This document shows, one piece after another, positions 1 to 64,000 of a stretch of DNA of 64,000 nt; within the stretch, counting starts at the first letter, position 1, and each line of letters starts with the position of its first letter. The stretch is from contig NC_052172.1 of assembly GCF_902713615.1 (NCBI RefSeq), positions 12,876,185-12,940,184 on the forward strand, in the 5' to 3' direction. Source of the stretch: Scyliorhinus canicula (taxonomy: Eukaryota). The notes under the pieces were generated by a model. The model saw nothing but the letters and a program-made list of their open reading frames with translations, had not been told where the DNA came from and searched no databases. Position numbers and translations under genes: made by a program.

Positions 1-244
1 TTTCTAGGCACACTTTTAAGAAGGAGAGTGAGATGGAGAGTCGCATCAGGTTGGGGAGGGATGTCCGTTTTATTGTGTTGATCTTTGGGAGCTCTCACTA
101 GGATCTTTGTAACAAATGCCCAGGGAAATTATCTCAATGTGGTTTACTGTAGCACTGTTTCGATGCAGATTAATGCAGGAAATAAATTCTACTTGGGATG
201 AAGTCAAGGGTACATATGCAACCAGAAGTTCTCTCTCATTGTAT

Positions 245-535
245 CATCCCTATCCTGATATTCTATGTGTCCTCTCTCCTAATTCCTGCTTGCATCCTAT
301 CCGAATATTTCTGTTTTAATCCTGCATATCCCAGTATTAATTTTTGGCTTCCCTATCCCGATATTCCCACGTGTCCATTCTATCCCAATATTCCTGTTTT
401 TATCTTCCCAATCGGTGTTCCTTTTTATCCTGATCCCGATATTCCTGTTGATGTTCTCCTCTTCGCAGTGTTCCTGTTTGAACCTTCACTTATCCCGGTG
501 TGCCTGCTTGTGTCCTCCCAATCCCGATCTTCCAT
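245..535. repeat. Degenerate ~27-bp tandem repeat with core ATCCCGATATTCC
   Basis: Core variants at about 251, 299, 328, 355, 382, 434, 492 and 521. Confidence 0.6.
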
Positions 536-1571
536 TGAGCATTGCTTTCTCCATTCCTTTCCGCAGATGAACATCCTCTGACTGGGAATTACGCCGTAGC
601 AGTTAACGAACGGGGAGGGCGAGTCATCTCGAAACACGACCTGGGGCATTTCTTCCTCAAGTGCCTGACGACTTCGGAATATGACGGGAAGTTCGTCTGC
701 CTGTCTGGAAACTACACGCATCCGTGACGAGGAGCAGGGAATGGGTGGCGCTGCTCCACGCTCTTTAAGTATCAGCACTCAGGCTAATAAACGATGTCAA
801 CCCACAGCTCTTCTCGAAGGTTCACGTGGCCCCTGAATGTTGAAGCGGGTCAGTGCTCAAATGGACAGACCAGGAAATTCCAAGTTCAGCCTCAACAAGC
901 CTGGAAAGTTGGGGGGGGGGGAGATTAGCAATTTATGTCCTAGATATTGGTTGAGGAATAAATTGCCAGAAAAACAGTGACAACTCAGCAGTTATTCAGA
1001 TTTTCTTTTCTAAATCTCTCCCGATTTCTATCCAGTGACCGCTTTTAGGAGATCAGATGGGAATGGATTACAATGAACACCCAGGCCAACATCCTAATCC
1101 CATCCTTAGAGGGAGACCCTCCATTTTTTATTAATTTACATTAGTGAACCAGGTGGATTTTTATGACAAATGTTCTCATTCCACTTTCAATTTTAAAAAT
1201 CTGGAATTAAATTATAATTTTGCCATCTGCTGTGGTGGGATTTGAACCCAAGTCCCCAGCGGATTACCCAGGGTCTCTGCATTGCTAGTCCAGCGACAGC
1301 ACCACTACGCCACCGCATCCTCCTCTTATTTCAGGGTTGTGAAGGAGCTTGATCTCCTTGGAACCCTGCACCCCGGGGACAGGGTGAAGGAAAAGATAGG
1401 TTCAGATTATTTCAGATTTCTCACATTGCTTTTGTTTTGGGGAAAAAGACAAACACTTCACAGAGGTTACACATGTCAACAGTGAGAAGGTAAAGAAACG
1501 ACAGGCTCAAATTTCACTCCCTTAAAAAGTCTCAAAGTGCTTTCCCCCGTGAAAAATAAATAAATTTGCAA

Positions 1572-1782
1572 ATTTTTTTTAGAGTATCCAATTCATTTTT
1601 TCCAATTCAGGGGCAATTTAGCGTGGCCAATCCACCTAACCTGCACATCTTTGGGTTGTGGGGGTGAGACCCACGCAAACACGGGAAGAATGTGCAAACT
1701 CCACACGGACAGTGACCCAGGGCCGGGATCAAGCCTGGGACCTCAGGCAGCAGTGTTAACCCACTGCACCATTGTGCTGCCC
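1572..1782 (-). mobile_element. Short tRNA-derived SINE with A-rich tail (type C)
   Basis: Pol III A/B-box head, truncated V-SINE-like body, tail gggtactctaaa(A)n; flanked by a near-direct repeat aaaataaat(t)aattt. Confidence 0.8.
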
Positions 1783-2274
1783 GAAAATAAATTAATTTAA
1801 TAAAATCTGGAATATGAAGCTAGTCTCAGTCTTGGCATTGTTTCAAATGCCTATCTGGTTCACAGATGTCCTTTAGGGAAGGAAATCTGCCGTCCTTACC
1901 TCGTCTGGCCGACGTGACTCCAAACCCACAGCAATGTGGTTGACTCTTAACTGACCCTCTGAAATGACCGAGCAAGACACTCAGTTCAAGGGATGGGCAA
2001 CAACTGTTGGACCCGCCCCATGTGGAGTTTGCACATTCTCCCTGTTTGGTCTCACCTCCACAACCCAAAGATGCGCAGGGTAGGTGGATTGGCCATGCTA
2101 AATTGCCCCTTAATTGGAAATAAATGTTTTTTAAAAAGCCAGTGAAATCCACAACCTATAAAAATGATTTTAAAAGTTTTCTTTAAAAATGTATTTGCGT
2201 TCCATATATCCCTGAGGATTCTGCTTACCCAGGCAGACCCCCCTTCCAATTCAACTACTGCCCTTACATCAATA

Positions 2275-2560
2275 TCATAGAACAGTGCAGAAGGAGGCCA
2301 TTTGCACCGATCCACTTAAGCCCTCACTTCCACCCTATCCCAATAACCCCTCCTAATTTCTTTTGATCACTGAGGGCAATTTAGCATAGCCAATCCACTT
2401 AACCTGCACGTCTTTGGACTGTGGGAGGAAACCGGAACACCTGGAGGAAACCCACACAGACACATGTGAACGCACAGACTCCGCAGACAGTGACCCAGTG
2501 GGGAATCGAACCTGGGATGCTGGCCGCTGTAAAGCCACAGTGCTAGCCACTTGTGCTACC
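2275..2560 (-). mobile_element. HE1/V-SINE-type SINE
   Basis: V-domain gggtttcctcc..ggtttcctcccacagtccaaaga and a CR1-like tail. Confidence 0.8.
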
Positions 2561-2756
2561 CAAGGGAAGTGACTGTTAACTTAGTTTGCTTCATCATTTC
2601 AATGCTCTCACTGAATCCACATTAGTCTCAGCTGTTCACTGATGATGTGATCTGACCAGTCCTGCCACTCTGCTTATGGAGATCTTCAAGGTGATGAGAT
2701 GTGACTATCAAAGTACTTGCTGCAACACACTTCACATTTCCTCGGCCAATGCTCAT

Positions 2757-2925
2757 GAATGAAATGAAAAATGCTTATTGTCATGAGTAGGCTTGAAATG
2801 AAGTTACTGTGAAAAGCCCCTAGTCACCACATTCTGGCACCTGTCCGGGGAGGCTGGTATGGGAATCAAACCGTGCTGCTGGTCTGCTTGAAAAGCCAGC
2901 GATTTAGCCCAGTGAGCTAAACCAG
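2757..2925 (-). mobile_element. Short tRNA-derived SINE (type E, tail ...gcctacttgtgacaataa..(TTTCA)n)
   Basis: The same element recurs at about 18906-19083 (-), 21277-21822 (-) and 29812-29987 (+). Confidence 0.75.
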
Positions 2926-3029
2926 TTCATCCCTAATCATGTGGTATTCAGTCATTTTACCTGCTCAGGAAAATGCTGTATTCACCAGGATCTGATCAGA
3001 AAATAGCTTCCAAGTCTCCAGGAAGATTT

Positions 3030-4734
3030 CTTTTTAAAAAAAAATATTTTATTGAGGCATTTATGTGATGAATTTTAACAGAATACACACCAAGAAAAAC
3101 AAAACCCAGCCAACATGGCTTGCTTAAACAACACCCCAATAATAATTCCCCACCAACTCTCCCTCATCTTACTCAACTCTCCATTCTTCCCCCCTTTTAA
3201 ACCTCTCCCCGCTCTCCCCCCCCCCCCCCCCCCCACCCCCCCCCCCCTCCCCCTCGCTGCCAACGTAGTACTTTCCAACAAAGTCGATAAACAGCTGCCA
3301 CCTCCGGGCAAATCCTAGCATTAAGCCCTCAGGACGAACTTAATCTCAAGCCTGAGAAACCCGGCCATGTCACTGACCCACAACCCCGACTTCGGGAGTT
3401 CCGAAGACATCGACCTCCCGCTCCCCCTGGACTCTCGGGTCTTCTGACACACCAAAAATCGCCACCTCTGGACTCGGGACCTTACCTTCACAGTACCTCC
3501 AACATGGCGTCTGCAAACCCCTGCCAGAATCCCCCCCAGGCTTCGGACATGCCCAAAACTTATGTCTATGATTCGCAGACCGCCCCACTCCGCACACACC
3601 TATCCTCCACCCCTTCAAAAAAAACTGCTCATTCAGGCGACAGTCATGTGTGCCCTGTGGACCACCTTAAATTGTATAAAGCTAAGCCTGGCACACGACG
3701 AGGACGCAATGATTCGCCTCTGGGCGTCCTTCCCATAACGCAATCTCCAACTCCCAACCCAACTCTTCCTCTCGCTTTTGCTTCACCTTCCCTATCGGGG
3801 CTCCCTCCCAGTCCATCAGCTCTCTATAGATTTCCAATACCTTCCCCACCCCCTGCTTTCAACAATACTTTATCCTGAAGCCCCAGGGGTGGCAGGTGCG
3901 GAAAGGTCGATACCTGCCTCCGCCCAAAGTCCCTCACCTGCAAGTAACAAAACCCATTCCCACCGGGCAGCTCAAACTCCTTCGCCAACTCTTCCAAACA
4001 CAAAGCCTCTGTCCACAAACAAATGCCTAAACCGCTCAATCCCCGCCTGCTGCTCTCCCCGAAACCCTCCCCCTCCCCCACCCCCCCGGAGCAAACCGGT
4101 GGTTGTCACATATCGGTGCCCAAATCGACCCCCCCCCCCCCCCCTCCAGCTCCATGTGCTCTCTCCAATGTCCCCACACCCTGAGGGCCACCACCACAAC
4201 CGGGCAATGTTAACAGTGCCCCTAAACTTGCTGTCCCCATTCGCTCTCACACCAACCCCTCCCCCACTACCCATTTCCTGACCATGGCTATATTTGCCGC
4301 CCAGTAGTAAATCGCTCCAGCAGCTCCTTCTTCACCCGCGGGGTTTTACCCACACACACAAACCCTGAAATCACTGCATTCACTTCCCTAAAAAACACCT
4401 TGGGAATGAAGGTTGAGAGGCTCTGAAATACAGACAAGAACCTCGGGAGGACCGTCAACTTTGCCGTCTGAAGCCTCTCTGCCAATGACAACGAGAGCAT
4501 CCAACCTCTTCTCAGGTCCCCCATCATCTGCTCCATCAACCAAGCCAAATTCAGCTTGTGCAGCTGCCCCCACCACCGTGCCACCAGGATGCCCAAATAT
4601 CGAAAACTTCCCCCCCACCCCACCAACTTGAACGGAATCTCCCCCAGTCTCTTCTTCTGCCCCCTCGTCTGAATCGCAAAGACCTCACTTTTCCCTATGT
4701 TCAATTCATACCCCGAAAACCGGCCAAATTCCAA
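3030..4734 (-). mobile_element. 5'-truncated, degraded L1-clade LINE (C-terminal part of ORF2 plus 3' tail)
   Basis: ORF 4288-4734 FGRFSGYELNIGKSE...FRYLGI...LSLAERLQTAKLTVLPRFLSVFQSL is typical L1 RT C-terminus; AATAAA and A-tail at about 3030-3052. Confidence 0.85.
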
Positions 4735-5630
4735 GAATCGGGGATGGTATGGTTAGGGGCGTTGACACTGTTCTCTGTGACCAGGATCGAGAACCCTGAA
4801 GATTGCGTTGCCTACCTGGTGCTTGGGTTCAGGATATCTCATCTGGGCTGCAGAGGAACTTGGATTGGGAGGGCAAAGATCCAGTTGTCGTTGGTACCAA
4901 CAACATAGGTAGAAAAGGGACTGAGGTTCTGCTAAGGGAATATGAACAGCGAGGAGCTAAATTAAAAAGCAGAACCAAAATGGTAATTACTACCTGAGCC
5001 ACAAGCTAATTGGCACAGGGTCAATATGATTGAAGAGGTAAATGCGTGGCTCGAAGATTGGTGTGGGAGACATGGGGATGTATTCATGGGACATTGACAC
5101 CAGTCCTGCGGAGAAGGAACCTGTTCCAATGGGACGGTCGTCATCTGAATCATGCTGGGACCAAAGTCCTACCGAATCGGGTAACCAGGGCTGGAGATGG
5201 GGCTTTAAACTAAATAGTGGGGGAAGGATTCAGTTGTATGGAGAATTAGAAAATCAAAGTTCAAGGAGAAGGTAGAAGTGCAGGTTCAGATGAGGATTTC
5301 AACTAGTTAAAGGAGTTGAGGGCTCAGGAGGTTAGTAAAGTTTCCAGACAACTTAATAGTGTTTAGAAAGTGGCAGGAATCTAACCTCGGGCAGAGCAAA
5401 AAAGGTGAAAAGGGATGTGGTCAATGCAGGACTGAGGGTGTTGTACCTAAATGCGCGCAGTACACGGAACAAGGTAAATGAGCTTGTTATGCACATTGAA
5501 ATTGGCCGGTACGATGTTGTGGGCATCACAGAGACGTGGCTGCAAGGGTACCAGGATTGGGATCTAAATATCCAAGGATATATGTCCTATCGAAAGGACA
5601 GGCAGATGGGCAAAGGGGGTGGGGTTGCAT

Positions 5631-5979
5631 TTACATAGAATTTACAGTGCAGAAGGAGGCCATTCGGCCCATCGAGTCTGCACCGGCTCTTGGAAAGAGC
5701 ACCCTACCCAAGGTCAACACCTCCACCCTATCCCCATAATCCAGTTACCCCAACCAACACTCAGGGCAATTTGGACCCTAAGGGCAATTTATCATGGCCA
5801 ATTCACCTAACCTGCACATCTTTGGACTGTGAGAGGAAACCGGAGCACCCGGAGGAAACCCACGTAGACACGGGGAGAATGTGCAGACTCCACACAGACA
5901 GTGACCCAAGCCGGGAATCGAACCTGGGACCCTGGAGCTGTGAAGCATTTGTGCTAACCACTATGCTACCGTGCTGCCC
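5631..5979 (-). mobile_element. HE1/V-SINE-type SINE (type B) inserted in the CR1 endonuclease region
   Basis: Full SINE; the host sequence tgcatt is repeated on both sides. Confidence 0.9.
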
Positions 5980-8358
5980 AAATTGTGCATTGTTAGTAAG
6001 GAATAAAGTTAAATCGATAGCAAGGAGCGATATAGGATCAGGAGGCACAGAATCTCTGTGGGTAGAGTTGAGGAATCGCAACGGTAAAAAGATCCTGGTG
6101 GGAAATACGTACAGGCCCCCTAACAGTAGTCAGGATGTGGGGCAGAAAATAAATCAGAAGATAGAAAAGGTATATAAAAAAGGCAATATTACAAAATCAT
6201 GAGGGACTTCAATATGCAGGTGGACTGGGAAAATCAGGTTGGTAGTGGATCCTAAGAAAAGGAATTTGTGGAATGGTTAAGAGATGATTTTTTTTGGAGC
6301 TGCTTTTGACAGAGCCGACTAGGGAACAGGCAATTCTGGATTTGGTGATGTGTAATGAGGCAGACTTGATTAGGGAACTTAAGGTGAAGGGACCCTTAGG
6401 GAGCAGTGAGCACAATATGATAGAATTTACCCTGCAGTTTGAGAGGGAGAAGCTGCAATCAGATGTAACGTTATTACAATTAAACAATGGTAACTACAAA
6501 CACGAGGGAGGAGTTAACCAGAGTTGATTGTAAAGGGGGCCTAGCAGGGAAGACAATGGAACAGCAATGGCAGGAGTTTTTGGGGGGTTATTCGGGAGGC
6601 ATAACAGAAATTTAACCCAAGGAGGAGGAAACATGCTAAGGGGAGGACGAGGCATCCATGGTTGACGAGGGAAGTCAAGGACAGCATAAATGAAAAAGAA
6701 AAAGCATACAAAGTGGCAAGGATTAGTGGGAAGCCAGAGGATTTGGAAGCTTTTAAAAGCGAGCAGAGGACAACTAAAAAAGCAATAAGGGGTGAGATGA
6801 AATATGAGTGTATGCTAGCTAGTAATATAAAAGATAGGGAGAGCTTTTGTTCAATATATAAAAGGTAAGAGAGAGGCAAAAATAGACATTGGACCACTTG
6901 AAAATGAAGCTGGAGAAATAATAATAGGAAACAAAGAAATGACAGAGGAACTGAATAGTTACTTTGCATCAGTCTTCATGGTGGATGGCACCAGTGGGTT
7001 GCCAGAGCTCCAGGAGAATCAGGAGGCAGAGATAAAAGGTTCTGGGGAAACTGAAAGGTTTCTGAAGGTGGATAAATCATCTGGACCGGATGGACTATAC
7101 CACAGGGTCTGAAGGAGATAGTTGAGGAGATTGTGGAGGCATTCGTGGTGATCTTTTTGGAATCACTGGAGGCAAGGAGGTTCCCAGAGGACTGGAACGT
7201 AGCTAACGTAACACCGCCGTTCAAGAAGGGAGGGAGGCTGAAGACAGGAAATTATAGGCCAGTTAGCCTGACCTCAGTCATTGGCAAGATTTTAGAGTCC
7301 ATTATTAAAGATGAGATTGCAGAGTACTAGGAAATGCATGATAAAATAGGACTGAGTCAACACGACTTCGTCAAGGGGAGGTCATGTCTGACAAATCTGT
7401 TAGGAGTTCTTTGAGGAGATGACAAGAAAGTTAGACAAAGGAGAACCAGTGAACGTGATTTATTTAGATTTCCAGAAGGCCTTTGACAAGGTGCCGCTGA
7501 GGAGACTGTTAAATAAGATAAGAGACCATGGTGTTAAAGGTAAGATCTTGGCATGGATAGAGGATTGGCTGACTGGCAGAAGGCAGAGAGTGGGGATAAA
7601 TGGGTCTTTTTCAGGATGGTAGCCGGTGACTACTGGTGTGCCTCAGAGGTCGGTGCTGGGACCACAACTTTTCATAATATACATTAATGATCTGGAAGAA
7701 GGAACTGAAGGCATTGTTGCTACATTTGCAGATGACATAAAGATATGAAGAGGGACAGGTGCTATTGAGGAAGCAAGAGGCATGCAGAAGGACTTGGACA
7801 GGCTAGGAGGGCAAAAAGTGGCAGATGAAAGACAATGTGGAAAAGTGTGAAGTTATGAACTTGGGAAGGAGGAATGGAGGCATAGATTATTTTCTCAATG
7901 GGGAAATGCTTAGGAAATCAGAAGCACAACAATCAGAAGTACAAAGGTACTTGGGAGTCCTTGTTCAAGATTCTCTTGAGGTTAATGTGCAGGTCAGTCA
8001 GCAGTTAGGAAGGTAAATGCAATGTTAGTATTCATGTCGAGAGGGCTAGAATACAAGACCAGGGATGTACTTCTGAGGCTCCGGTCAGACCCCATTTGGA
8101 GTATTGTGAACAGTTTTGGGTCCCGTATCTAAGGAAGGATGAGCTGGCCTTGGAAGGGGTCCAGAGGAGGTTCACAAGAATGATTCCTGGAAGGAAGAAC
8201 TTGTCATATGACGAGCAGTTGAGGACTCTGGGTCTGTACTCGGAGTTTAGAAGGATGAGGAGGGATCTTATTGAAACTTACAGGATACTGCAAGGCCTGG
8301 ATAGAGTGGACGTGGAGCGGATGCTTCCATCAGTAGGAAAATCTAGAACCAGAGGGCA

Positions 8359-10702
8359 CAAGAACATAGAACATTACAGCGCAGTACAGCCCCTTCGGCC
8401 CTCGATGTTACGCCGACCTGTGAAACCCCTCTAAAGCCCATCTACACTATTCCATTATCGTCCATATGTCGATCCAATGACCATTTGAATGCCCTTAACG
8501 TTGGCGAGTCCACTACTGTTGCAGGCAGGGCATTCCGTGCCCGTACTACTCTCTGAGTAAAGAACCTACCTCTGACATCTGTCCTATATCTATCTCCCCT
8601 CAATTTAAAGCTATGTCCCCTCATGCTAGACATCACCATCCGAGGAAAAAGGCTCTCACTGTCCACCCTATCTAATCCTCTGATCATCTTGTATGCCTCA
8701 ATTAAGTCACCTCTTAACCTTCTTCTCTCTAACGAAAACAGCCTTAAGTCCCTCAGCCTTTCCTCATAAGATCTTCCCTCCATACCAGGCAACATCCATG
8801 TAAATCTCCTCTGTACCCTTTCCAATGCTTCCACATCCTTCCTATAATGCGGCGACCAGAACTGCACGCAATACTCCAAATGCGGCCGCACCACAGTTTT
8901 GTACAACTGCAACGTGACCTCATGGCTCCGAAACGCAATCCCTCTACCAATAAAAGCTAATACACCGTACGCCTTCTTAACAACCCTCTCAACCTGGGTG
9001 ACAGCTTTCAGGGATCTATGTACATGGACACCGAGATCTCTCTGCTCGTCCACACTACCAAGAATCTTACCATTAGCCCAATACTCTGTCTTCCTGTTAT
9101 TCCTTCCAAAATGAATCACCTCACACTTTTCTGCATTAAACTCCATTTGCCACCTGTCAGCCCAGCTCTGCAGCTTATCTATGTCCCTCTGTAACTTGTA
9201 ACATCCTTGCACTGTCCACAACTCCACCGACTTTAGTGTCATCTGCAAATTTACTCACCCATCCTTCTACGCCCTCCTCCAGGTCATTTATAAAAATGAC
9301 AAACAGCAGTGGCCCCAAAACAGATCCTTGTGGTACACCACTAGTAACTGGACTCCAGTCTGAACATTTCCCATCAACCACCACCCTTTGTCTTCTTCCA
9401 GCTAGCCAATTTCTGATCCAAACTGCTAAATCACCCTGAAACCCATGCCTCCGTATTTTCTGCAATAGCCTACCGTGGGGAACCTTATCAAACGCTTTAC
9501 TGAAATCCATATACACCACGTCAACTGCTTTATCCTCATCCACCTGTTTGGTCACCTTCTCAAATAACTCAATCAGGTTTGTGAGGCACGTCCTACCCTT
9601 CACAAAACCATGTTGACTATCTCTAATCAAATTATTCCTTTCCAGATGATTATACATCCTATCTCTTATAAACCGTTCCAATATTTTGCCCAAAACAGAA
9701 GTAAGGCTCACTGGTCTATAGTTACCGGAGTTGTCTCTACTCCCCTTCTTGAACAAGGGGGCAACATTTGCTATCCTCCAGTCTTCTGGCACTATTCCTG
9801 CAGACAAAGATGACTTGAAGATCAAAGCCAAAGGCTCAGCAATCTCCTCACTAGCTTCCCAGAGAATCCGAGGATAAATCCCATCCGGCCCAGGGAACTT
9901 ATCTATTTTAACACTTTCCAGAATTGCTAACACCTCCTCATAAACCTCAAGCCCTTCTAGTCTAGTAGACTGTATCTCAGTATTCTCGACAACATTGTCT
10001 TTTTCCTGTGTGAATACTGACAAAAAATATTCATTTAGCACCTCTCCTATCTCCTCGGACTCCATGCACAACTTCCCACTACTGTCCTTGACTGGCCCTA
10101 CTCGTACCCTAGTCATTCGTTTATTCCTGACATATCTATAGAAAGTTTTAGGGTTATCCTTGATCCTACCTGCCAAAGACTTCTCATGTCCCCACCTGGC
10201 TATTCTTAGCTCTCTCTTTAGATCCTTCCTAGATAACTTGTAACTCTCGAGTGTCCTAACTGAACCTTCACGTCTCATCTTTACATAAACCTCCTTCTTC
10301 CTCTTGACAAGTGTTTCAACTGCTTTAGTAAACCACGGTTCCCTCGCTCGACCACTTCCTCCCTGCCTGACAGGTAGATACTTATCAAGGACACGCAGTA
10401 GCTGTTCCTTGAACATGCTCCACATTTCCATTGTGCCCATCCCCTTCAGTTTTCCTCTCCATCCGATGCATCCTAAATCTTGCCCTCATCGCATCATAAT
10501 TGCCTTACCCCCAGATATAACTCTTGCCCTGCGGTATATACCTATCCCTTTCCATCACTAAAGTAAACGTAATCGAGTTGTGGTCACTATCACCAAAGTG
10601 CTCACCTACCTCCAAATCTAACACCTGTCCTGGTTCATTACCCAGTACCAAATCCAATACAGCCTCGCCTCTCGTTGGCCTATCTACATACTGCGTCAGG
10701 AA
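8359..10702 (-). mobile_element. Younger 5'-truncated CR1/HER1-like LINE nested in opposite orientation
   Basis: ORFs 9175-10440 and 8442-9248 give an almost intact RT ([30 protein letters not shown]) split by a frameshift; tail ...gggctgtactgcgctgtaatgttctatgttct; short cacaa duplication at the flanks. Confidence 0.93.
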
Positions 10703-10985
10703 ACACAATCTCAGACTAAAGGGACGGTCCTTCAAAACAGAGATGAGGAGGAATTTCTTCAGCCAGAGGGTGGTGAATCTGTGGAACTCTTTGCCGCAGA
10801 AGGCTGTGGAGGCCAAGTGACTGAGTGTCTTTAAGACAGAGATAGATTGGTTCTTGATTAGTAACGGGATCAGGGGTTATGGGGAGATGGCATGAGAATG
10901 GTGATGAGAAACATATCAGCCATGATTGAATGGCGGAGCAGACTCGATGGGCTAAGTGGTCTAATAGTGCTCCTATGTTTTATGG

Positions 10986-11690
10986 GAGTATTCAGAATGT
11001 CCAATTCACCTAACAAGCATGTCTTTCAGGACTCATGGGAGGAAGCCGAAGCACCCGGAGGAAACTCACGCAGACACAGGGAGAACGTGCAGACTCCACA
11101 CAGTGACCCAAGCCGGGAATCGAACCCGAGTCCCTGGTGCTGTGAAGCATCAGTGCTACCCACTGTGCTACCGTGCCGTCCACGCATGGTCAATCCACCT
11201 AACCTTCACATCTTTGGACTGTGGTCGAAAACCGGAGCACCCGGAGGAAACCCACACAGACACTTGGAGAACATGCAATCTCCACACAGTCACCCAAGGT
11301 CGGAATTGAACCTGAGTCCCTGGCGTTGTGAGGCAGCAGTGCTAAGGGCAGCATGGTAGCATAGTGGTTAGCACAACTGCTTCACAGCTCCAGGGTCCCA
11401 GGTTCGATTCCCGGCTTGGGTCACTGTCTGTGTGGAGTCTACACGTTCTCCCCGTGTGTGCGTGGGTTTCCTCCGGGCGCTCCGGTTTCCTCCCACAGTC
11501 CGAAGATGTGCAGGTTAGGTGGATTGGCCATGATAAATTGCCCTTAGTGTCTGAAATTGCCCTTGGTGTTGGGTGGGATTACTGGGTTATGGGGATAGGG
11601 TGAGGGTGTGGGCTTGGGTCAGGTGCTCTTTCCAAGAGCCAGTGCAGACTCGATGGGCCGAATGGCCTCCTTCTGCACTGAAAATTCTAT
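10986..11690. mobile_element. Cluster of three SINE copies (two minus-strand partials, one full plus-strand type B at about 11347-11690)
   Basis: Repeated V-SINE heads and bodies. Confidence 0.8.
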
Positions 11691-11888
11691 GAATTCTAAC
11701 CACTGTGCAACCCTGATGTTAAAGGTTGACATAAAAGGGAAATCACGGTTCGGGAAGTCGGACAGGAAGCGCACACAAGCACAATATCTTTCTGTCCAAC
11801 TGTAGAAAATGCTATACAAATGATCATGGCAGGCACCATAATTTTATTAATATGTGTTTGAACATGAGCGCCAATCAGTAAAAACAGA

Positions 11889-12334
11889 GTGCGGGATTCT
11901 CCCAGCCCCGCACCGGAGAATCCCCGCAACCGCGCCACCCCGCCCCGATGCCGGCCTGCGATTCTCTGCGGAGTGGAGAATCGGCGCCATTGGGGCCTGG
12001 CCCGCGATCGGGGCCCACCGATCGGCAGCCGGCCTCTCGCTCCCCGGGCCTATTTTCTTACGCACCGGTCCCTGAACTCCAACGCCATGTTGCGTCGGCA
12101 CATTGAGGGAGGCCACCACGCATGCCATGGGTTGGCACCGGTGCCACTGCGCATGTCCTTGTTGACAAGTTGGCGCGGCGCACGGTTTGCGCCGGATGGG
12201 AGGCTGGAGCGGCGTGAACTGCAGCAGCGCCGCGCTGGCCCCCTGTAGGGGTCAGAATCGGTACTCCCAGCGGCCCGTCCATGCCGTCGTCTCCAACGGC
12301 GTGGACACTGCCGCTGAATGGGAGAATCCCGCCC
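11889..12334. mobile_element. GC-rich non-autonomous TIR element (MITE-like)
   Basis: Terminal inverted repeats gcgggattctccc (11891-11903) / gggagaatcccgc (12320-12332); aga on both flanks. Confidence 0.75.
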
Positions 12335-12939
12335 AGAATGTTGGCAGCCAAATTCGGAATGTACAGTTCAGATTCATCGACAGAGTTTCCGAAGAAAACC
12401 TTTAAATTGAAACGGGTTTATTTAAGCAGGAATTTCTCACTGCAAATTCCTGTTGCCAAGCTTTGTGAGAAAAATATGAAACGTAACCTTTTTTTTATCC
12501 TGACTATACAATCCGATACTCTTAAACTGATGGGCAGAACCGATCGAGAGATCCTGCCACTGATCCAGGTAAGGTGTGCAGAGACTTAAGTGACAACTAT
12601 GTGATGGGAATAAACTGACTTAATTATCTATCTCCAGTGAGGGAAGTACATAGTAATTATATATTTTCTGGGAAGAAATAAAAGACTTGCAGCCACCTTC
12701 CAGTTACACACTAATCCATGCAACAGTGCTTTACTGATTAGCAGAACTGTGGTATATTAGTGGCTTATATAAATGCTGTGCATGCTCGGTTAAGGTTAGT
12801 TGACTGTCACTGTGCTCTAACACACTACACGTGGTAATGACGGGCTGAGATTACCTGACGTTGGTCAAACCATCCCAAACAGGCAGCATCTCCACAAGGT
12901 TAAGTGGAAATTCAAAAACCATCCACAAGATATTGGGAG

Positions 12940-13240
12940 TTTTGAAATGGACGCTGGAAGACTTGAGAACCTAGACTTAAAAGGGCAGTTTCAGCAATAA
13001 GGGGTGAGCCATTTAAGACAGGGATGAGAACAGATTTCTTCACTGGGATGCACATGAATCCTTGGCGTCCGCTATAACTGAGAACCATGGATGCTCAGTT
13101 GTTGAGTGAATCCAAGGATGGAGATCGACAGATTCTTGAACTGTAAAAAGGTTATGGGGAACAGGGCAGAGAAGTGGAGTTGAGATCAAGATCAGATCAG
13201 CCATGATCTTACTGAATAATGGAGCCGGTTCGAGGAGCTG
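12940..13240 (+). mobile_element. CR1 3'-end fragment
   Basis: Degenerate atttaagacagggatgaga..atttcttcact..gatcagccatgatctt..gaataatggagc. Confidence 0.6.
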
Positions 13241-13879
13241 TAGAGCGTAATCCTGCACTGACATCCGATGTACCACAAGCCAACCTCACATTTCTGGGAT
13301 CAAAACCAAATGCTCTTGGCGCGGAAACGGGTGTCCTCATACCGCTGGGTGCAAAAAATGAGTTGGAGAGAATCGTAAGTATAGACAAGAAATATAACAA
13401 GCATTTTATTGGGTTTTCCAATACGTCGGTGCCAACTCGCCACATTCACAACGGCAGGAAATCGTCATCCAGCACTATCACAGGTCCTCTTCCATTAAAC
13501 CCGCTGCGTCGTCATGTCAAAGGCTTCGGAGGAGGGGGTGGGGGAGAACAGCTCTGCCTCCGCACTTCCTTTCTGATACGTCTTCCACGGGTGGCGGCAT
13601 GAGGTGGAGGGGCGAACGCCGCAGCCGTGTGCCAGCTCCTTCGGGTTATTCCGCCGACAAGTGGGCAGCGTTTGCAAAATGTAAACACCCCCTCGCCCCC
13701 AATCTGTTTAGTGTCCATGGTGTGGTGGTGGGAGGGTAGGGGAGGTGAGGGGAAATCAATCAAAAGTGTGGGGGGGGGTCTCTTGGCAATAAGGGGGAGC
13801 AGCTGGGAAAGGTTTATACTGGTGCTGGGGGTGGGGGAGGTTTGTTGCTGGTCTGTTTTGTGGTTTAGAGGCACGGGGC

Positions 13880-14431
13880 CTATTTGAGTTCTTTGATCTT
13901 CTCCTCCACCGAGGCGCGGCTGTCGTCCAGGACCTCGGCCACCTTCTTGCCCAGCTTGTAGAACTGGAAGGTGGGGATGTGGATGATGTCGCAGGCTTCG
14001 GCCGTGTCCTCCGAGTCGTCCACGTTCACCTCGTAGAACTGGACCATGGCGTTGAGCTGGGCCAGCTCCCGCATGATGGGCTTCAGCAGCTGGCACGTCT
14101 CGCACCAGGTGCCCGAGAAGAAGATGACCACCAGCCGCTCGCCCGCCTCCTTGATGAACTTGTCGAACTGGGTCTTGCTGTTGATGGTTTTGAGCGGGAC
14201 GCCCTCGGAGGCCTTGGCCGCCGGCGGGCCCGCCTTGTCCCGCGTCGGCCGCCCCTTGTCCAGCGGCCCGGCCGCCGCCGCCGGCGCCCCCACGCGCGAG
14301 GGCCCTCCGCCCACCTCGCCGGGCGAGTGGGGCGCCCGGTTCTGCGAGGCGCCCGCCCTCTCGGCGGCCGGCGGCGGCGCCTTGCCCTGCGCCTTCTTGG
14401 GCTTGCCCAGCGTGCTGCCCGCGCCCGCCAT
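13880..14431 (-). CDS. Thioredoxin-like protein A (183 aa): ~78-aa Ala/Gly/Pro/Lys-rich N-terminal extension plus Trx domain, active site WCETC
   Basis: ORF aligns to TXN (INSKTQFDKFIKEAGERLVVIFFSGTWCETC...VQFYEVNVDD...HIPTFQFYKLGKKV). ATG at 14431 in strong Kozak context (agcaccATGG); uninterrupted frame, high GC3; AATAAA on the minus strand at 13405-13410. Confidence 0.88.
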   Translation of the reverse strand: MAGAGSTLGKPKKAQGKAPPPAAERAGASQNRAPHSPGEVGGGPSRVGAPAAAAGPLDKGRPTRDKAGPPAAKASEGVPLKTINSKTQFDKFIKEAGERLVVIFFSGTWCETCQLLKPIMRELAQLNAMVQFYEVNVDDSEDTAEACDIIHIPTFQFYKLGKKVAEVLDDSRASVEEKIKELK

Positions 14432-14439
14432 GGTGCTCT

Positions 14440-14900
14440 GCCAGGCGCGCGCCGCCCCGCCCGCGACCCTCGTTGTGACGTCACCCGCCCCCCAGCGTCC
14501 CATGCCGCGACCTCGCGCCATTGGCCCCCTGTCAAGAGGGCCCCGCCCCCCTCCGACCCGCACCCGCCAATCGGCGTCGAGCTACTGGGCCGCCTCGTGC
14601 CGCATTCAAATTCAGACGAAAGGGCGTCACCGATTCCGTGATTGGGGCTGTCGATTACCCAATCAATGCTGAAGGGGCGGTGACGGACAGGCGGTTGACC
14701 TATCACAACGTGTGTGTGTGGAGGCGGCTTCGTGTTGAAAAGCGCGGGACGTCTGCCGGGAGCGTGCGCAGGTGGGCCGGCTCTCCGGCAAGAGAACGGA
14801 AGTGACGTCAGCAACACGCACCGCCCACCCCCGATTGGACGGCCCCGCCTCTGTGTCGTCACCAAGGACGCCTTGGTGACCGTATCCGCGCGACGGGAGA
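14440..14900 (-). promoter_or_regulatory. CpG-rich promoter of Trx-like A: CREs, CCAAT boxes, GC boxes, ETS-CRE composite
   Basis: TGACGTCA at 14476-14483 and 14803-14810 (the second within CGGAAGTGACGTCA); ATTGG at 14520 and further CCAAT/ATTGG sites; several CCCGCC. Confidence 0.7.
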
Positions 14901-15194
14901 TTGGCAGCTCCACTGCCGAGGGGATCAGGAGCGTCAATGAGCAAAGACACTGGAGGGAGGGTGAGGTCACCCAGGATGGGCTAACACGGGACATATGCAA
15001 TTTAGTGAAGAGTGGGTGTAAAGTGATACAGTTTGGGAGAACAAAATTCCAATTTTTAAAAGGTGCTGGAATTAAAAATAACCGGAGATCCAGAGGCAAT
15101 CTCCAGGATAGCAGGCTTTAAAAAAAAAATAATTATTCTACTTGGAATAAATTTAACTTAAAGAGTCTTTTAACTTTAAGTCATAGAATTTACA

Positions 15195-16076
15195 TAGAAG
15201 GCAATGGAGGCCAAATCACTGAGTGATCAATAAGGGGATTAAGGGTAATGGGGAGAAGGCAGGAGAATCATAGAATTATCATAGAATTTACAATGCAGAA
15301 GGAGGCCATTCGGCCCATCGAGTCTGCACCTGCTCTTGGAAAGAGCACCCTACCCAAGGTCAACACCTCCACCCTATCCCCATAACCCAGTAACCCCACC
15401 CAACACTAAGGGCAATTTTGGACACTAAGGGGAATTTATCATGGCCAATCCGCCTAACTTGTACATAGAACATAGAACATAGAACAGTACAGCACAGAAC
15501 AGGCCCTTCGGCCCTCAATGTTGTGCCGAGCCATGATCACCCTACTCAAACCCACGTATCCACCCTATACCCGTAACCCAACAACCCCCCCCCCCCCCTT
15601 AACCTTACTTATTATTAGGACACTACGGGCAATTTAGCATAGCCAATCCACCTAACCCGCACATCTTTGGACTGTGGGAGGAAACCGGAGCACCCGGAGG
15701 AAACCCACGCACACAGGGGGAGGACGTGCAGACTCCACACAGACAGTGAGCCAGCCGGGAATCGAACCTGGGACCCTGGAGCTGTGAAGCATTTATGCTA
15801 ACCACCATGCTACCCTGCTGCCCAACATCTTTGGACTGTGGGAGGAAACCAGAGCACCCGGAGGAAACCCACGCAGACACGGGGAGGATGTGCAGACTCC
15901 GCACAGACCCGAGTCGGAATCGAACCTGGGACCCTGGAGCTGTGAAGCAATTGTGCTATCCACAATGCTACCATGCTGCCCTTGGGGATGCGAAACATAT
16001 CATCCATGATTGAAGGGCAGAGCAGACTGGATGGGTCGAGTGGCTTAATTATGCTCCTATGTCTTATGGTCTTATA
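15195..16076. mobile_element. Triple nest: CR1 3' tail > type-B SINE (about 15268-15981, -) > type-A SINE (about 15467-15824, -)
   Basis: The outer SINE breaks at ...ctaacttgtacat and resumes acatctttggactg; the CR1 tail resumes at about 15982. Confidence 0.85.
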
Positions 16077-16728
16077 GTGCAATGCAGTGGAACCAGTAAG
16101 AAATAGTGACATTGTATGTGGTTGACAAGTTACTTCATCTCCTCTACAGTCATAGTTTGTTAAGTAAAAACAATATTATACTTTTTTCTAAACTTGTTTA
16201 AATTACTAACAAAATGGGAATATATATAAAACAAAGTTTATGTGTCAATGTAAGGATTTGCATGTTCAACTGAAATGGGTTTGATTTTCAGCAATAAAAA
16301 GTCATAAACTTGGAAAAATCAGTTATTGGGAATAAAGTTTCAAAGAAACAAAAAGAATGCCGGTCACAACCGGCCTTTAAATATGAACGATGTAGTCTTT
16401 CCGCCAGGGGCAGCGGCAGAGAGAAGGTTGTGCGCCCAGCACTAGACTGACACCATGCACCCTGTGCACCCGTGTACGTGCCAGGCCCATGTGCAAAATC
16501 GTGGAGGTAAGGTTCCTCCATTTTGTAGCTGCCAGCTGGCAAGCAACAGGACTGCGTGAAGAACTGAAGATGGATCATTTTGTAAAAAGGAAGAGGGGGG
16601 GCCTGAGACACATACAGGCAAGGATCATACAACTGAATCTACTGGAGAGAGCTTCACAAGAGAGTCTACGGCAGATAAGCAGTGATGCTGTGAGCTGTAT
16701 ACAGAGCCCCAGGGCCTCTGGTGAACAA

Positions 16729-17371
16729 TGTTATGGGCCAGGGTTTAAAAACTCCAAAGAGTATTGTGGAGTCCACCTGACCTATAACATTTTATGTTGA
16801 ATTTGGCTGGGATGAGCATAAGAGCCTGCCTTTCAGGTGTTATTCAACAGACTTCTTAGGCGCATTTAAATCAAAAAACAAGCTTTATTCTAAGAATTTA
16901 GTTAACATTTGAATAACACAGAGCAAAAATGTTTATCAATTCTGAACATAAAAACTCCACACAGCTGCAGTAATCTATGTATAACCCTTAATGAATTCCC
17001 CCTTAACTGTTCCAATTCAATAACAAAATCCTAGTAAAACCAGAAACCCCTTTTCAAAGGTGTGGCCCAGCACACAGCATTCTCATTGGTATAAAATATG
17101 TTATTGATCCTCTGTTCCCCTTTTCAAACAGCAGGGTTGAATTCCTTCCAGAAAGCAATTGTCTCTTTTAAGTTACCAAGTCGTCTGGAACAGCTTTTAA
17201 AAATGAAGATAGAGAAAAACACTTCTTTCAAACTTGTGCAGTTCAAAACCAGTCCAAACTCAAAGCGAAAATAAAACCCACAGAGCCAAAGCCCAGCTCC
17301 ACCCAAACAATGACATCATTGAAGCCATGTGATAAGACAAAAACATTTCTTTAAGGGATACTCTCGTGACA
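16729..17371. mobile_element. Solo LTR with 4-bp TSD
   Basis: Starts tgttatg, ends cgtgaca; acaa on both flanks (16725-16728, 17372-17375); splits the transposase remnant. Confidence 0.75.
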
Positions 17372-17473
17372 ACAACCCATTAAGAAGAAACTGAAATCAG
17401 GAACAAAGCAGTATAAAGATGATTTCTGGAGCTATGGCTTTACTGTCAATTATTCTTTTGTCTACCATGTATG

Positions 17474-17802
17474 GGGCAGCACGGTGGTTAGCATAAATGC
17501 TTCACAGCTCCAGGGTCCCAGGTTCGATTCCCGGCTGGGTCACTGTCTGTGTGGAGTCTGCACGTCCTCCCCGTGTGTGCGTGGGTTTCCTCCGGGTGCT
17601 CCGGTTTCCTCCCACAGTCCAAAGATGTGCAGGTTAGGTGGATTGGGCACGCTAAATTGCCCGTAGTGTCCTAAATAAGTAAGGTTAAGGGGGGGTTGTT
17701 GGGTTACGGGTATAGGGTGGATACGTGGGTTTGAGTAGGGTGATCATTGCTCGGCACAACATCGAGGGCCGAAGGGCCTGTTCTGTGCTGTACTGTTCTA
17801 TG
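17474..17802 (+). mobile_element. HE1/V-SINE-type SINE (type A)
   Basis: tRNA-like head (ggttcgattcc), V-domain, tail ggccgaagggcctgttctgtgctgtactgttctatg. Confidence 0.9.
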
Positions 17803-18259
17803 TACGTACTGTGTATGTTCCCTTGGCCGCAGAAAAATACTTTTCACTGTACTTCGGTACATGTGACAATAAATATCAATCAATTGTGCCGGTGCCAATC
17901 ACAATGCAAAGCTCATATGTGTTATATGCAGGGTAGTACCGGCAAATAAAAGTTTAAAACCCTCAAATCTTCAAAAGCATTCAAAAGCATGGTGAGTTTG
18001 AGGACAAACCTCTTGATTTTTTTTCAAAGAATGCAGCAAGAATTTAAATCATCAGCTGAAGGCCTCAGGAGAAATGTAATATTGAAGTGAGATTGTGAGG
18101 ACCAAGCAGGCTCACCTGTTACATAAAGGTAAGTCGTAATGGTGTGTCGCTAAAGTGGGCCCGCATGGGTCACTAATGTTGGCTAGTGTGGGTCCCCAAG
18201 GGTCACCGGTTGGGAAAAATGGGTCCTGGGCAAAAAAAGATTGACAAACACTGACCTAA

Positions 18260-18710
18260 GATGTGTGACTGCCTCCTGACACACTGCATCCTGATGTGTT
18301 GCAATGCCTGAAGCTCAGACTCCAGCTCATTAAGACCTAAGATATAGGAGCAGAATTAGGCCTCTTGGCCCATCGAGTCTGCTCCGCCATTCAATCATGG
18401 CTGATATGTTTCTCATCCCCATTCTCCTGCCTTCTCCCCATAACCCCTGATCCCCTTATTAATCAAGAATTAATCTCAGTCTTAAAGACACTTGATGTGG
18501 CCTCCACAGCCTTCTGCAGCAAAGAGTTCCACAGATTCACCACCCGCTGGCTGAAGAAATTCCTCCTCATCTCTTTAGTCTGAGATTATATCCTCTGGCT
18601 CTAGCTCTGAGCCGAAGTTCCTCGAGCAACAGACGTGGTCGCTAGGAAGCGGGTCGATCAGCTCCCACATGTTCCAGCTACAATACATCGCCTGGCCCTG
18701 CATCCCTATC
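18260..18710 (-). mobile_element. CR1 fragments (3' tail piece within an ORF1-like remnant)
   Basis: STAFCSKEFHRFTTRWLKKFLLIS is the antisense reading of the CR1 3' end. Confidence 0.6.
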
Positions 18711-18905
18711 TTATTTCATTAGAATTTATTTAATTTAGAACTTCAATTTGATTTTACTTATACCACTAATCTTTACTTCCTGCAATTTCTGTTCCCTACC
18801 TAGCTTTCACTTCCATAGTCTGAAAGGTGGAAGAGAGACTCCCCTAGCAGTCACTTACCTGCGATATCGCAAAGACATGTTCTCTCTCTGTACTGTAACG
18901 CTATT

Positions 18906-19083
18906 GAAATGAAAATGAAATGAAAATCGCTGATTGTCACGAGTAGGCTTCAATGAAGCTACTGTGGAAAGCCCCTAGTCGCCACATTCCGGCGCCTGTC
19001 CGGGGAGGCTGGTACGGGAATCGAACCGTGCTGCTGACCTGCTTTAAAAGCCAGTGATTTAGCTCAGTGAGCTAAACCAGCCT
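18906..19083 (-). mobile_element. Type-E short SINE
   Basis: Matches 2757-2925. Confidence 0.8.
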
Positions 19084-19379
19084 CGTTGCAACTTATGCCC
19101 CAGCTGTTCTGCCTTAGCCTGCACCTACCCTCACTGGCCTTGACTCCCAGCACTCAGAGCCTCTCTCCACGCTGTTACTCCTCTGAAGTTGCTCTCTCTC
19201 CTCCCCCTGCTGTTTTAACTTGCCGGATCTGCCTCTCTCCACGTATCTCTATTTCTTTTTCCAATTTGCAGGTTAAATCTGTTGCCGATTTCTCTACTAT
19301 GCTCTTCACTCTGGCTCTGTTCCAATTAGGGCAATCAGTGAATTTGCCTTCTTTCTATATTGTCTATGTCCGAATGCTT

Positions 19380-20196
19380 AGCGTCGCCAGGTATCGAATG
19401 ATACCACCACAAGTTTCAACTGGCTATCGATCAAAAAGCCAAACACCAGTTAGTTAGTTCAAGGTCAAGGGTACTTTATTCACAGGCAATCAATCATGCA
19501 ACATAAACACTACTAGTTAACTACCCCTATTACGAAGACAACCTGTACTTAACTTCGGGCACCCGGTTTAGGTCAGGAAACAGTGGGCGCTGTTCAATTC
19601 TGGATCTCTTGGGTTTGAAGGGATAACTGCTGCTCAGCTGGGCTTATCCGTCTGGTAGTGGGCGTTGAACTCGGACTTGCTTCTGGTGTTGCTGCGATTG
19701 GTGATGACCGTGGTTGGGGTACCAAGGCCAAAAGAGAGCGAACATATGGCAAACTCTTCCTTTATACTCGGGGGGGGGGGGGGGGGGGGTGGGTGGGGGC
19801 TTTCGCGCTCTTTTGGGCGGTCCTTTGATTTGGGCCTTACTAATTGGGTGATCCCTGATCACTCCGTTTCGATTCCTTAGCCAATAAGTGGGTGGGGATC
19901 TGGATGGCTGGGCGTGTCTCAAGCGGTCATTGACCCTGTTGTTTGCGTTTCCCTTGGACAGGGAGTGGCGCCGAAATGTCTGGGACTATCCCGGTTGCTT
20001 GAGGACCAGTCCTTTGTGTTGAAGGAGATGGGCCATCACCTGCTAATGGGATGGGGTTTCGATACCATCTGGACTTTGCTGACAAATATGCATTTCAGGC
20101 TCAGAACCTTTCTGACTCTTGGCTTGTCCATTTTACCCATCAGTCTTTGCGAGTTGCTCTGTGCTTAGTTGGAAATGGCCATCCCAGATGGCTACA
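19380..20196 (-). mobile_element. LTR-like element
   Basis: On the minus strand it begins TGTAGCC, has CCAAT, TATA (GTATAAAG about 19765), AATAAA (about 19478), and is followed by a PBS-like tggcgac. Confidence 0.45.
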
Positions 20197-20452
20197 GCTC
20201 CACCACAGTATTTTATGTGGCAAAAACATTTAATGCGATCCAAAAACCCGGCACAAAGGAAGTTCTAGTTTGCCCGCATTCTTTTTGTGATTGTTTTATC
20301 AATTCCTTGATGAGGGATATAATATAATATAATCTTTATTATTGTCACAAGTACAAGGATATAGGGGAAGAAAATAATAGAGGGCTAAAATGATAGATGA
20401 GGAAAAATAAGAGGAGACTAGAATGGAACATAAATTGGTCGGGCCGAATGAT

Positions 20453-20715
20453 ATCACAGTGCCACGGACCTGGGTTCGATTCTGACCTCGGGTGACTGGA
20501 GTTTGCACGTTCTCCCTGTGTCTGCGTGGGTTTCCTCCGGATGCTCCAGTTTCCTCCCACAGTCCAAAGATATGCAGGTTAGGTGGATTGGCCATGCTAA
20601 GCTACCCCTTAGTATCCAAAGATGTGAGGTTGTGCAGTGCTCCTTCGAAGAGTTAGTGCAGACTTGATGGGCCAAGTGGCCTCCTTCTGCAGTGTAGGGA
20701 TTCTATGATTCTATG
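20453..20715 (+). mobile_element. V-SINE-type SINE
   Basis: V-domain and (ttctatga)n tail. Confidence 0.75.
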
Positions 20716-21276
20716 TATGTAAGGTGGCAACTGTTAAGTGAGCAAACTATCAGAATCCAACCTTATTGTACCTCGACAGGATATCATTTGTCTCCACAGC
20801 CCAGTCATTTAATAACTTCACATACTAGGATAAGGAACCAAAGGGGAAATAACAGCAATAGTTTGCCACTAGTTAGTGCCCGTGACATAGCAAAACATCC
20901 CACTGTGATTCACAGGAGACCCATCAAACAAAATTGGTCACTAAGACACAAATTGGGCTCAAAGAGTGAAAGCAAGGTGAAAAGTTGTAAGGGGGGAATT
21001 TCTGAGCTTAAGAGTCTTGACAGCTGAAGACATAGCCGCCAACAGGGAGCAGTTAAAATCAGGGCTGTTCCAGAGGCCAGGATAGAGGTATGTCGATATC
21101 TCGAAGTGTTGTAGGGCTGTAGAAGGCTGTTGAGCATGAGGGGTCAGTCAATGGAGGAAATCACATAGAGCAGCAGCTTTCTGAATTCACAGAATTGTTG
21201 CCCATCGTGTCTGAATAAGTAATTCCCTTTGTGCCAGTCTCACTCCTCCCTGTAACCCTGTATATTCTTCCTTTTA

Positions 21277-21822
21277 TAATAATATAATAATCGCTTATTG
21301 TCACAAGTAGGCTTCAATGAAGTTACTGTGAAAAGCCCCTAGTCGCCACATTCTGGCGCCTGTTCTGGGAGGCCAGTACGGGAATTGAACCCGCGCTGCT
21401 GGCCTTGTTGAATCATAGAATCATAGAATTTACAGTGCAGAAGGAGGCCATTCAGCCCATCGAGTCTGCACCGGCTCTTGGAAAGAGCACCCTACCCAAG
21501 GTCAACAACTCCACCCTATCCCCATAACCCTGTAACCCCACCCAACACTAAGGGCAATTTTGGACTCTAAGGGCAATTTATCACGGCCAATCCACCTAAC
21601 CTGCAGATCTTTGGACTGTGGGAGGAAACTGGAGCACCCGGAGGAAACCCACGCACACACGGGGAGGATGTGCAGACTCCGCACAGACAGTGACCCAAGC
21701 CGGAATCGAACCTGGGACCCTGGAGCTGTGAAGCGATTGTGCTAACCACCATGCTACCCTGCTGCCCTGGCTTGTTCTGCATTACAAGCCAGCTGTTTAG
21801 CCCACTGTGCTAAACCAGCCCC
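21277..21822 (-). mobile_element. Type-E SINE interrupted by a full type-B SINE (about 21410-21767)
   Basis: tggc(c)ttgtt duplicated at 21400-21409 and 21768-21776. Confidence 0.85.
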
Positions 21823-21839
21823 TGACTTTTCAGTTTACC

Positions 21840-22140
21840 GTCTACTTTCCACTTTAAATGCTTCAATGGAACCTGCTTCCACCACACTCAGGTAGTGCAT
21901 TCCGGACCCTAACCATCCACTGTGTGAAAAGATGCTTCTTTTACCAATCGCTTCAGATCTATGTCTCTTCCATCTTGATCCTTTCACGAGTGGGAAGCAT
22001 TTCGCCCTATCTGCTCTGTCTGGACCCCTCATGACTTTGAATACCTCTATAAAATCTCCTCTCAGCCTTCTCTTCCCCAAGGAAAACAGTCCTAATGCTT
22101 CGCAAATCTATCTTCATAACTGAAGTTCCTCACCCCTGGA
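21840..22140 (-). mobile_element. CR1 3' fragment
   Basis: KRRLRGDFIEVFKVMRG motif. Confidence 0.75.
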
Positions 22141-22362
22141 ATTTAACAGACTTAAAATCCGAGTGCGAAAAATAATAACCCATTAATATAACATTGTATC
22201 TGAAATAATATAAAGCAACATCAAAATATATATCATGAAAATAATATTAAAAAACAGCAAAATAATACAAGGTAACATCAAAATAATAGATGGTCAGATC
22301 AAAATATAAAATACAATGTTGTGTCTCTGCATTCGCTGCCCTGTTAAAGATGGTGGGTGGAC

Positions 22363-22693
22363 TTACATAGAACAGTACAGCACAGAACAGGCCCTTCGGC
22401 CCTCAATGTTGTGCCGAGCAATGATCACCCTACTCAAACCCACGTATCCACCCTATACCCGTAACCCAACAATCCCCCCATTAACCTTACACTACGGGCA
22501 ATTTAGCATGGCCAATCCACCTAACCCGCACATCTTTGGACTGTGGGAGGAAACCGGAGCACCCGGAGGAAACCCATGCACACACGGGGAGGACGTGCAG
22601 ACTCCACACAGACAGTGACCCAGCCGGGAATCGAACCTGGGACCCTGGAGCTGTGAAGCATTGATGCTAACCACCATGCTACCGTGAGGCCCC
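22363..22693 (-). mobile_element. Type-A SINE
   Basis: Near-identical to 17474-17802. Confidence 0.9.
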
Positions 22694-23169
22694 AAATGCT
22701 ACACTACACTACACTTGCTACACTAAATCTCAGACCCGCAGATCTAGAGTCTAGTCGGACCAACAGGGTAGAGGTGGATGGTGCTGAGAAATGGAGGACA
22801 CCTCAAAATGGGTTGGTGAAATAATTGAATATATTGGGGGAGATGGGGAGGCAGCAGATCCTATTGAACGGAGATAGAATGGTTTGGGTTGGTGTGGGGC
22901 AAGGGATAACTGCCTATCCTATCTGCAGCTCTGCTGTGGTGCTTGGAGAATCCTTCATTGACCTCTGGGAGGCCACTCTGACAACAATCAAATGCAAGCA
23001 AGGCTGAAAGGATTTCCCTAATTTGGATCTAATTTATTTAAATTGGCTGCCCACCCCCATGAAGCAAGCGCCAACCCACATTGTGGGTCCCTGGCAGCTA
23101 CCATTCCTGAGGCAGCTTCCCCTTTCTATTTCTCATCAGCCCTGCCTCCAACCCAGTGATGGGCAACCT

Positions 23170-23470
23170 AATAATAATAATATTTTATTAGTGTCACAAG
23201 TAGGCTTACATTAACACTGTAATGAAGCTACTAGTCACCACACTCGGGTGCCTGTTTGGGTACACAGAGGGAGAATTCAGAATGTCCACTTCGCCTAACA
23301 AGCACGTCTTTCGGGACTTGTGGGAGAAAACCGGAGCGCCCAGAGGAAGCCCACACAGACACGGGGAGAACATGAAGACTCCGCACAGACAGTGGTCCAA
23401 GCCGGGAATTGGACCTGGTTCCTTGGCAGTGTGAAACAATAGTGATAACCACTGTGCTATCGTGCCGCCC
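23170..23470 (-). mobile_element. V-SINE head/body with a type-E-like tail (type D)
   Basis: V-domain followed by ..ggacattctgaattctccctc..gcctacttgtgacactaataa. Confidence 0.75.
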
Positions 23471-24738
23471 GTACCTAGACTGGTGAGTGGGCTGCATGAG
23501 TGGCCCTCCCTCATCTCAGTGGGTCACAAGATTGAAATCGGGCTTGTTCACTCTCACCCCCATGAATAAGATTAAATACATTTAATACATGTCAAATATT
23601 TCACAACGTGTTTTAGAAGATGCTTCACCATTTATATATTAATAGAACTGTCACCAACTTCAAATGGTAAAAGCAAAATATTTACTTTGGACCTGGAGGG
23701 GACGCACGGCTCTCACAATCGATGTTGTGAGCAATCAGCATGCACCTCACTTCACTCGGCCCTCACTTCACTCTCCCCTCACTTCACGTGTGAATCACCT
23801 CAGCCATACCGGCAGGAAACAAAACTACACAAACACAAATCAGCAAAATGTGGTGACCCTGTGTATGGGCAACGGTTAACAAAATGTCCCGTGAGGGGGG
23901 CTGTACTCAGTGCTCAGATGGGCCATATGTGGCCCCCAGGCCGCAAGTTGCCCATTGCTGCCCCAACCCATCTTCACCGGTCGAGAAAATTTTGCCCAAT
24001 GTTACATCAATGAAACATGGATTGACTCTATTTAAGATACAATTTAACATTAATGAGATAGTCTTTGATATTATTTATGATACAATGAAGTGTTGTTGGG
24101 TGACGGGGGATTGAGCAGAAGTGGTGGGACTAATTGGACAACTCTTTCAAAATGCATCACAAAATAGGAACAGAAGTAGACATATGGCTCGTTGTGCAAG
24201 CTTCATCAACTCCGCTTTCCCCGCCCACTCCCCATATTCCTTAATTCAGAATCAAGAGAGCCCAAAAAGCCACCGATCCCAGCCTTAAACATATTCAACC
24301 ATGGGTCATTCACAACCCTCTGGGGCAGGGAATTCCAAAGACTCACAACCCTTTGAGTGAAGATATTTCATCTTATCTCAGCCCTAAATGACTGGCTCCC
24401 TTGATGCGACGGCAATAAATACCCCCACGTTTTTAAAATTCCCCACCAAGTGGAAAGATCTCTCCCAGTCTACCCTGTTCAGAATTTCGTCTGAAGATCC
24501 CCAGTCATTTTTCAAACTCAGCCTCTCATCTCGAGGGCCCAATTTAGGGAGCCTTCGCTGTGCTTGCCTGCAATGCTGGTGCAATCCTTTCTTAAATATG
24601 CAGACTAACACTGCACCCAGCATTCCAGCGCCGGTTTGCTGGGGCTCACGACCTCTTTGCTGTAAGATTCTAGAAATGCAACCATTCACAGATCAGGGGA
24701 ATTTAATTATTATGTTTTTTTTCTCCTTCGGGTGAAAA

Positions 24739-25059
24739 TTACTTCAGTCGCATTAGCAGATGGTCCAACTTGTCCCTCTTGGTGCCCGTGAACTCTGCAA
24801 CTTTTGCTTGGCAGCTGTAGAAGTGGAAGGTGGGCATGCAGGTGATGCCCGCCGCCCGGGACAGATCCTCCGACTCATCCACGTCCACCTCCACGAAGAT
24901 CACGTCGCGGAACTGGTCGGACCTCATGTGGAAGAAGGGCTTGATGCTGGAGCAATTGTTGCACCATCGGGCCCCGAAGAAGACGACGATGAGCGTCTCC
25001 TCCTCCTCCTGCAGCAACGTCTCGAACTGCTTGCGTGTCTTGATGTGCCTCAGGACCAT
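24739..25059 (-). CDS. Thioredoxin-like protein B (106 aa), active site WCNNC
   Basis: MVLRHIKTRKQF...LIVVFFGARWCNNC..IKPFFH..VIFVEVDVD..GITCMPTFHF..KVAEFTG is colinear with vertebrate TXN. Kozak ggcagtATGG; ATTAAA (minus) at 24702-24707. Confidence 0.9.
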   Translation of the reverse strand: MVLRHIKTRKQFETLLQEEEETLIVVFFGARWCNNCSSIKPFFHMRSDQFRDVIFVEVDVDESEDLSRAAGITCMPTFHFYSCQAKVAEFTGTKRDKLDHLLMRLK

Positions 25060-25399
25060 ACTGCCCCCTGTTTGTTCACTGTGTGAGTGTGTGTTGAGGG
25101 CAGCCCCAGCCCTGCCTGGCCTCTCTGACTGCCCTCCCACACCCCGATAGTGACGAGAAATCAACGTCAGGTAAGCCTTTTGCAGCCAGCGTGTACCCCC
25201 CCACCCCTTCACCACCCCACACCCACTCACCCACTCCCCGGCCAGCCTGAGGAACCCCAAGGTTCAGCGGCAGAAAGGTGTCCGGCCAGCTCGGCTTGGC
25301 AGCAGAGGGCTGAGCGAGCGCCCGGGTGAAAGAACTGGCGCCAGCAGCAGCTACAACCGCTGCAGATTTTATCAATGAATGAAAGTCAGCAACACATTC

Positions 25400-25540
25400 A
25401 GGAACCGCCCCCGCCCCTCCCTGATTGGCCCAATGTTGCCATTCGGCGGCCCAATCGGAATGGGCAGCGCGCTTCCGCTTGTGGAAGCTACGCTTTGATT
25501 GGCCGCTGGAATCCTTCCCCTTTATGACGTCACGTCAAAA
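25400..25540 (-). promoter_or_regulatory. Putative promoter of Trx-like B (CRE, CCAAT, GC boxes)
   Basis: TGACGTCA at 25525-25532; ATTGG/CCAAT cluster at about 25424-25502; ccgcccccgcccc at about 25405. Confidence 0.6.
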
Positions 25541-25659
25541 AGCGAGAGTACAGTGCTGAAGGAGGCCATTCAGTCCGTCCAGCCTCTGCACTCACTCTCT
25601 GAAAGAGCACCCGAACCTAGACCCAGCCCCCACCCCAGGATCTTCAGACTTCTATTCTT

Positions 25660-26935
25660 CTGCCTGATGGAAAGGTCTGGAAGACTACAAGCCCAGTGGT
25701 GTTCCGCAGGGATCAGTGTTTGGGCCCATGGCTGTTTGTAATTTATATCAATTATTTAGGCTTAAATGTAAATTGATCAGTAAATTTGCAGATGATACAA
25801 AAATTGGTGGGGTGGTAAATAGTGAGGAGGATAGCTTCAGATTACAGGAGGATATGGACAGACTGGTCAGATGGACTGATCAGTGGCAAATGGAATTCAA
25901 TCTGGATAGGTGTGAGGTGATGCACTTGGGTAGGACAATAGAAGGCAAAGGAATACATGATAAATGGCAAGACCCTGGGAAGCACCGAGGATCAGACACC
26001 TTGGTGTGCATGTATACCGGCCCCATAAGGTAGCAGGGCAGGTAGATAGAGTGGATAGGAAGGTATATGGTATACTTGCGTTATTAGCCGAGGCATAGAG
26101 TTTAAGAGAAGGGAGGTTATACTGGAGCTATAAAATGTTGGTTAGGCCACAGCTAACAGTATTGTGTGCAGTTCTGGAATCCACATTATAGGTGGCATGT
26201 GGAAAGGGTGCAGAGGAGATTTACCAGGATGTTGTCTGGACTGGAGAGTTTTAGCTATGAAGAGAGATTGGATAGACTGGGGTTATTTTCCTTGGAGCAG
26301 AGGAGACTGGGGGGGGGGGGGCATAATTGAAATGTATAAAATTATGAGGGGCATCAGGGCAGCATGGTGGTGCAGTGGTTGGCACGGATACCTCACGCGC
26401 CGAGGTCCCAGGTTCGATCCCGGCTCCGGATCACTGTCCGTGTGAAGTTTGCACATTCTCCTCGTGTTTGTGTGGGTATCGCCCCCACAACCCAAAGATG
26501 TGCAGGTTAGGTGGATTGGCCACACTAAATTGCCCCTTAATTGGTAAAAATGAATTGGGTACTCTAAATATCAAAAAAAAATTATGAGGGGCATAGAGTA
26601 GACATCAAGAATCGTTTCACCTTGGGGAGGGATCAATAACCAGGGGGCTTAGATTTAAGGCTAGCGGCAGGAAGTTTAGAGGGGATGCGAGGGAAAACTG
26701 TTTTACCCAGAGGGTGGTGGGAGTTTGGAACTCACTGCCTGAAAGGATGGTGGAGCAGAAATCCTCATAACATTTAAGAAGGATTTAGATGAGCACTTGC
26801 GATGCCAAGGCACACAAGGCTATGGGCCAAGTGCTGGAAAGTGGGATTAGAATAGTTAGGTGGTTGTTTTTGACTGGCACAGATCTGATGGGCCGAAGGA
26901 CCTTTTCTGTGCTGTAGACCTCTATGGCATGCTGA
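25660..26935 (+). mobile_element. Degraded CR1 3' portion containing a type-C SINE (about 26357-26580)
   Basis: [27 protein letters not shown]; the SINE is flanked by aaaattatgaggggcat (26338-26354, 26578-26594). Confidence 0.88.
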
Positions 26936-27682
26936 CGTTTGGAAAAGGGCTGCATAAACGTATTTCTATCTGGGTGGGACAAGCGGTAGAAAAAAATGCT
27001 CTGCATTTAAATAAGGACGCCAGCCCGCATCAGGAGGACGAAGGACAGGGTAATATGTTTGGTGTAATTGCAAAACTGCAAATAACAAAATTGTTGCTCT
27101 CATAAAATGATTTACTGTCTGCAGATATGCAGGTTCGGTGGGTTGCGGGAATAGGACGGGGGGGGGGGGGGGGGGGAATGTCTGGGCACAATCTGAGGGC
27201 CAGCATAGTCTTGATGGGCCAAATAGCCTCCTTCTCCACTGTAGGGATTCTATGATTAACCATCTAAGAGGAGAGTTAAGAGTCAAACACGTGGGTGTGA
27301 GATGAGAGTGACATACCTGCTAGACTGAAAAAGCTCCCTATAGAGGATAATATAGAAACACAATAATCCAATCTCTGGGCAGCCAACTTAACAGACCTGT
27401 GTTTTTTACACTTTCCATTCCTCCCTCCCCTGCCAAATTAAATTCAAACTCTCAAACTACCATGATGATCTTTGAATTCAAATTCTCGAGAATATTAGTC
27501 CAGGCATTTGGATTATTGCTTCATAACCACTACACAATATCGCAATAATGTTTTTTAATAAGTACTACCGACATTATCTTTGTAAAAGTCCAGCTGCAGC
27601 GAGCTCATTACGTCTAGTGGCCTTGTCTAGAAATGAGCTTTGCCAACTAAGGGAGGCTACTGTTCGTCTAGAAATAATTGTT

Positions 27683-28030
27683 GGGCAGCACGGTAGCATT
27701 GCGGATAGCACAATCGCTTCACAGCTCCAGGGTCCCAGGTTCGATTCCGGCTTGGGTCACTGTCTGTGCGGAGTCTGCACATCCTCCCAGTGTGTGCGTG
27801 GGTTTCCTCCGGGTGCTCCGGTTTCCTCCCACAGTCCAAAGATGTGCAGGTTAGGTGGATTGGCCGTGATAAATTGCCCTTAGAGTCCAAAATTGCCCTT
27901 AGTGTTGGGTGGGGTTACTGGGTTATGGGGATAGGGTGGAGTTGTTGACCTTGGGTAGGGTGCTCTTTCCAAGAGCCGGTGCAGACTCGATGGGCTGAAT
28001 GGCCTCCTTCTGCACTGTAAATTCTATGAT
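27683..28030 (+). mobile_element. Type-B SINE
   Basis: Full-length copy, near-identical to 21410-21767. Confidence 0.9.
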
Positions 28031-28739
28031 CTAGCATCTTCAGAAGCAGGTGCTCTGCTAAAACTCCCGAGAACTCCCTAAGTAAGAAAACCATATAAAT
28101 GTTTCAGCAAAGGCTGAAAAAAAAAAGGGTTTTCGCTTTGAGAACTGTTTAGGAGATTGCTGGGTGTTTACCTGACCAAGCCGCTGTCTTTATCTCGACT
28201 CGTAGAGTTCTGCTCTTGATTGAGTATTGAACTCCGAGGCTACGAGCCGTTGTAAGTATGAATTGTTTTTAGCTTAAGCAATTATGTAGTTAGGGAATTC
28301 AAGGGTGAACTCATCACATATCCTGTATTTGCCGAACGGTATCATTTACTAAAAACTTGTATTACCCTTATTCTTTAAATAAATTGCGTATATAATTTAC
28401 CATACAGATCCGTGTCTATTTTCATAAATAGTGTGACATTTAACTAAGGCTCATCATATTCTCACCTTGGAGGCTACTAGGGGATATCTCACCCATACTC
28501 GACTCTCAGAATAAGAAAGATTTAGTTGAAGTTAAGGATAACATAGCCCCCTAAGTGATAGTCTATCTCGTATACTGAAGGTAGTGAAAGCAAGGAACAT
28601 TGTTGACACTATAATTAGGCATCCCAAACAGCGAGTCTTACTTTAGATACTGACAAGACCTTGTCTGGTAGCTTCCAACCTCAACTAATCGGGAAGATCT
28701 TAGGTAGAATACTCCTCGACTGTCACAGTTCCAAAGCAA

Positions 28740-29640
28740 GAGAGGTTACGCCGAGGGTTTTGGAAAGGGATTTCCATCGCACTGAGCCAGGTGGCTGAAG
28801 ACATCACCATGACTTCTGGAGTACGAAGGGGTGCAAAGAAGCTAAAATTGGCGGAACGCCAAATTCTCGGATGGTGATAAGGACAGAGAATGCTGCAGAG
28901 ATAGGAAAGGGGTTGAGACAATGGATGGATTGATTTGAGCACAAGCATTGGTGGACTAACACAGGGATGTTCGGTGAAAGAGACTTCAATATTGAAATGC
29001 AATTGGCCCCAAGGATGAAGGACCTGCACTGGCCTTATACTTCAATAACATAGTAAACTCAGTCAAGGTTAATTATTGTCAGTCTGGATTTAATCAGGAA
29101 CAGATAAAGAGTATTTAACAATAAACCCATACAATTGTCTCAAAGTATAATACAAAAAAGGTACTCAGAATCCTCTCCTTCAAAGATTTGTTACAATACA
29201 TGTGATGAAGGTAATTGACGGTCTCTATCCACATAGAATGGTTCACTCCCTGTGTCATAAGCACAAGGTGTACTTTGGACATGTGATCTGCAGTATCTGA
29301 TGACTCTGGGTTTCTGGGGTTTAAGAGTATTTTTGAATTCAAGGGTGGAGAATCACTTAACCAAATTGCAGCTTAAATATCAACTTCCTATGCTCGCTAA
29401 TTTACATTGGTTCCTGGTTTTGACATTCCTGCATAGCCTCCTTTCTCTCTATCACTGTAGCATCCTCCTATAGCCCTGCTATTCTTCGAGATCTCTCCTC
29501 TCCTCCTGTGCATCCCTGATTTCCTTCAAACCTTTGGTCGTCTCGAGTTCTCCTTCTCGGGCCTCAGCTCTGAAATCCCAACACCCCCACCCCCGAACTA
29601 CCCCCTCCCCTCCCCCGCCTAAACCTCTCCACTTTAGAGA
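28740..29640. mobile_element. Two oppositely oriented, very degraded L2-like 3' fragments (about 28740-29030 -, about 29390-29640 +)
   Basis: Both carry variants of ..ctcctgtgcatccctgattt..ctctgaaatccc..aaacctctcc; family assignment from recall of L2 tails. Confidence 0.4.
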
Positions 29641-29811
29641 TACACCCTTCACTGGGTTTTCAAATTGGAGTTTGTAGTTCCCAAGTGAGATTAGGCAGGA
29701 AATACTGCAATTAATGTCAGTGAGGAATGCACAGTCACGTATTGCCCATTTGTTCTGAGTAACATGCTACCCACATAACTGATGTGTTCCTCAATACTCG
29801 TCAACTTGTCA

Positions 29812-29987
29812 GGGGCTGTTTAGCACAGAGCTAAATCGCTGGCTTTGAAAGCAGATCAAGCAGGCCAGCAGCACGGTTCGATTCCCGTAACAGCCTCCCC
29901 GAACAGGCGCCGGAATGTGGCGACTAGGGGCTTTTCACAGTAATTTCATTGAAGCCTACTTGTGACAATAAGCAATTTTCATTTCAT
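29812..29987 (+). mobile_element. Type-E short SINE
   Basis: ggggctgtttagcacag..ggttcgattcc..gcctacttgtgacaataagcaattttcatttcat. Confidence 0.8.
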
Positions 29988-30094
29988 ATCCAGAACCAAA
30001 GAGTGGCATTGTTGCTGATGGGTGCACTTTACTTGAGTTTCAACAACCTCCCCCCCCCCCAACCCTCCGGATTCACATGCAATTCTGCATTGTT

Positions 30095-32275
30095 GGTCAT
30101 CGAGGTCCACAGCACAGAAAAGGCCCTTCAGCCCATTGCATCTGCACCGGTCCAAAACAACCACCTAACTATTTCACAGTAACTTCATTGCAATGTTAAT
30201 GTAAGCCTACTTGTGACAATAAAGACTATTAAAAAGGTTATTAAATTCATTCCGTTTTCCAGCACTTGGCGGCCCATAGCTGTGTCTGCCTTGGCAAGCG
30301 CACATCTAAATACTTCTTAAATGTTATGAGGGTCTCTGCCTCCATCACCCTTTCAGGCAGCGAGTTCCAGACTCCCACCACCCTCTGGGTGAAAAGGCTT
30401 TTCCTCACATCCCCTCTAAACCTCCTGCCCCTCACCTTAAAGCTATATCCCTGGTTATTGATCCCTCCTCCAAGGAATGTTTTTTTCCTGTCTACTCTAT
30501 GTCCCTCATATTTTATACATCTCAATCATGTCCCCCCTCAGTCTCCTCTGCTCCAAGGAAAACAACCCCAGTCTGCCCAATCTCTTTTCATAGCTAAAAC
30601 TCTCCAGCCCAGGCAACATCCTGGTAAATCTCCTCGGCACCCTTTCCAGTGCTATCACATCCCTCCTATAATGTGGAGTTCAGAGCTGCACACAATACTC
30701 TAGCTGCGGCCTAACCAATGTTTTATACAGTTCCAGCATAACCTCCCTGCTCTTAAACTCTATCCCCAGGCTAACAAAGGCAAGTGTACCATCTGCCTTC
30801 TTAACCACTGCATCCATCTGCTCAGCTACCTTAAGGGATGGGTGTACATGCACACCAGGGTCCCTCTGATCCTCGGTGCTTCCCAGGGCCCTGCTGTTTA
30901 TCATGTATTCCCCTTGCCCCGTTTGTCCTGCCCATGTCCATCACCTGACATCTATCCAGATTGAATTCCATTTGACACTGATCAGCCCATCTGTCCAGCC
31001 CGTCCGTATTCTCCTGCAATCTGAGGCTATCCTATTTACCACCCCACCAATTTTTCATATCATCTGCAAACTTACTAATCAATCCTCTGACATTTAAGGC
31101 TAAATAATTTATATAAACCACAAACAGCAAGAGCCCAAACACTGATCCCTGCGGGACCCCACTAGAAACAGGCTTCCAGTCAGTAAAACACCCCTCGCCC
31201 ATCGCCCTCTGCTTCCTGCCACTCAGCCAATTCCGAATCCAATTTGCCAAATTTCCTTGGATCCCATGGCCTCCTACCTTCACCAACAGTCTTCCATGTG
31301 GAACCTTATCAAAAGCTGTGCTGAAGTCTAAGTAGACTACGTCAGATACAATTCCCTCATCTACGTACCTGTTCATTCTTCGGAAAATTCAATCAAGTTT
31401 GTCAGACTTGACCTCCCCTTAACAAAACCATGCGGACTGTTCCTGATTAATCCCTGCTCTCCAAATGCAGATCAATTCAGTCTCTCAGAATTGCTTCCAA
31501 TAGTTTCCCCACCACTGAGGTTAGACTGAGTGGCCTGTAGCTTCCTGGTGTATCCCTTCCTCCCTTCTTGAATAACGGTACCACATTGGCTCTCCTCCAG
31601 TCCGCCTGCACCTCTCCTGTGGCCAGAGAGGAATTGGAAATTATTGCCAGCACCTCAACTATTTCCTCCCTTGCCTGGGATACATTTCATCTGGCCCTGG
31701 AGATTTATCTACTTTTAAGCCTCCCAGACCACTGGAATCTCCTCTCTGTCCATGTTCATTTCCTTCATTTTATCACAGTCCTTCTCCCTGATTTCTATAC
31801 CCACATTATCCTGCACACTGCCACAAAGTATTCATTTAAAACCCTACCTACTTCCTCCGACTCCACACACAAATTACCACTGTGGCCATTAATGGGCCGT
31901 GCTCTTTCCCTAGTTATCCTTTTACCCTTAATGTACTTGTAAAACAACTTGGGATTTTCCTTTATTTTACCTGCCAGTGTCCTTTCATCTCCCCTTTTGC
32001 TCTCCCAATTTCCTTTTTGTTGCCTCTTTCATATTGTATATCCTCTAGGACTTCTTGTTGTTTTGAGCCCTCAGTATCAGCCTCCCCTTTTCTTTTTATC
32101 CAATGTCGTATAATCCCTCAAAGTCCAGGATTCACTAGATTTGTTGATTCCACCCTTTTCATTATTGGAATATGTTGGCCCTGCACTCTCCCTATTTCCT
32201 TCCTGAATGTGTCCCACTGCTCTCTCACAGATTTACCTGAAAGTGTCTGCTCCCAGTCCACTCTGGTGAGTGTTT
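30095..32275 (-). mobile_element. Degraded 5'-truncated CR1 LINE
   Basis: [44 protein letters not shown]. Confidence 0.9.
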
Positions 32276-32609
32276 CAGATGAGTCATTAATCAGGTTATC
32301 TCTCAATTTGTTCTACTGCATTGAGTAAATTAAATACTGTGCCACCCTTTGTTTGGTGATAGCAATCTCATTTGACTCAGAAACTCATGGAGGTCACACC
32401 TCACTCCAGATACTTGAGCACAAAATTGAGGCAGATACTTTAGTGCAGTACTAAGGAGTGCTGAATTGGCTGGGTATGGGGCAATTATTCAACCCCCCCT
32501 CAGTTGGACATCAAAGACGCTGCAACATGATTTCAAAGAAGACTAGAGGGGTTCTCCCTGGGGTTCTGGCCAATACTTATTGTGCAGTCCCCATCATTGT
32601 TCCTAAAAT

Positions 32610-33830
32610 GTAAGAGAGGAGAGAGTGTAAGAGAGAGATGGGAGGGTGTGATCGAGTGTGTGAATGGGAGAGGGAAGAATGTGTGAGTGAGTGTGTACAT
32701 GAGGGAAGAGTGTGTGTGTGTGTGGTAGGCTATATTAGGGGTATCACGGTACCTAGGTGGGATGCACCTTATACTGTAGTATGAATGGTAGAACCTGCCT
32801 GCTGGTTCCGCCCAGCAGGCGGAGCATAAGTGTCTGTGTTTCACCCACAGCAGTCATTCTGTACCAGAGCTGCCGGGGTAACTACTTGTTCATTAAAGCC
32901 TTCAATTGGACTCCAATCTCGCTTCAGTAGTGATTGATTGTGCATCAGTGTGTATGAGGGGGGAGTGGGTGAGTGAGTGTCAGAGGGGAGTATGAGTGAG
33001 GGAAGGAGTGTGAGAGGGAGTGTGAGTGGGTGAGGGAGAAGTGAAGAGTGGGTGTGAGAGGGAGGAGTGTGAGTGGGTGTGAGACGGAGGAGTGTGAGTG
33101 GGTGTGAGGGAAGAGTGTATGTGTGTGTGTGAGAGAGGGGAGTGTGTGAATGAGTGCCAGAGGGGAGTATGAGTGAGGGGAGGAGTGTGAGAGGGTGAGG
33201 GAGGAGAGTGAGTGGGTGTGAGAGGGAGGAGTGTGAGGCAGGAGGGTGAGTGGGTGTGAGACGGAGGAGTGTCAGTGGGAGGAGTGGGAGGGAGGAGTGT
33301 GAGAGGGAGGAGTGTGAGTGGGTGTGAGGGAAGAGTGTATGTGTGTGTGTGAGAGAGGGGAGTGTGCGAATGAGTGCCAGAGGGGAGTATGAGTGAGGGA
33401 GGAGTGTGAGAGGGTGAGGGAGGAGAGTGAGTGGGTGTGAGGGAGGAGTGTTTTGGGAGGAGAGTGAGTGGGTGTGAAAGGGAGGAGTGTGAGTGGGTGT
33501 GAGGGAGGAGTGTGAGAGGGAGAAGTGAGAGGGAGTGTGAGTGGGTGTGAGGGAGGAGAGTGTGGGTGTGAGAGAGGGGTGTGAGGGTGGAGTGTGAGTA
33601 GGTGTGAGAGGGAGGAGTGTGAGAGGGAGGAGTGTGAGAGGGAGGTGAGAGAGAGAAGTGTGAGTGGGTGTGAGGGAGGAGTGTGAGTAGGTGTGAGAGG
33701 GAGGAGTGTGAGTGAGTGAGAGGGGGACTGTGAGTGAGTGTGTGTGGGGGGGGGAGTGCAAGTCACACAGTATGTGACTAAGTGTATGTGAATGAGTGTG
33801 TGCATGTAGAGAGTCTGTGTGTGTCTGACT
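32610..33830. repeat. Cryptic (GAGTGT/GAGG) low-complexity satellite with internal higher-order duplication
   Basis: Recurrent gagggaggagtgtgagtgggtgtga; the block near 33090-33230 is repeated near 33310-33440. Confidence 0.9.
32721..32947 (+). mobile_element. Small solo LTR inserted in the GT-rich repeat
   Basis: tgtggtag...attaaag...gattgtgcatca; the 3' end resembles the other LTR ends here (gcatca). Confidence 0.6.
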
Positions 33831-34416
33831 CACTAACAGTTTCAGGGTACTCCTTCGCCTTCACCCCCACCCAGTGGGTGAGAGTTAGTGAGTGAGCACC
33901 CGAGACCAGGAGTGAGCCACACACACCTTCTCACACCCAATGGTCATCTCTATTTACTCATTTGAAAAAAAACCATCATCAGTTTATTGCTTTGACATTG
34001 TTTTGATCAGCAAGTTGTTCTTTATTTTTGAAATTCACATTTAATGTGCCAAACCGTATCTTTCCAAAATTTGCTCATTAACCTTTGATTGAGGCAAATA
34101 ATTGAAATTTGCCTCCCTGTTTACACACACCCTGTGAAAAGGACAGATACGCTGGAATTACAACATCCTGAGATGGTGATTGATGCTCCATTAATACAAG
34201 ACCTTCCTTTTACCACTAGTAACAGAATAACTCGGCAATTTGTAAATCATTTCCACTGTAATCATCCCTACTGAGAGAACGACTACAGGAACAGTTAGTC
34301 TAACTTGACGAGAGAGATGAGCAATGGGTCACTGGGCGGAGTGCTCCGGTCATCGTGATTCACTTTTTCAGTTGCAGCGCACCCCCCGCCCAGGGGTTTC
34401 CCGGCGGTGTGGGGTG

Positions 34417-34671
34417 GTTACTGTGAAAATCCCCTCGTCGCCACATTCCGGCGCCTGTTCGGGTACACGGAGGGAGAATTCAGAATGTCCAATTCACCTA
34501 ACAGCACGCCTTTCTGGACTTGTGGGAGGAAACCAGAGCTCCCGGAGGAAACCCACGCAGACACGGGGAGAACATGCCGACTCCGCACAGACAGTGACCC
34601 AAGCCGGGAATCGAACCTGGGACCCTGGCGCTGTGAAGCAACAGTGCTAACCACTGTGCTACCGTGCCGCC
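34417..34671 (-). mobile_element. Type-D SINE
   Basis: V-domain plus tail cccgaacaggcgccggaatgtggcgac..ttttcacagtaac. Confidence 0.8.
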
Positions 34672-35381
34672 CATGTGCAGGGTAGGTGGATTGGACACAC
34701 TAAATTGCCCCTTGACTGGAAAAAAAATATTTGGATGATCTACATTAAAAGAGAATAATCCTGGCTTCCCTAGTTTCCTAACATTACTGATTCTCAATAC
34801 GCATTGGCAAATACATCATGTTCCTTGCTCAATTTGACATTTTCGAGGAGCTAAACAACAAATTGACTTGAAATATCTCCACACCACTCTCATTTTCCGA
34901 CTTTGTTAATTACAAAACGTCTGACACAGCTATGACTAGTTAAATGAATGTATTAGGCAGGATGCATCAGCCATTAACTACACCCCAATTTACACCCTGC
35001 CACATTGGATGAGTGGTTTAACACTACTCACTGTAAATTAAAACACCTAACTTTCCAAACCCGTCGCCTATATACAGCTGTGAGTCTGAATAGGAACAGT
35101 CAGTCCCATTTCTCTGTTCACACACAGCTGGTGAATTTCTTTTGCTGTGGGTTGATTTTGAGAGTTCCCCCCCCCCCCCCCCCCTTTCAAGTCTTGCAAG
35201 GAATAAAGTTTTATTGGTGAAAAGTTCACATTTTAGGCTCACAAATTTAATTCAGACAGATAGAAATGACTCCGAGAGCAAGGCGCCCATGTACGCCGAT
35301 CAGGGAATGTCTTCCTGTAGGTACAGCAAGCAATTTGGGTGGGAAAAGGGGTATGTTTGCTATTATTAAAAGGGATTGGAA

Positions 35382-35610
35382 TCGGGACAGCACGGTGGCG
35401 CAGAGGTTAGCACTATTGCCTGCGGCGCTGAGAACCCGGGTTCGACACCGGCCCCGGGTCACTGTCTGCGTGGCGTTTGCACATTCTCCCCGTGTCTGCG
35501 TGGGTTTCGCCCTCCACACAACCCAAAGATGCGGTCAGGTGGATTGGCCAGGCTAAATAAATTCCCCCTCAATTGGGAAAAAAATAATTGTGTCCTCTAA
35601 ATTTATTTTA
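35382..35610 (+). mobile_element. Type-C SINE with long TSD
   Basis: Flanks aaaagggattggaatcg / aaagggggattggattcg. Confidence 0.8.
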
Positions 35611-37000
35611 AAAGGGGGATTGGATTCGAAGAATAAAGAGATTGTCCTGCAATTATTAGTCCTCTGTGAAACCACAGTTGGAGTACTGCACACAGTTTTG
35701 GTTTGCATACACAAGCAGGGAGAATGTGTCCCCCCCCCCACCCCACCCCCAGCTGGGGAGTCTAAAACAAAGGGGGAGGGGGGAGCACAGTTTCAGAATA
35801 AGGGATCAGCATACTGGACGAAGATGAAACAAATCAATGCTGCCCTCCAAGGGTTCAGAACCTATGGAATTCTCCACTACAGCAAGTTATGGATCCTTAG
35901 TCGTTGGGTGTATTTAGAGGTTGATATATTTTTGGCTGCTGAAGGGAATTAAGGGATATGAAGATAGTGCAGGAAGATGGGAGTTATGATCAACTATTGA
36001 ATGGCAGAGGACCAAATGACCTCCTCTTGCTCGTAAGGAAGAGTATGTTGGTCTTATGTTCTCATTTGCTGGAGGTGCAGGGTGCTGTATTTAACCTTGA
36101 AACCCGGGTCCACTGCCAGTCAGCAAGAGACAGAGAAAGATCCAGACTCTGGCAGTGGTGGACAGAAGAACTGGGAAGTTGATTTCTACAATTTAGAGGA
36201 ACGATAAGGAAAACTCTTGCAGGCCCTCAAGCCTGCTCCGCCATTCAATGAGATTATGGCTGATGTGTGGCCTAACTCCACGTGCTTGCCTTTGACCTAT
36301 AGCCCTTAATACATATGCTTAAACATTTTTTTCTATCTCAAAATTTAAATTAACAACAGATCTAGCATCAATTGCCATTTGTTGAAGAGGGTTCCGACCT
36401 CTACCACCCTTTGAGTGTGGAAGTTCTTCCAAACATCTCTCCCGAATGGTCTGGCCCTAATTTTTAGACAATACCCCCCCCCCCCCCCTCCCCCCCCCCC
36501 CCCCCAATTCTAGAATATCAACCAGTGTAAACAGTTTATCTTTATCTACTTTTCCTGCATTTTGTCACTCGGAGTGATCGCTATCTGGGACACACTCTAG
36601 GAAGGGGAGTGAGGCAGAAACTCAGGAATCACTGCTGTGGAATTTAAATGCATACAGAAAAGAGTAGAATGGTGTTTACGATTGCAATAAGGAAGATGGG
36701 TACAGTTACTTCCCTCATCACTGAAACTCTTCACAAGAGGCTAACAGTAGGGTCTCTGGTGTAGAATGCCTATTGGGGCCAGACGCAATTAGCAGGCCAA
36801 GATTTCTAACTAGTCGACAGAACAGCCTTGAGGGGCTGAATTGCAAGCCTCTCTCCCTATTTTCAGAAAAAAACAGCTTGATAAATAAACTAGATCAAAG
36901 ATCAAGTCAAATATTTGGGTCAGCACTTGATACTGAATGAATGAAATAGCAGAGCTTCCTCCACTGCCTTAACCAGACAGTTAAGAATGTTCCTGCTCAG

Positions 37001-38166
37001 AGCAGCACGTTGGCGCAGTGGGTTAGCAAAGCAGCCTCACGGAGCCGAGGTCCCAGGTTCGACCCCGGCTCTGGGTCACTGTCCGTGTGGAGTTTGCACA
37101 TTCTCATGGTGTTAGTGAGGCCACACCTGGAGTATTGTGTTCAGTTTTGGTCTCCTTACCTGAGAAAGGACGTACTGGCGCTGGAGGGTGTGGAGAGGAG
37201 ATTCACTAGGTTAATCCCAGAGCAAAGGGGTTGGATTACGAGGAGAGGTTGAGTAGACTGGGACTGTACTCGTTGGAATTTAGAAGGATGAGGGGGGGAT
37301 CTTATAGAAGCATATAAAATTATGAAGGGAATAGATAGGATAGATGCGGGCAGGTTGTTTCCACTGGCGGGTGAAAGCAGGACTAGGGGGCATAGCCTCA
37401 AAATAAGGGGAAATAGATTTAGGACTGAGTTTAGGAGGAACTTCTTCACCCAAAGGGTTGTGAAGCTATGGAATTCCCTGCCCAGTGAAGCAATTGAGGC
37501 TCCTTCATTAAATGTTTTCAAGATAAAGATAGTTTTTTGAAGAATAAAAGGATTAAGGGTTATGGTGTTCAGGCCGGAAAGTGGAGCGGAGTCCACAAAA
37601 GATCAGCCATGATCTCATTGAACGGTGGAGCAGGCTCGAGGGACCTACTCCTGCTCCTAGTTCTTATATTCTTATGTTTGCGTGGATTTCGCCCCCACAA
37701 CCCAAAGATGTGCAGGGTAGGGGATTGGCCACGCCAAATTACCCCTTAGTGGGGAGCGCGATAGCACAAATGGATAGCACTGTGGCTTTACAGCGCCAGG
37801 GTCCCAGGTTCGATTCCCCACTGGGTCACTGTCTGTGCGGAGTCTGCACGTTCTCCCCGTGTCTGCGTGGGTTTCCTCCGGGTGCTCCAGTTTCCTCCCA
37901 CAGCACCCCACTTAAGCCCACACCTCCACCCTAGCCCCGTAACCCAGTTACCCCCACCTAACCTTTTTGGACACATTTAGCGTGGCCAATCCACATAACT
38001 GGCACATCTTTGGACTGTGGGAGGAAACCGGAGCGCCCGGAGGAAACCCACGCAGACACGGGGTGAACGTGCAGACTCCGCACAGACAGTGACCCGAGGC
38101 CGGAATTGTACCCGGGCCCCTGGCGCTGTGAGGCAGCCATGCTAACCACTGTGCCCACCGTGCCGC
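37001..38166. mobile_element. Type-C SINE split by a CR1 3' fragment (about 37105-37676), followed by two further SINE pieces
   Basis: [15 protein letters not shown] and RRNFFTQRVVKLWNSLP lie inside a SINE that resumes tgtttgcgtggatttcgcccccacaac. Confidence 0.85.
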
Positions 38167-38817
38167 AGGTTTCTGCATATCTACCAGTTCCTGGGGAAAC
38201 CATACACCTTCACAAGAGGCACTTGTTTCAGCAGAAAATGGGGAGAGCATTAAAGGAGCTGGAAGTCTCAGCCCAGCTCCAATTTCCATCTCAGAATTTA
38301 TTTATCCCGTGCTCGACCGAGGGTCGATCCAGGACATCGATGTCTTCACAATTTCAGAATGTCAGATTTCAATGCCAAACGCCCTACTCCTGCTGGTATT
38401 TGTTACCCAAATCTTGGACCATTATATTTATTGACAATGGGAGGGGGCGGAGGAATGACATTTTTGACCTAAAGCCCATAGGTTGCAATTCACCGGGTAA
38501 CACTGACGTGTAGGCAGAAGCTTAGATTTTTAAATAAAGTAATTGTCAGTGAAAGGGAAGTTGAGGTAAATTTTAAATGCTTCCAACGTAGGAAATAAGG
38601 CAACCAATTTACCCACTGTGAGCTCCCATAATTGCAATGTAATAAAGACCAGATAATCTGCTTCAGTGATTCTAGGTCAGGGATAAATATCAGCCAGGAC
38701 ACAAGGAGAACCTCCCTACTCCCTTCTTCAAAAATACTGCAATAGGATCTTTCATATTCAACCAAGAGAGAAGGCAAAGAGTCGGCTTAGTATTCAAGCC
38801 AAATGTCTGAGGTACAG

Positions 38818-39163
38818 CATAGAACATAGAACAGTACAGCACAGAACAGGCCCTTCGGCCCTCAATGTTGTGCCGAGCCATGATCACCCCACTCAAACCC
38901 ACGTATCCACCCTATACCCGTAACCCAACAACCTCCCCCTTAACCCTACTTTTATTAGGACACTACGGGCAATTTAGTATGGCCAATCCACCTAACCCGC
39001 ACATCTTTGGACTGTGGGAGGAAACCGGAGCACCCGGAGGAAACCCACGCACACAGGGGGAGGACGTGCAGACTCCACACAGACAGTGACCCAGCCGGGA
39101 ATCGAACCTGGGACCCTGGAGCTGTGAAGCATTTATGCTAACCACCATGCTACCCTGCTGCCC
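38818..39163 (-). mobile_element. Type-A SINE
   Basis: Full-length copy with (ttctatg)n tail. Confidence 0.9.
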
Positions 39164-39264
39164 CACGCATCTACACGCTGAAGTATCAGTCTGGAATGGG
39201 ACCAGAACTCTCAACTTTCTGATACATAACAGAAGAGATAGGACAAAGTGCGATAGAGTCAGAG

Positions 39265-41340
39265 ATTTTACAGCACAGAAAGAGGCCCTTTGGCTCATTG
39301 TTTCCCAGCGTCCTACCATTCATTGTGTATTCCTTGGCCTTGTTCGTCCTCCCAAAATGCATCGCCTCACATTTTTCAGGATTAAATTCCATTTGCCACT
39401 GTTCTGCCCATCTAACCAGCCCGTCTATCTCGTCCTGTAATCTAAGGCTTTCCTCCTCGCTATTTAGCACACCATCAATTTTTGTGTCATCTGCAAACTG
39501 ATCATACCTCCTACATTCGCTTCCAGATCATTAATGTACACGACAAACAAATGACCCAACACCCAACCCTTAAAATTGTCAGAGCCTCTGTAATCACCTC
39601 CCTTGCCTCCCACAGCAGCCTGGGATACATCTCATCTGGGCCTGGGGATTTATCCACTTTAAAGTCCACCTATCCACTTTTAAGCCTACCTAAACCGTTA
39701 ATACCTCCTCCATCTCAATGTTCAAGTATATCACAGTCTCGCTGTCGGCTTTTTATACCGACATCGTCGTTGACCATTGTGAACACAGATGCAAAATACT
39801 AATTTAAAACCTCACCTATGTCTTTCGGCTCTACAGATTGCCACTTGGCCCCTAATGGGCCTACTCTTTCCCTGGTCAACCTCTTGCCCTTTATTTTCCT
39901 TTATTTTGCCCCCCACTGTTTTTTCATGCCCCCCTTCACTCTACTAGTTGACCATCGAAGGTTCTCTGGACTTGTTGCTCCCACCCTTCATCTTCACAGG
40001 AACATGTTGACCCTGTGCTCCCTCTAATTTCTTATTGAATGAATCCCATTGCTCTGATTTTCCTACAAGTAGCTGCTCCTAGTCGTCTTTGGCCAAATCC
40101 TGTCTTATCCTATTAAAATTGGCTTTCCACCAATTCAGAACCTGTATTTCAATCTATCTGTGCCCCTTTCCATAATTACCTTAAATCCGACTGAGTTATG
40201 GTCACTGTCACCAAAATGCTCCCCTGCTGAAACTTCTACCACTTACTCGGCTTCATTCCCTGAAACTAGGTCCAGCATCGCCCCCCCTCCTCTCTTGGCA
40301 TTAAAAAGCTCTCCTGGGTACATTTTAAGAATTCATTCCCCTCTAAGTCTTTCACACTTTGATTATCCCAGTTAATATTGGGGAAGTTGAAAACCTCTCC
40401 TAAATAGTACCCTATTACTTTTACAGTTCTCTGAGATTTGCCTACATATCTACTCCTCTATCTCTCCCTGACCGTTCGGGGTACACCCGCAGTATTCCCT
40501 TTTTCTACCTATGTCTGTTTGCCCTCCGCCTTCAGAATGCCCTGCAGCCATTCAGTGACATCTTGACCCTAGTACCAGGTAGGCAACACACCACTCTGGA
40601 GTCGCGTTCGCAGCTGCAGAAACATCTGTCTGGACCCCTCGCTATTGAATTTCCTATCGCTATTGCTTGGCCCACTCTTTCTCACTTCCCCTTGTGCAGT
40701 AAGGCCACCCACAGTGCCGTGAACTTGGCTCTGGCCTCCCCAGAGGAACTGTCACTCCCACCATTTTTGCAACACAGTAAAACGGTTCTCGAGCGAGATG
40801 CAGTCTGGTGCTTTTCTAAGTATCTGCCTGCCTCCTTTCTTCTGACTGGTGGTCAACCATCCCTTCTCTGACTGCACTTATTTACGCTGCAGGGTGACCA
40901 CGTCTTAAAACGTGCTATCCACGAACATCTCAGCCTCATGGATGCACCTCAGTGCCTCCAGCCGACGCTATGAAACCGGAGCTCAAGTTGATCAAACCGG
41001 TGGTATTTCCCCAAGTGGTTATCTAGACTGTGTGGAGTGTCTACGATTTCCCACATGCTGCAAGTGGTGCAGCGCACAGGACCGAGCTCCCCTGCCATAG
41101 CTTTAGTTAAAAGACTCTTAAATAAATTTATACTGGACATAAGTTTAAGGTACATTTTTTATTTTAAAGCTAAAACTCTTACCTTAAGGTAGCTTTAAAG
41201 GGGAGGAAACAACTTACCCACTACCTCCCAATCAGCTCCCTCTCTTGTGCCGCTATCACTTTTCAGAAATTGATGTCAACTCTTCCTGTGCGGTTGAGTG
41301 CTCTGCTCCGCAACCCTCCCTCCCCCTCTCCCTCACAGGT
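39265..41340 (-). mobile_element. Internally deleted, degraded CR1 including an ORF1 N-terminus remnant
   Basis: WAEQWQMEFNPEKCEAMHFG (RT end); MAGELGPVRCTTCSMWE (CR1 ORF1 Cys-rich start). Confidence 0.75.
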
Positions 41341-41695
41341 CAACTCCTGTCGCTGTAACTTAACTCTTATTATCTATATTCAGTCCATCGTGCCATAGAA
41401 ACCCTACAGTGCCGATTCGGCCCATCAAGTTTGCACCAGCCCTCTGAAAAAGCACCCTATCTAGGCCCACTAACCTGCAAATCTGTGGACACGAAGGCGC
41501 AATTTAACACAGCCAATCCACCTAACCTGCACACCTTTGGACTTTGGACAGAAACGGGAACACCCGGCAGGAAAGCGCACGCAGACACGGGGAGAGAATG
41601 TGCAAACTCCACACAGTGTCACTCAAGACCGGAATTGAACCCGGGTCCCTGGTGCTATGATGCAGCAGTGCTAACCACTGTGCCACCCATGCTGT

Positions 41696-41734
41696 TTATA
41701 TATATATATATAGTATATATATATATATATATAT
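41696..41734. repeat. (TA)n microsatellite
   Basis: Direct read. Confidence 0.95.
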
Positions 41735-42641
41735 AGAGATTTTATATATTAGGTCCTTCCCCCTCTTCTCCGAATTCCAACTGTCTCCAAACTCCCAATT
41801 AAGCTACTCTTTTCGAATGGCACTCCGTTTCTGAACTGCTCTGCGGCCGAGTACTATTCAACCACATCTCATATCGTGCAATGGTACATCCATTGAATGT
41901 GATAGGCACTATATAAAGGCTGACACTTTCTTCTTTTAAACATTTAGAGTACCCTATTCTTTTTTTTTCCAATTAAGGGGCAATTTAGCGTGGCCAATTC
42001 CCCCACACGGCACATCATTGTGTTCTGGGGATGCAACCCACGCAGGCAGGGGGCGAATATGGCGAACTCTTTCCTAATGTGTAATTGCAAGCTCCCCCAT
42101 GAGTCAGTCCTGAACCAAAATACAGCAGCTGGATAGTCCGTCGGCGGAATCTTCCGTTTCGCCGGCAGCAAACTCACGCCTGCGGATTTCCCGATGACAT
42201 GGGGGCGTCCATAATGGGAAACCCCATTGGTCGACTGCCAGGGCAGAAAGTCCCACTGCTGGCGGGGGCGCGCCACATCCGAAAACGGGTACGGTGGGAG
42301 GGAGAATCCCACCCTTGGTGTTTAAGCATCCCGTTACAACCTTTCCCAAATCCTATTTGATGCCCATAACCGTCGTGGGCAACTCTAAACTGCTCTCAGA
42401 AATGGCCAAGCAAGCTGCATCAGATAAACCACAATTGCAACGTTCAAGAAGGCGTCCCACCATCAGGTCAACTGGGCTCACCCCAAAAAAATGAGTTTTG
42501 AAAATTGCTTCCCTTATTTCCTCTGGCTGTTATACTTTTAGTTGCAGTTTTATTTATCCAGAAAATTCAAACTTCGTTTTTTTTCTTTCGTGTTTTTCTA
42601 GTCTATTTTTTGTTTAAACTTTTAACAGGTCCCCCCTCCTC

Positions 42642-42959
42642 TCACTGCAGCTCGTCCAGGAGGCGCTCCAGCCTGTCCCTCTTGGTGCCCGAGAACTCGC
42701 CCATCTTGGCGGAGCGCTTGAAGAAGTGGAAGGTTGGCATGCAGGTGATGCCGGCCGACCGGGCCATGGGCTCGGCGTCATCCACGTCCACCTCCACGAA
42801 GACGACGTTGGCCATCTGCTCGGAGAGGTTGTAGAAGTGCGGCCGGATCAGGCGGCAGTTGCTGCACCACTCGGCCGAGTACATGACCACCACCAGCTGC
42901 TCGGTCTGGCTCAGCAGGGCGGTCAGCTGCTTGGCGTCCTCCACGTGTCTCACCACCAT
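42642..42959 (-). CDS. Thioredoxin-like protein C (105 aa), active site WCSNC
   Basis: LVVVMYSAEWCSNC..IRPHF..VVFVEVDVDD..GITCMPTFHFFK..KMGEFSG matches the TXN fold. Kozak ggcagcATGG; AATAAA (minus) at 42549-42554. Confidence 0.9.
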   Translation of the reverse strand: MVVRHVEDAKQLTALLSQTEQLVVVMYSAEWCSNCRLIRPHFYNLSEQMANVVFVEVDVDDAEPMARSAGITCMPTFHFFKRSAKMGEFSGTKRDRLERLLDELQ

Positions 42960-42964
42960 GCTGC

Positions 42965-43200
42965 CGCTTCCGGGTCCCTGGCCCCACTGGCCCCGCCCTC
43001 CTCAGCAATCACCCCCTCCCATTGTGACCAGCCCCCCATTGTGACGTCAATTGGCCGATTCTCATTGGCCGCTGCAGATTGCTACTTACTTTCTTATGAA
43101 TGGGCCCGCGAGGGCAGCGGCTCCATTGGGTGGAAGGCGGCTGATTGATGGGGCGGGGAGCCAATCAGACGGGGGGGGCTTTTCCTGGCCGCCTCGACGC
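42965..43200 (-). promoter_or_regulatory. Putative promoter of Trx-like C (CRE abutting a CCAAT box)
   Basis: TGACGTCA at 43042-43049 immediately followed by ATTGG at 43050-43054; more ATTGG/CCAAT at 43064, about 43125 and about 43161; GC boxes. Confidence 0.7.
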
Positions 43201-43273
43201 CTGGCGGGAGCTCTCACCAGGGGGCACAGAAAGATCCCAGAGACAGCATGGCCTTATGACCAAAGCTCGGCAA

Positions 43274-43368
43274 TCTAAAACTCTGAATTATGTCTAAAAC
43301 TCTGAATTGTCTAAAACTCTGAGTAACGTTGAAAACTCTGAATAATGTCTAAAACTCTGAATTATGTA
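43274..43368. repeat. ~19-bp tandem repeat (aaaactctgaattatgtct), about 5 copies
   Basis: Direct read. Confidence 0.9.
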
Positions 43369-43605
43369 CATAAAACTTTTCACTGTACTTCCGTACATGT
43401 GACAATAAATATCAATTAATCGATCTCTCTCAGCAGCAGAATAAGGGAGGCGGACCATTCTGGACCCCCCCCCCCCCCCCGCCTCCGCAGCAGATCCACC
43501 TCTGATTGACTTATTCTCAGGGTCAGTGAATGCATCCTATAACATGACATCACATGCCCACCGCACCACCAACCTCTTAGTTTGCGGTCACGAGTGTGCA
43601 CCTGT

Positions 43606-43835
43606 GGGAGGCATACGGTGGGCGCAGTGGTTAGCAGTGCTGCCTCACGGCGTCGAGGACCTGGGGTGGATTCGGGCCCCGGGTCACTGTCCATGTGGAG
43701 TTTACTCATTCTCCCCGTGTCTGCATGGGTCTCACCCCCACAACCCAAAAAGATGTGCAGGGTGCGTGGATTGGCCACGCTGAATTGCCCCTTAATGGAA
43801 AAAAAAAAGAATTGGGTACTTTAAATTAAAAAAAA
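43606..43835 (+). mobile_element. Type-C SINE
   Basis: tRNA head and tail gaattgggtactttaaattaaaaaaa. Confidence 0.8.
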
Positions 43836-43998
43836 CAAAACAAATGTGCACATATTGGTGAGGGGAGTTAAGCAAGTAAGGATTAAGTGAAGGTTTTTCA
43901 AAGTGCGGGTCACTGGCGGGCGTTGCTGAAGGCTTAGCTACCAATGTTGCCTCAAATAAATTCAGGAATTCTCAAGAGGCCAGAATTGGAAGAGTGCA

Positions 43999-44702
43999 GG
44001 GCCGGGATTCTCCCCTACCCGGCGGGGCAGGGGGTCCCGGCGTGATGGAGTGGCGTGAACCACTCCGCCGTCGGGCTGCCCCAAAGGTGCGGAAGTCTCC
44101 GCACCTTTAGGGACCAAGCCCTCACCAAGCCCGCACCGGAGTGGTTGGCGCTCTGCCGGCTGGCCTGGACGGCCTTTGACGCCACGCCAGTCGGGGCCGA
44201 AGGGACTTCGCCGGCTGGCGTAAGTCCACGCATGCGCCGGAGCGTCAGTGGCTGCTGATGTCATCCCCGTGCATGCACAGGGGAGGGGGTCACTTCTGCC
44301 TCCGTCATGGTGAAGACCATGGTGAAGGCAGAAGGAAAAGAGTGCCCCCACGGCACAGGCCCGCCCGCCGATCGGTGGGCCCCGATCGCGGGCCAGGCCA
44401 CTGTGGGTGCACCCCCGGGGGCCAGATCACCCCGCGCACCCCAGGACCCCGGAGCCCGCCCGCGCCGACTGCTCCCGCCGGTAAGGTAGGTGGTTTGATC
44501 CACGCCGGCGGGAGAGGGTTGACAGCGGTGGGACTTCGGCCCATCGCGGGCCAGTGAATCGCCGGGGGTGGGCCGGTCGACTGGCACGGCGCGATTCCCG
44601 CTGAATCTCTGGTAGCGGAGAATTCGGGACACGGCGGGGGCGGGATTGACGCCGGCCCCCAGCGATTCCCTGACCCGGCAGGGGGTCAGAGACTCCCACC
44701 CC
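43999..44702. mobile_element. GC-rich non-autonomous TIR element
   Basis: Ends gggccgggattctc / gagactcccaccc; shares the internal gatcggtgggcccCgatcgcgggccagg with 11889-12334. Confidence 0.7.
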
Positions 44703-45732
44703 AGATATCTCAGCAGGTTATAGGGTCAGAGACTTAGGCCGGAGTGTTCTAACCATTCACACCGGCAGGATCTCCTGGTGCCGCCAACAATGTATCTCCG
44801 CCGCGGGTTTCACAGCAGCGAGGAGTGCATTCAACAGGAAGCCCTGTTGACCACAGCCGGGCCAGAGGACCACACTGCCAGCTAATGGCAGGCCGGTACC
44901 GCCGCCGCAAAACACACGGCACATTTACACAATAAACCCTGCCCATAGACACAGAGAAATTAAAACAAGGGGTGAGAGCTTAAAAATCAAAGTGTTGCTC
45001 AGCTGTGAGTCAATGTAGGTCAGCGAGCGATGGATTAACGGAACACGGTGCGAGCTAGGACATGGGCAGCAGAGTTTGCGTTGACCACTAGTCTATGGAG
45101 GGCAGAATACGGAGGCTGGCCTGGCGTGCGTTGTCATCGTCAAGTCGAGAGGTAGTATCGGGATGATGAGGGATTCAGCAACAGCCGAGGCAGGGCCAGA
45201 GTCCGGTGGCTCTGGACCTATGGTTCTGACAGCTCTCCACCATTGGTGGTTTTTTTAACCCCACCACTGGGTTTTCTGTAGACTAATTGATAAGGAGTCA
45301 TTGTTACGATTAGGTAATTCTATTATCGTTGAATCATGTGACAAACACGATTGTAGAAGGCAAACAAACTGGTCCTTGGCTGTTTAGTCCATTAGTTCTG
45401 TTGAAATACTATTGACCTGAAATGTTAAGCATGGCCTGCCCTCCCCACGACCCTGCTCAGTGGTTCCAGCCTTTTCGATTATACTCGGCTTTGGTCCTGC
45501 CTAACACCATTCCCCTGAATGAGGCATTTACTCATCGAGTGACTGGGTCGTTCAGAGTCAAATATGTTTGCCAAGTCTTTTTACACATCAGCAGCTTGCC
45601 AAGGCTCCTGTGACCATCTGGAAGAGCAAGGGAAGCAGATCTTGGGAACACCACCCTCACCACGTTCCCCTCCCTCCCAGCCACACACCATCCTGACTTG
45701 GAAATGTGTCACTATTCTATCATCATTCACTG

Positions 45733-45929
45733 TGTGAGGCACGAAAGTGACGTCAGTAATCAAAGGCTTTAATAAACAGAGAACAGGGCAGCATCCAAGA
45801 GAAGTGTGCTCGCAAAATGGAGTCTCATCTTAAATACTATTTCCAGGGGGCGTAGCCAGAGGCGGAGTCCCCCAGGGTTCCAAGCCTCTTAAAGGGGCAA
45901 GGTATTAAAGGTAAATACCGATCATCACA
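45733..45929 (-). mobile_element. Small solo LTR in an older LINE/SINE tail
   Basis: TG...CA ends, ATTAAA on the minus strand, contains TGACGTCA; the host sequence resumes after it. Confidence 0.5.
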
Positions 45930-46999
45930 CTGGGTCAAATCTGGAAACTCCTTAACTAAGAGGGCTGCGGGGTCCCTTCACCCCACAGACTCTCGTATTT
46001 CAAGGCACCTCAAGGGCAAACAGGAATGGGCAATAATTTCTGACCTTGCGAGTGATCTCCATCTCCCAAGAATTAATTTTTGAACAGCACACGATGTGAA
46101 AACCCAGTGAGTTTTTTTTAATTTGGGTTCATGTTAAAAATGTAGACTACCTAACACAAATGGCCACAGATACTGAACCTGCAAATAACGATTCCTAATG
46201 TAAGGTGGTAAAGATAAGGCTTGGAAATGCTGTCTAAAAGGGCACTTCACTGTAGAAAACATACTTGTGCACAAACATGTAGTTTGCTGTCACAAATGGA
46301 CATGTTTATGGGTTTATGGAGTAACGGTTAGATTATCCAGACATACCCAGATACAGAAAATATATTAATCATTAAAGTTGCAAATTTATAATTTTCAGAG
46401 AAATGGACATAAATTAGGAGGGGGTTATTGGGTTACGGGGATAGGGTGGAAGTGAGGGCTTGGGCGGGTCGGTGCAGACTCGATGGGCCGAATGGCCTCC
46501 TTCTGCATTGTATGTTCTAAATCTCTAAAATATTGGTTAAAAATACCATTATCCCATGTAATAGAATAGGGCTTACTCAGTCGCTGCAAGTCAATGATTC
46601 TGATCAGAGGGTTTGAACCCCTCAATGCTTAGAGAAACATTGTATCAGTTGGCATAAAAATACGATCGGTAAAAGAATTATGAATGAGCATATATTTATA
46701 TAGTAGGGGTGAGTGAGATTACCAGAGAGCAATGAATACACTGTGAGCTCTCCATATGCTGCACACTTCACCCTATCAAATATCAGAGAGGATCTTCTTT
46801 CAACCATTAAGTAAAAAGCCAAAGTAGCAATTAGTGTACAGTAATTTTTTGCAAACAATTGACATTAAACTGAATGACCAGCCAATCGCTATTGGATGGA
46901 ATTGGTTGAGGGAGGAACCCTGGCCAACACGACACAATTCCGCTACTTTTCAAATGCAGGAATTCACATGAACTGGTAGCTTAAGCCAGTTTAACAGGT

Positions 47000-49725
47000 T
47001 GATGCGACCATCAATTCACTCAAGACACGAGTGGAAGTAAACTGTGGCTTTAATCGACTTACAACTGAGCCTGCCTGCGACCAGAAGAACTAAGGACAGG
47101 CTCACAAGACCGCAGCACTTTATACTTCCGGTATTGGGAGGAGCCATGGGCAGAGCCAAGATTGGAGCCCTGTACATGCTCCCCATCACCCCCTATGGGC
47201 AGAGCCACGCAACGGCTCACAGATGGAGCCCACAGGGACACAGTGATATACAGTGTGAATTATACGCATTATACATTCACCTCATTCACCCCCTGTAAAA
47301 AAAATCAAGTCCGGCGGGGGTGACGGGTCTACAGATTGAGTTGGTCCGGTGTCCGAATCGTCCGCTGGGATCTGCGGAGCACCTGGTTTGCAGCCGCTTC
47401 AGATGGCTGGGTGCTGATGTCCGGTGTGAATCTGAGGGTGGACTCCGGGGGTGGTTCGTTCAGAGCTTCGTTCCTGACCGGTGCGATGGGCGAAAGGGGG
47501 CGCAGGAAACCTGTTGGCGCAGGGCGTGGGGGGCCTGGTGGGGTGTAGTGTGAGGGGTATCTCAGCTGTGGTGGTGGTAGTGGTGGTGGATCCTGCAGGC
47601 GCCAGGTCCCAGAGGGAAACGGTGTCCTGCCGGCCATCAGGGTGTTCGATAAAGGCACAGTGGTGGTTTGAATGTAGCAGTAGTACCCTCGCTACCAGCG
47701 GGTCAGTTTTATGTGTCCGGACGTGCTTCCGGAGGAGAACCGGGCCCGGTGTCCTCAACCAAGATGGAAGCAAGGCCCCCGTGGTAGTGCCCCTAGGGAA
47801 AACAAATAATCGCTCGTCAGGAGTCTGATTAGTGGCCATACACAGGAGGGACCTAATTGCATGGAGCGCGTCTGGGAGGACCTCCTGCCAGTGGGAGGTC
47901 GGGAGATTGCTGGACCGGAGGGTCAGTAGGACAGTCTTCCAGACCGTCGCGTTCTCCCTCTCCACTTGCCCGTTCCCCCTGGGGTTATAGCTGGTAGTCC
48001 TGCTCGAGGCAATGCCCTTGTCGAGCAGGTACTGACGCAGCTCGTCACTCATGAAGGACGAACCCCTGTCACTGTGGACGTAGCTGGGGAAACCAAACAG
48101 GGTGAAGACACTGTGCAGGGCTCTGATGACTGTATGGGAGGTCATATCGGGGCACGGGATGGCAAACGGGAAGTGCAAGATTTCATGTATAGTGTTAAGA
48201 AAATAGATATTACGGTTGGTCGAGGGGAGGGGCCCTTTGAACTCAATACTTAGTCGTTCAAAGGGCCGGGATGCCTTTACCAGGTGGGCCTTGTCTGGTC
48301 TATAGAAGTGCGGTTTGCACTCCGCACAGATCGGGCAATCCCTGGTGACGGCTTTGACCTCCTCGGTGGAGAAAGGCAGATTTCGGGCTTTGATGTAATG
48401 GGCGAGCTGGGTGACCCCCGGGTGGCAGAGGTCATTGTGGAGAGCCTGTAATCGGTCGTCTTGCGCGCTGGCGCATGTGCCGCGGGACAGGGCATCTGGG
48501 GGCTCGTTGAGCTTCCCCGGTCGATATATGATGTCATAATTATAGGCGGAGAGTTCGATCCTCCACCTCAAGATTTTATCGCTTTTTATTTTGCCCCGTT
48601 GCGAGTTGTCGAACATGAAGGCAACCGATCTCTGGTCAGTGATGAGGGTGAACCTCCTACCTGTGAGGTAGTGTCTCCAGTGCCGTATGGCTTCCACAAT
48701 GGCTTGAGCTTCTTTTTCGACTGAGGAGTGTCGAACTTCTGAAGCGGAGAGGGTCTGGGAGAAGAACGCTACTGGCCTACCTGCCTGGTTCAGAGTGGCA
48801 GCGAGAGCGACCTCTGAGGCGTCGCTCTCCACCTGAAAGGGGACAAATTCATCCACCGCCTGCATGGCGGCTTTGGCGATGTCCTCCTTGATGCAGTTGA
48901 AGGCCCGGCGGGCCTCAGCTGACAGTGGGAATAGTGTGGTCTTAAATAGTGGGCAGGCTTTGTCCGCGTACTGGGGGACCCACTGGGCGTAATAGGAGAA
49001 GAATCCAAGGCACCTCTTGAGGGCCCTGGAACAGTGAGGGAGAGGGAGTTGTAAGAGGGGGCGCATACGGTCCGGGTCAGGCCCCAGGACCCCGTTTTCC
49101 ACAACATAGCCGAGGATGGCTAGCCTGGTTGTGCGGAAAACGCATTTCTCCTTGTTGTATGTGAGGTTGAGTTTTTTGGGCGGTTTGGAGAAATCGGTGG
49201 AGGTTGGCGTCGTGGTCCTGCTGGTCATGGCCGCAGATGGTGACGTTATCCAAGTACAGAAACGTGGCCCGCAGCCCGTACTGGTCCACCATTCGGTCCA
49301 TTGCTCGTTGGAACACCGAGACCACAGTCGTGACGCCAAAGGGGACCCGGAGGAAATGGAAGAGGCGGCCATCTGCCTCGAATGCTGTGTAGTGGCGGTC
49401 CTCCGGGCGGATTGGGAGCTGGTGGTAAGCAGACTTCAGATCCACCGTGGAGAAGATGGAGTAAAGAAGATGCGGTACTGGGCAATCTGGTTGACCATGT
49501 CTGCAATTCTGGGGAGGGGGTACGCATCGAGGTGTGTGAACTGGTTAATGGTTTGGCTGTAATCAACCACCATCCGGAACTTGCTCTCCAGGGGCTATTA
49601 CTGGCCTCTATGACTCCCTCACGTAGGAGCCGCTGGACTTCGGGTCTAATAAATACCCTGTCCTGCAGGCTGTACCGCCTGCTGCGAGTGGCTACGGGTT
49701 TGCAGTTAGCGGTGAGGTTGGCGAA
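47000..49725 (-). mobile_element. 5'-truncated Ty3/Gypsy LTR retrotransposon (RT-RNase H-integrase plus 3' LTR 47000-47284)
   Basis: DLKSAYHQ, YLDNV, RNase H ESDAS..LITDQ, integrase HHCC (LHNDLCHPG..CPIC), HSDRG, GQVER; polypurine tract agggggtgaa before the LTR; frameshifted. Confidence 0.93.
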
Positions 49726-49751
49726 GTCGAACCTGTTGGACTTTAACCTGG

Positions 49752-49964
49752 TGTTGTAAGACTTCTTACTGTGCACACCTGTATTAGGTAGGACCTGTAC
49801 TACAGGTTCGCCGGTCGCCCCTGCCGGCTGGCTCCGCCCAGTAGGAGGAGCATGTCCTCTATTCAACAGCCATTTCGCCAGCTGCTGTGGGAGGCTACAC
49901 ATCTGACTGCAATAAAGCCTCAGTTGTATCCAACCTTAGTCTTTGTACAATTGATCGTGCATCA
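49752..49964 (+). mobile_element. Unrelated small LTR at the truncation point of the Gypsy copy
   Basis: tgttgtaag...aataaag...gatcgtgcatca. Confidence 0.55.
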
Positions 49965-50089
49965 CAGATATGTTATATTGTATGTATTTCGAGTATCCAA
50001 TTTATTTTTTCCAATTAAGGAGCAATTTAGCGTGGCCAATCCACCCACCTTGCACATCTTTTGGGTTGAGGGGGCGGAACCCACACAAA

Positions 50090-51272
50090 CACGGGGGTTC
50101 TCCGTTTCTGAGACTAAGTGTTGACGTCAACGCAGAATTCGTAGACTTTCACAGCAGCCAATCTGGTGCTGCACCTGGACCGATTCAGTTACTGTTAAGG
50201 GGCAAAAACCAGTGCCGCGTGGAACACAATTGATTCCAAGGAAAAAACGGTGCGGGATTCGCCGGGTCCATGATTGACACTCAGGAAGCTGAGAAGCTGC
50301 AGCCGCATATACACACTTCACTCCCCACACACACTCATCCCAGCCAACAAGATGGCACTGGTTGTGCTGGGGCACATTCATACAGCTGATGGGTCGGCTG
50401 GGGCCAGAGGGTACCCAGGGGAGTGACATAGAACATAGAACAGTACAGCACAGAACAGGCCCTTCGGCCCTCGATGTTGTGCCGAGCAATGATCACCCTA
50501 CTCAAAGCCACGTATCCACCCGATACCCGTAACCCAACAACTCCCCCCCTTAACCTTACTTTTTAGGACACTACGGGCAATTTAGCATGGCCAATCCACC
50601 TAACCCGCACATCTTTGGACTGTGGGAGGAAACCGGAGCACCCGGAGGAAACCCACGCACACACGGGGAGGACGTGCAGACTCCACACAGACAGTGACCC
50701 AGCCGGGAATCGAACCTGGGACCCTGGAGCTGTGAAGCATTTATGCTAACCACCATGCTACCTGCTGACGTGGAGGGGACACCCATATGACCCGCGGCAC
50801 TAAGTTCACAGCTGCGGCAATGCTGTTCCGTGTCTGTCCACCCCGACCCCATAGCTCACCTTCTGGCCAACCCCCGCTATTCCCCCCCCCCCCGGGTCCT
50901 GGCAGAAGCTCCCCAGGGAATGGCACAACTGTCAGTACACTATGGCAATATTGGCTTTCCATACCCCCTCTCTCTCCCCATCAGCAGCCACCATGTTGGT
51001 TTCAAGATTTCTAAAAGCACATGTGAACCGCACCGTTGGGAACTCGGCCCATCGGAGCAGAATCGGGAAGGCCCCAGAGAATACTGGGTTGGGCCCACTA
51101 ATGATATGCCAAAGGAGTTTACTGTGCGTGCATGCCGGAACGCATTAGTACCACTGTCGAGGTGATGGAGAATCGCGATTTGGTGTCAAATCGGCGCCCA
51201 CCATGATTTTGCCGTAGGAGCTGATTCTCCGCCCAATCGTGTTTTGGCATCGGCCAACAGAGAATCCCGCCC
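50090..51272. mobile_element. GC-rich TIR element interrupted by a type-A SINE (about 50427-50764, -)
   Basis: Right end gagaatcccgccc; full SINE inside. Confidence 0.65.
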
Positions 51273-51807
51273 ATTGTGTTTGCTCTTCGGAAGGTGATGC
51301 AGTTACCAGGGGTTGAAGCAGTCAGCTGTTGAGTTTCAGTTTGCGGTTTTAGTTCAGACCAGCAACTTTCCTCAAAGCAACGGTTAAAATGATTTTTCCT
51401 GTGAACACAGGCAAGAATCTGAAGCTGGTTCCTGAAGGGTTACTCTGAGAGAGTCTTTATTCCAAAATATCTCTTTACAGCAACTATCCCTGGGTTGTAT
51501 TTAAAAATGGATTTTGACCTGAGATGGGTTTTGCTAGAATGGAGAGAAAAGGTAACAGTTTGGATTTTGTGTTTCATGTTATAGTTAAGCATTGCTGAAG
51601 ATCATGGAATTGATCATAGAATTTACAGTGCAGAAGAAGGCCATTCGACCCATCAAGTCTGCACTGGCTCTTGGAAAGAGCACCCCACCCAAGGTCCACA
51701 CCTCCACCGTATCCCCATAACCCAGTAACCCCACCCAACACTGTCCTAAATTACTGAACTGGTAATTATGAGGTATTTTTCTTTGTGATATTAAAGTTAG
51801 TAAAACT

Positions 51808-52856
51808 CCCACAGGGGAGATGAGGAGCATGTACAGGGCTCCACCGTGGCTCCGCCCATAACTCCACCCACAACCGGAAGTATAAAGTGCTGCGGTCTTG
51901 TGAGTGTACCCTCAGTTCTTCTGGTTGCAGGCAGGCTCAGTTGTAAATTGATTAAAGCCACAGTTTACTTCAACTCGTGTCTCTGAGTGAATTGATGGTC
52001 GCAGGAATCTGGAATCTCCTGACCTCCCACTGGCAGGAGGTCCTCCCCAACGCGCTCCATGCAATTAGGTCCCTCCTGTGTATGGCCACTAATCAGACTC
52101 CTCACGAGCGATTATTTGTTTTCCCTAGGGGCACTACCACGGGGGCCTCGCTTCCATCCTGGTTGAGGACACCAGGCCCTGTCCTCCTTCGGAAGCACGT
52201 CCGGACACATAAAACAGACCCGCTGGTAGAGAGGGTCCTACTCCTGCATTCAAACCCCCACTACGGGTTTATCGAGCACCCTGACGGCCAGCAGGACACC
52301 GTTTCCCTCCGGGACCTGGCACCTGCAGGATCTACCACTACTGCCGAGGTACCCCTCACACCACACCCGATCCCCCACGCCCTGCGTCCCTGCACCTACA
52401 GGTATCCTGCGCCCCCTTTCACCCGTCACACCGGTCAGGAACAAAGCTCTGGAAGAACCATCCCCGGATTCACATCGAACATCTGCACACACCCATCCGA
52501 AGCGGCTGCATCTCCAGTGCTCCGCCGGTCCCAGTGAACGATTCGAGCACCGGACCAACTAAACCTATCGACCCGTCACCCCCGCCGGACTTGATTTTTT
52601 TAACACGGGGTGAATGTATAATATAAATTCACACTGTATATCACTGTGTCCCCCATCTGTGAGCCGTTGCGCGGCTCTGCCCACAGGGGGAGATGAGGAG
52701 CATGTACAGGGCTCCGCCCACAACCGGAAGTATAAAGTGCTGCGGTCTTGTGAGTCTGCCCTCGGTTCTTCTGGTCGAAGGCAGGCTCAGTTGTAAGCTG
52801 ATTAAAGCCACAGTTTACTTCAACTCGTGTCTCTGAGTGAATTGATGGTCGCATCA
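51808..52856 (+). mobile_element. Second, internally deleted copy of the same Gypsy family (partial LTR, integrase C-terminus, LTR about 52615-52856), inside another LTR-like sequence
   Basis: WQEVLPNALHAIRSLLCMATNQTP nearly identical to the 47399-49372 ORF; LTR ends gatggtcgcatca. Confidence 0.9.
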
Positions 52857-53369
52857 CTGTGTTAATAATAAAGTTTGTTTTAATACACTGTATCCCTGTG
52901 TGTTAGTGTGTGTGTGCGCGAGTTGAATCAATCCTGGAGCGAAGTATCCTTTCCTCACAGTTTTACAAACAAAATAAAATATTGGGGTTTCTGTCAATAT
53001 TGTCCTAGCAACTGCTGGGGTCTAGTCCGGGATCATAAAAATAGGCTGGGGTTGTCTGGCTGTTGACATGCTGGCGGGATCTTCTGGTCCCAACGAAAGC
53101 GCACCCTCGCCCCGGTTTCCGGTCCCCGTCTCTTAGAAATAGTGGCATGCGATCTTTTACACCTAAGTGGGCAGACAGGGCCTTGATTTTACACCTCATC
53201 CGAAAGTCAGCCTATCCAGAGTGTCAGATTGTGTACCGAAAACCTGGAGTGCATATCTGTCACTGGACATCAATGTGCAACCCACTGAGTCAAGGCCGAG
53301 GTCTGCCATAACAATTGGGTTGCCAACTGTGATTAAATGCTTTTTCACATGGCTTTCCTCCCACCCTTT

Positions 53370-53687
53370 GAACATTGAACATACAGTGCAGAAGGAGGCC
53401 ATTTGGCCCATCGAGTCTGCACCGACCCATTTAAGCCCTCACTTCCACCCTATGCCCGTAACCCAATAACCCCTCCCAACATTTTTCGGACACTAGGGGC
53501 AATTTAGCATGGCCAATCCGCCTAACCTGCACGTCTTTGGACTGTGGGAAGACACTGAAGCACCCGGAGGCAACCCACGCAGACACAGGGAGAACGTGCA
53601 GACTCCGCAGACAGTGACCCAGCAGGGAATCGAACCTGGGACCCTGGCACTGTGTGAAGCCACAGTGCTAACCACGATGCTACCGTG
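53370..53687 (-). mobile_element. V-SINE-type SINE
   Basis: Full head, V-domain and tail. Confidence 0.85.
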
Positions 53688-53949
53688 CACGCTCCAGTCA
53701 TTTGTCAGCCAACACATCTGTCCTAGTGATCCATGGCCTTCCGACACAATTGGAAAGCAAAAAAACTCATTACCCAATTGGATGATGCTTGACTGTCAGT
53801 GAAACAGCCTTTCCCCCCTTCCCCATTTTTCATATTCTTATACTGTATCAGGTAAAGAGCTCAAAGAAAATGTCAGAAAACATGTTTCTTCAGGGTTGCA
53901 CAGAGCAGTGCCCTAGGGATTGATTTAAAACTTTTAGGGATTGGCCATC

Positions 53950-54157
53950 AATCCCAGCGGATTGTAATCGCCCTTCAACCCCTGTGGATCGTAATCGCCC
54001 TTCAACCCCTGTGGATTGTAATCGCCCTTCAACCCCTGTGGATTGTAATTGTCCGTCAATCCCTATGGATTGTAATCGTCCGTCAATCCCTGTGGATTGT
54101 CATCGTCCGTCAATCCCTGTGGATTGGGATCGCCCTTCAATCCCGGGGGATTGGGAT
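53950..54157. repeat. 27-bp minisatellite (ggattgtaatcgcccttcaacccctgt), about 7-8 copies
   Basis: Direct read; translates as repeated DCNRPSTPV. Confidence 0.92.
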
Positions 54158-54207
54158 CTCGGCAGAGGGAGGGCAACGTGCGATGACAGTGGACACCAAA
54201 GTGGAGC

Positions 54208-54415
54208 GGGGCAGTATGTTGTCACAGTGGTTAGCACTGCTGCCTCACGGCACCAAGGTCCCAGGTTCGATCCCAGTCGGTCACTGTCCGTGTGGACTTT
54301 GCACATTCTCCCAGTGTTTGCGTGGGTTTCGCCCCCACAACCCAAAGATGTGCAGGGTAGGTGGATTGGCCGCACTAAATTGCCCCTTAATTGGGGGTAA
54401 AATGTATTTGGAAAA
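54208..54415 (+). mobile_element. Type-C SINE ending about 25 bp from the Trx-like D stop codon
   Basis: tRNA head, cgcccccacaacccaaagatg, aaattgccccttaattgg. Confidence 0.8.
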
Positions 54416-54440
54416 AAGCCAAGCGGGAGCCAGGAGCCGT

Positions 54441-54809
54441 CTAGGTCTTGCCGGGGTTTAATTTCGGCGGGCACTGGGAGCCGTCCCCCTGCAGCTTCTG
54501 GATCATTCGCTCCAGGAGGCAGCGGTTGGGCCCCTTGAACTGGAAGATCTTGACGCCGCTCTTGAAGAACTGGAAGGTGGGGAACCACTCGACGCGGCAG
54601 CGCTGCACCACGTCCCTGGCCACGCCGATGTCCACCTCATAGAAGGCAACGTCCGGGTAGCCCTCGGCGAACTGGTCAAAGTTGAGCTGTATCATCTGGC
54701 AGAACTCGCACCAGTTGGCGGAGTACAGCACCACCACCAGCTGCTGCTCGCCCGCCTCCAGCGCCGCGTCCAGCTCCGCACAGTTCTTAATGTTGCCGAT
54801 CACACCCAT
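54441..54809 (-). CDS. Thioredoxin-like protein D (122 aa), active site WCEFC, short C-terminal extension
   Basis: ELDAALEAGEQQLVVVLYSANWCEFC..VAFYEVDI..FPTFQFFKSGVKIFQFKGPN matches TXN. Kozak gggcaATGG; intact frame. Confidence 0.87.
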   Translation of the reverse strand: MGVIGNIKNCAELDAALEAGEQQLVVVLYSANWCEFCQMIQLNFDQFAEGYPDVAFYEVDIGVARDVVQRCRVEWFPTFQFFKSGVKIFQFKGPNRCLLERMIQKLQGDGSQCPPKLNPGKT

Positions 54810-54810
54810 T

Positions 54811-55290
54811 GCCCCGCCTACTGAGGCCGGCCCCGCCCCCGTCCCCCGCCCTCACCCCTCCTCCCTCTGTGACGTCCCGCGCATGGCACAGAGACCCACA
54901 CCGCCATTGGCCGGCTCACCCAGGGCCCCGCCTACTGAGGCCGGCCCGCCCCCGGCCCGTCCCTCACCCCTCCCCTCTCTGTGACGTCCCGCTCATGGCA
55001 CAGAGGCCGACACCGCCATTGGCCGGTTCACCCAGGGCCACACCTACAAAGGCCGTGCCCCGCCTACTGATGTAGGGCCCCGCCCCTCATCCCTCCCCTC
55101 TCGGTGACGTCCGCGCATGGCAGAGAGGTACACACCGCCGTTGGCCGGCCCACCCAGGGTCCCGCCTACTGAGGCCGACCCCGCCTACTGAGACTGGCCC
55201 CGCCTACTGAGACTGGCCCCGCCCACTTCCCCCCTCAATGACGTCCGCGCATGGCAGAGAGGCCCACACTGCCATTGGCCGGCCCACTCC
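54811..55290 (-). repeat. About four tandem copies of a ~115-130 bp promoter module (GC boxes + TGACGTC + CCAAT) upstream of Trx-like D
   Basis: Units start gccccgcctactgag at about 54811, 54925, 55057 and 55159; TGACGTC at 54870, 54982, 55105, 55239; ATTGG at 54906, 55018, 55274 (degenerate in unit 3). Confidence 0.85.
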
Positions 55291-55449
55291 ACGCCAATCA
55301 CCGTCTGCCTTGGCGGTAGCCAAGCGACGGACCCGGGGGTAAAAATAAAATAATGGCTTCGGGTTCCCGACTGTTTGGCCGTACCGACCACCCCCCCCCC
55401 CCCCTGTCAATTCAACAGTTAACAAACACACACAGGCCTCAAGTCTGAT

Positions 55450-56240
55450 TTGTTGGGATTTCAAACCCAAGCGTTTTAATGGAGAAGGGGTGGGGTTTCA
55501 TCGCCGCTCCACCCGCGCTGATTGGACTGCTCCGGCTGTCCATCAGCACTCCCCGCCTCTTTTCCGATGACAGGCGGGCGAGTCCGCCAATCGGAGGAGG
55601 GACGGCAGGGCCGCCCCGTCTGATTGGACCAGAGTCCGCCGGCTCGCCACCAAACGGAGCGCAGCGATTGGAGTGGGGGGCGGGTGCTTCCGGTGGGCCG
55701 GTCTGGATCGCCGGAGCTCGGCGGCCCGCAGGGGGGAGGGAGGAAAACAACATGAAGAAGTCAGCGGGCAGCGGACGGGTCATGGCGGCCGGGGGTCGGT
55801 GAGGAGGGAAAGGCGGCGGCGGTGGTGGTGGAGTTGGTGATGCTCGGGGAGCATTGAATAAAAATCGCCTCCAAGTCACTCAGCAGGTAGCGCCCGCTCT
55901 CCCGGACAGACTTTTCCTGAATAAATTCGCCGTCCGGTTTTTGTGGCACCGTTCAAACGGACGCCTGATTTTCACCCGGCACCTGGAGCGCGGCCTTTAG
56001 TCCCGGAAGTCCCGGAGAGGGTTAATTCCCAGGGGTGGGGGTGTAGGTGGAGGGGACCCTCAGCTCAGCCCCGCTTTTACCCCCCCGGGAAGAAGGGGGG
56101 GGTGTGTGTAACAGAGTCAACCCGCTGCGCCAACTGCGCATGTGCGCCGCTGTGCAGTCTGGGGGTTGTATTTTTTTTCCTTTTGGAGCAGTTCCCCATG
56201 ATTCAGCGCGCGGTGGCGGAGCGCGCATGCGCGGAAGAGC
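55450..56240 (+). promoter_or_regulatory. CpG island: probable promoter and non-coding first exon of the SERTA gene
   Basis: Multiple CCAAT/ATTGG boxes at about 55520-55670, GC boxes, NRF1 consensus GCGCATGCGC at 56223-56232, candidate donor CAG|GTAGCG at 55886/55887. It is the nearest CpG island upstream of the acceptor at 61098. Confidence 0.6.
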
Positions 56241-58894
56241 CTGGCAGGCCAGAGATGGGAGGGGCAGGGGGTTGGTTGGGGGGAGGGGCACGACAGACTG
56301 GTTTTGGGGGAGAGGGTATTCAGGATGAGATGGGGCACATAGATACATAGGAGGAGGCCTTTTGGCCCTTCGAGCGTGCTCCGCCATTCATGACGATCAT
56401 GGCTGATCATCCAACTCAATAGCCTCCGCCCAGGAGCTTCCGACCAGAAGAGAGAGCCCCTCAGGGTATTGAACGTCCCAGGCTGTCAGAATGTATGCAG
56501 GTTCAGGATAAGATGGGGTTTCTTACGGTCCAAATAGACCTGGGGAGGATTGTAATTTTACTGCAAATCAAATTGCATGAGAAGCATTGCCTCCTATAAC
56601 CTGGTAACCACCCCCCCCCCCCCCCCCAAACCTCCCGAGAGGTTTTTGGTAACCTTCTTTTGATGGGGAGGTTATGGGTGTTGTATTTGCATTGAGGGGT
56701 TAACAATGAAGGGATTAGTCCTCAGTGCTGTAGTGAGGGAGTGTGAACATTGTTCACAGTTGCCTCCGCGGATAGATCAAAGGGGAGTTGTATCAACATT
56801 TGTGTGTGCCTAAAGTCTCTCACTGTGGCAGTTGTGAACTCCATATTGAAGGAATGTGCTACTTGCCTTGGAGGTTGTACAATGAAGGGTCACTAGAGCG
56901 GTTCCTGGGATGACGAGGTTATCCTGTGATGAGAGGCTGAGTCAAGTGGCCTCTGCAATTTAGAAGAATGGAAATGATTCGGAAGTGCCTCGACGGGGCA
57001 GGCACTGAGAGACCCTGGACAGGAAATCTGGAACTCTTGGGCAGCCTCAGGGTAAATGTGCTGAACTTTGAGAAGTGAGATGAGAAATTCCTCAGGCTCA
57101 TGAATCCTGGGAATTTTCTACCCCAGAGGGTTGTGGGTGCTGCTTCATATCAGGCTGAGATGGACACTAGGGAATCAATAGACATGGGAGTGAGCAAGAA
57201 GGGAGAGGGTTTGGGTATGATCGCTTTGAATGGCGGAGCAGGCTCAAAGGGTCGCATCTCTATCCCTCTTTATTATGTTCTCAATTCACATAAAAGGTAG
57301 ATCGGATAAAGATGGCTGGTTTCTTTTCTTAAGGGACGAGTGGGCCATTGGGATGTTGACACAATCCAGAAACTGCAGGAAAATAATTGCAAAACACTGC
57401 GGTGCTAGAAATCTGAACTAAAAACAGAAATGCTGGATAAACTAGGCCTAGCAACATAGGTGGAGAAGAGTTAATGTTTCAGATCTAAATGATCCTATAA
57501 GGGTACTGCTTGTTTGCTGCCTGTTTATTCCTTTATTTATTGGGCAAGAAACCTGTATCTTTAATTCAAGCAGGAAGAATCCGGGAGGCTGTGCTGGTTT
57601 AATCTAGAAGCTGGAGACTGGCCAGTGTCTGAGACATGTTGGGGATTCGATTTGGTTGAATTGGCTCTAAAGGCTCTGTACGGCCCGGTAACAGTTGGTG
57701 ATTGGATTTGAACCCACTGGAATGTTTTTCAGAGTCCAAGTTTTGAGTTTGGTTTCAGTTTTGATTCTGGCAGCCCGGTGAAGAGATCAACCTAAGCGCT
57801 CTCCAGAAAGGTCCAGATAGGCTCTCTCCAGAAGGCCCCTGTAAGGACTGATTCCCTCTCCAGAAAGCCTCTGGTTGCTCTCTCCTGGAACTACAGAAGC
57901 CTGAAGACTAATCACGAACCGAAAGTAAAGTTTGCTGTGAAATAAGGTGCCCCTCCCGGAAATGCCGTGAACAATATGACTCTCTCCAGAGAGCTGTTGT
58001 GAGAGCAGTAAGTGTTAAGTTGCCATAGTCCTAGATGACCCCTTTGAGGGGGAGAGCTGGCAGTGATTTAACCTGAGGATCACCACACCTCCGGCGATGG
58101 GCAAGGTTGAGGCGACAGGGGAATTGAACTCGTGCTGCTGAACTTGCTCTGCACCACTGTCCAGCCAACTGAGCTAAACCAGCTCACAATATAACTCTCC
58201 AGAAAGCTGCTAAAAGTTGTGAGTACTGTATCCTTGAAACCAAGTACCCGAATGAATCCGCAGTAAAAGCCTTGAACTGACGGCTGGAATTGAAGCAAAG
58301 CTGCTTTAAAAAAAACATCATCTGCAGCAAAGACTTTCATCTTTACTATTCCTCACCCCCCCCCCCCCCCCCACCCTGTGTGTTTGTGTTGTGTGTGGGT
58401 AGAGGGTGGGTGCAGGTAAAGTGGAGATGGGAGTTAAATTGACAGTTAACTGGTTGTAATTACTGCATATTTCATAATAGTTCTTATTATAAATAAATAG
58501 TAATCATGTTTGCGTTTACAACCCTGGTGACGTCCATCATTTTTATGAGAATTAGTTAGTTCACTTGAGTTGGGACTCTGGGGTACGTGGGGCTGAAATT
58601 GACCGTGCACTGGCCTGTGAAGTAACAATCCGACACAAATTTCAGGAGCTCCTTTTACTGACACCAGTTTTGCATTTCCAGTTTTTTTTTCCCCAAGCTG
58701 AATTCAAACGGCCCCGATGGGAATTGAATTCCTCGGGTTGCTGGACCAGTCAACCCATTAATGGCAGATTCAGCGACTGAGTCTGTTCTGGGTTGCTCTG
58801 GGCCACCAATGGTGACCTGGGTCACTGATGAATCGCAGTGAGTAAAGCCGTCACTGGGAGCTGGGTAATTCCACTGGACTGCACCATCTGATCG

Positions 58895-59160
58895 TTTTAA
58901 AAAAAATATTTTTATTCTCCTTTTTCACATTTTCTCCCAAATTTACACCCAACAATAATCAGTAACGAATGCAATGTCAATCGCCATAATCAATAACAAC
59001 GATCCCATCCTCCCACCAAACCCCCAAACATTAGCCCGCATGTTAACATAAACAAATGACAAAAAGGAATCAGGAATCGCCCATAGTCACCATTAACACA
59101 TTCGGTCCCCCCAACCCCCACCCTCCCCCAACCATCCCAGCCCCCACTCCCCCTAATATT
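58895..59160 (-). mobile_element. L1 3'-UTR/tail fragment in the SERTA-gene intron
   Basis: ttttaaaaaaaatatttttatt end like that at about 3030; G-rich UTR. Confidence 0.55.
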
Positions 59161-59323
59161 AGAGCTAAGATGTGTAGCCATTGCAGTTGTCATTCACTGC
59201 TTTGTACAGAAGAATGTGGACCTTTGTGTAACGAAAGGGAGAATGTCAGTAAAGAGTCAAAACGCGCCTGTTCAGCAAATGATATTGGTGAACATGAAAA
59301 TAGGGGGTTTGAGTTAAATCTGG

Positions 59324-59628
59324 GGGGCAGCACAGTAGTTAGCACAGTTGCCCGACAGCTCCAGGGTCCCAGGTTCGATTCCGCCTTTTGTCACTGTCTG
59401 TGCGGAGTCTGCACGTTCTCCCCGTGGCTGGTTGGTTTCCTCCGGTTTCCTCCCACAGTCCAAAGATGGGCAGGTTGGGTGGATTGGCCATGCTAAATTG
59501 CCCTTAGTGTCCAAAAAGGTTGGGTTAGTTGGGGTTACGGGGATAGGGTGGAGGTGTGGGTTTTTCTGAGGGATGGTGCAGACCCGATGGACTGAATGGC
59601 CTCCTTCTGCACTGTAAATTCTATGATT
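59324..59628 (+). mobile_element. V-SINE-type SINE in the SERTA-gene intron
   Basis: Head, V-domain and tail ctgcactgtaaattctatga. Confidence 0.85.
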
Positions 59629-61104
59629 ATGATAAATGTCCTACCCTCGTCCCCATAACGGGGATCGAGAAGGTTGTGCTGATTCCTCACTTTGAGCTTT
59701 GCGTTGCTCCAAGATCAACATTGCATTTGTTATCGGGTGCATTTAACATGACCTTTGCGCCTTTGGGAATAGCTGTTGATAGGAGGGGAGGGGACAGAGT
59801 GTCCAGACTCCAGGGCTCCTCTTCACAGCCACTGTTGTGTTTCAGTTCCTTGCTGCGTAAAGAGAGGTCTAACCTCGTCACGGCTTCAGGGTGACTGACG
59901 AGTGCCACGCGTTCTATTTTTGGACTAGTTATTGTGCACAGAAGCTGCACTGAATGGACAGTGGACCATAAGCAAAATACTTGCGGATGCGAGCTATTGA
60001 AATAAAAAGTGAAAATGCTGTGATGTACAGACGAATGAGCTTTTGTGTAAGGAAAGGGGGGGGACTGTCAGTAAAGAGTCAAAATGGGCCAGTTAGAAAA
60101 TGGTATCCGCGTACATGAAAATAGGGGGAACGCTTTGAATTAAATGTCCTACCCTCTTCCCCCTCAGCATTTCTTGATTGAACAGTTAGTTACTTTTGGC
60201 GATGGTGGCCAGAACATTGGCAAAACTTCTATTTCCTCTTCCAGCAGTGCCCTAATGTCTCACTTTCTCAATTTCCTTTTGTATCCTCAGTCGCTCAAAG
60301 ATCCATTGGCTCCTCCAACTCCCGCACGAGCCTACAAGTTTTGACAGGCCTTCTGACCTTGCCTGGACTTGCAACTGAGCTTTGACCAAGGGTCACACAC
60401 ACTAGACTCTTTTCTCTCCTTAGATGCTGCCAGCCCTGCTGAGATTTTCCAGCTTTTTCTCTTTTGGTTTCAGATTTCAGCATCCGCAGTAATTTGCTTT
60501 TTTTTTTAACTTTTAACAGTGTCCTTGCCTGATTACATCAGAACTTTTCAGCCAGGGGCCACTTGGCAAAGGGAGTGAAGGGCTAGAGAGAGAAAAGGGC
60601 CGATTTACAGCAAGTGCGTCGGCTGAAGGGTAATTCCATAGTTATTTTCAAAACTGAATTTAATACATGCTGAAATGGGAAAGATTTGCAGAGCTCCGGG
60701 GATAGCGTGGTTAGAGTGAGATTGGATAGCTCTTTCAAAGAACTGACTCCGACGTGATCGGCTGGATGGTTCCCCTCCTCTGTGTAATTCTGGGCTTTTG
60801 GAGATCAATCAGCAGGAGGAACCATGGCGGATTAATCCCCCCCCCCCCCCCCCCCCCCCCCAGACCAAGAAGGGGTGCTGATGGGTCTTGGTGAAGAAGG
60901 GTGGTCAGAGGCCTGGTTGGAGTATAAATTAGGTGTATACCGCATGCAGCTTCTATGTAATTAAACTAACAACTCTTCTGCTTCCCATTCTAGGAAGGCT
61001 AGTAGTATTGATGCAGATTGGGAGCCGTGCCTGTAGCCGCCTCCTTTTGTACCAAATGTCTTGCACCCCATGTTAATAGCTCTCCTTTATCTCGACAGGT
61101 CTAA

Positions 61105-61932
61105 ATGTTTGGGAAAGGTGTGAAGCGGAAACGCCATGCTGATGGGGGTCTGGATTCCTGTCAGAACCTCGCCGACTGTCCCCAGTCCTATAGCCTCAAG
61201 CGGCAGCTGGTGCTCAACACCTCACTGAATAAGATGCAGAATGGGCGGGCATTGCCGGATCTGAGCCTTCGTCGCACCGTGCTGATTGCCAATACCCTGC
61301 GGCAGATCCAGGAGGAGATTCGGCTGGAGAGCAACCAGCTCGCATCAGCCTTAGCCTTGGATGCCGGATGCGGGGAATTGGGCAGCCAGCGGGAGCCCCC
61401 ACCCTCGCGGCTGACCACCGAGAGCCACCCGGCTGGATTTGCCGATGGCCTCGAGGACTACATGTCCACTGCCTCCGATGAGGACTTCTCCCTCTCCTCT
61501 GCCATTAACTCCATCCTCCGGGACCTTGACATCGTTATGGACGGGAGCCCTCCACAATCACCCCCCCAGGAACATCTGGACCTGGGAGAGGCGATGGACA
61601 CCACGGCAGACGGCGAAGAGGAAATCCACCCCCTCGAGCCTCCTCGATCTTCCGAGTCCGTGTTTGGTAGCTTTGAGATCACGAGCTCCAGTTACCTGGT
61701 GGGTGTGACCTTGGATGACCTCTTCCTTGACATTGACACCTCCGTGTGCGACTGCGATACAGCTGTGGTGGGGCCGGCTCCCAGCGGCCGGGTCGCACCC
61801 CCTGCTGTGGCCGATGACCTGGCCAAGACCTTCTCCTCGTGCAACTCCTCTTCTTCGCTGGGAGCCAATCCAAGCTTAAGGACTGACCTGAATGACCTGG
61901 ATCACATCATGGAGATCCTGGTCAGCTCCTGA
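61105..61932 (+). CDS. SERTA-domain-containing protein (SERTAD2/CDCA4-like, TRIP-Br family), 275 aa, single coding exon
   Basis: N-terminal MFGKGVKRK, SERTA motif LSLRRTVLIANTLRQIQEEI, acidic LDDLFLDIDTS and C-terminal DLNDLDHIMEILV. Splice acceptor tctcctttatctcgacag (AG 61097-61098) 6 nt before the ATG, as is usual in this family. The exact paralog cannot be assigned by eye. Confidence 0.93.
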   Translation: MFGKGVKRKRHADGGLDSCQNLADCPQSYSLKRQLVLNTSLNKMQNGRALPDLSLRRTVLIANTLRQIQEEIRLESNQLASALALDAGCGELGSQREPPPSRLTTESHPAGFADGLEDYMSTASDEDFSLSSAINSILRDLDIVMDGSPPQSPPQEHLDLGEAMDTTADGEEEIHPLEPPRSSESVFGSFEITSSSYLVGVTLDDLFLDIDTSVCDCDTAVVGPAPSGRVAPPAVADDLAKTFSSCNSSSSLGANPSLRTDLNDLDHIMEILVSS

Positions 61933-64000
61933 GGAACTACCTCACTGTGACAGGCTACTGACTGACCTCCACAAGCCAAAGACACCCTCCCCCCTCACTA
62001 TCAGAGGGATGCAATGGGGGCACAGCCCCGTTGCTCATTTTCTACTCAGGGCTCCAAATCAACATGGGGCAATATTTCAGATCGTGTGTACAATTTGGGG
62101 ATTTAGGGGCTGTAAATAGGTGTAATTTTTATCAATTGGTTTGGGCCCTACCAACATCATTGAATGAATATGCCCCTGGGCAGCTTCATAGGGCCCCATG
62201 AGCGACAGATCAAAATTACTCCATATTGTATCCCCGAAGTAAGGTTGAACATTATTTTCATTAATCGTTGCGCTGCAAGTGTGTGTGTGTGTGTGTTTTC
62301 CGAGACTTTTGCTTTTATTTGTCCACGATTTCAAGTTTTTTCTTTTTTTTTTTGAAAATCAAGATTATACAAGGGAAGAGTTGTCCTTTTTGTTTTAGAA
62401 TGTGAAGCGACGAAACGTGATGCTGGATGCGGGGAAACTGGAATAAAGCTGCCTCTGGAGTGAAACCACGGCCTCAGTTGCAATTCGCCTCGCCTGTTCC
62501 AGAGGAGGTGGCTCAGGAAGGCCCGACCCTTACCAGAAGTAGATGTGGTTGCAAACAAAATGCTTTATATTAATGTCTGCAGGTGAATGTGAAACCGGTA
62601 GTGTTTAAACTCTGCAGCTTTTGAGATGAGTAACATGGGGGTGGGGGGGGGGGGGGCAGGCTCCAGCTGTCATGCTAGGTAATGTTGCAAGACTTGCCAC
62701 ATTTCTTGTCCAGCTTTTGAGGCCAGTTTCCTGATTAACCTCTTTCCCCACTCGTGCACTGTGGACTTTATATCTGCTTAAGAGACAAAGCAAGCTGATT
62801 GCATTGAATCCCTGCCCCGCCATCATCCTGCTGCTGTGGTGCGAAGCAGTCCTATGCCTTAATGCTCTTCCATGCAGTTGGAATCTGGTCTGGCTGCCAA
62901 TCAATCAATCAATCCTCTTTCTCCCCCCCCCCCCCCCCCCCCCCCCAACGAAAGGGGGGTTCCTTTCCAAATGGAGTCAGCTGCCTATATTGCCTTTTCT
63001 GAACTCAAATTTGCTGACCACCACTGGCGGGGAGGATAATGGCTGACGGTGGTCTGCTCGAAGACGCGTGGTATTTGACAAACTTACAAGCCTTTTATCT
63101 AGCTAACTGGCCAGTTCCAATTGGTACAGTGTAGTGGTGCTGAAATGACTACACTGATCCTTCGTCGCTATTGGTGTTTTTCTTTGCCCCGGTATGTTGA
63201 TATTCTTCTAACCTGCAGAACATCAGGTGTCAGGTCTGAATTTCATAAGGTTTTGACACTTGCTTTTCACTGCAGGGGGTGCTGTACCATTCAGTATTGT
63301 TATTTAAGTAGATATGAAGAACATGGGTACCGCTGTGTAAGGTTGAGATTCCTTTTCAGTTTTATAAGTGAAGATAGGTTAAATAGCCATATTAACTGAT
63401 CGGTGTTAATACCGCACTATAGGCACAGTTAAATATTTTTAATCTTTGTTTCATGACGGCACATTGCATGGAGCAGAGTTTTACAATGATCTTTAATTTT
63501 TGTACTGTATATAAGACACTTAATTTGTGGTGTTTATTCTGAGGAGGGGGGACGTGTTGGCTGCGTAGGGTTCAAACGAAATAATTTACTGAGGAGAGGC
63601 TCGTGTTTTTGAGCCAGTCCTAGAATTATCTGATTCACGAGGCACAGTTTTTAAAAATGATACTGCTGTTCACCTAATACTCCCACACGTGGTGGAAGCC
63701 GTGGTGGCTTCCTACCCTAAAGGACTTGGTTTGAAATAAAATGTGGGTGGGGGGGTGTCCAGTGAGGGTCATTTTCCATCTTCTATAAAATAAGTTTTAC
63801 GTGGCCGCAATCATGAAGCAACGCGAGTGCATTAACGCTAGGTGTGAGGAAAGGTGCCTCTAGCATCACTGGTGACCAACAGTGAGGGTGTGGCCACAAC
63901 CACGTGGGTTGCTGAACTGAAGGAGAGATTCTAGTTCGTGGCTTTACCATGTTGGAAGGGTTCACTGAATCGTTCTTCCAGCTGCGCTGTCCCGTTTACC

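Follow-up and report, generated by a model that had tools for sequence, protein, structure and literature searches.

Cartilaginous fishes carry a family of four tandem, intronless thioredoxin-like genes between a SERTAD gene and BLVRB

We analysed a window of 64,000 nucleotides from Scyliorhinus canicula (NCBI RefSeq assembly GCF_902713615.1, contig NC_052172.1, positions 12,876,185 to 12,940,184), in which the original prediction had placed four single-exon thioredoxin (Trx) open reading frames (ORFs) on the minus strand. All four are present, namely, gene A at 13880-14431 (183 aa), gene B at 24739-25059 (106 aa, active site WCNNC), gene C at 42642-42959 (105 aa, WCSNC) and gene D at 54441-54809 (122 aa, WCEFC), each span including the stop codon. 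Each gene model is based on an ORF and a match to the Pfam Thioredoxin domain PF00085 (E-values 1e-17 to 1e-22), together with orthologs for A and B and a structure model for D. RefSeq already annotates the four genes as "thioredoxin-like", and our literature search found no paper on this gene cluster. Gene A consists of a conserved N-terminal MAGAGSTLGKPKKAQGK, a variable, disordered linker rich in Pro, Ala and Lys, and a C-terminal Trx domain with WCETC, and the alignment of its orthologs (sequences P0012-P0020) contains 59 invariant columns. A 227-aa ORF starting from GTG was rejected as gene A, the MAGAGS start that yields 183 aa being common to all orthologs. Gene B is represented by P0009 in the window and by the orthologs P0011, P0054, P0010 and L004:412-732. 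Gene C is the copy nearest to TXN1 (phmmer E-value 1e-28 against human TXN), and gene D harbors an invariant FQFKGPNRCLLERMIQKLQG and a disordered C-terminal tail. Pairwise identities among the four window copies range from 30 to 53%, with B and C being the closest pair at 52.8%, in agreement with the earlier estimate of about 53%.

The compositional features that had been attributed to these genes are borne out: GC3 is 0.88-0.97 versus a window GC content of 0.49, the observed/expected CpG ratio is 0.76-0.94 versus 0.51 for the window, and all four start codons lie in a good Kozak context, with a purine at -3 and a G at +4. On the other hand, poly(A) signals had been claimed for three genes, but AATAAA or ATTAAA occurs within 400 nt past the stop codon only for B (ATTAAA at 24702-24707, +32) and C (AATAAA at 42549-42554, +88). 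The long ORFs adjoining the Trx genes encode LINE reverse transcriptase and LTR-element RNaseH/integrase, and no further Trx remnants were found within the 64-kb window.

One end of the conserved neighbourhood is formed by a SERTA-domain gene (61105..61932, plus strand; Pfam PF06031, E-value 4e-15), which is transcribed divergently from D; in Pristis and Carcharodon, a SERTA gene is likewise placed and oriented, followed by D and C. Orthologs of all four genes were found across sharks and rays, and those of A, B and C also in Callorhinchus, whose contig ends before D; in total, intact ORFs exist in more than 15 species of sharks and rays and a chimaera. The gene order is SERTA, D-C-B-A, BLVRB in all the lineages viewed. 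In Pristis, the SERTA gene is followed by D (9,900,068), C (9,911,064), B (9,923,095) and A (9,932,684), all single-exon and on the same strand; the stretch available in Carcharodon contains SERTA-D-C, that in Hemiscyllium D-C and that in S. torazame B-A, while Callorhinchus has C-B-A-BLVRB inside 9.8 kb. Human SERTAD1, SERTAD3 and BLVRB are contained in a single block of 80 kb, and none of the six genes listed there (PLD3-HIPK4-PRX-SERTAD1-SERTAD3-BLVRB) is a thioredoxin, TXNDC2 not being among them (PMC5025747). Two large protein searches found no members outside cartilaginous fishes, so that the family may be restricted to this lineage. On published divergence dates, the family would be more than 400 My old.

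All four genes are transcribed, as each of them is present in contigs of sequencing runs labelled 'RNA?'. Gene A occurs in RNA runs with a share of up to 0.79, and C in 14 RNA-labelled runs from about ten samples. For B, the RNA-covered span is 24696..25178 on the minus strand, comprising a contig at 24730-25178 with a depth of 52 (X1) and one at 24696-25110 with a depth of 465 (X2); the ATTAAA lies inside it, both flanks are silent (depth 0 at 24535-24675 and 25193-25700), and the 3'UTR is very short. For D, the contigs cover 54436-54771 at a depth of 170 (X1) and 1500-1700 (X2), and the upstream flank is silent. All four genes occur together in samples S1 and S2, with B and D at high word depth, whereas other samples contain only A or only C.

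The four genes are also under purifying selection. The dN/dS values between orthologs are below 1 for all of them (0.14-0.68); in the comparison of the window with Pristis by the NG86 method, they are 0.21 for the domain of A, 0.14 for B, 0.30 for C and 0.45-0.68 for D, although these ratios are rough because the extreme GC3 depresses dS. D thus evolves faster than A, B and C, and its fairly high ratio has a bootstrap interval that reaches 1 in two of the three pairs. Taken with the single-exon orthologs in the same order in sharks, rays and Callorhinchus and with the presence of all four genes in RNA runs, these values uphold the view that the copies are old, have diverged and have been kept by selection.

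The proximal promoters of the genes are also related. That of A (14432..14581, minus strand) contains two CCAAT/ATTGG boxes, GC boxes and a palindromic CRE, TGACGTCA, at 14476-14483 (-52 from the ATG), and the same CRE stands at -59 in Pristis A. That of C (42960..43109, minus strand) contains CCAAT boxes, a GC box, a second GTCACAATGGG element and the CRE TGACGTCA at 43042-43049 (-90), the CRE of Pristis C being at -74. The promoter of D (54803..55185, minus strand) is made of a 112-bp unit tandemly repeated 3.3 times according to Tandem Repeats Finder, in which GC boxes and a CCAAT box accompany a CRE-like GTGACGTC. A module of CCAAT, (T)GACGTCAC and GC box is clearly common to A, C, D and their ray orthologs, and B has a weaker CRE-like CGTCAC core. 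In the A, C and D orthologs, the conserved CRE precedes the ATG by 44-117 bp, its position being kept in rays. TGACGTCA occurs six times in the window versus 0.53 expected, with four of the six upstream of Trx genes, and CGTCAC is found in 8 of 10 proximal promoters versus a background of 0.059 per 150 bp. The earlier claim that the copies share no flanking sequence thus stands for long stretches, where only SINE copies match, but fails for the proximal promoter, where A, C and D share the module and B the CGTCAC core. Since the module is shared between the copies, the gene duplications carried a promoter with them.

At the protein level, Trp31, Cys32, Cys35 and the cis-Pro loop (Pro75-Thr76-Phe77) are invariant across 24 sequences. 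The model of D (pLDDT 85.8) superposes on human TXN1 with an rmsd of 0.7 Å and a TM score of 0.97, and in the AlphaFold model of A the Trx domain has a pLDDT of about 88, and residues 1-78 one below 50. As A-D retain the complete Trx fold together with the cis-proline and the Trp-Cys-x-x-Cys dithiol, they most likely still perform thiol-disulfide exchange. No ortholog has the canonical WCGPC; instead, each paralog keeps a motif of its own (WCETC in A, WC[NSG]NC in B, WC[STNGA]NC in C and WCEFC in D). The buried Asp26, proposed as the base for Cys35 in a role that is debated (PMC9598160), is lost in every ortholog, where A and B have Phe, C has Met and D has Leu. The residue ahead of the cis-Pro differs between paralogs (Ile, Met or Phe), and D lacks Pro40 as well, and has two extra invariant cysteines and an invariant 20-residue C-terminal helix motif. 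Redox potential and substrate interaction are tuned through the X-X dipeptide and the residue preceding the cis-Pro (PMC2665069). The paralog-specific dipeptides (ET, xN and EF), together with this residue and the missing Asp26, argue that each paralog may have a redox potential that is shifted, probably towards less reducing values, and a substrate set of its own, rather than being a spare TXN1. That such paralog-specific motifs have been kept for hundreds of millions of years indicates that cartilaginous fishes possess, in these four genes, a real though uncharacterised family of redox genes.

In our phylogenetic tree, whose canonical TXN sequences came from outside the cartilaginous fishes, each of the paralogs A to D forms a clade of its own (bootstrap 98-100), and B and C are sisters (100/97). 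The four together form one clade at only 56/84 support, in which A joins D as two long branches. As had been expected, the best tree places A-D apart from both TXNDC2 and TXNDC8; the AU test did not reject a joint clade of A and TXNDC2 (p = 0.44), but no positive support for orthology of the two was found. Compared with TXN1, C is equal in length (105 aa), D has the same fold with 41% identity in the structural alignment, and the Trp-Cys-x-x-Cys, cis-Pro loop and C-terminal helix are kept, whereas the shark genes are intronless and stand as four diverged copies at the SERTAD-BLVRB locus, with WCGPC replaced by WCETC, WCxNC or WCEFC and Asp26 by Phe, Met or Leu. According to PMC2584115, the mammalian spermatid thioredoxin TXNDC2 (Sptrx-1) is a chimeric TXN retrogene, with an intronless ORF in which an N-terminal extension is fused to a TXN-derived C-terminal domain; on that description, gene A is similar to it in being intronless and in having a Trx domain without its own start Met, the parental stop codon and a low-complexity N-terminal extension (repetitive in some species). 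Some orthologs of A are auto-named 'TXNDC2-like'. The likeness of the cluster to the sperm thioredoxins lies in architecture only, through gene A. Unlike A, TXNDC2 keeps WCGPC and usually Asp26 and clusters in the best tree with the TXN of mammals, its N-terminal extension is unrelated in sequence, and it lies on human chromosome 18, while A adjoins BLVRB. TXNDC8 (Sptrx-3) is a germline-restricted, diverged TXN paralog of about 105 aa. It differs from A-D in its several exons, in its origin as a genomic duplicate adjacent to TXN and in its WCGPC motif; residue 26 is Glu in the sequence analysed, and the tree keeps it separate from A-D.

A frog TXN-like gene has five exons spread over 7.7-10 kb, with exon ends at codons 8, 43, 63 and about 86, and none of the shark, ray and chimaera copies is interrupted at any of these four intron positions; the genes are exactly as long as their CDS in Pristis, Callorhinchus, S. 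torazame, Carcharodon, Hemiscyllium and Amblyraja. Every copy thus lacks all the parental introns, as a retrogene should, and a single TXN retrocopy is the likely founder. We favor, with reasonable though not full confidence, the explanation that the four tandem genes derive from TXN1 by retroposition followed by duplication at the DNA level. One processed TXN1 copy would have been inserted between the SERTAD gene and BLVRB, and acquired a TATA-less CCAAT/CRE/GC-box promoter, and both the buried Asp26 and the Gly-Pro pair of WCGPC would have been lost; duplication of the gene with its promoter would then have produced A, the B-C pair and D, with the splits of A, B and C predating the chimaera-elasmobranch divergence, and A would additionally have gained its disordered N-terminal extension, as in the mammalian retrogene TXNDC2.

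Short intronless ORFs set in transposon-rich DNA might also be neutral leftovers, i.e., processed pseudogenes or annotation artefacts that are open by chance. We give this reading virtually no credence: the ORFs are intact in conserved order in the more than 15 species noted above, dN/dS is below 1 and the RNA contigs have sharp gene boundaries, and the ortholog set already refutes it. An origin without retroposition is more plausible, albeit still unlikely. An ancient DNA-level TXN duplicate (a segmental or whole-genome-duplication paralog) could have kept a TXN-like promoter and lost its four introns before the tandem expansion, and it would account for the shared promoter module, since a processed copy normally arrives without a promoter, and the human TXN promoter reportedly contains a CRE and Sp1 sites. 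No poly(A) tract or target-site duplication was seen in the flanks either, though none would be expected to survive for more than 400 My. However, a single processed founder predicts that all four introns are missing together from each copy in each species, as is observed, whereas stepwise loss requires four precise losses before the first duplication; moreover, TXN mRNA does yield functional retrogenes, TXNDC2 being the mammalian precedent (PMC2584115). The shared promoter is equally explained by a single acquisition before the tandem duplications.

As to function, the loss of Gly-Pro and Asp26 in all four genes, and in D also of Pro40, with its extra cysteines and invariant helix motif, might mean that a CxxC without proline has been kept for another use, such as a metal or Fe-S cluster or a stable regulatory disulfide or complex, in sensors or adaptors rather than oxidoreductases; indeed, in human Grx2 and in engineered E. 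coli Trx, Fe-S binding becomes possible once the active-site proline is replaced. We consider this improbable, since the unperturbed fold invariably contains Trp31, the two cysteines and the cis-Pro loop, which amounts to the full minimal catalytic set, and many active oxidoreductases carry non-GP dipeptides (PMC2665069). A tentative reading, which follows the original prediction and to which we assign a distinctly minor yet appreciable chance, is that the cluster serves as a germline (testis/spermatid) Trx system that arose by convergence with those of mammals (Sptrx-1/-3) and Drosophila (TrxT/Dhd). In such a system, CREM-type factors would act via the proximal CRE, and the targets would be sperm chromatin or tail disulfides. 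It refines the retrocopy explanation and does not exclude it. The build of A, which recalls TXNDC2 (PMC2584115), the conserved CRE upstream of A, C and D, the very short 3'UTR of B, the joint presence of the four genes in S1 and S2 and the faster evolution of D are consistent with such a system. Against it, C looks broadly expressed, and genes with wide expression, too, typically have CRE, CCAAT and GC boxes. The Trx-domain protein that the catshark sperm proteome paper names is another locus (scyTo_0001399), and a search of the paper's supplementary files, which may be incomplete, did not find the locus tags of A-C.

Adjacent lineage-specific Trx paralogs with sex-specific roles exist in Drosophila (TrxT and Deadhead), which differ from A-D in their canonical CGPC sites and unrelated origin, and Trx duplicates have repeatedly been recruited for specialised tasks. 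Somewhat more speculatively still, the four genes might be an independent germline Trx system of cartilaginous fishes derived from a TXN retrocopy, with co-regulated, CRE-driven paralogs that have oxidase- or isomerase-like sites and form or reduce disulfides in proteins of sperm or egg, and with A as a convergent replica of TXNDC2/Sptrx-1. If so, germline recruitment of Trx duplicates would be a recurrent event, having occurred in sharks, mammals and flies.

All four single-exon thioredoxin (Trx) ORFs predicted on the minus strand were confirmed, each matching Pfam PF00085 (E-values for the four genes of 2e-17, 1e-18, 1e-21 and 8e-17). With starts set from orthologs, gene A occupies positions 13880-14431 (183 aa), B 24739-25059 (106 aa), C 42642-42959 (105 aa) and D 54441-54809 (122 aa); for A and B, longer ORFs initiated at GTG or TTG were rejected, as no annotated ortholog uses them. 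C aligns without gaps to residues 13-104 of human TXN1 (E 1e-28). B and C are indeed the closest pair, their 52.8% identity agreeing with the earlier manual estimate of about 53%, and the other paralog pairs share 30-38%. A low-stringency tblastn search of the window, which contains no N, revealed no fifth copy or Trx remnant outside the four genes at E below 5. The predicted high GC3 (0.97, 0.88, 0.97 and 0.92 for the four genes, versus a whole-window GC of 0.49), retained CpGs (observed/expected 0.76-0.94 versus 0.51 for the window) and good Kozak contexts (a purine at -3 and G at +4 at all four starts) were also recovered. However, poly(A) signals had been proposed for three genes, and we found canonical hexamers within 400 nt of the stop codon in B and C only. 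GC3 is extreme in all copies and species (0.80-0.97, versus a GC of 0.43-0.54 in the surrounding DNA), which could reflect biased gene conversion or selection for the expression of intronless mRNAs.

Beyond the Trx genes, the window harbors an intact single-exon SERTA-domain gene of 275 aa on the plus strand (61105-61932), divergent from D, and two minus-strand retroelement ORFs, namely, a 421-aa LINE ORF with a reverse transcriptase domain (8442-10440) and a 657-aa ORF with RNaseH and integrase domains, an LTR retroelement pol fragment between C and D (47399-49372). About 1 kb of low-complexity DNA at 32841-33833, whose minus-strand translation consists of Thr/His/Ser/Leu/Pro repeats, falls in a 2-kb bin with a GC skew of 0.46. 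Copies of a SINE family are dispersed through the window, at 53300-53700, at 54230-54400 and at numerous further sites; in translation they read ...GPRFDSRLGHCLCGVCTSSPCVRGFPPGAPVSSHSPKMC..., and they reach word depths of 1e5 in RNA runs.

Using word-indexed searches of 5.8 billion proteins, we found relatives of A, C and D in chondrichthyans only. C matches its counterparts at identities of 93% (Scyliorhinus torazame), 90% (Chiloscyllium), 80% (Heptranchias), 81-84% (the rays Pristis, Amblyraja and Mobula) and 54-61% (Callorhinchus). Orthologs of A were identified in nine sharks and rays (51-87% identity), six orthologs were found for D (59-74%), and those of B occur in Narcine, Rhincodon, Chiloscyllium, Hemiscyllium, Stegostoma, Pristis and Callorhinchus. 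These proteins are annotated as "thioredoxin-like", "TXNDC2-like" (some A) or "hypothetical". The cluster is complete in Pristis pectinata, where D (9,900,068), C (9,911,064), B (9,923,095) and A (9,932,684) lie on one strand, each gene span equals the exact coding length, and a divergent SERTA-domain gene is located upstream of D. SERTA, D and C are present in Carcharodon, D and C in Hemiscyllium, and B lies 8.3 kb upstream of A in S. torazame, while in Callorhinchus a 9.8-kb contig has the 3' half of C at one end, followed by B, A (with WCETC) and, on the opposite strand, BLVRB, identified by its match to human biliverdin-IX beta reductase (E 2e-15). In the synteny check that had been proposed, the SERTA gene is found beside D in the window, Pristis and Carcharodon, and the layouts in these five genomes and the window therefore give the conserved arrangement SERTA / D C B A / BLVRB. 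The human genes SERTAD1, SERTAD3 and BLVRB share one 80-kb block, for which the genes listed are PLD3, HIPK4, PRX, SERTAD1, SERTAD3 and BLVRB, with no thioredoxin among them (PMC5025747).

The presence of A, B and C in Callorhinchus shows that these paralogs separated from one another before the chimaera-elasmobranch divergence; since the Callorhinchus contig stops within C, D is demonstrated in elasmobranchs only. In the Callorhinchus UniProt model P0008, a C-like N-terminal half is fused to the C-terminal half of B, and another protein, P0010, has an identical C-terminal half. We considered an alternative first exon, but dropped this idea because in the contig (L002, 1-1150) the C gene, only about 600 bp upstream of B, has a C-terminus of its own that differs from this one; for the same reason, P0008 is probably a chimeric gene model, or else represents a read-through transcript.

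The claim that the copies have been kept by selection was examined by dN/dS, computed by the Nei-Gojobori method (NG86) only, with codon-bootstrap intervals where computed. Between the window and Pristis, the ratio is 0.21 (0.11-0.37) for the Trx domain of A, 0.14 (0.07-0.25) for B and 0.30 (0.13-0.65) for C, and pairs of B with Callorhinchus give 0.18-0.24 (0.09-0.41). The intervals of the A domain, B and C are thus below 1, whereas for D the three pairs with Pristis and Amblyraja give 0.45-0.68 and only one of the three intervals excludes 1; the N-terminal part of A (0.72 against Pristis) is indistinguishable from 1. These ratios are to be read as inflated, since the high GC3 (0.80-0.96 in ray and chimaera orthologs, versus a locus GC of 0.43-0.54) limits synonymous change and depresses dS. 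Regardless of these ratios, the active-site motifs do not vary within a paralog, and there are long invariant blocks, 59 columns in A and FQFKGPNRCLLERMIQKLQG in D.

C is present in 14 runs labelled RNA and A in about 14, five of which are from a related species; one run contains C without A and another A without C. All four genes are present together in the same two samples. RNA contigs of D cover 54436-54771 at a word depth of 170 in run X1 and 54508-54705 at 1500-1700 in run X2, with a depth of zero in the upstream 1.4 kb, and those of B lie at 24730-25178 (X1, depth 52) and 24696-25110 (X2, depth 465), the DNA on either side having a depth of zero. Such sharp boundaries show that these are transcripts rather than contaminating DNA. 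The 3' end of B lies about 12 nt beyond ATTAAA, leaving a short 3'UTR. The X2 contig of B departs from the genome at 25110, 51 nt upstream of the ATG, with 29 letters found nowhere in the window; we rejected a 5'UTR splice at this point, as these letters are absent from the window and the junction has no AG acceptor, and they may represent a unitig chimera or a distant 5' exon. Taken together, the ortholog set, dN/dS and RNA contigs rule out that the four genes are pseudogenes or artefacts.

Six copies of the palindromic CRE TGACGTCA were counted in the window versus 0.53 expected, a number that none of 100 shuffles reached. Four of the six copies are located upstream of Trx genes: at -52 (14476-14483) and -379 (14803-14810) of A, -473 of B (25525-25532) and -90 of C (43042-43049). 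The remaining two fall within no recognised gene, one (45748-45755) lying in a GC-rich stretch (~44-46 kb) upstream of C, and the other at 50122-50129. The element is kept in ray orthologs (Pristis A at -59, C at -74 and D at -44; Amblyraja D at -117), and a CGTCAC core in B orthologs; this core is found in 8 of 10 proximal 150-bp promoters, versus a background of 0.059 per 150 bp. When aligned, the promoters of A, C and D have a common order of CCAAT/ATTGG boxes, (T)GACGTCAC(A/T)A and a GC box. The D promoter consists of a 112-bp unit repeated 3.3 times in tandem (54803-55185), with a CRE-like site, a CCAAT box and GC boxes, all of which are also present in Pristis and Amblyraja D. Hence the earlier statement that the genes share no flanking sequence is true of the long flanks, where blastn of 1.5-kb flanks detected SINE copies only, but not of the proximal promoter. 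It follows that the duplications took along about 150 bp of promoter, the rest having since turned over.

A family profile search against 1.84 billion representative proteins placed A, B, C and D representatives at 129-158 bits among the single-domain matches; thioredoxins of the ordinary WCGPC type, together with TXNDC2 and TXNDC8 of mammals, come directly after them (at most 135 bits). No non-chondrichthyan protein with the A-D motifs was seen among the 150 matches listed, many of which are multi-domain and could hide weaker members, and look-alikes of A and D in the ESM Atlas were generic thioredoxin clusters only. An Ascaphus "thioredoxin-like" protein (P0121), which has FYKCQKKVGEFSG in common with B, was rejected as a tetrapod member, being multi-exon, having WCGPC and Asp26, and grouping with TXN/TXNDC8. 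In a maximum-likelihood tree of 51 sequences and 106 columns, from which chondrichthyan canonical TXN is absent, each paralog is monophyletic (A 100/98, B 99/98, C 98/87, D 100/99) and B and C are sisters (100/97). As for whether the copies form their own clade or belong to a known subfamily, the best tree sets A-D apart from TXNDC2, which forms a separate clade beside mammalian TXN; however, the single A-D clade received 56/84, A+D is flagged as a long-branch join, and constraining A with TXNDC2 costs 1.35 log-likelihood units and is not rejected (AU p = 0.44), so the deepest nodes are not settled by the tree alone. A single origin gains weight from features common to A-D: the promoter module, the replacement of Asp26 by a hydrophobic residue and of the active-site Gly-Pro in all copies and species, and the total absence of introns.

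Vertebrate TXN usually has five exons. The Ascaphus TXN-like gene (7.7-10 kb) fits this layout, in line with the multi-exon parent assumed originally; its exons end at codons 8, 43, 63 and ~86, across which the reading frame is unbroken in all chondrichthyan copies examined. On the simplest account, the founder would be one processed TXN copy that gained a promoter and was then duplicated in tandem, with ~150 bp of promoter carried along. An old DNA-level TXN duplicate that lost its introns is a possible alternative source of the same intronless state. Thus, in the original prediction of one retrocopy, tandemly duplicated, kept and diverged, the age, selection and divergence stand, whereas the single-retrocopy founder is the simplest account only. 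As a precedent for a processed founder, TXNDC2 is described as a TXN retrogene in the additional files of PMC2584115, according to which it retains 104 of 105 parental residues, without the parental Met but with the parental stop, behind an N-terminal extension of repeats. Gene A is built in the same way, with an extension ahead of a Trx domain that begins at the equivalent of TXN Val2. Its 17 conserved N-terminal residues are followed by a variable-length Pro/Ala/Lys/Glu-rich linker, which is predicted to be disordered and, in Heptranchias and Pristiophorus, consists of overt repeats; in Callorhinchus the extension is acidic, with an unrelated sequence.

At the protein level, the fold is intact, Trp31, Cys32, Cys35 and the cis-Pro loop are invariant, the D model (pLDDT 85.8) superimposes on human TXN1 with a TM of 0.97 and an rmsd of 0.7 Å, and no signal peptide-like N-terminus was found, B, C and D beginning at strand 1 like TXN1. 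From these sequences, A-D would still perform thiol-disulfide exchange, in the cytosol or nucleus. Three determinants differ among the paralogs: the X-X dipeptide (ET in A, xN in B/C, EF in D), the residue preceding the cis-Pro (Ile in A, Met in B and C, Phe in D) and residue 26 (Phe in A and B, Met in C, Leu in D). The first two are known to alter both redox potential and the interaction with substrates throughout the Trx superfamily (PMC2665069), and Asp26 has been proposed, though this is debated, as the base activating Cys35 (PMC9598160). Since all three are altered in a paralog-specific and conserved manner, A-D are expected to be less reducing, slower-resolving enzymes with distinct partners, not spare copies of TXN1. 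We therefore lean towards active, specialised oxidoreductases, and regard non-catalytic or metal-binding proteins as quite improbable. A germline role is possible but rated as rather unlikely; it would be consistent with a CRE close to the genes, the TXNDC2-like build of A, the shortness of the B 3'UTR and the joint occurrence of the four genes in those two samples. The parallel to the sperm thioredoxins is so far architectural only, which makes the finding less remarkable than originally rated. The thioredoxin-domain protein named in a catshark sperm proteome paper comes from a different locus, and a search of the accessible portion of its supplements did not turn up the locus tags of A-D.

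We found no paper on the cluster, its age, intronless state, active-site signature or promoter. RefSeq already contains the gene models of many species as "thioredoxin-like", so the novelty lies in recognising them as a family and in describing its age, active-site signature and promoter; in practical terms the value is modest. A-D are probably retrocopy-founded thioredoxin paralogs with non-canonical active sites, and merit a brief study by comparative and biochemical means. Few redox enzymes are understood as well as thioredoxin, in whose cytosolic forms WCGPC and Asp26 are almost invariant. The TXN1 scaffold exists here in four natural, Asp26-less variants, each unchanged in these positions over hundreds of millions of years, which offer a natural experiment on how the X-X dipeptide, the pre-cis-Pro residue and residue 26 set redox potential and substrate choice. 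The cluster is also of great age for a gene that was apparently founded by a retrocopy, acquired a promoter, multiplied in tandem together with it and survived throughout an entire class of vertebrates, and gene A indicates that the TXNDC2-type construction may have arisen twice.

Follow-up and report, generated by a model that had tools for sequence, protein, structure and literature searches.

The plant proteins TrxL2 (WCRKC) and ACHT have classical thioredoxin (Trx) folds with a dipeptide other than Gly-Pro between the active-site cysteines; they have a less negative potential, accept no electrons from the normal reductase and serve as protein oxidation factors (PMC6882916). TrxL2 lies at −258/−245 mV, compared with −321/−335 mV for typical thioredoxins; its reductase cannot reduce it, and it oxidises its targets (PMC6882916). 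The lineage-restricted cyanobacterial TrxC (WCGLC), which has lost only the active-site proline and keeps the other key Trx residues, shows no activity in assays with insulin or FBPase, and restoring the proline (L32P) does not bring activity back (PMC6262485), so changes elsewhere in TrxC matter too. Studies cited in the same paper have His, Thr or Ser in place of Pro34/Pro31 making thioredoxins more oxidising (PMC6262485). NrdH, Cp9-type thioredoxins and BC3987 are without Asp26 and yet reduce their substrates (PMC3720550). Classical thioredoxins receive electrons from NADPH through thioredoxin reductase, reduce insulin and have an E0' near −270 mV or lower.

The window, by which we mean the whole 64,000-nucleotide stretch analysed from Scyliorhinus canicula, holds on its minus strand exactly four intact single-exon Trx open reading frames (ORFs), A–D, identified by a six-frame scan and the ORF list (Table 1). 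The whole ~105-residue Trx domain lies uninterrupted inside each complete ORF, and tblastn found exactly these four copies and no degenerate fifth Trx copy in the window. All four are members of the thioredoxin family, with scores of 61.5–77.1 bits against Pfam PF00085 (cut-off 23.5; E 1e-17 to 1e-22) and with WCxxC and the cis-Pro loop present. The stretch from 13880 to 54809 runs from the first base of the gene A stop codon to the A of the gene D ATG, and the interval holding the genes is rich in transposons.

Table 1. Features of the window, in order of position
Feature	Position	Strand	Details
BLVRB (biliverdin IX-beta / flavin reductase), last coding exon	563..718	+	PDB 1HDO, E 3.9e-13, residues 156-200 of 206
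Gene A	13883..14431	-	183 aa; stop codon 13880-13882; WCETC 14093-14107; PF00085 E 2e-17
Palindromic CRE TGACGTCA	14476..14483	.	45 bp upstream of the conserved ATG of gene A
CRE	14803		
Gene B	24742..25059	-	106 aa; stop codon 24739-24741; WCNNC 24952-24966
CRE	25525		Upstream of gene B
Gene C	42645..42959	-	105 aa; stop codon 42642-42644; WCSNC 42855-42869
CRE	43042		83 bp upstream of gene C
Gene D	54444..54809	-	122 aa; stop codon 54441-54443; WCEFC 54699-54713
112-bp tandem repeat, 3.3 copies	54803..55185	.	Directly upstream of the gene D ATG; Tandem Repeats Finder score 471
SERTA-domain gene, single ORF	61105..61929	+	Pfam PF06031, E 4e-15; upstream flank of the cluster

In fold and length A–D resemble TXN. 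The fold was checked on AF2 models of D and A, and C was judged by its full-length sequence match to human TXN. The model of D (pLDDT 86.7) superposes on human TXN (1ERV) with a TM score of 0.97 and an rmsd of 0.7 Å, leaving a disordered C-terminal tail at residues 110–122, and the modelled Trx domain of A (pLDDT 73–91) has its elements in the order of the thioredoxin fold (β-α-β-α-β-α-β-β-α). Gene A places this domain behind ~77 N-terminal residues that are disordered, basic and rich in A/G/P/K (pLDDT <50 at residues 2–10 and 15–77) and whose start, MAGAGS, is kept in nine elasmobranch orthologs. B is near-neutral in charge. C is the nearest of the four to vertebrate TXN, with human TXN its best solved relative (E 1e-28) and 51–53% identity to representatives named as mammalian TXN.

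The catalytic frame of TXN is kept. As the sequence-only reading had noted, the tryptophan, both cysteines and the cis-Pro survive in all four genes: W31, C32, C35 and P75-T76-F77 are invariant in 34 of 34 aligned sequences, and F54 and V57 are retained. What sets A–D apart from canonical thioredoxins is the absence of both the Gly33-Pro34 dipeptide and the buried Asp26; they share with the atypical thioredoxins a non-canonical dipeptide inside a Trx that is otherwise classical. Alignment bears out the reported loss of Asp26, the aligned residue being F in A, F in B, M in C and L in D; across the ortholog set it is F, F, M/F or L and never acidic (35/35). Pro34 is likewise missing from 35 of 35 sequences, replaced by the dipeptides ET (A), xN (B and C) and EF (D). 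Among the best 150 cluster representatives from 1.8 billion proteins, a non-Gly-Pro dipeptide combined with the lack of Asp26 occurs only in chondrichthyan proteins.

Orthologs show which parts of these sites are held fixed. E33/T34 is present in all 12 gene A sequences, including that of a chimaera, and EF with L26 in the 7 gene D orthologs from sharks and rays. Asn34 is constant in B and C together (16/16; B 7/7, C 9/9), and only in these two does the first variable residue, X1, drift, through G/S/N/T/A/H overall (N/S/G in B, S/T/N/G/A/H in C), such that WCNNC turns up in C of Pristis, Amblyraja and Mobula and WCSNC in B of Narcine. Because B and C differ solely at this freely drifting position, the conserved site classes are three: CETC (A), CxNC (B and C) and CEFC (D). 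The four different motifs of the sequence-only reading are thus real in the window but do not amount to four classes; conservation of the dipeptide in orthologs holds for ET, EF and Asn34 and fails for X1 of B and C; and the case for four graded potentials, as proposed, is weaker, B and C sharing one class. As a side point, threonine, found at position 34 of gene A, is among the published proline substitutions.

The substrate-groove loops 73/74 and 91/92, and Pro40 in D, are also remodelled relative to TXN, in a family-specific and fixed manner. Alongside F26 and WCETC, gene A has fixed H73, I74 and D91-D92; B (F26) and C (M26) share the groove set x33-N34, C73-M74 and G91-T92; in D, L26 is accompanied by L40 instead of Pro40, by W73-F74 and by G91-P92. 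Position 73 is invariant within its family, Cys in B and C and His in A, and it could serve a different purpose: the active-site cysteines together with Cys73 or His73 might ligate [2Fe-2S] or Zn, the rigid Pro34 being lost, and A–D would then be sensors or cluster carriers instead of oxidoreductases. In glutaredoxins, absence of the active-site proline permits cluster binding. Human and mouse Trx1 have been reported with [2Fe-2S] held by an active-site cysteine and a vertebrate-specific cysteine outside it (bioRxiv 10.1101/2020.08.04.235721), and the Methods of that study name Cys73. Trp73 and Phe34 of D, however, form a bulky hydrophobic site and an unlikely ligand set, and A–D have no further conserved Cys/His cluster besides the residues named; we regard metal binding as unlikely.

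Several lines of evidence indicate that A–D are maintained. First, orthologs of all four families are present in sharks and rays, and those of A and B also in a chimaera; within the searches made, the family has been found so far in cartilaginous fishes only. Gene B orthologs come from Rhincodon, Chiloscyllium, Hemiscyllium, Stegostoma, Narcine and Callorhinchus, gene C orthologs in sharks and rays are 80–93% identical, and gene D has orthologs in seven sharks and rays. Second, purifying selection acts on each of the four genes: shark-versus-ray dN/dS is 0.17–0.51 and significantly below 1 in every pair (B 0.17 against Narcine, C 0.26–0.39, D 0.43 against Amblyraja), with pN below pS in every pair (Fisher p 0.013 to 3.5e-10). 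Values of 0.4–0.5, seen in some pairs, correspond to moderate constraint only. Free variation of the dipeptides under relaxed selection, the outcome that would have told against the sequence-only reading, is not what the orthologs show, the dipeptides being largely fixed. A look for expression turned up no evidence of it; the one short Logan contig matching Leucoraja A runs collinear with genomic sequence and is no proof of transcription.

These data bear on whether A–D are decaying processed pseudogenes or relaxed copies whose odd motifs are mutational noise. Intronless copies in a transposon-rich interval, with non-canonical catalytic residues, would fit such an origin. But every examined species has intact ORFs, across sharks and rays and, for A and B, in a chimaera as well, the gene order is kept, the window is free of degenerate copies, and dN/dS, the comparison of pN with pS and the conserved sites refute decay, which is scarcely credible. 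Invariance of the dipeptides together with purifying selection instead marks the altered sites as selected features and A–D as working proteins.

In the window the order is SERTA gene, D-C-B-A, BLVRB, with the BLVRB exon convergent with gene A at the downstream flank. This order partly recurs in rays, a skate and a chimaera: C-B-A-BLVRB in Narcine, A-BLVRB in Leucoraja and B-A-BLVRB in Callorhinchus. In Hemiscyllium and Chiloscyllium, D is placed upstream of C at a distance of 7 kb. The BLVRB exon is 86% identical to the neighbouring exon in Leucoraja, and a gene with NAD_binding_10/NmrA domains, as in BLVRB, adjoins A or B in Leucoraja, Narcine and Callorhinchus. In S. torazame, the 90% cluster mate of the SERTA gene bears the name 'SERTA domain-containing protein 2-like'. 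Trees recover A, B and D each as monophyletic (100%) and B with C at 99–100%; support for all four families as one group is weak, at 80–83%. A–D are a tandem single-exon family descended from thioredoxin-1. We rejected A–D as positional orthologs of TXN, as they are single-exon coding sequences flanked by BLVRB and SERTA, whereas TXN of the catfish, with several exons over 3.5 kb, is located elsewhere, between alcohol-dehydrogenase-type and VWA/Sushi/EGF genes, neighbours consistent with PTGR1 and SVEP1.

Public database names for these genes are automatic only ('thioredoxin-like', 'TXNDC2-like'), and NCBI calls several A orthologs 'thioredoxin domain-containing protein 2-like'. Gene A does share with TXNDC2 (SPTRX1) a disordered low-complexity N-terminal extension followed by a C-terminal Trx1-like domain. 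TXNDC2, however, has Pro34 in 4 of 4 sampled sequences, with D26V in the titi model only. We rejected A as a TXNDC2 ortholog: TXNDC2 joins mammalian TXN (99/95) and A forms a separate clade (100/97). The N-terminal extensions of A and TXNDC2 are not alignable, and that of chimaera A is unrelated and acidic. The resemblance is convergent rather than orthologous, and the 'TXNDC2-like' label is misleading for family A.

The sequence-only reading had treated Asp26 as the general acid/base. That residue is indeed lost, but whether it is obligatory in this role is debated, and active Trx-type proteins that lack it are known (PMC3720550); from the loss of Asp26 by itself a loss of reductase function does not follow. 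A–D might then be ordinary thioredoxin reductase (TrxR)-coupled reductases in which the substitutions are tolerated fine-tuning and the paralogs differ mainly in expression by subfunctionalisation, for which the germline thioredoxins of flies and mammals offer an analogy. The intact cysteines, W31 and cis-Pro and the unchanged fold would allow this, as would the drift of the mammalian TXNDC2 site (WCRPC, WCSPC, D26V). We nevertheless hold it to be rather improbable: Pro34 is gone in all four families, with replacements fixed in sharks, rays and, for A and B, a chimaera; the TrxR-facing loops 73/74 and 91/92 are altered; and every Pro34 replacement documented in the literature cited in PMC6262485 raises the potential.

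At the other extreme, A–D could be redox-inert binding or regulatory modules, perhaps retaining clients in a long-lived mixed disulfide in the manner of ERp44 (CRFS). With the proposed general base of Cys35 gone, such a disulfide would last longer, CEFC and W73-F74 of D would form a large aromatic patch, and the long disordered basic tail of A is of a type often used for tethering. Pure trapping or binding would not need Cys35, however, and this resolving cysteine is present in 35 of 35 sequences, which leaves the inert reading very unlikely.

We favour A–D being redox-active, more oxidising, specialised oxidoreductases rather than general reductases, to which we give a probability of roughly 55%. 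A–D would still switch between dithiol and disulfide, with their behaviour shifted by the loss of Pro34, the residue responsible for thioredoxin's low potential, by the loss of the buried carboxylate at position 26 and by remodelling of all three substrate-groove loops. Their potential would be expected to be less negative, their mixed disulfides to resolve more slowly, their coupling to thioredoxin reductase to be poor and each family to have its own clients, and A–D may act as specialised oxidants, isomerases or redox relays. The published Pro34 substitutions and the natural non-Gly-Pro thioredoxins make the earlier proposal of a more oxidising, not ordinary reductase plausible. Plant TrxL2 and ACHT would be the best functional model, by analogy, although they arose independently in plastids and TrxL2 carries a basic RK where A–D have acidic, polar or aromatic ET, xN and EF. 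TrxC offers a second, bacterial, lineage-restricted parallel. The Glu at X1 of A and D could push the potential the opposite way by placing a negative charge beside the nucleophilic thiolate.

The sequences upstream of the genes bear on where such proteins might work. The window contains 6 cyclic AMP response element (CRE) motifs against 0.53 expected, a number reached in none of 100 shuffles, and 4 of the 6 lie within ~500 bp upstream of a Trx gene. Every 112-bp unit of the repeat upstream of D contains TGACGTC, CCAAT and GC-box-like motifs. As a sign of spermatid-specific expression, the proximal CREs are only a hint. A–D could conceivably be a germline toolkit of cartilaginous fishes, oxidising spermatid thioredoxins, under CRE promoters near the start codon, that install or edit the disulfide cross-links locking dogfish sperm chromatin, an idea that we consider distinctly unlikely. 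Their active site would have been retuned from reductase to oxidase, and they would parallel mammalian SPTRX and Drosophila TrxT and Deadhead by independent, convergent evolution. TrxT and Deadhead are germline-specific thioredoxins of Drosophila, and their active sites are canonical, unlike those of A–D. The likeness would be that of a thioredoxin paralog dedicated to gamete chromatin disulfides, Deadhead being described in PMC5238724 and PMC5122968 as reducing protamine disulfides at fertilisation. Dogfish sperm chromatin disperses only with a reducing agent, as does that of man and bull, whereas that of trout requires none (PMC2110730), and arginine-rich protamines would be fitting clients for the acidic domain of A (E33, D91-D92) and its basic tail.

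In animals, cytosolic proteins of the Trx1 type nearly always have both WCGPC and Asp26, and the A–D group stands alone among its 150 nearest representatives in having neither. A four-gene set with three fixed alternative sites, kept in sharks and rays and partly in a chimaera, is a natural experiment on the joint part that dipeptide, buried carboxylate and groove loops play in setting redox potential and partner choice. Should A–D prove to be oxidising, or not coupled to TrxR, animals would have in them a first counterpart of the 'atypical thioredoxin' oxidation branch of plants.

Four single-exon thioredoxin-like genes lie on the minus strand of the window, in the order D-C-B-A between a SERTA-domain gene and BLVRB; we use A–D also as names of their ortholog families. 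All four score far above the Pfam PF00085 cut-off, and human TXN is the top solved relative of C (E 1e-28). A six-frame scan and alignment bore out what the sequence-only reading had reported of the active sites: WCETC, WCNNC, WCSNC and WCEFC (A to D) stand in place of WCGPC, and Asp26 aligns with Phe, Phe, Met and Leu, respectively. Trp31, Cys32, Cys35 and Pro75-Thr76-Phe77 are kept in all four. A tblastn search of the window with the four proteins returned exactly A–D and no decayed fifth copy.

Features of the window and their coordinates
Feature	Position	Strand	Remarks
BLVRB last exon	563-718	opposite to A	downstream of A; PDB 1HDO, E 3.9e-13
268-aa ORF	8445-9248	minus	adjoins LINE ORF; no Pfam match
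LINE-type reverse transcriptase ORF	9178-10440	minus	Pfam RVT_1, E 1e-29; between BLVRB and A
A ORF	13883-14431	minus	183 aa counted from conserved start; full Trx domain, unbroken
A motif WCETC	14093-14107	minus	six-frame scan, Trx context
B ORF	24742-25059	minus	106 aa; full Trx domain, unbroken
B motif WCNNC	24952-24966	minus	six-frame scan, Trx context
GT/GA-rich minisatellite	32948-33742		periods 15-177 bp
C ORF	42645-42959	minus	105 aa; full Trx domain, unbroken
C motif WCSNC	42855-42869	minus	six-frame scan, Trx context
LTR retroelement pol remnant, 657 aa	47402-49372	minus	RT_RNaseH, rve, Integrase_H2C2; between C and D
27-bp tandem repeat	53948-54153		7.6 copies, 89% matches; ~300 bp downstream of D stop
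D ORF	54444-54809	minus	122 aa; full Trx domain, unbroken
D motif WCEFC	54699-54713	minus	six-frame scan, Trx context
SERTA-domain gene	61105-61929		upstream of D

For D, AlphaFold2 gave a model of pLDDT 86.7, disordered only in the tail (residues 110–122), that matches human TXN with a TM score of 0.97 and an rmsd of 0.7 Å; going by this model, the scaffold is intact and what is new lies in the active-site surface. The D tail ends in ...GGKCGPCPD in Mobula (P0017) and ...GGKCGPWPD in Hypanus (P0018); the second CGPC-like motif that this gives Mobula is not conserved in sharks or skates. N-myristoylation of D at its Met-Gly start was dropped, as batoid and Hemiscyllium orthologs miss the consensus. 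For A, the longest ATG-initiated ORF begins at 14521; a start at 14431 is conserved in nine elasmobranch orthologs and a cAMP-response element (CRE, 14476–14483) sits between the two candidate ATGs, so the one at 14521 is probably unused. Counted from 14431, A has an N-terminal extension of about 77 residues with predicted disorder. In elasmobranchs it opens with the conserved motif MAGAGS..GK..K; chimaera A has a different, unrelated acidic extension in that place. A is not an ortholog of TXNDC2: mammalian TXNDC2 groups with mammalian TXN and the N-terminal extensions are non-homologous, leaving convergent architecture alone behind the ‘TXNDC2-like’ label on A orthologs.

The unusual residues are conserved among orthologs. 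The second residue of the dipeptide is invariant within each family; the first is invariant in A and D, and small polar residues interchange there in B and C.

Key sites in ortholog families A–D and in TXN (sequences compared in parentheses; four TXNDC2 sequences served as further controls)
Position	A (12)	B (7)	C (9)	D (7)	TXN (7)
26	F 12/12	F 7/7	M 8, F 1	L 7/7	D 7/7
33	E 12/12	N 5, G 1, S 1	N 3, S 2, T 1, G 1, A 1, H 1	E 7/7	G
34	T 12/12	N 7/7	N 9/9	F 7/7	P
73/74 (fixed per family)	H-I	C-M	C-M	W-F	
91/92 (fixed per family)	D-D	G-T	G-T	G-P	

The NN of window gene B recurs in C of Pristis, Amblyraja and Mobula, and the SN of window gene C in Narcine B; with this swap between B and C orthologs, the conserved site classes number three (CETC, CxNC and CEFC), not four. 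The four different motifs first noted are thus real within the window and reduce across orthologs to fewer, B and C sharing the class CxNC. Conservation of each dipeptide in orthologs, proposed at the same time as a check, was found for ET, EF and Asn34, with residue 33 drifting in B and C alone. Gly33 is retained in Heptranchias C and Callorhinchus B, which makes WCGNC the probable ancestral site of B and C. In the same alignments both remaining substrate-groove loops (73/74 and 91/92) are also altered, in a family-specific and fixed manner. Only D lacks Pro40, at the kink of helix 2 (Leu in 7/7), and it has Asn/Gly-Val/Ala in place of Asp60-Asp61; A carries Asn58, and median domain pI runs from 4.9 (A) to 7.9 (B).

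By the Nei–Gojobori method, window genes compared with batoid orthologs give dN/dS values, resting on shark-versus-batoid pairs only, of 0.21 and 0.51 for A, 0.17 for B, 0.26 and 0.39 for C and 0.43 for D (dS per pair 0.34–0.81), and pN is significantly lower than pS in all pairs (one-sided Fisher p from 0.013 to 3.5e-10). That A–D are pseudogenes or under relaxed selection is excluded, with ORFs intact in all species examined, pN below pS and dipeptides invariant. By these measures the four genes are functional, under the moderate constraint common in specialised paralogs.

The combination is also rare. We ran an exhaustive HMMER search with C over 1.84 billion cluster representatives and inspected the best 150 matches: sites of the VDF..WCGPC type occur nearly throughout, and among these 150 a non-GP dipeptide together with a non-acidic residue 26 is chondrichthyan only. 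Some mammalian TXNDC2 proteins show single deviations (WCRPC, WCSPC or D26V). An atlas search with D returned generic thioredoxin clusters only. Literature searches on shark, Scyliorhinus or retrogene thioredoxins found no paper on A–D, which stand in public annotation under automatic names only; the ‘thioredoxin domain-containing protein’ named without further detail in a paper on the shark skin proteome is not assignable to any of them.

In the tree, support is 100% for the monophyly of each of the families A, B and D and 99–100% for B+C; the joint A–D clade has just 80–83%, and the join of A with D was flagged as long-branch. A chimaera ‘C’ model (WCANC) falls with B. This Callorhinchus model and B (WCGNC; P0008 and P0010) are identical over a C-terminal half of 54 residues, which may reflect gene conversion or a chimeric gene model; the Callorhinchus contig (L006) begins 775 bp upstream of B.

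Scyliorhinus torazame (93–97% identity) and other sharks and rays supply the nearest proteins, as expected of DNA from a catshark-like cartilaginous fish, and each thioredoxin gene is a single ORF in all loci retrieved. A single 102-kb contig of S. torazame carries A, C and D under locus tags 16843, 16845 and 16846; in Hemiscyllium and Chiloscyllium, C is preceded on its own strand, 5–7 kb upstream, by a thioredoxin gene of 122–132 residues. In the electric ray Narcine, the genes C, B and A come in that order ahead of a convergent BLVRB-type NAD-binding gene, the four within 20 kb, the skate Leucoraja has A followed by the same BLVRB-type neighbour, and in the chimaera Callorhinchus B (WCGNC), A (WCETC) and that neighbour share one 9.8-kb contig. 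C and D are 5–12 kb apart on the same strand in sharks; in Amblyraja (L001, L002) some 80 kb of one chromosome separates them and their strands are opposite, which suggests an inversion within the cluster in skates.

The TXN neighbourhood of bony vertebrates is of the PTGR1/SVEP1 type. Catfish TXN is multi-exon and spans 3.5 kb; it has an alcohol-dehydrogenase-type gene on one side and a huge VWA/Sushi/EGF gene on the other, a pair that fits PTGR1 and SVEP1. Orthology of A–D with TXN is ruled out by locus and exon structure, A–D being single ORFs between BLVRB and a SERTA-domain gene. The cluster is best explained as an old intronless TXN copy, probably made by retroposition, that was later duplicated in tandem.

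The intergenic DNA is rich in transposon remains. Fragments related to the LINE reverse transcriptase and its adjoining 268-aa ORF recur at ~30.3–30.9 kb and ~37.1–37.5 kb and in ray and skate loci. A short interspersed repeat is present in at least ten copies (~15.65, 17.6, 20.5, 21.6, 22.5, 27.8, 38.0, 39.0, 50.6 and 53.5 kb); translated pieces of it match the Amblyraja and Leucoraja loci, pointing to an old, elasmobranch-wide SINE-like element. A 330-aa ‘ORF’ (32841–33833) was rejected as a gene, being GT/GA-rich minisatellite with no Pfam match.

What chemistry might these sites support? The invariant Cys pair, Trp31 and cis-Pro lead us to infer that thiol-disulfide chemistry continues, and a reading of A–D as pure binding or trapping modules fits poorly with the invariant resolving Cys35. 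Thioredoxins become more oxidising when their active-site Pro is exchanged (E. coli P34H; S. aureus P31T and P31S), the Pro-to-Thr change of A being exactly one of these mutations, and a natural WCGLC TrxC has no insulin or FBPase activity (PMC6262485). For the plant WCRKC protein TrxL2 the potentials are -258/-245 mV, where typical thioredoxins have -321/-335 mV; its reductase cannot reduce it, and it oxidises its target enzymes (PMC6882916). By analogy with these precedents, we favour A–D as specialised, more oxidising oxidoreductases that would couple poorly to TrxR and act on family-specific clients. Glu33 in A and D may counteract the oxidising shift, and the acid/base role of Asp26 is debated, thioredoxin-type proteins without it being active (PMC3720550). 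The sequence-only interpretation of these genes as unusual redox proteins is thus supported in part: the unusual sites are conserved under selection, and a biochemical consequence would be expected by analogy. A–D may instead be ordinary reductases whose expression is tissue-specific. B and C, which keep Cys73 and have lost Pro34, could plausibly bind metal or an Fe-S cluster, as could A, with His73; for D such binding is unlikely. Human and mouse Trx1 have been reported with a [2Fe-2S] cluster held by one active-site Cys and a Cys outside the site, Cys73 in the methods (bioRxiv 10.1101/2020.08.04.235721).

The DNA upstream of the genes offers regulatory leads. A short Logan contig with Leucoraja A, inspected for signs of transcription, was collinear with the genome, with no splicing or poly(A) tail. 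Palindromic CREs are enriched in the window (6 versus 0.53 expected), lying 45 bp upstream of the A ATG, 83 bp upstream of the C ATG and also upstream of B; a 112-bp tandem repeat containing TGACGTC and CCAAT abuts the D ATG. As a lead, these elements suggest that each copy may have its own compact promoter, and hence that the duplications may have taken regulatory DNA along. Proximal CREs are typical of post-meiotic male germ-cell genes, but not specific to them. Dogfish sperm chromatin, as in man and bull, disperses only with a reducing agent (PMC2110730), and flies have thioredoxins dedicated to the germline (PMC5238724, PMC5122968). Taken together, the CREs, the sperm chromatin and the fly precedent allow the speculation, by analogy, that A–D may form a ‘sperm disulfide toolkit’.
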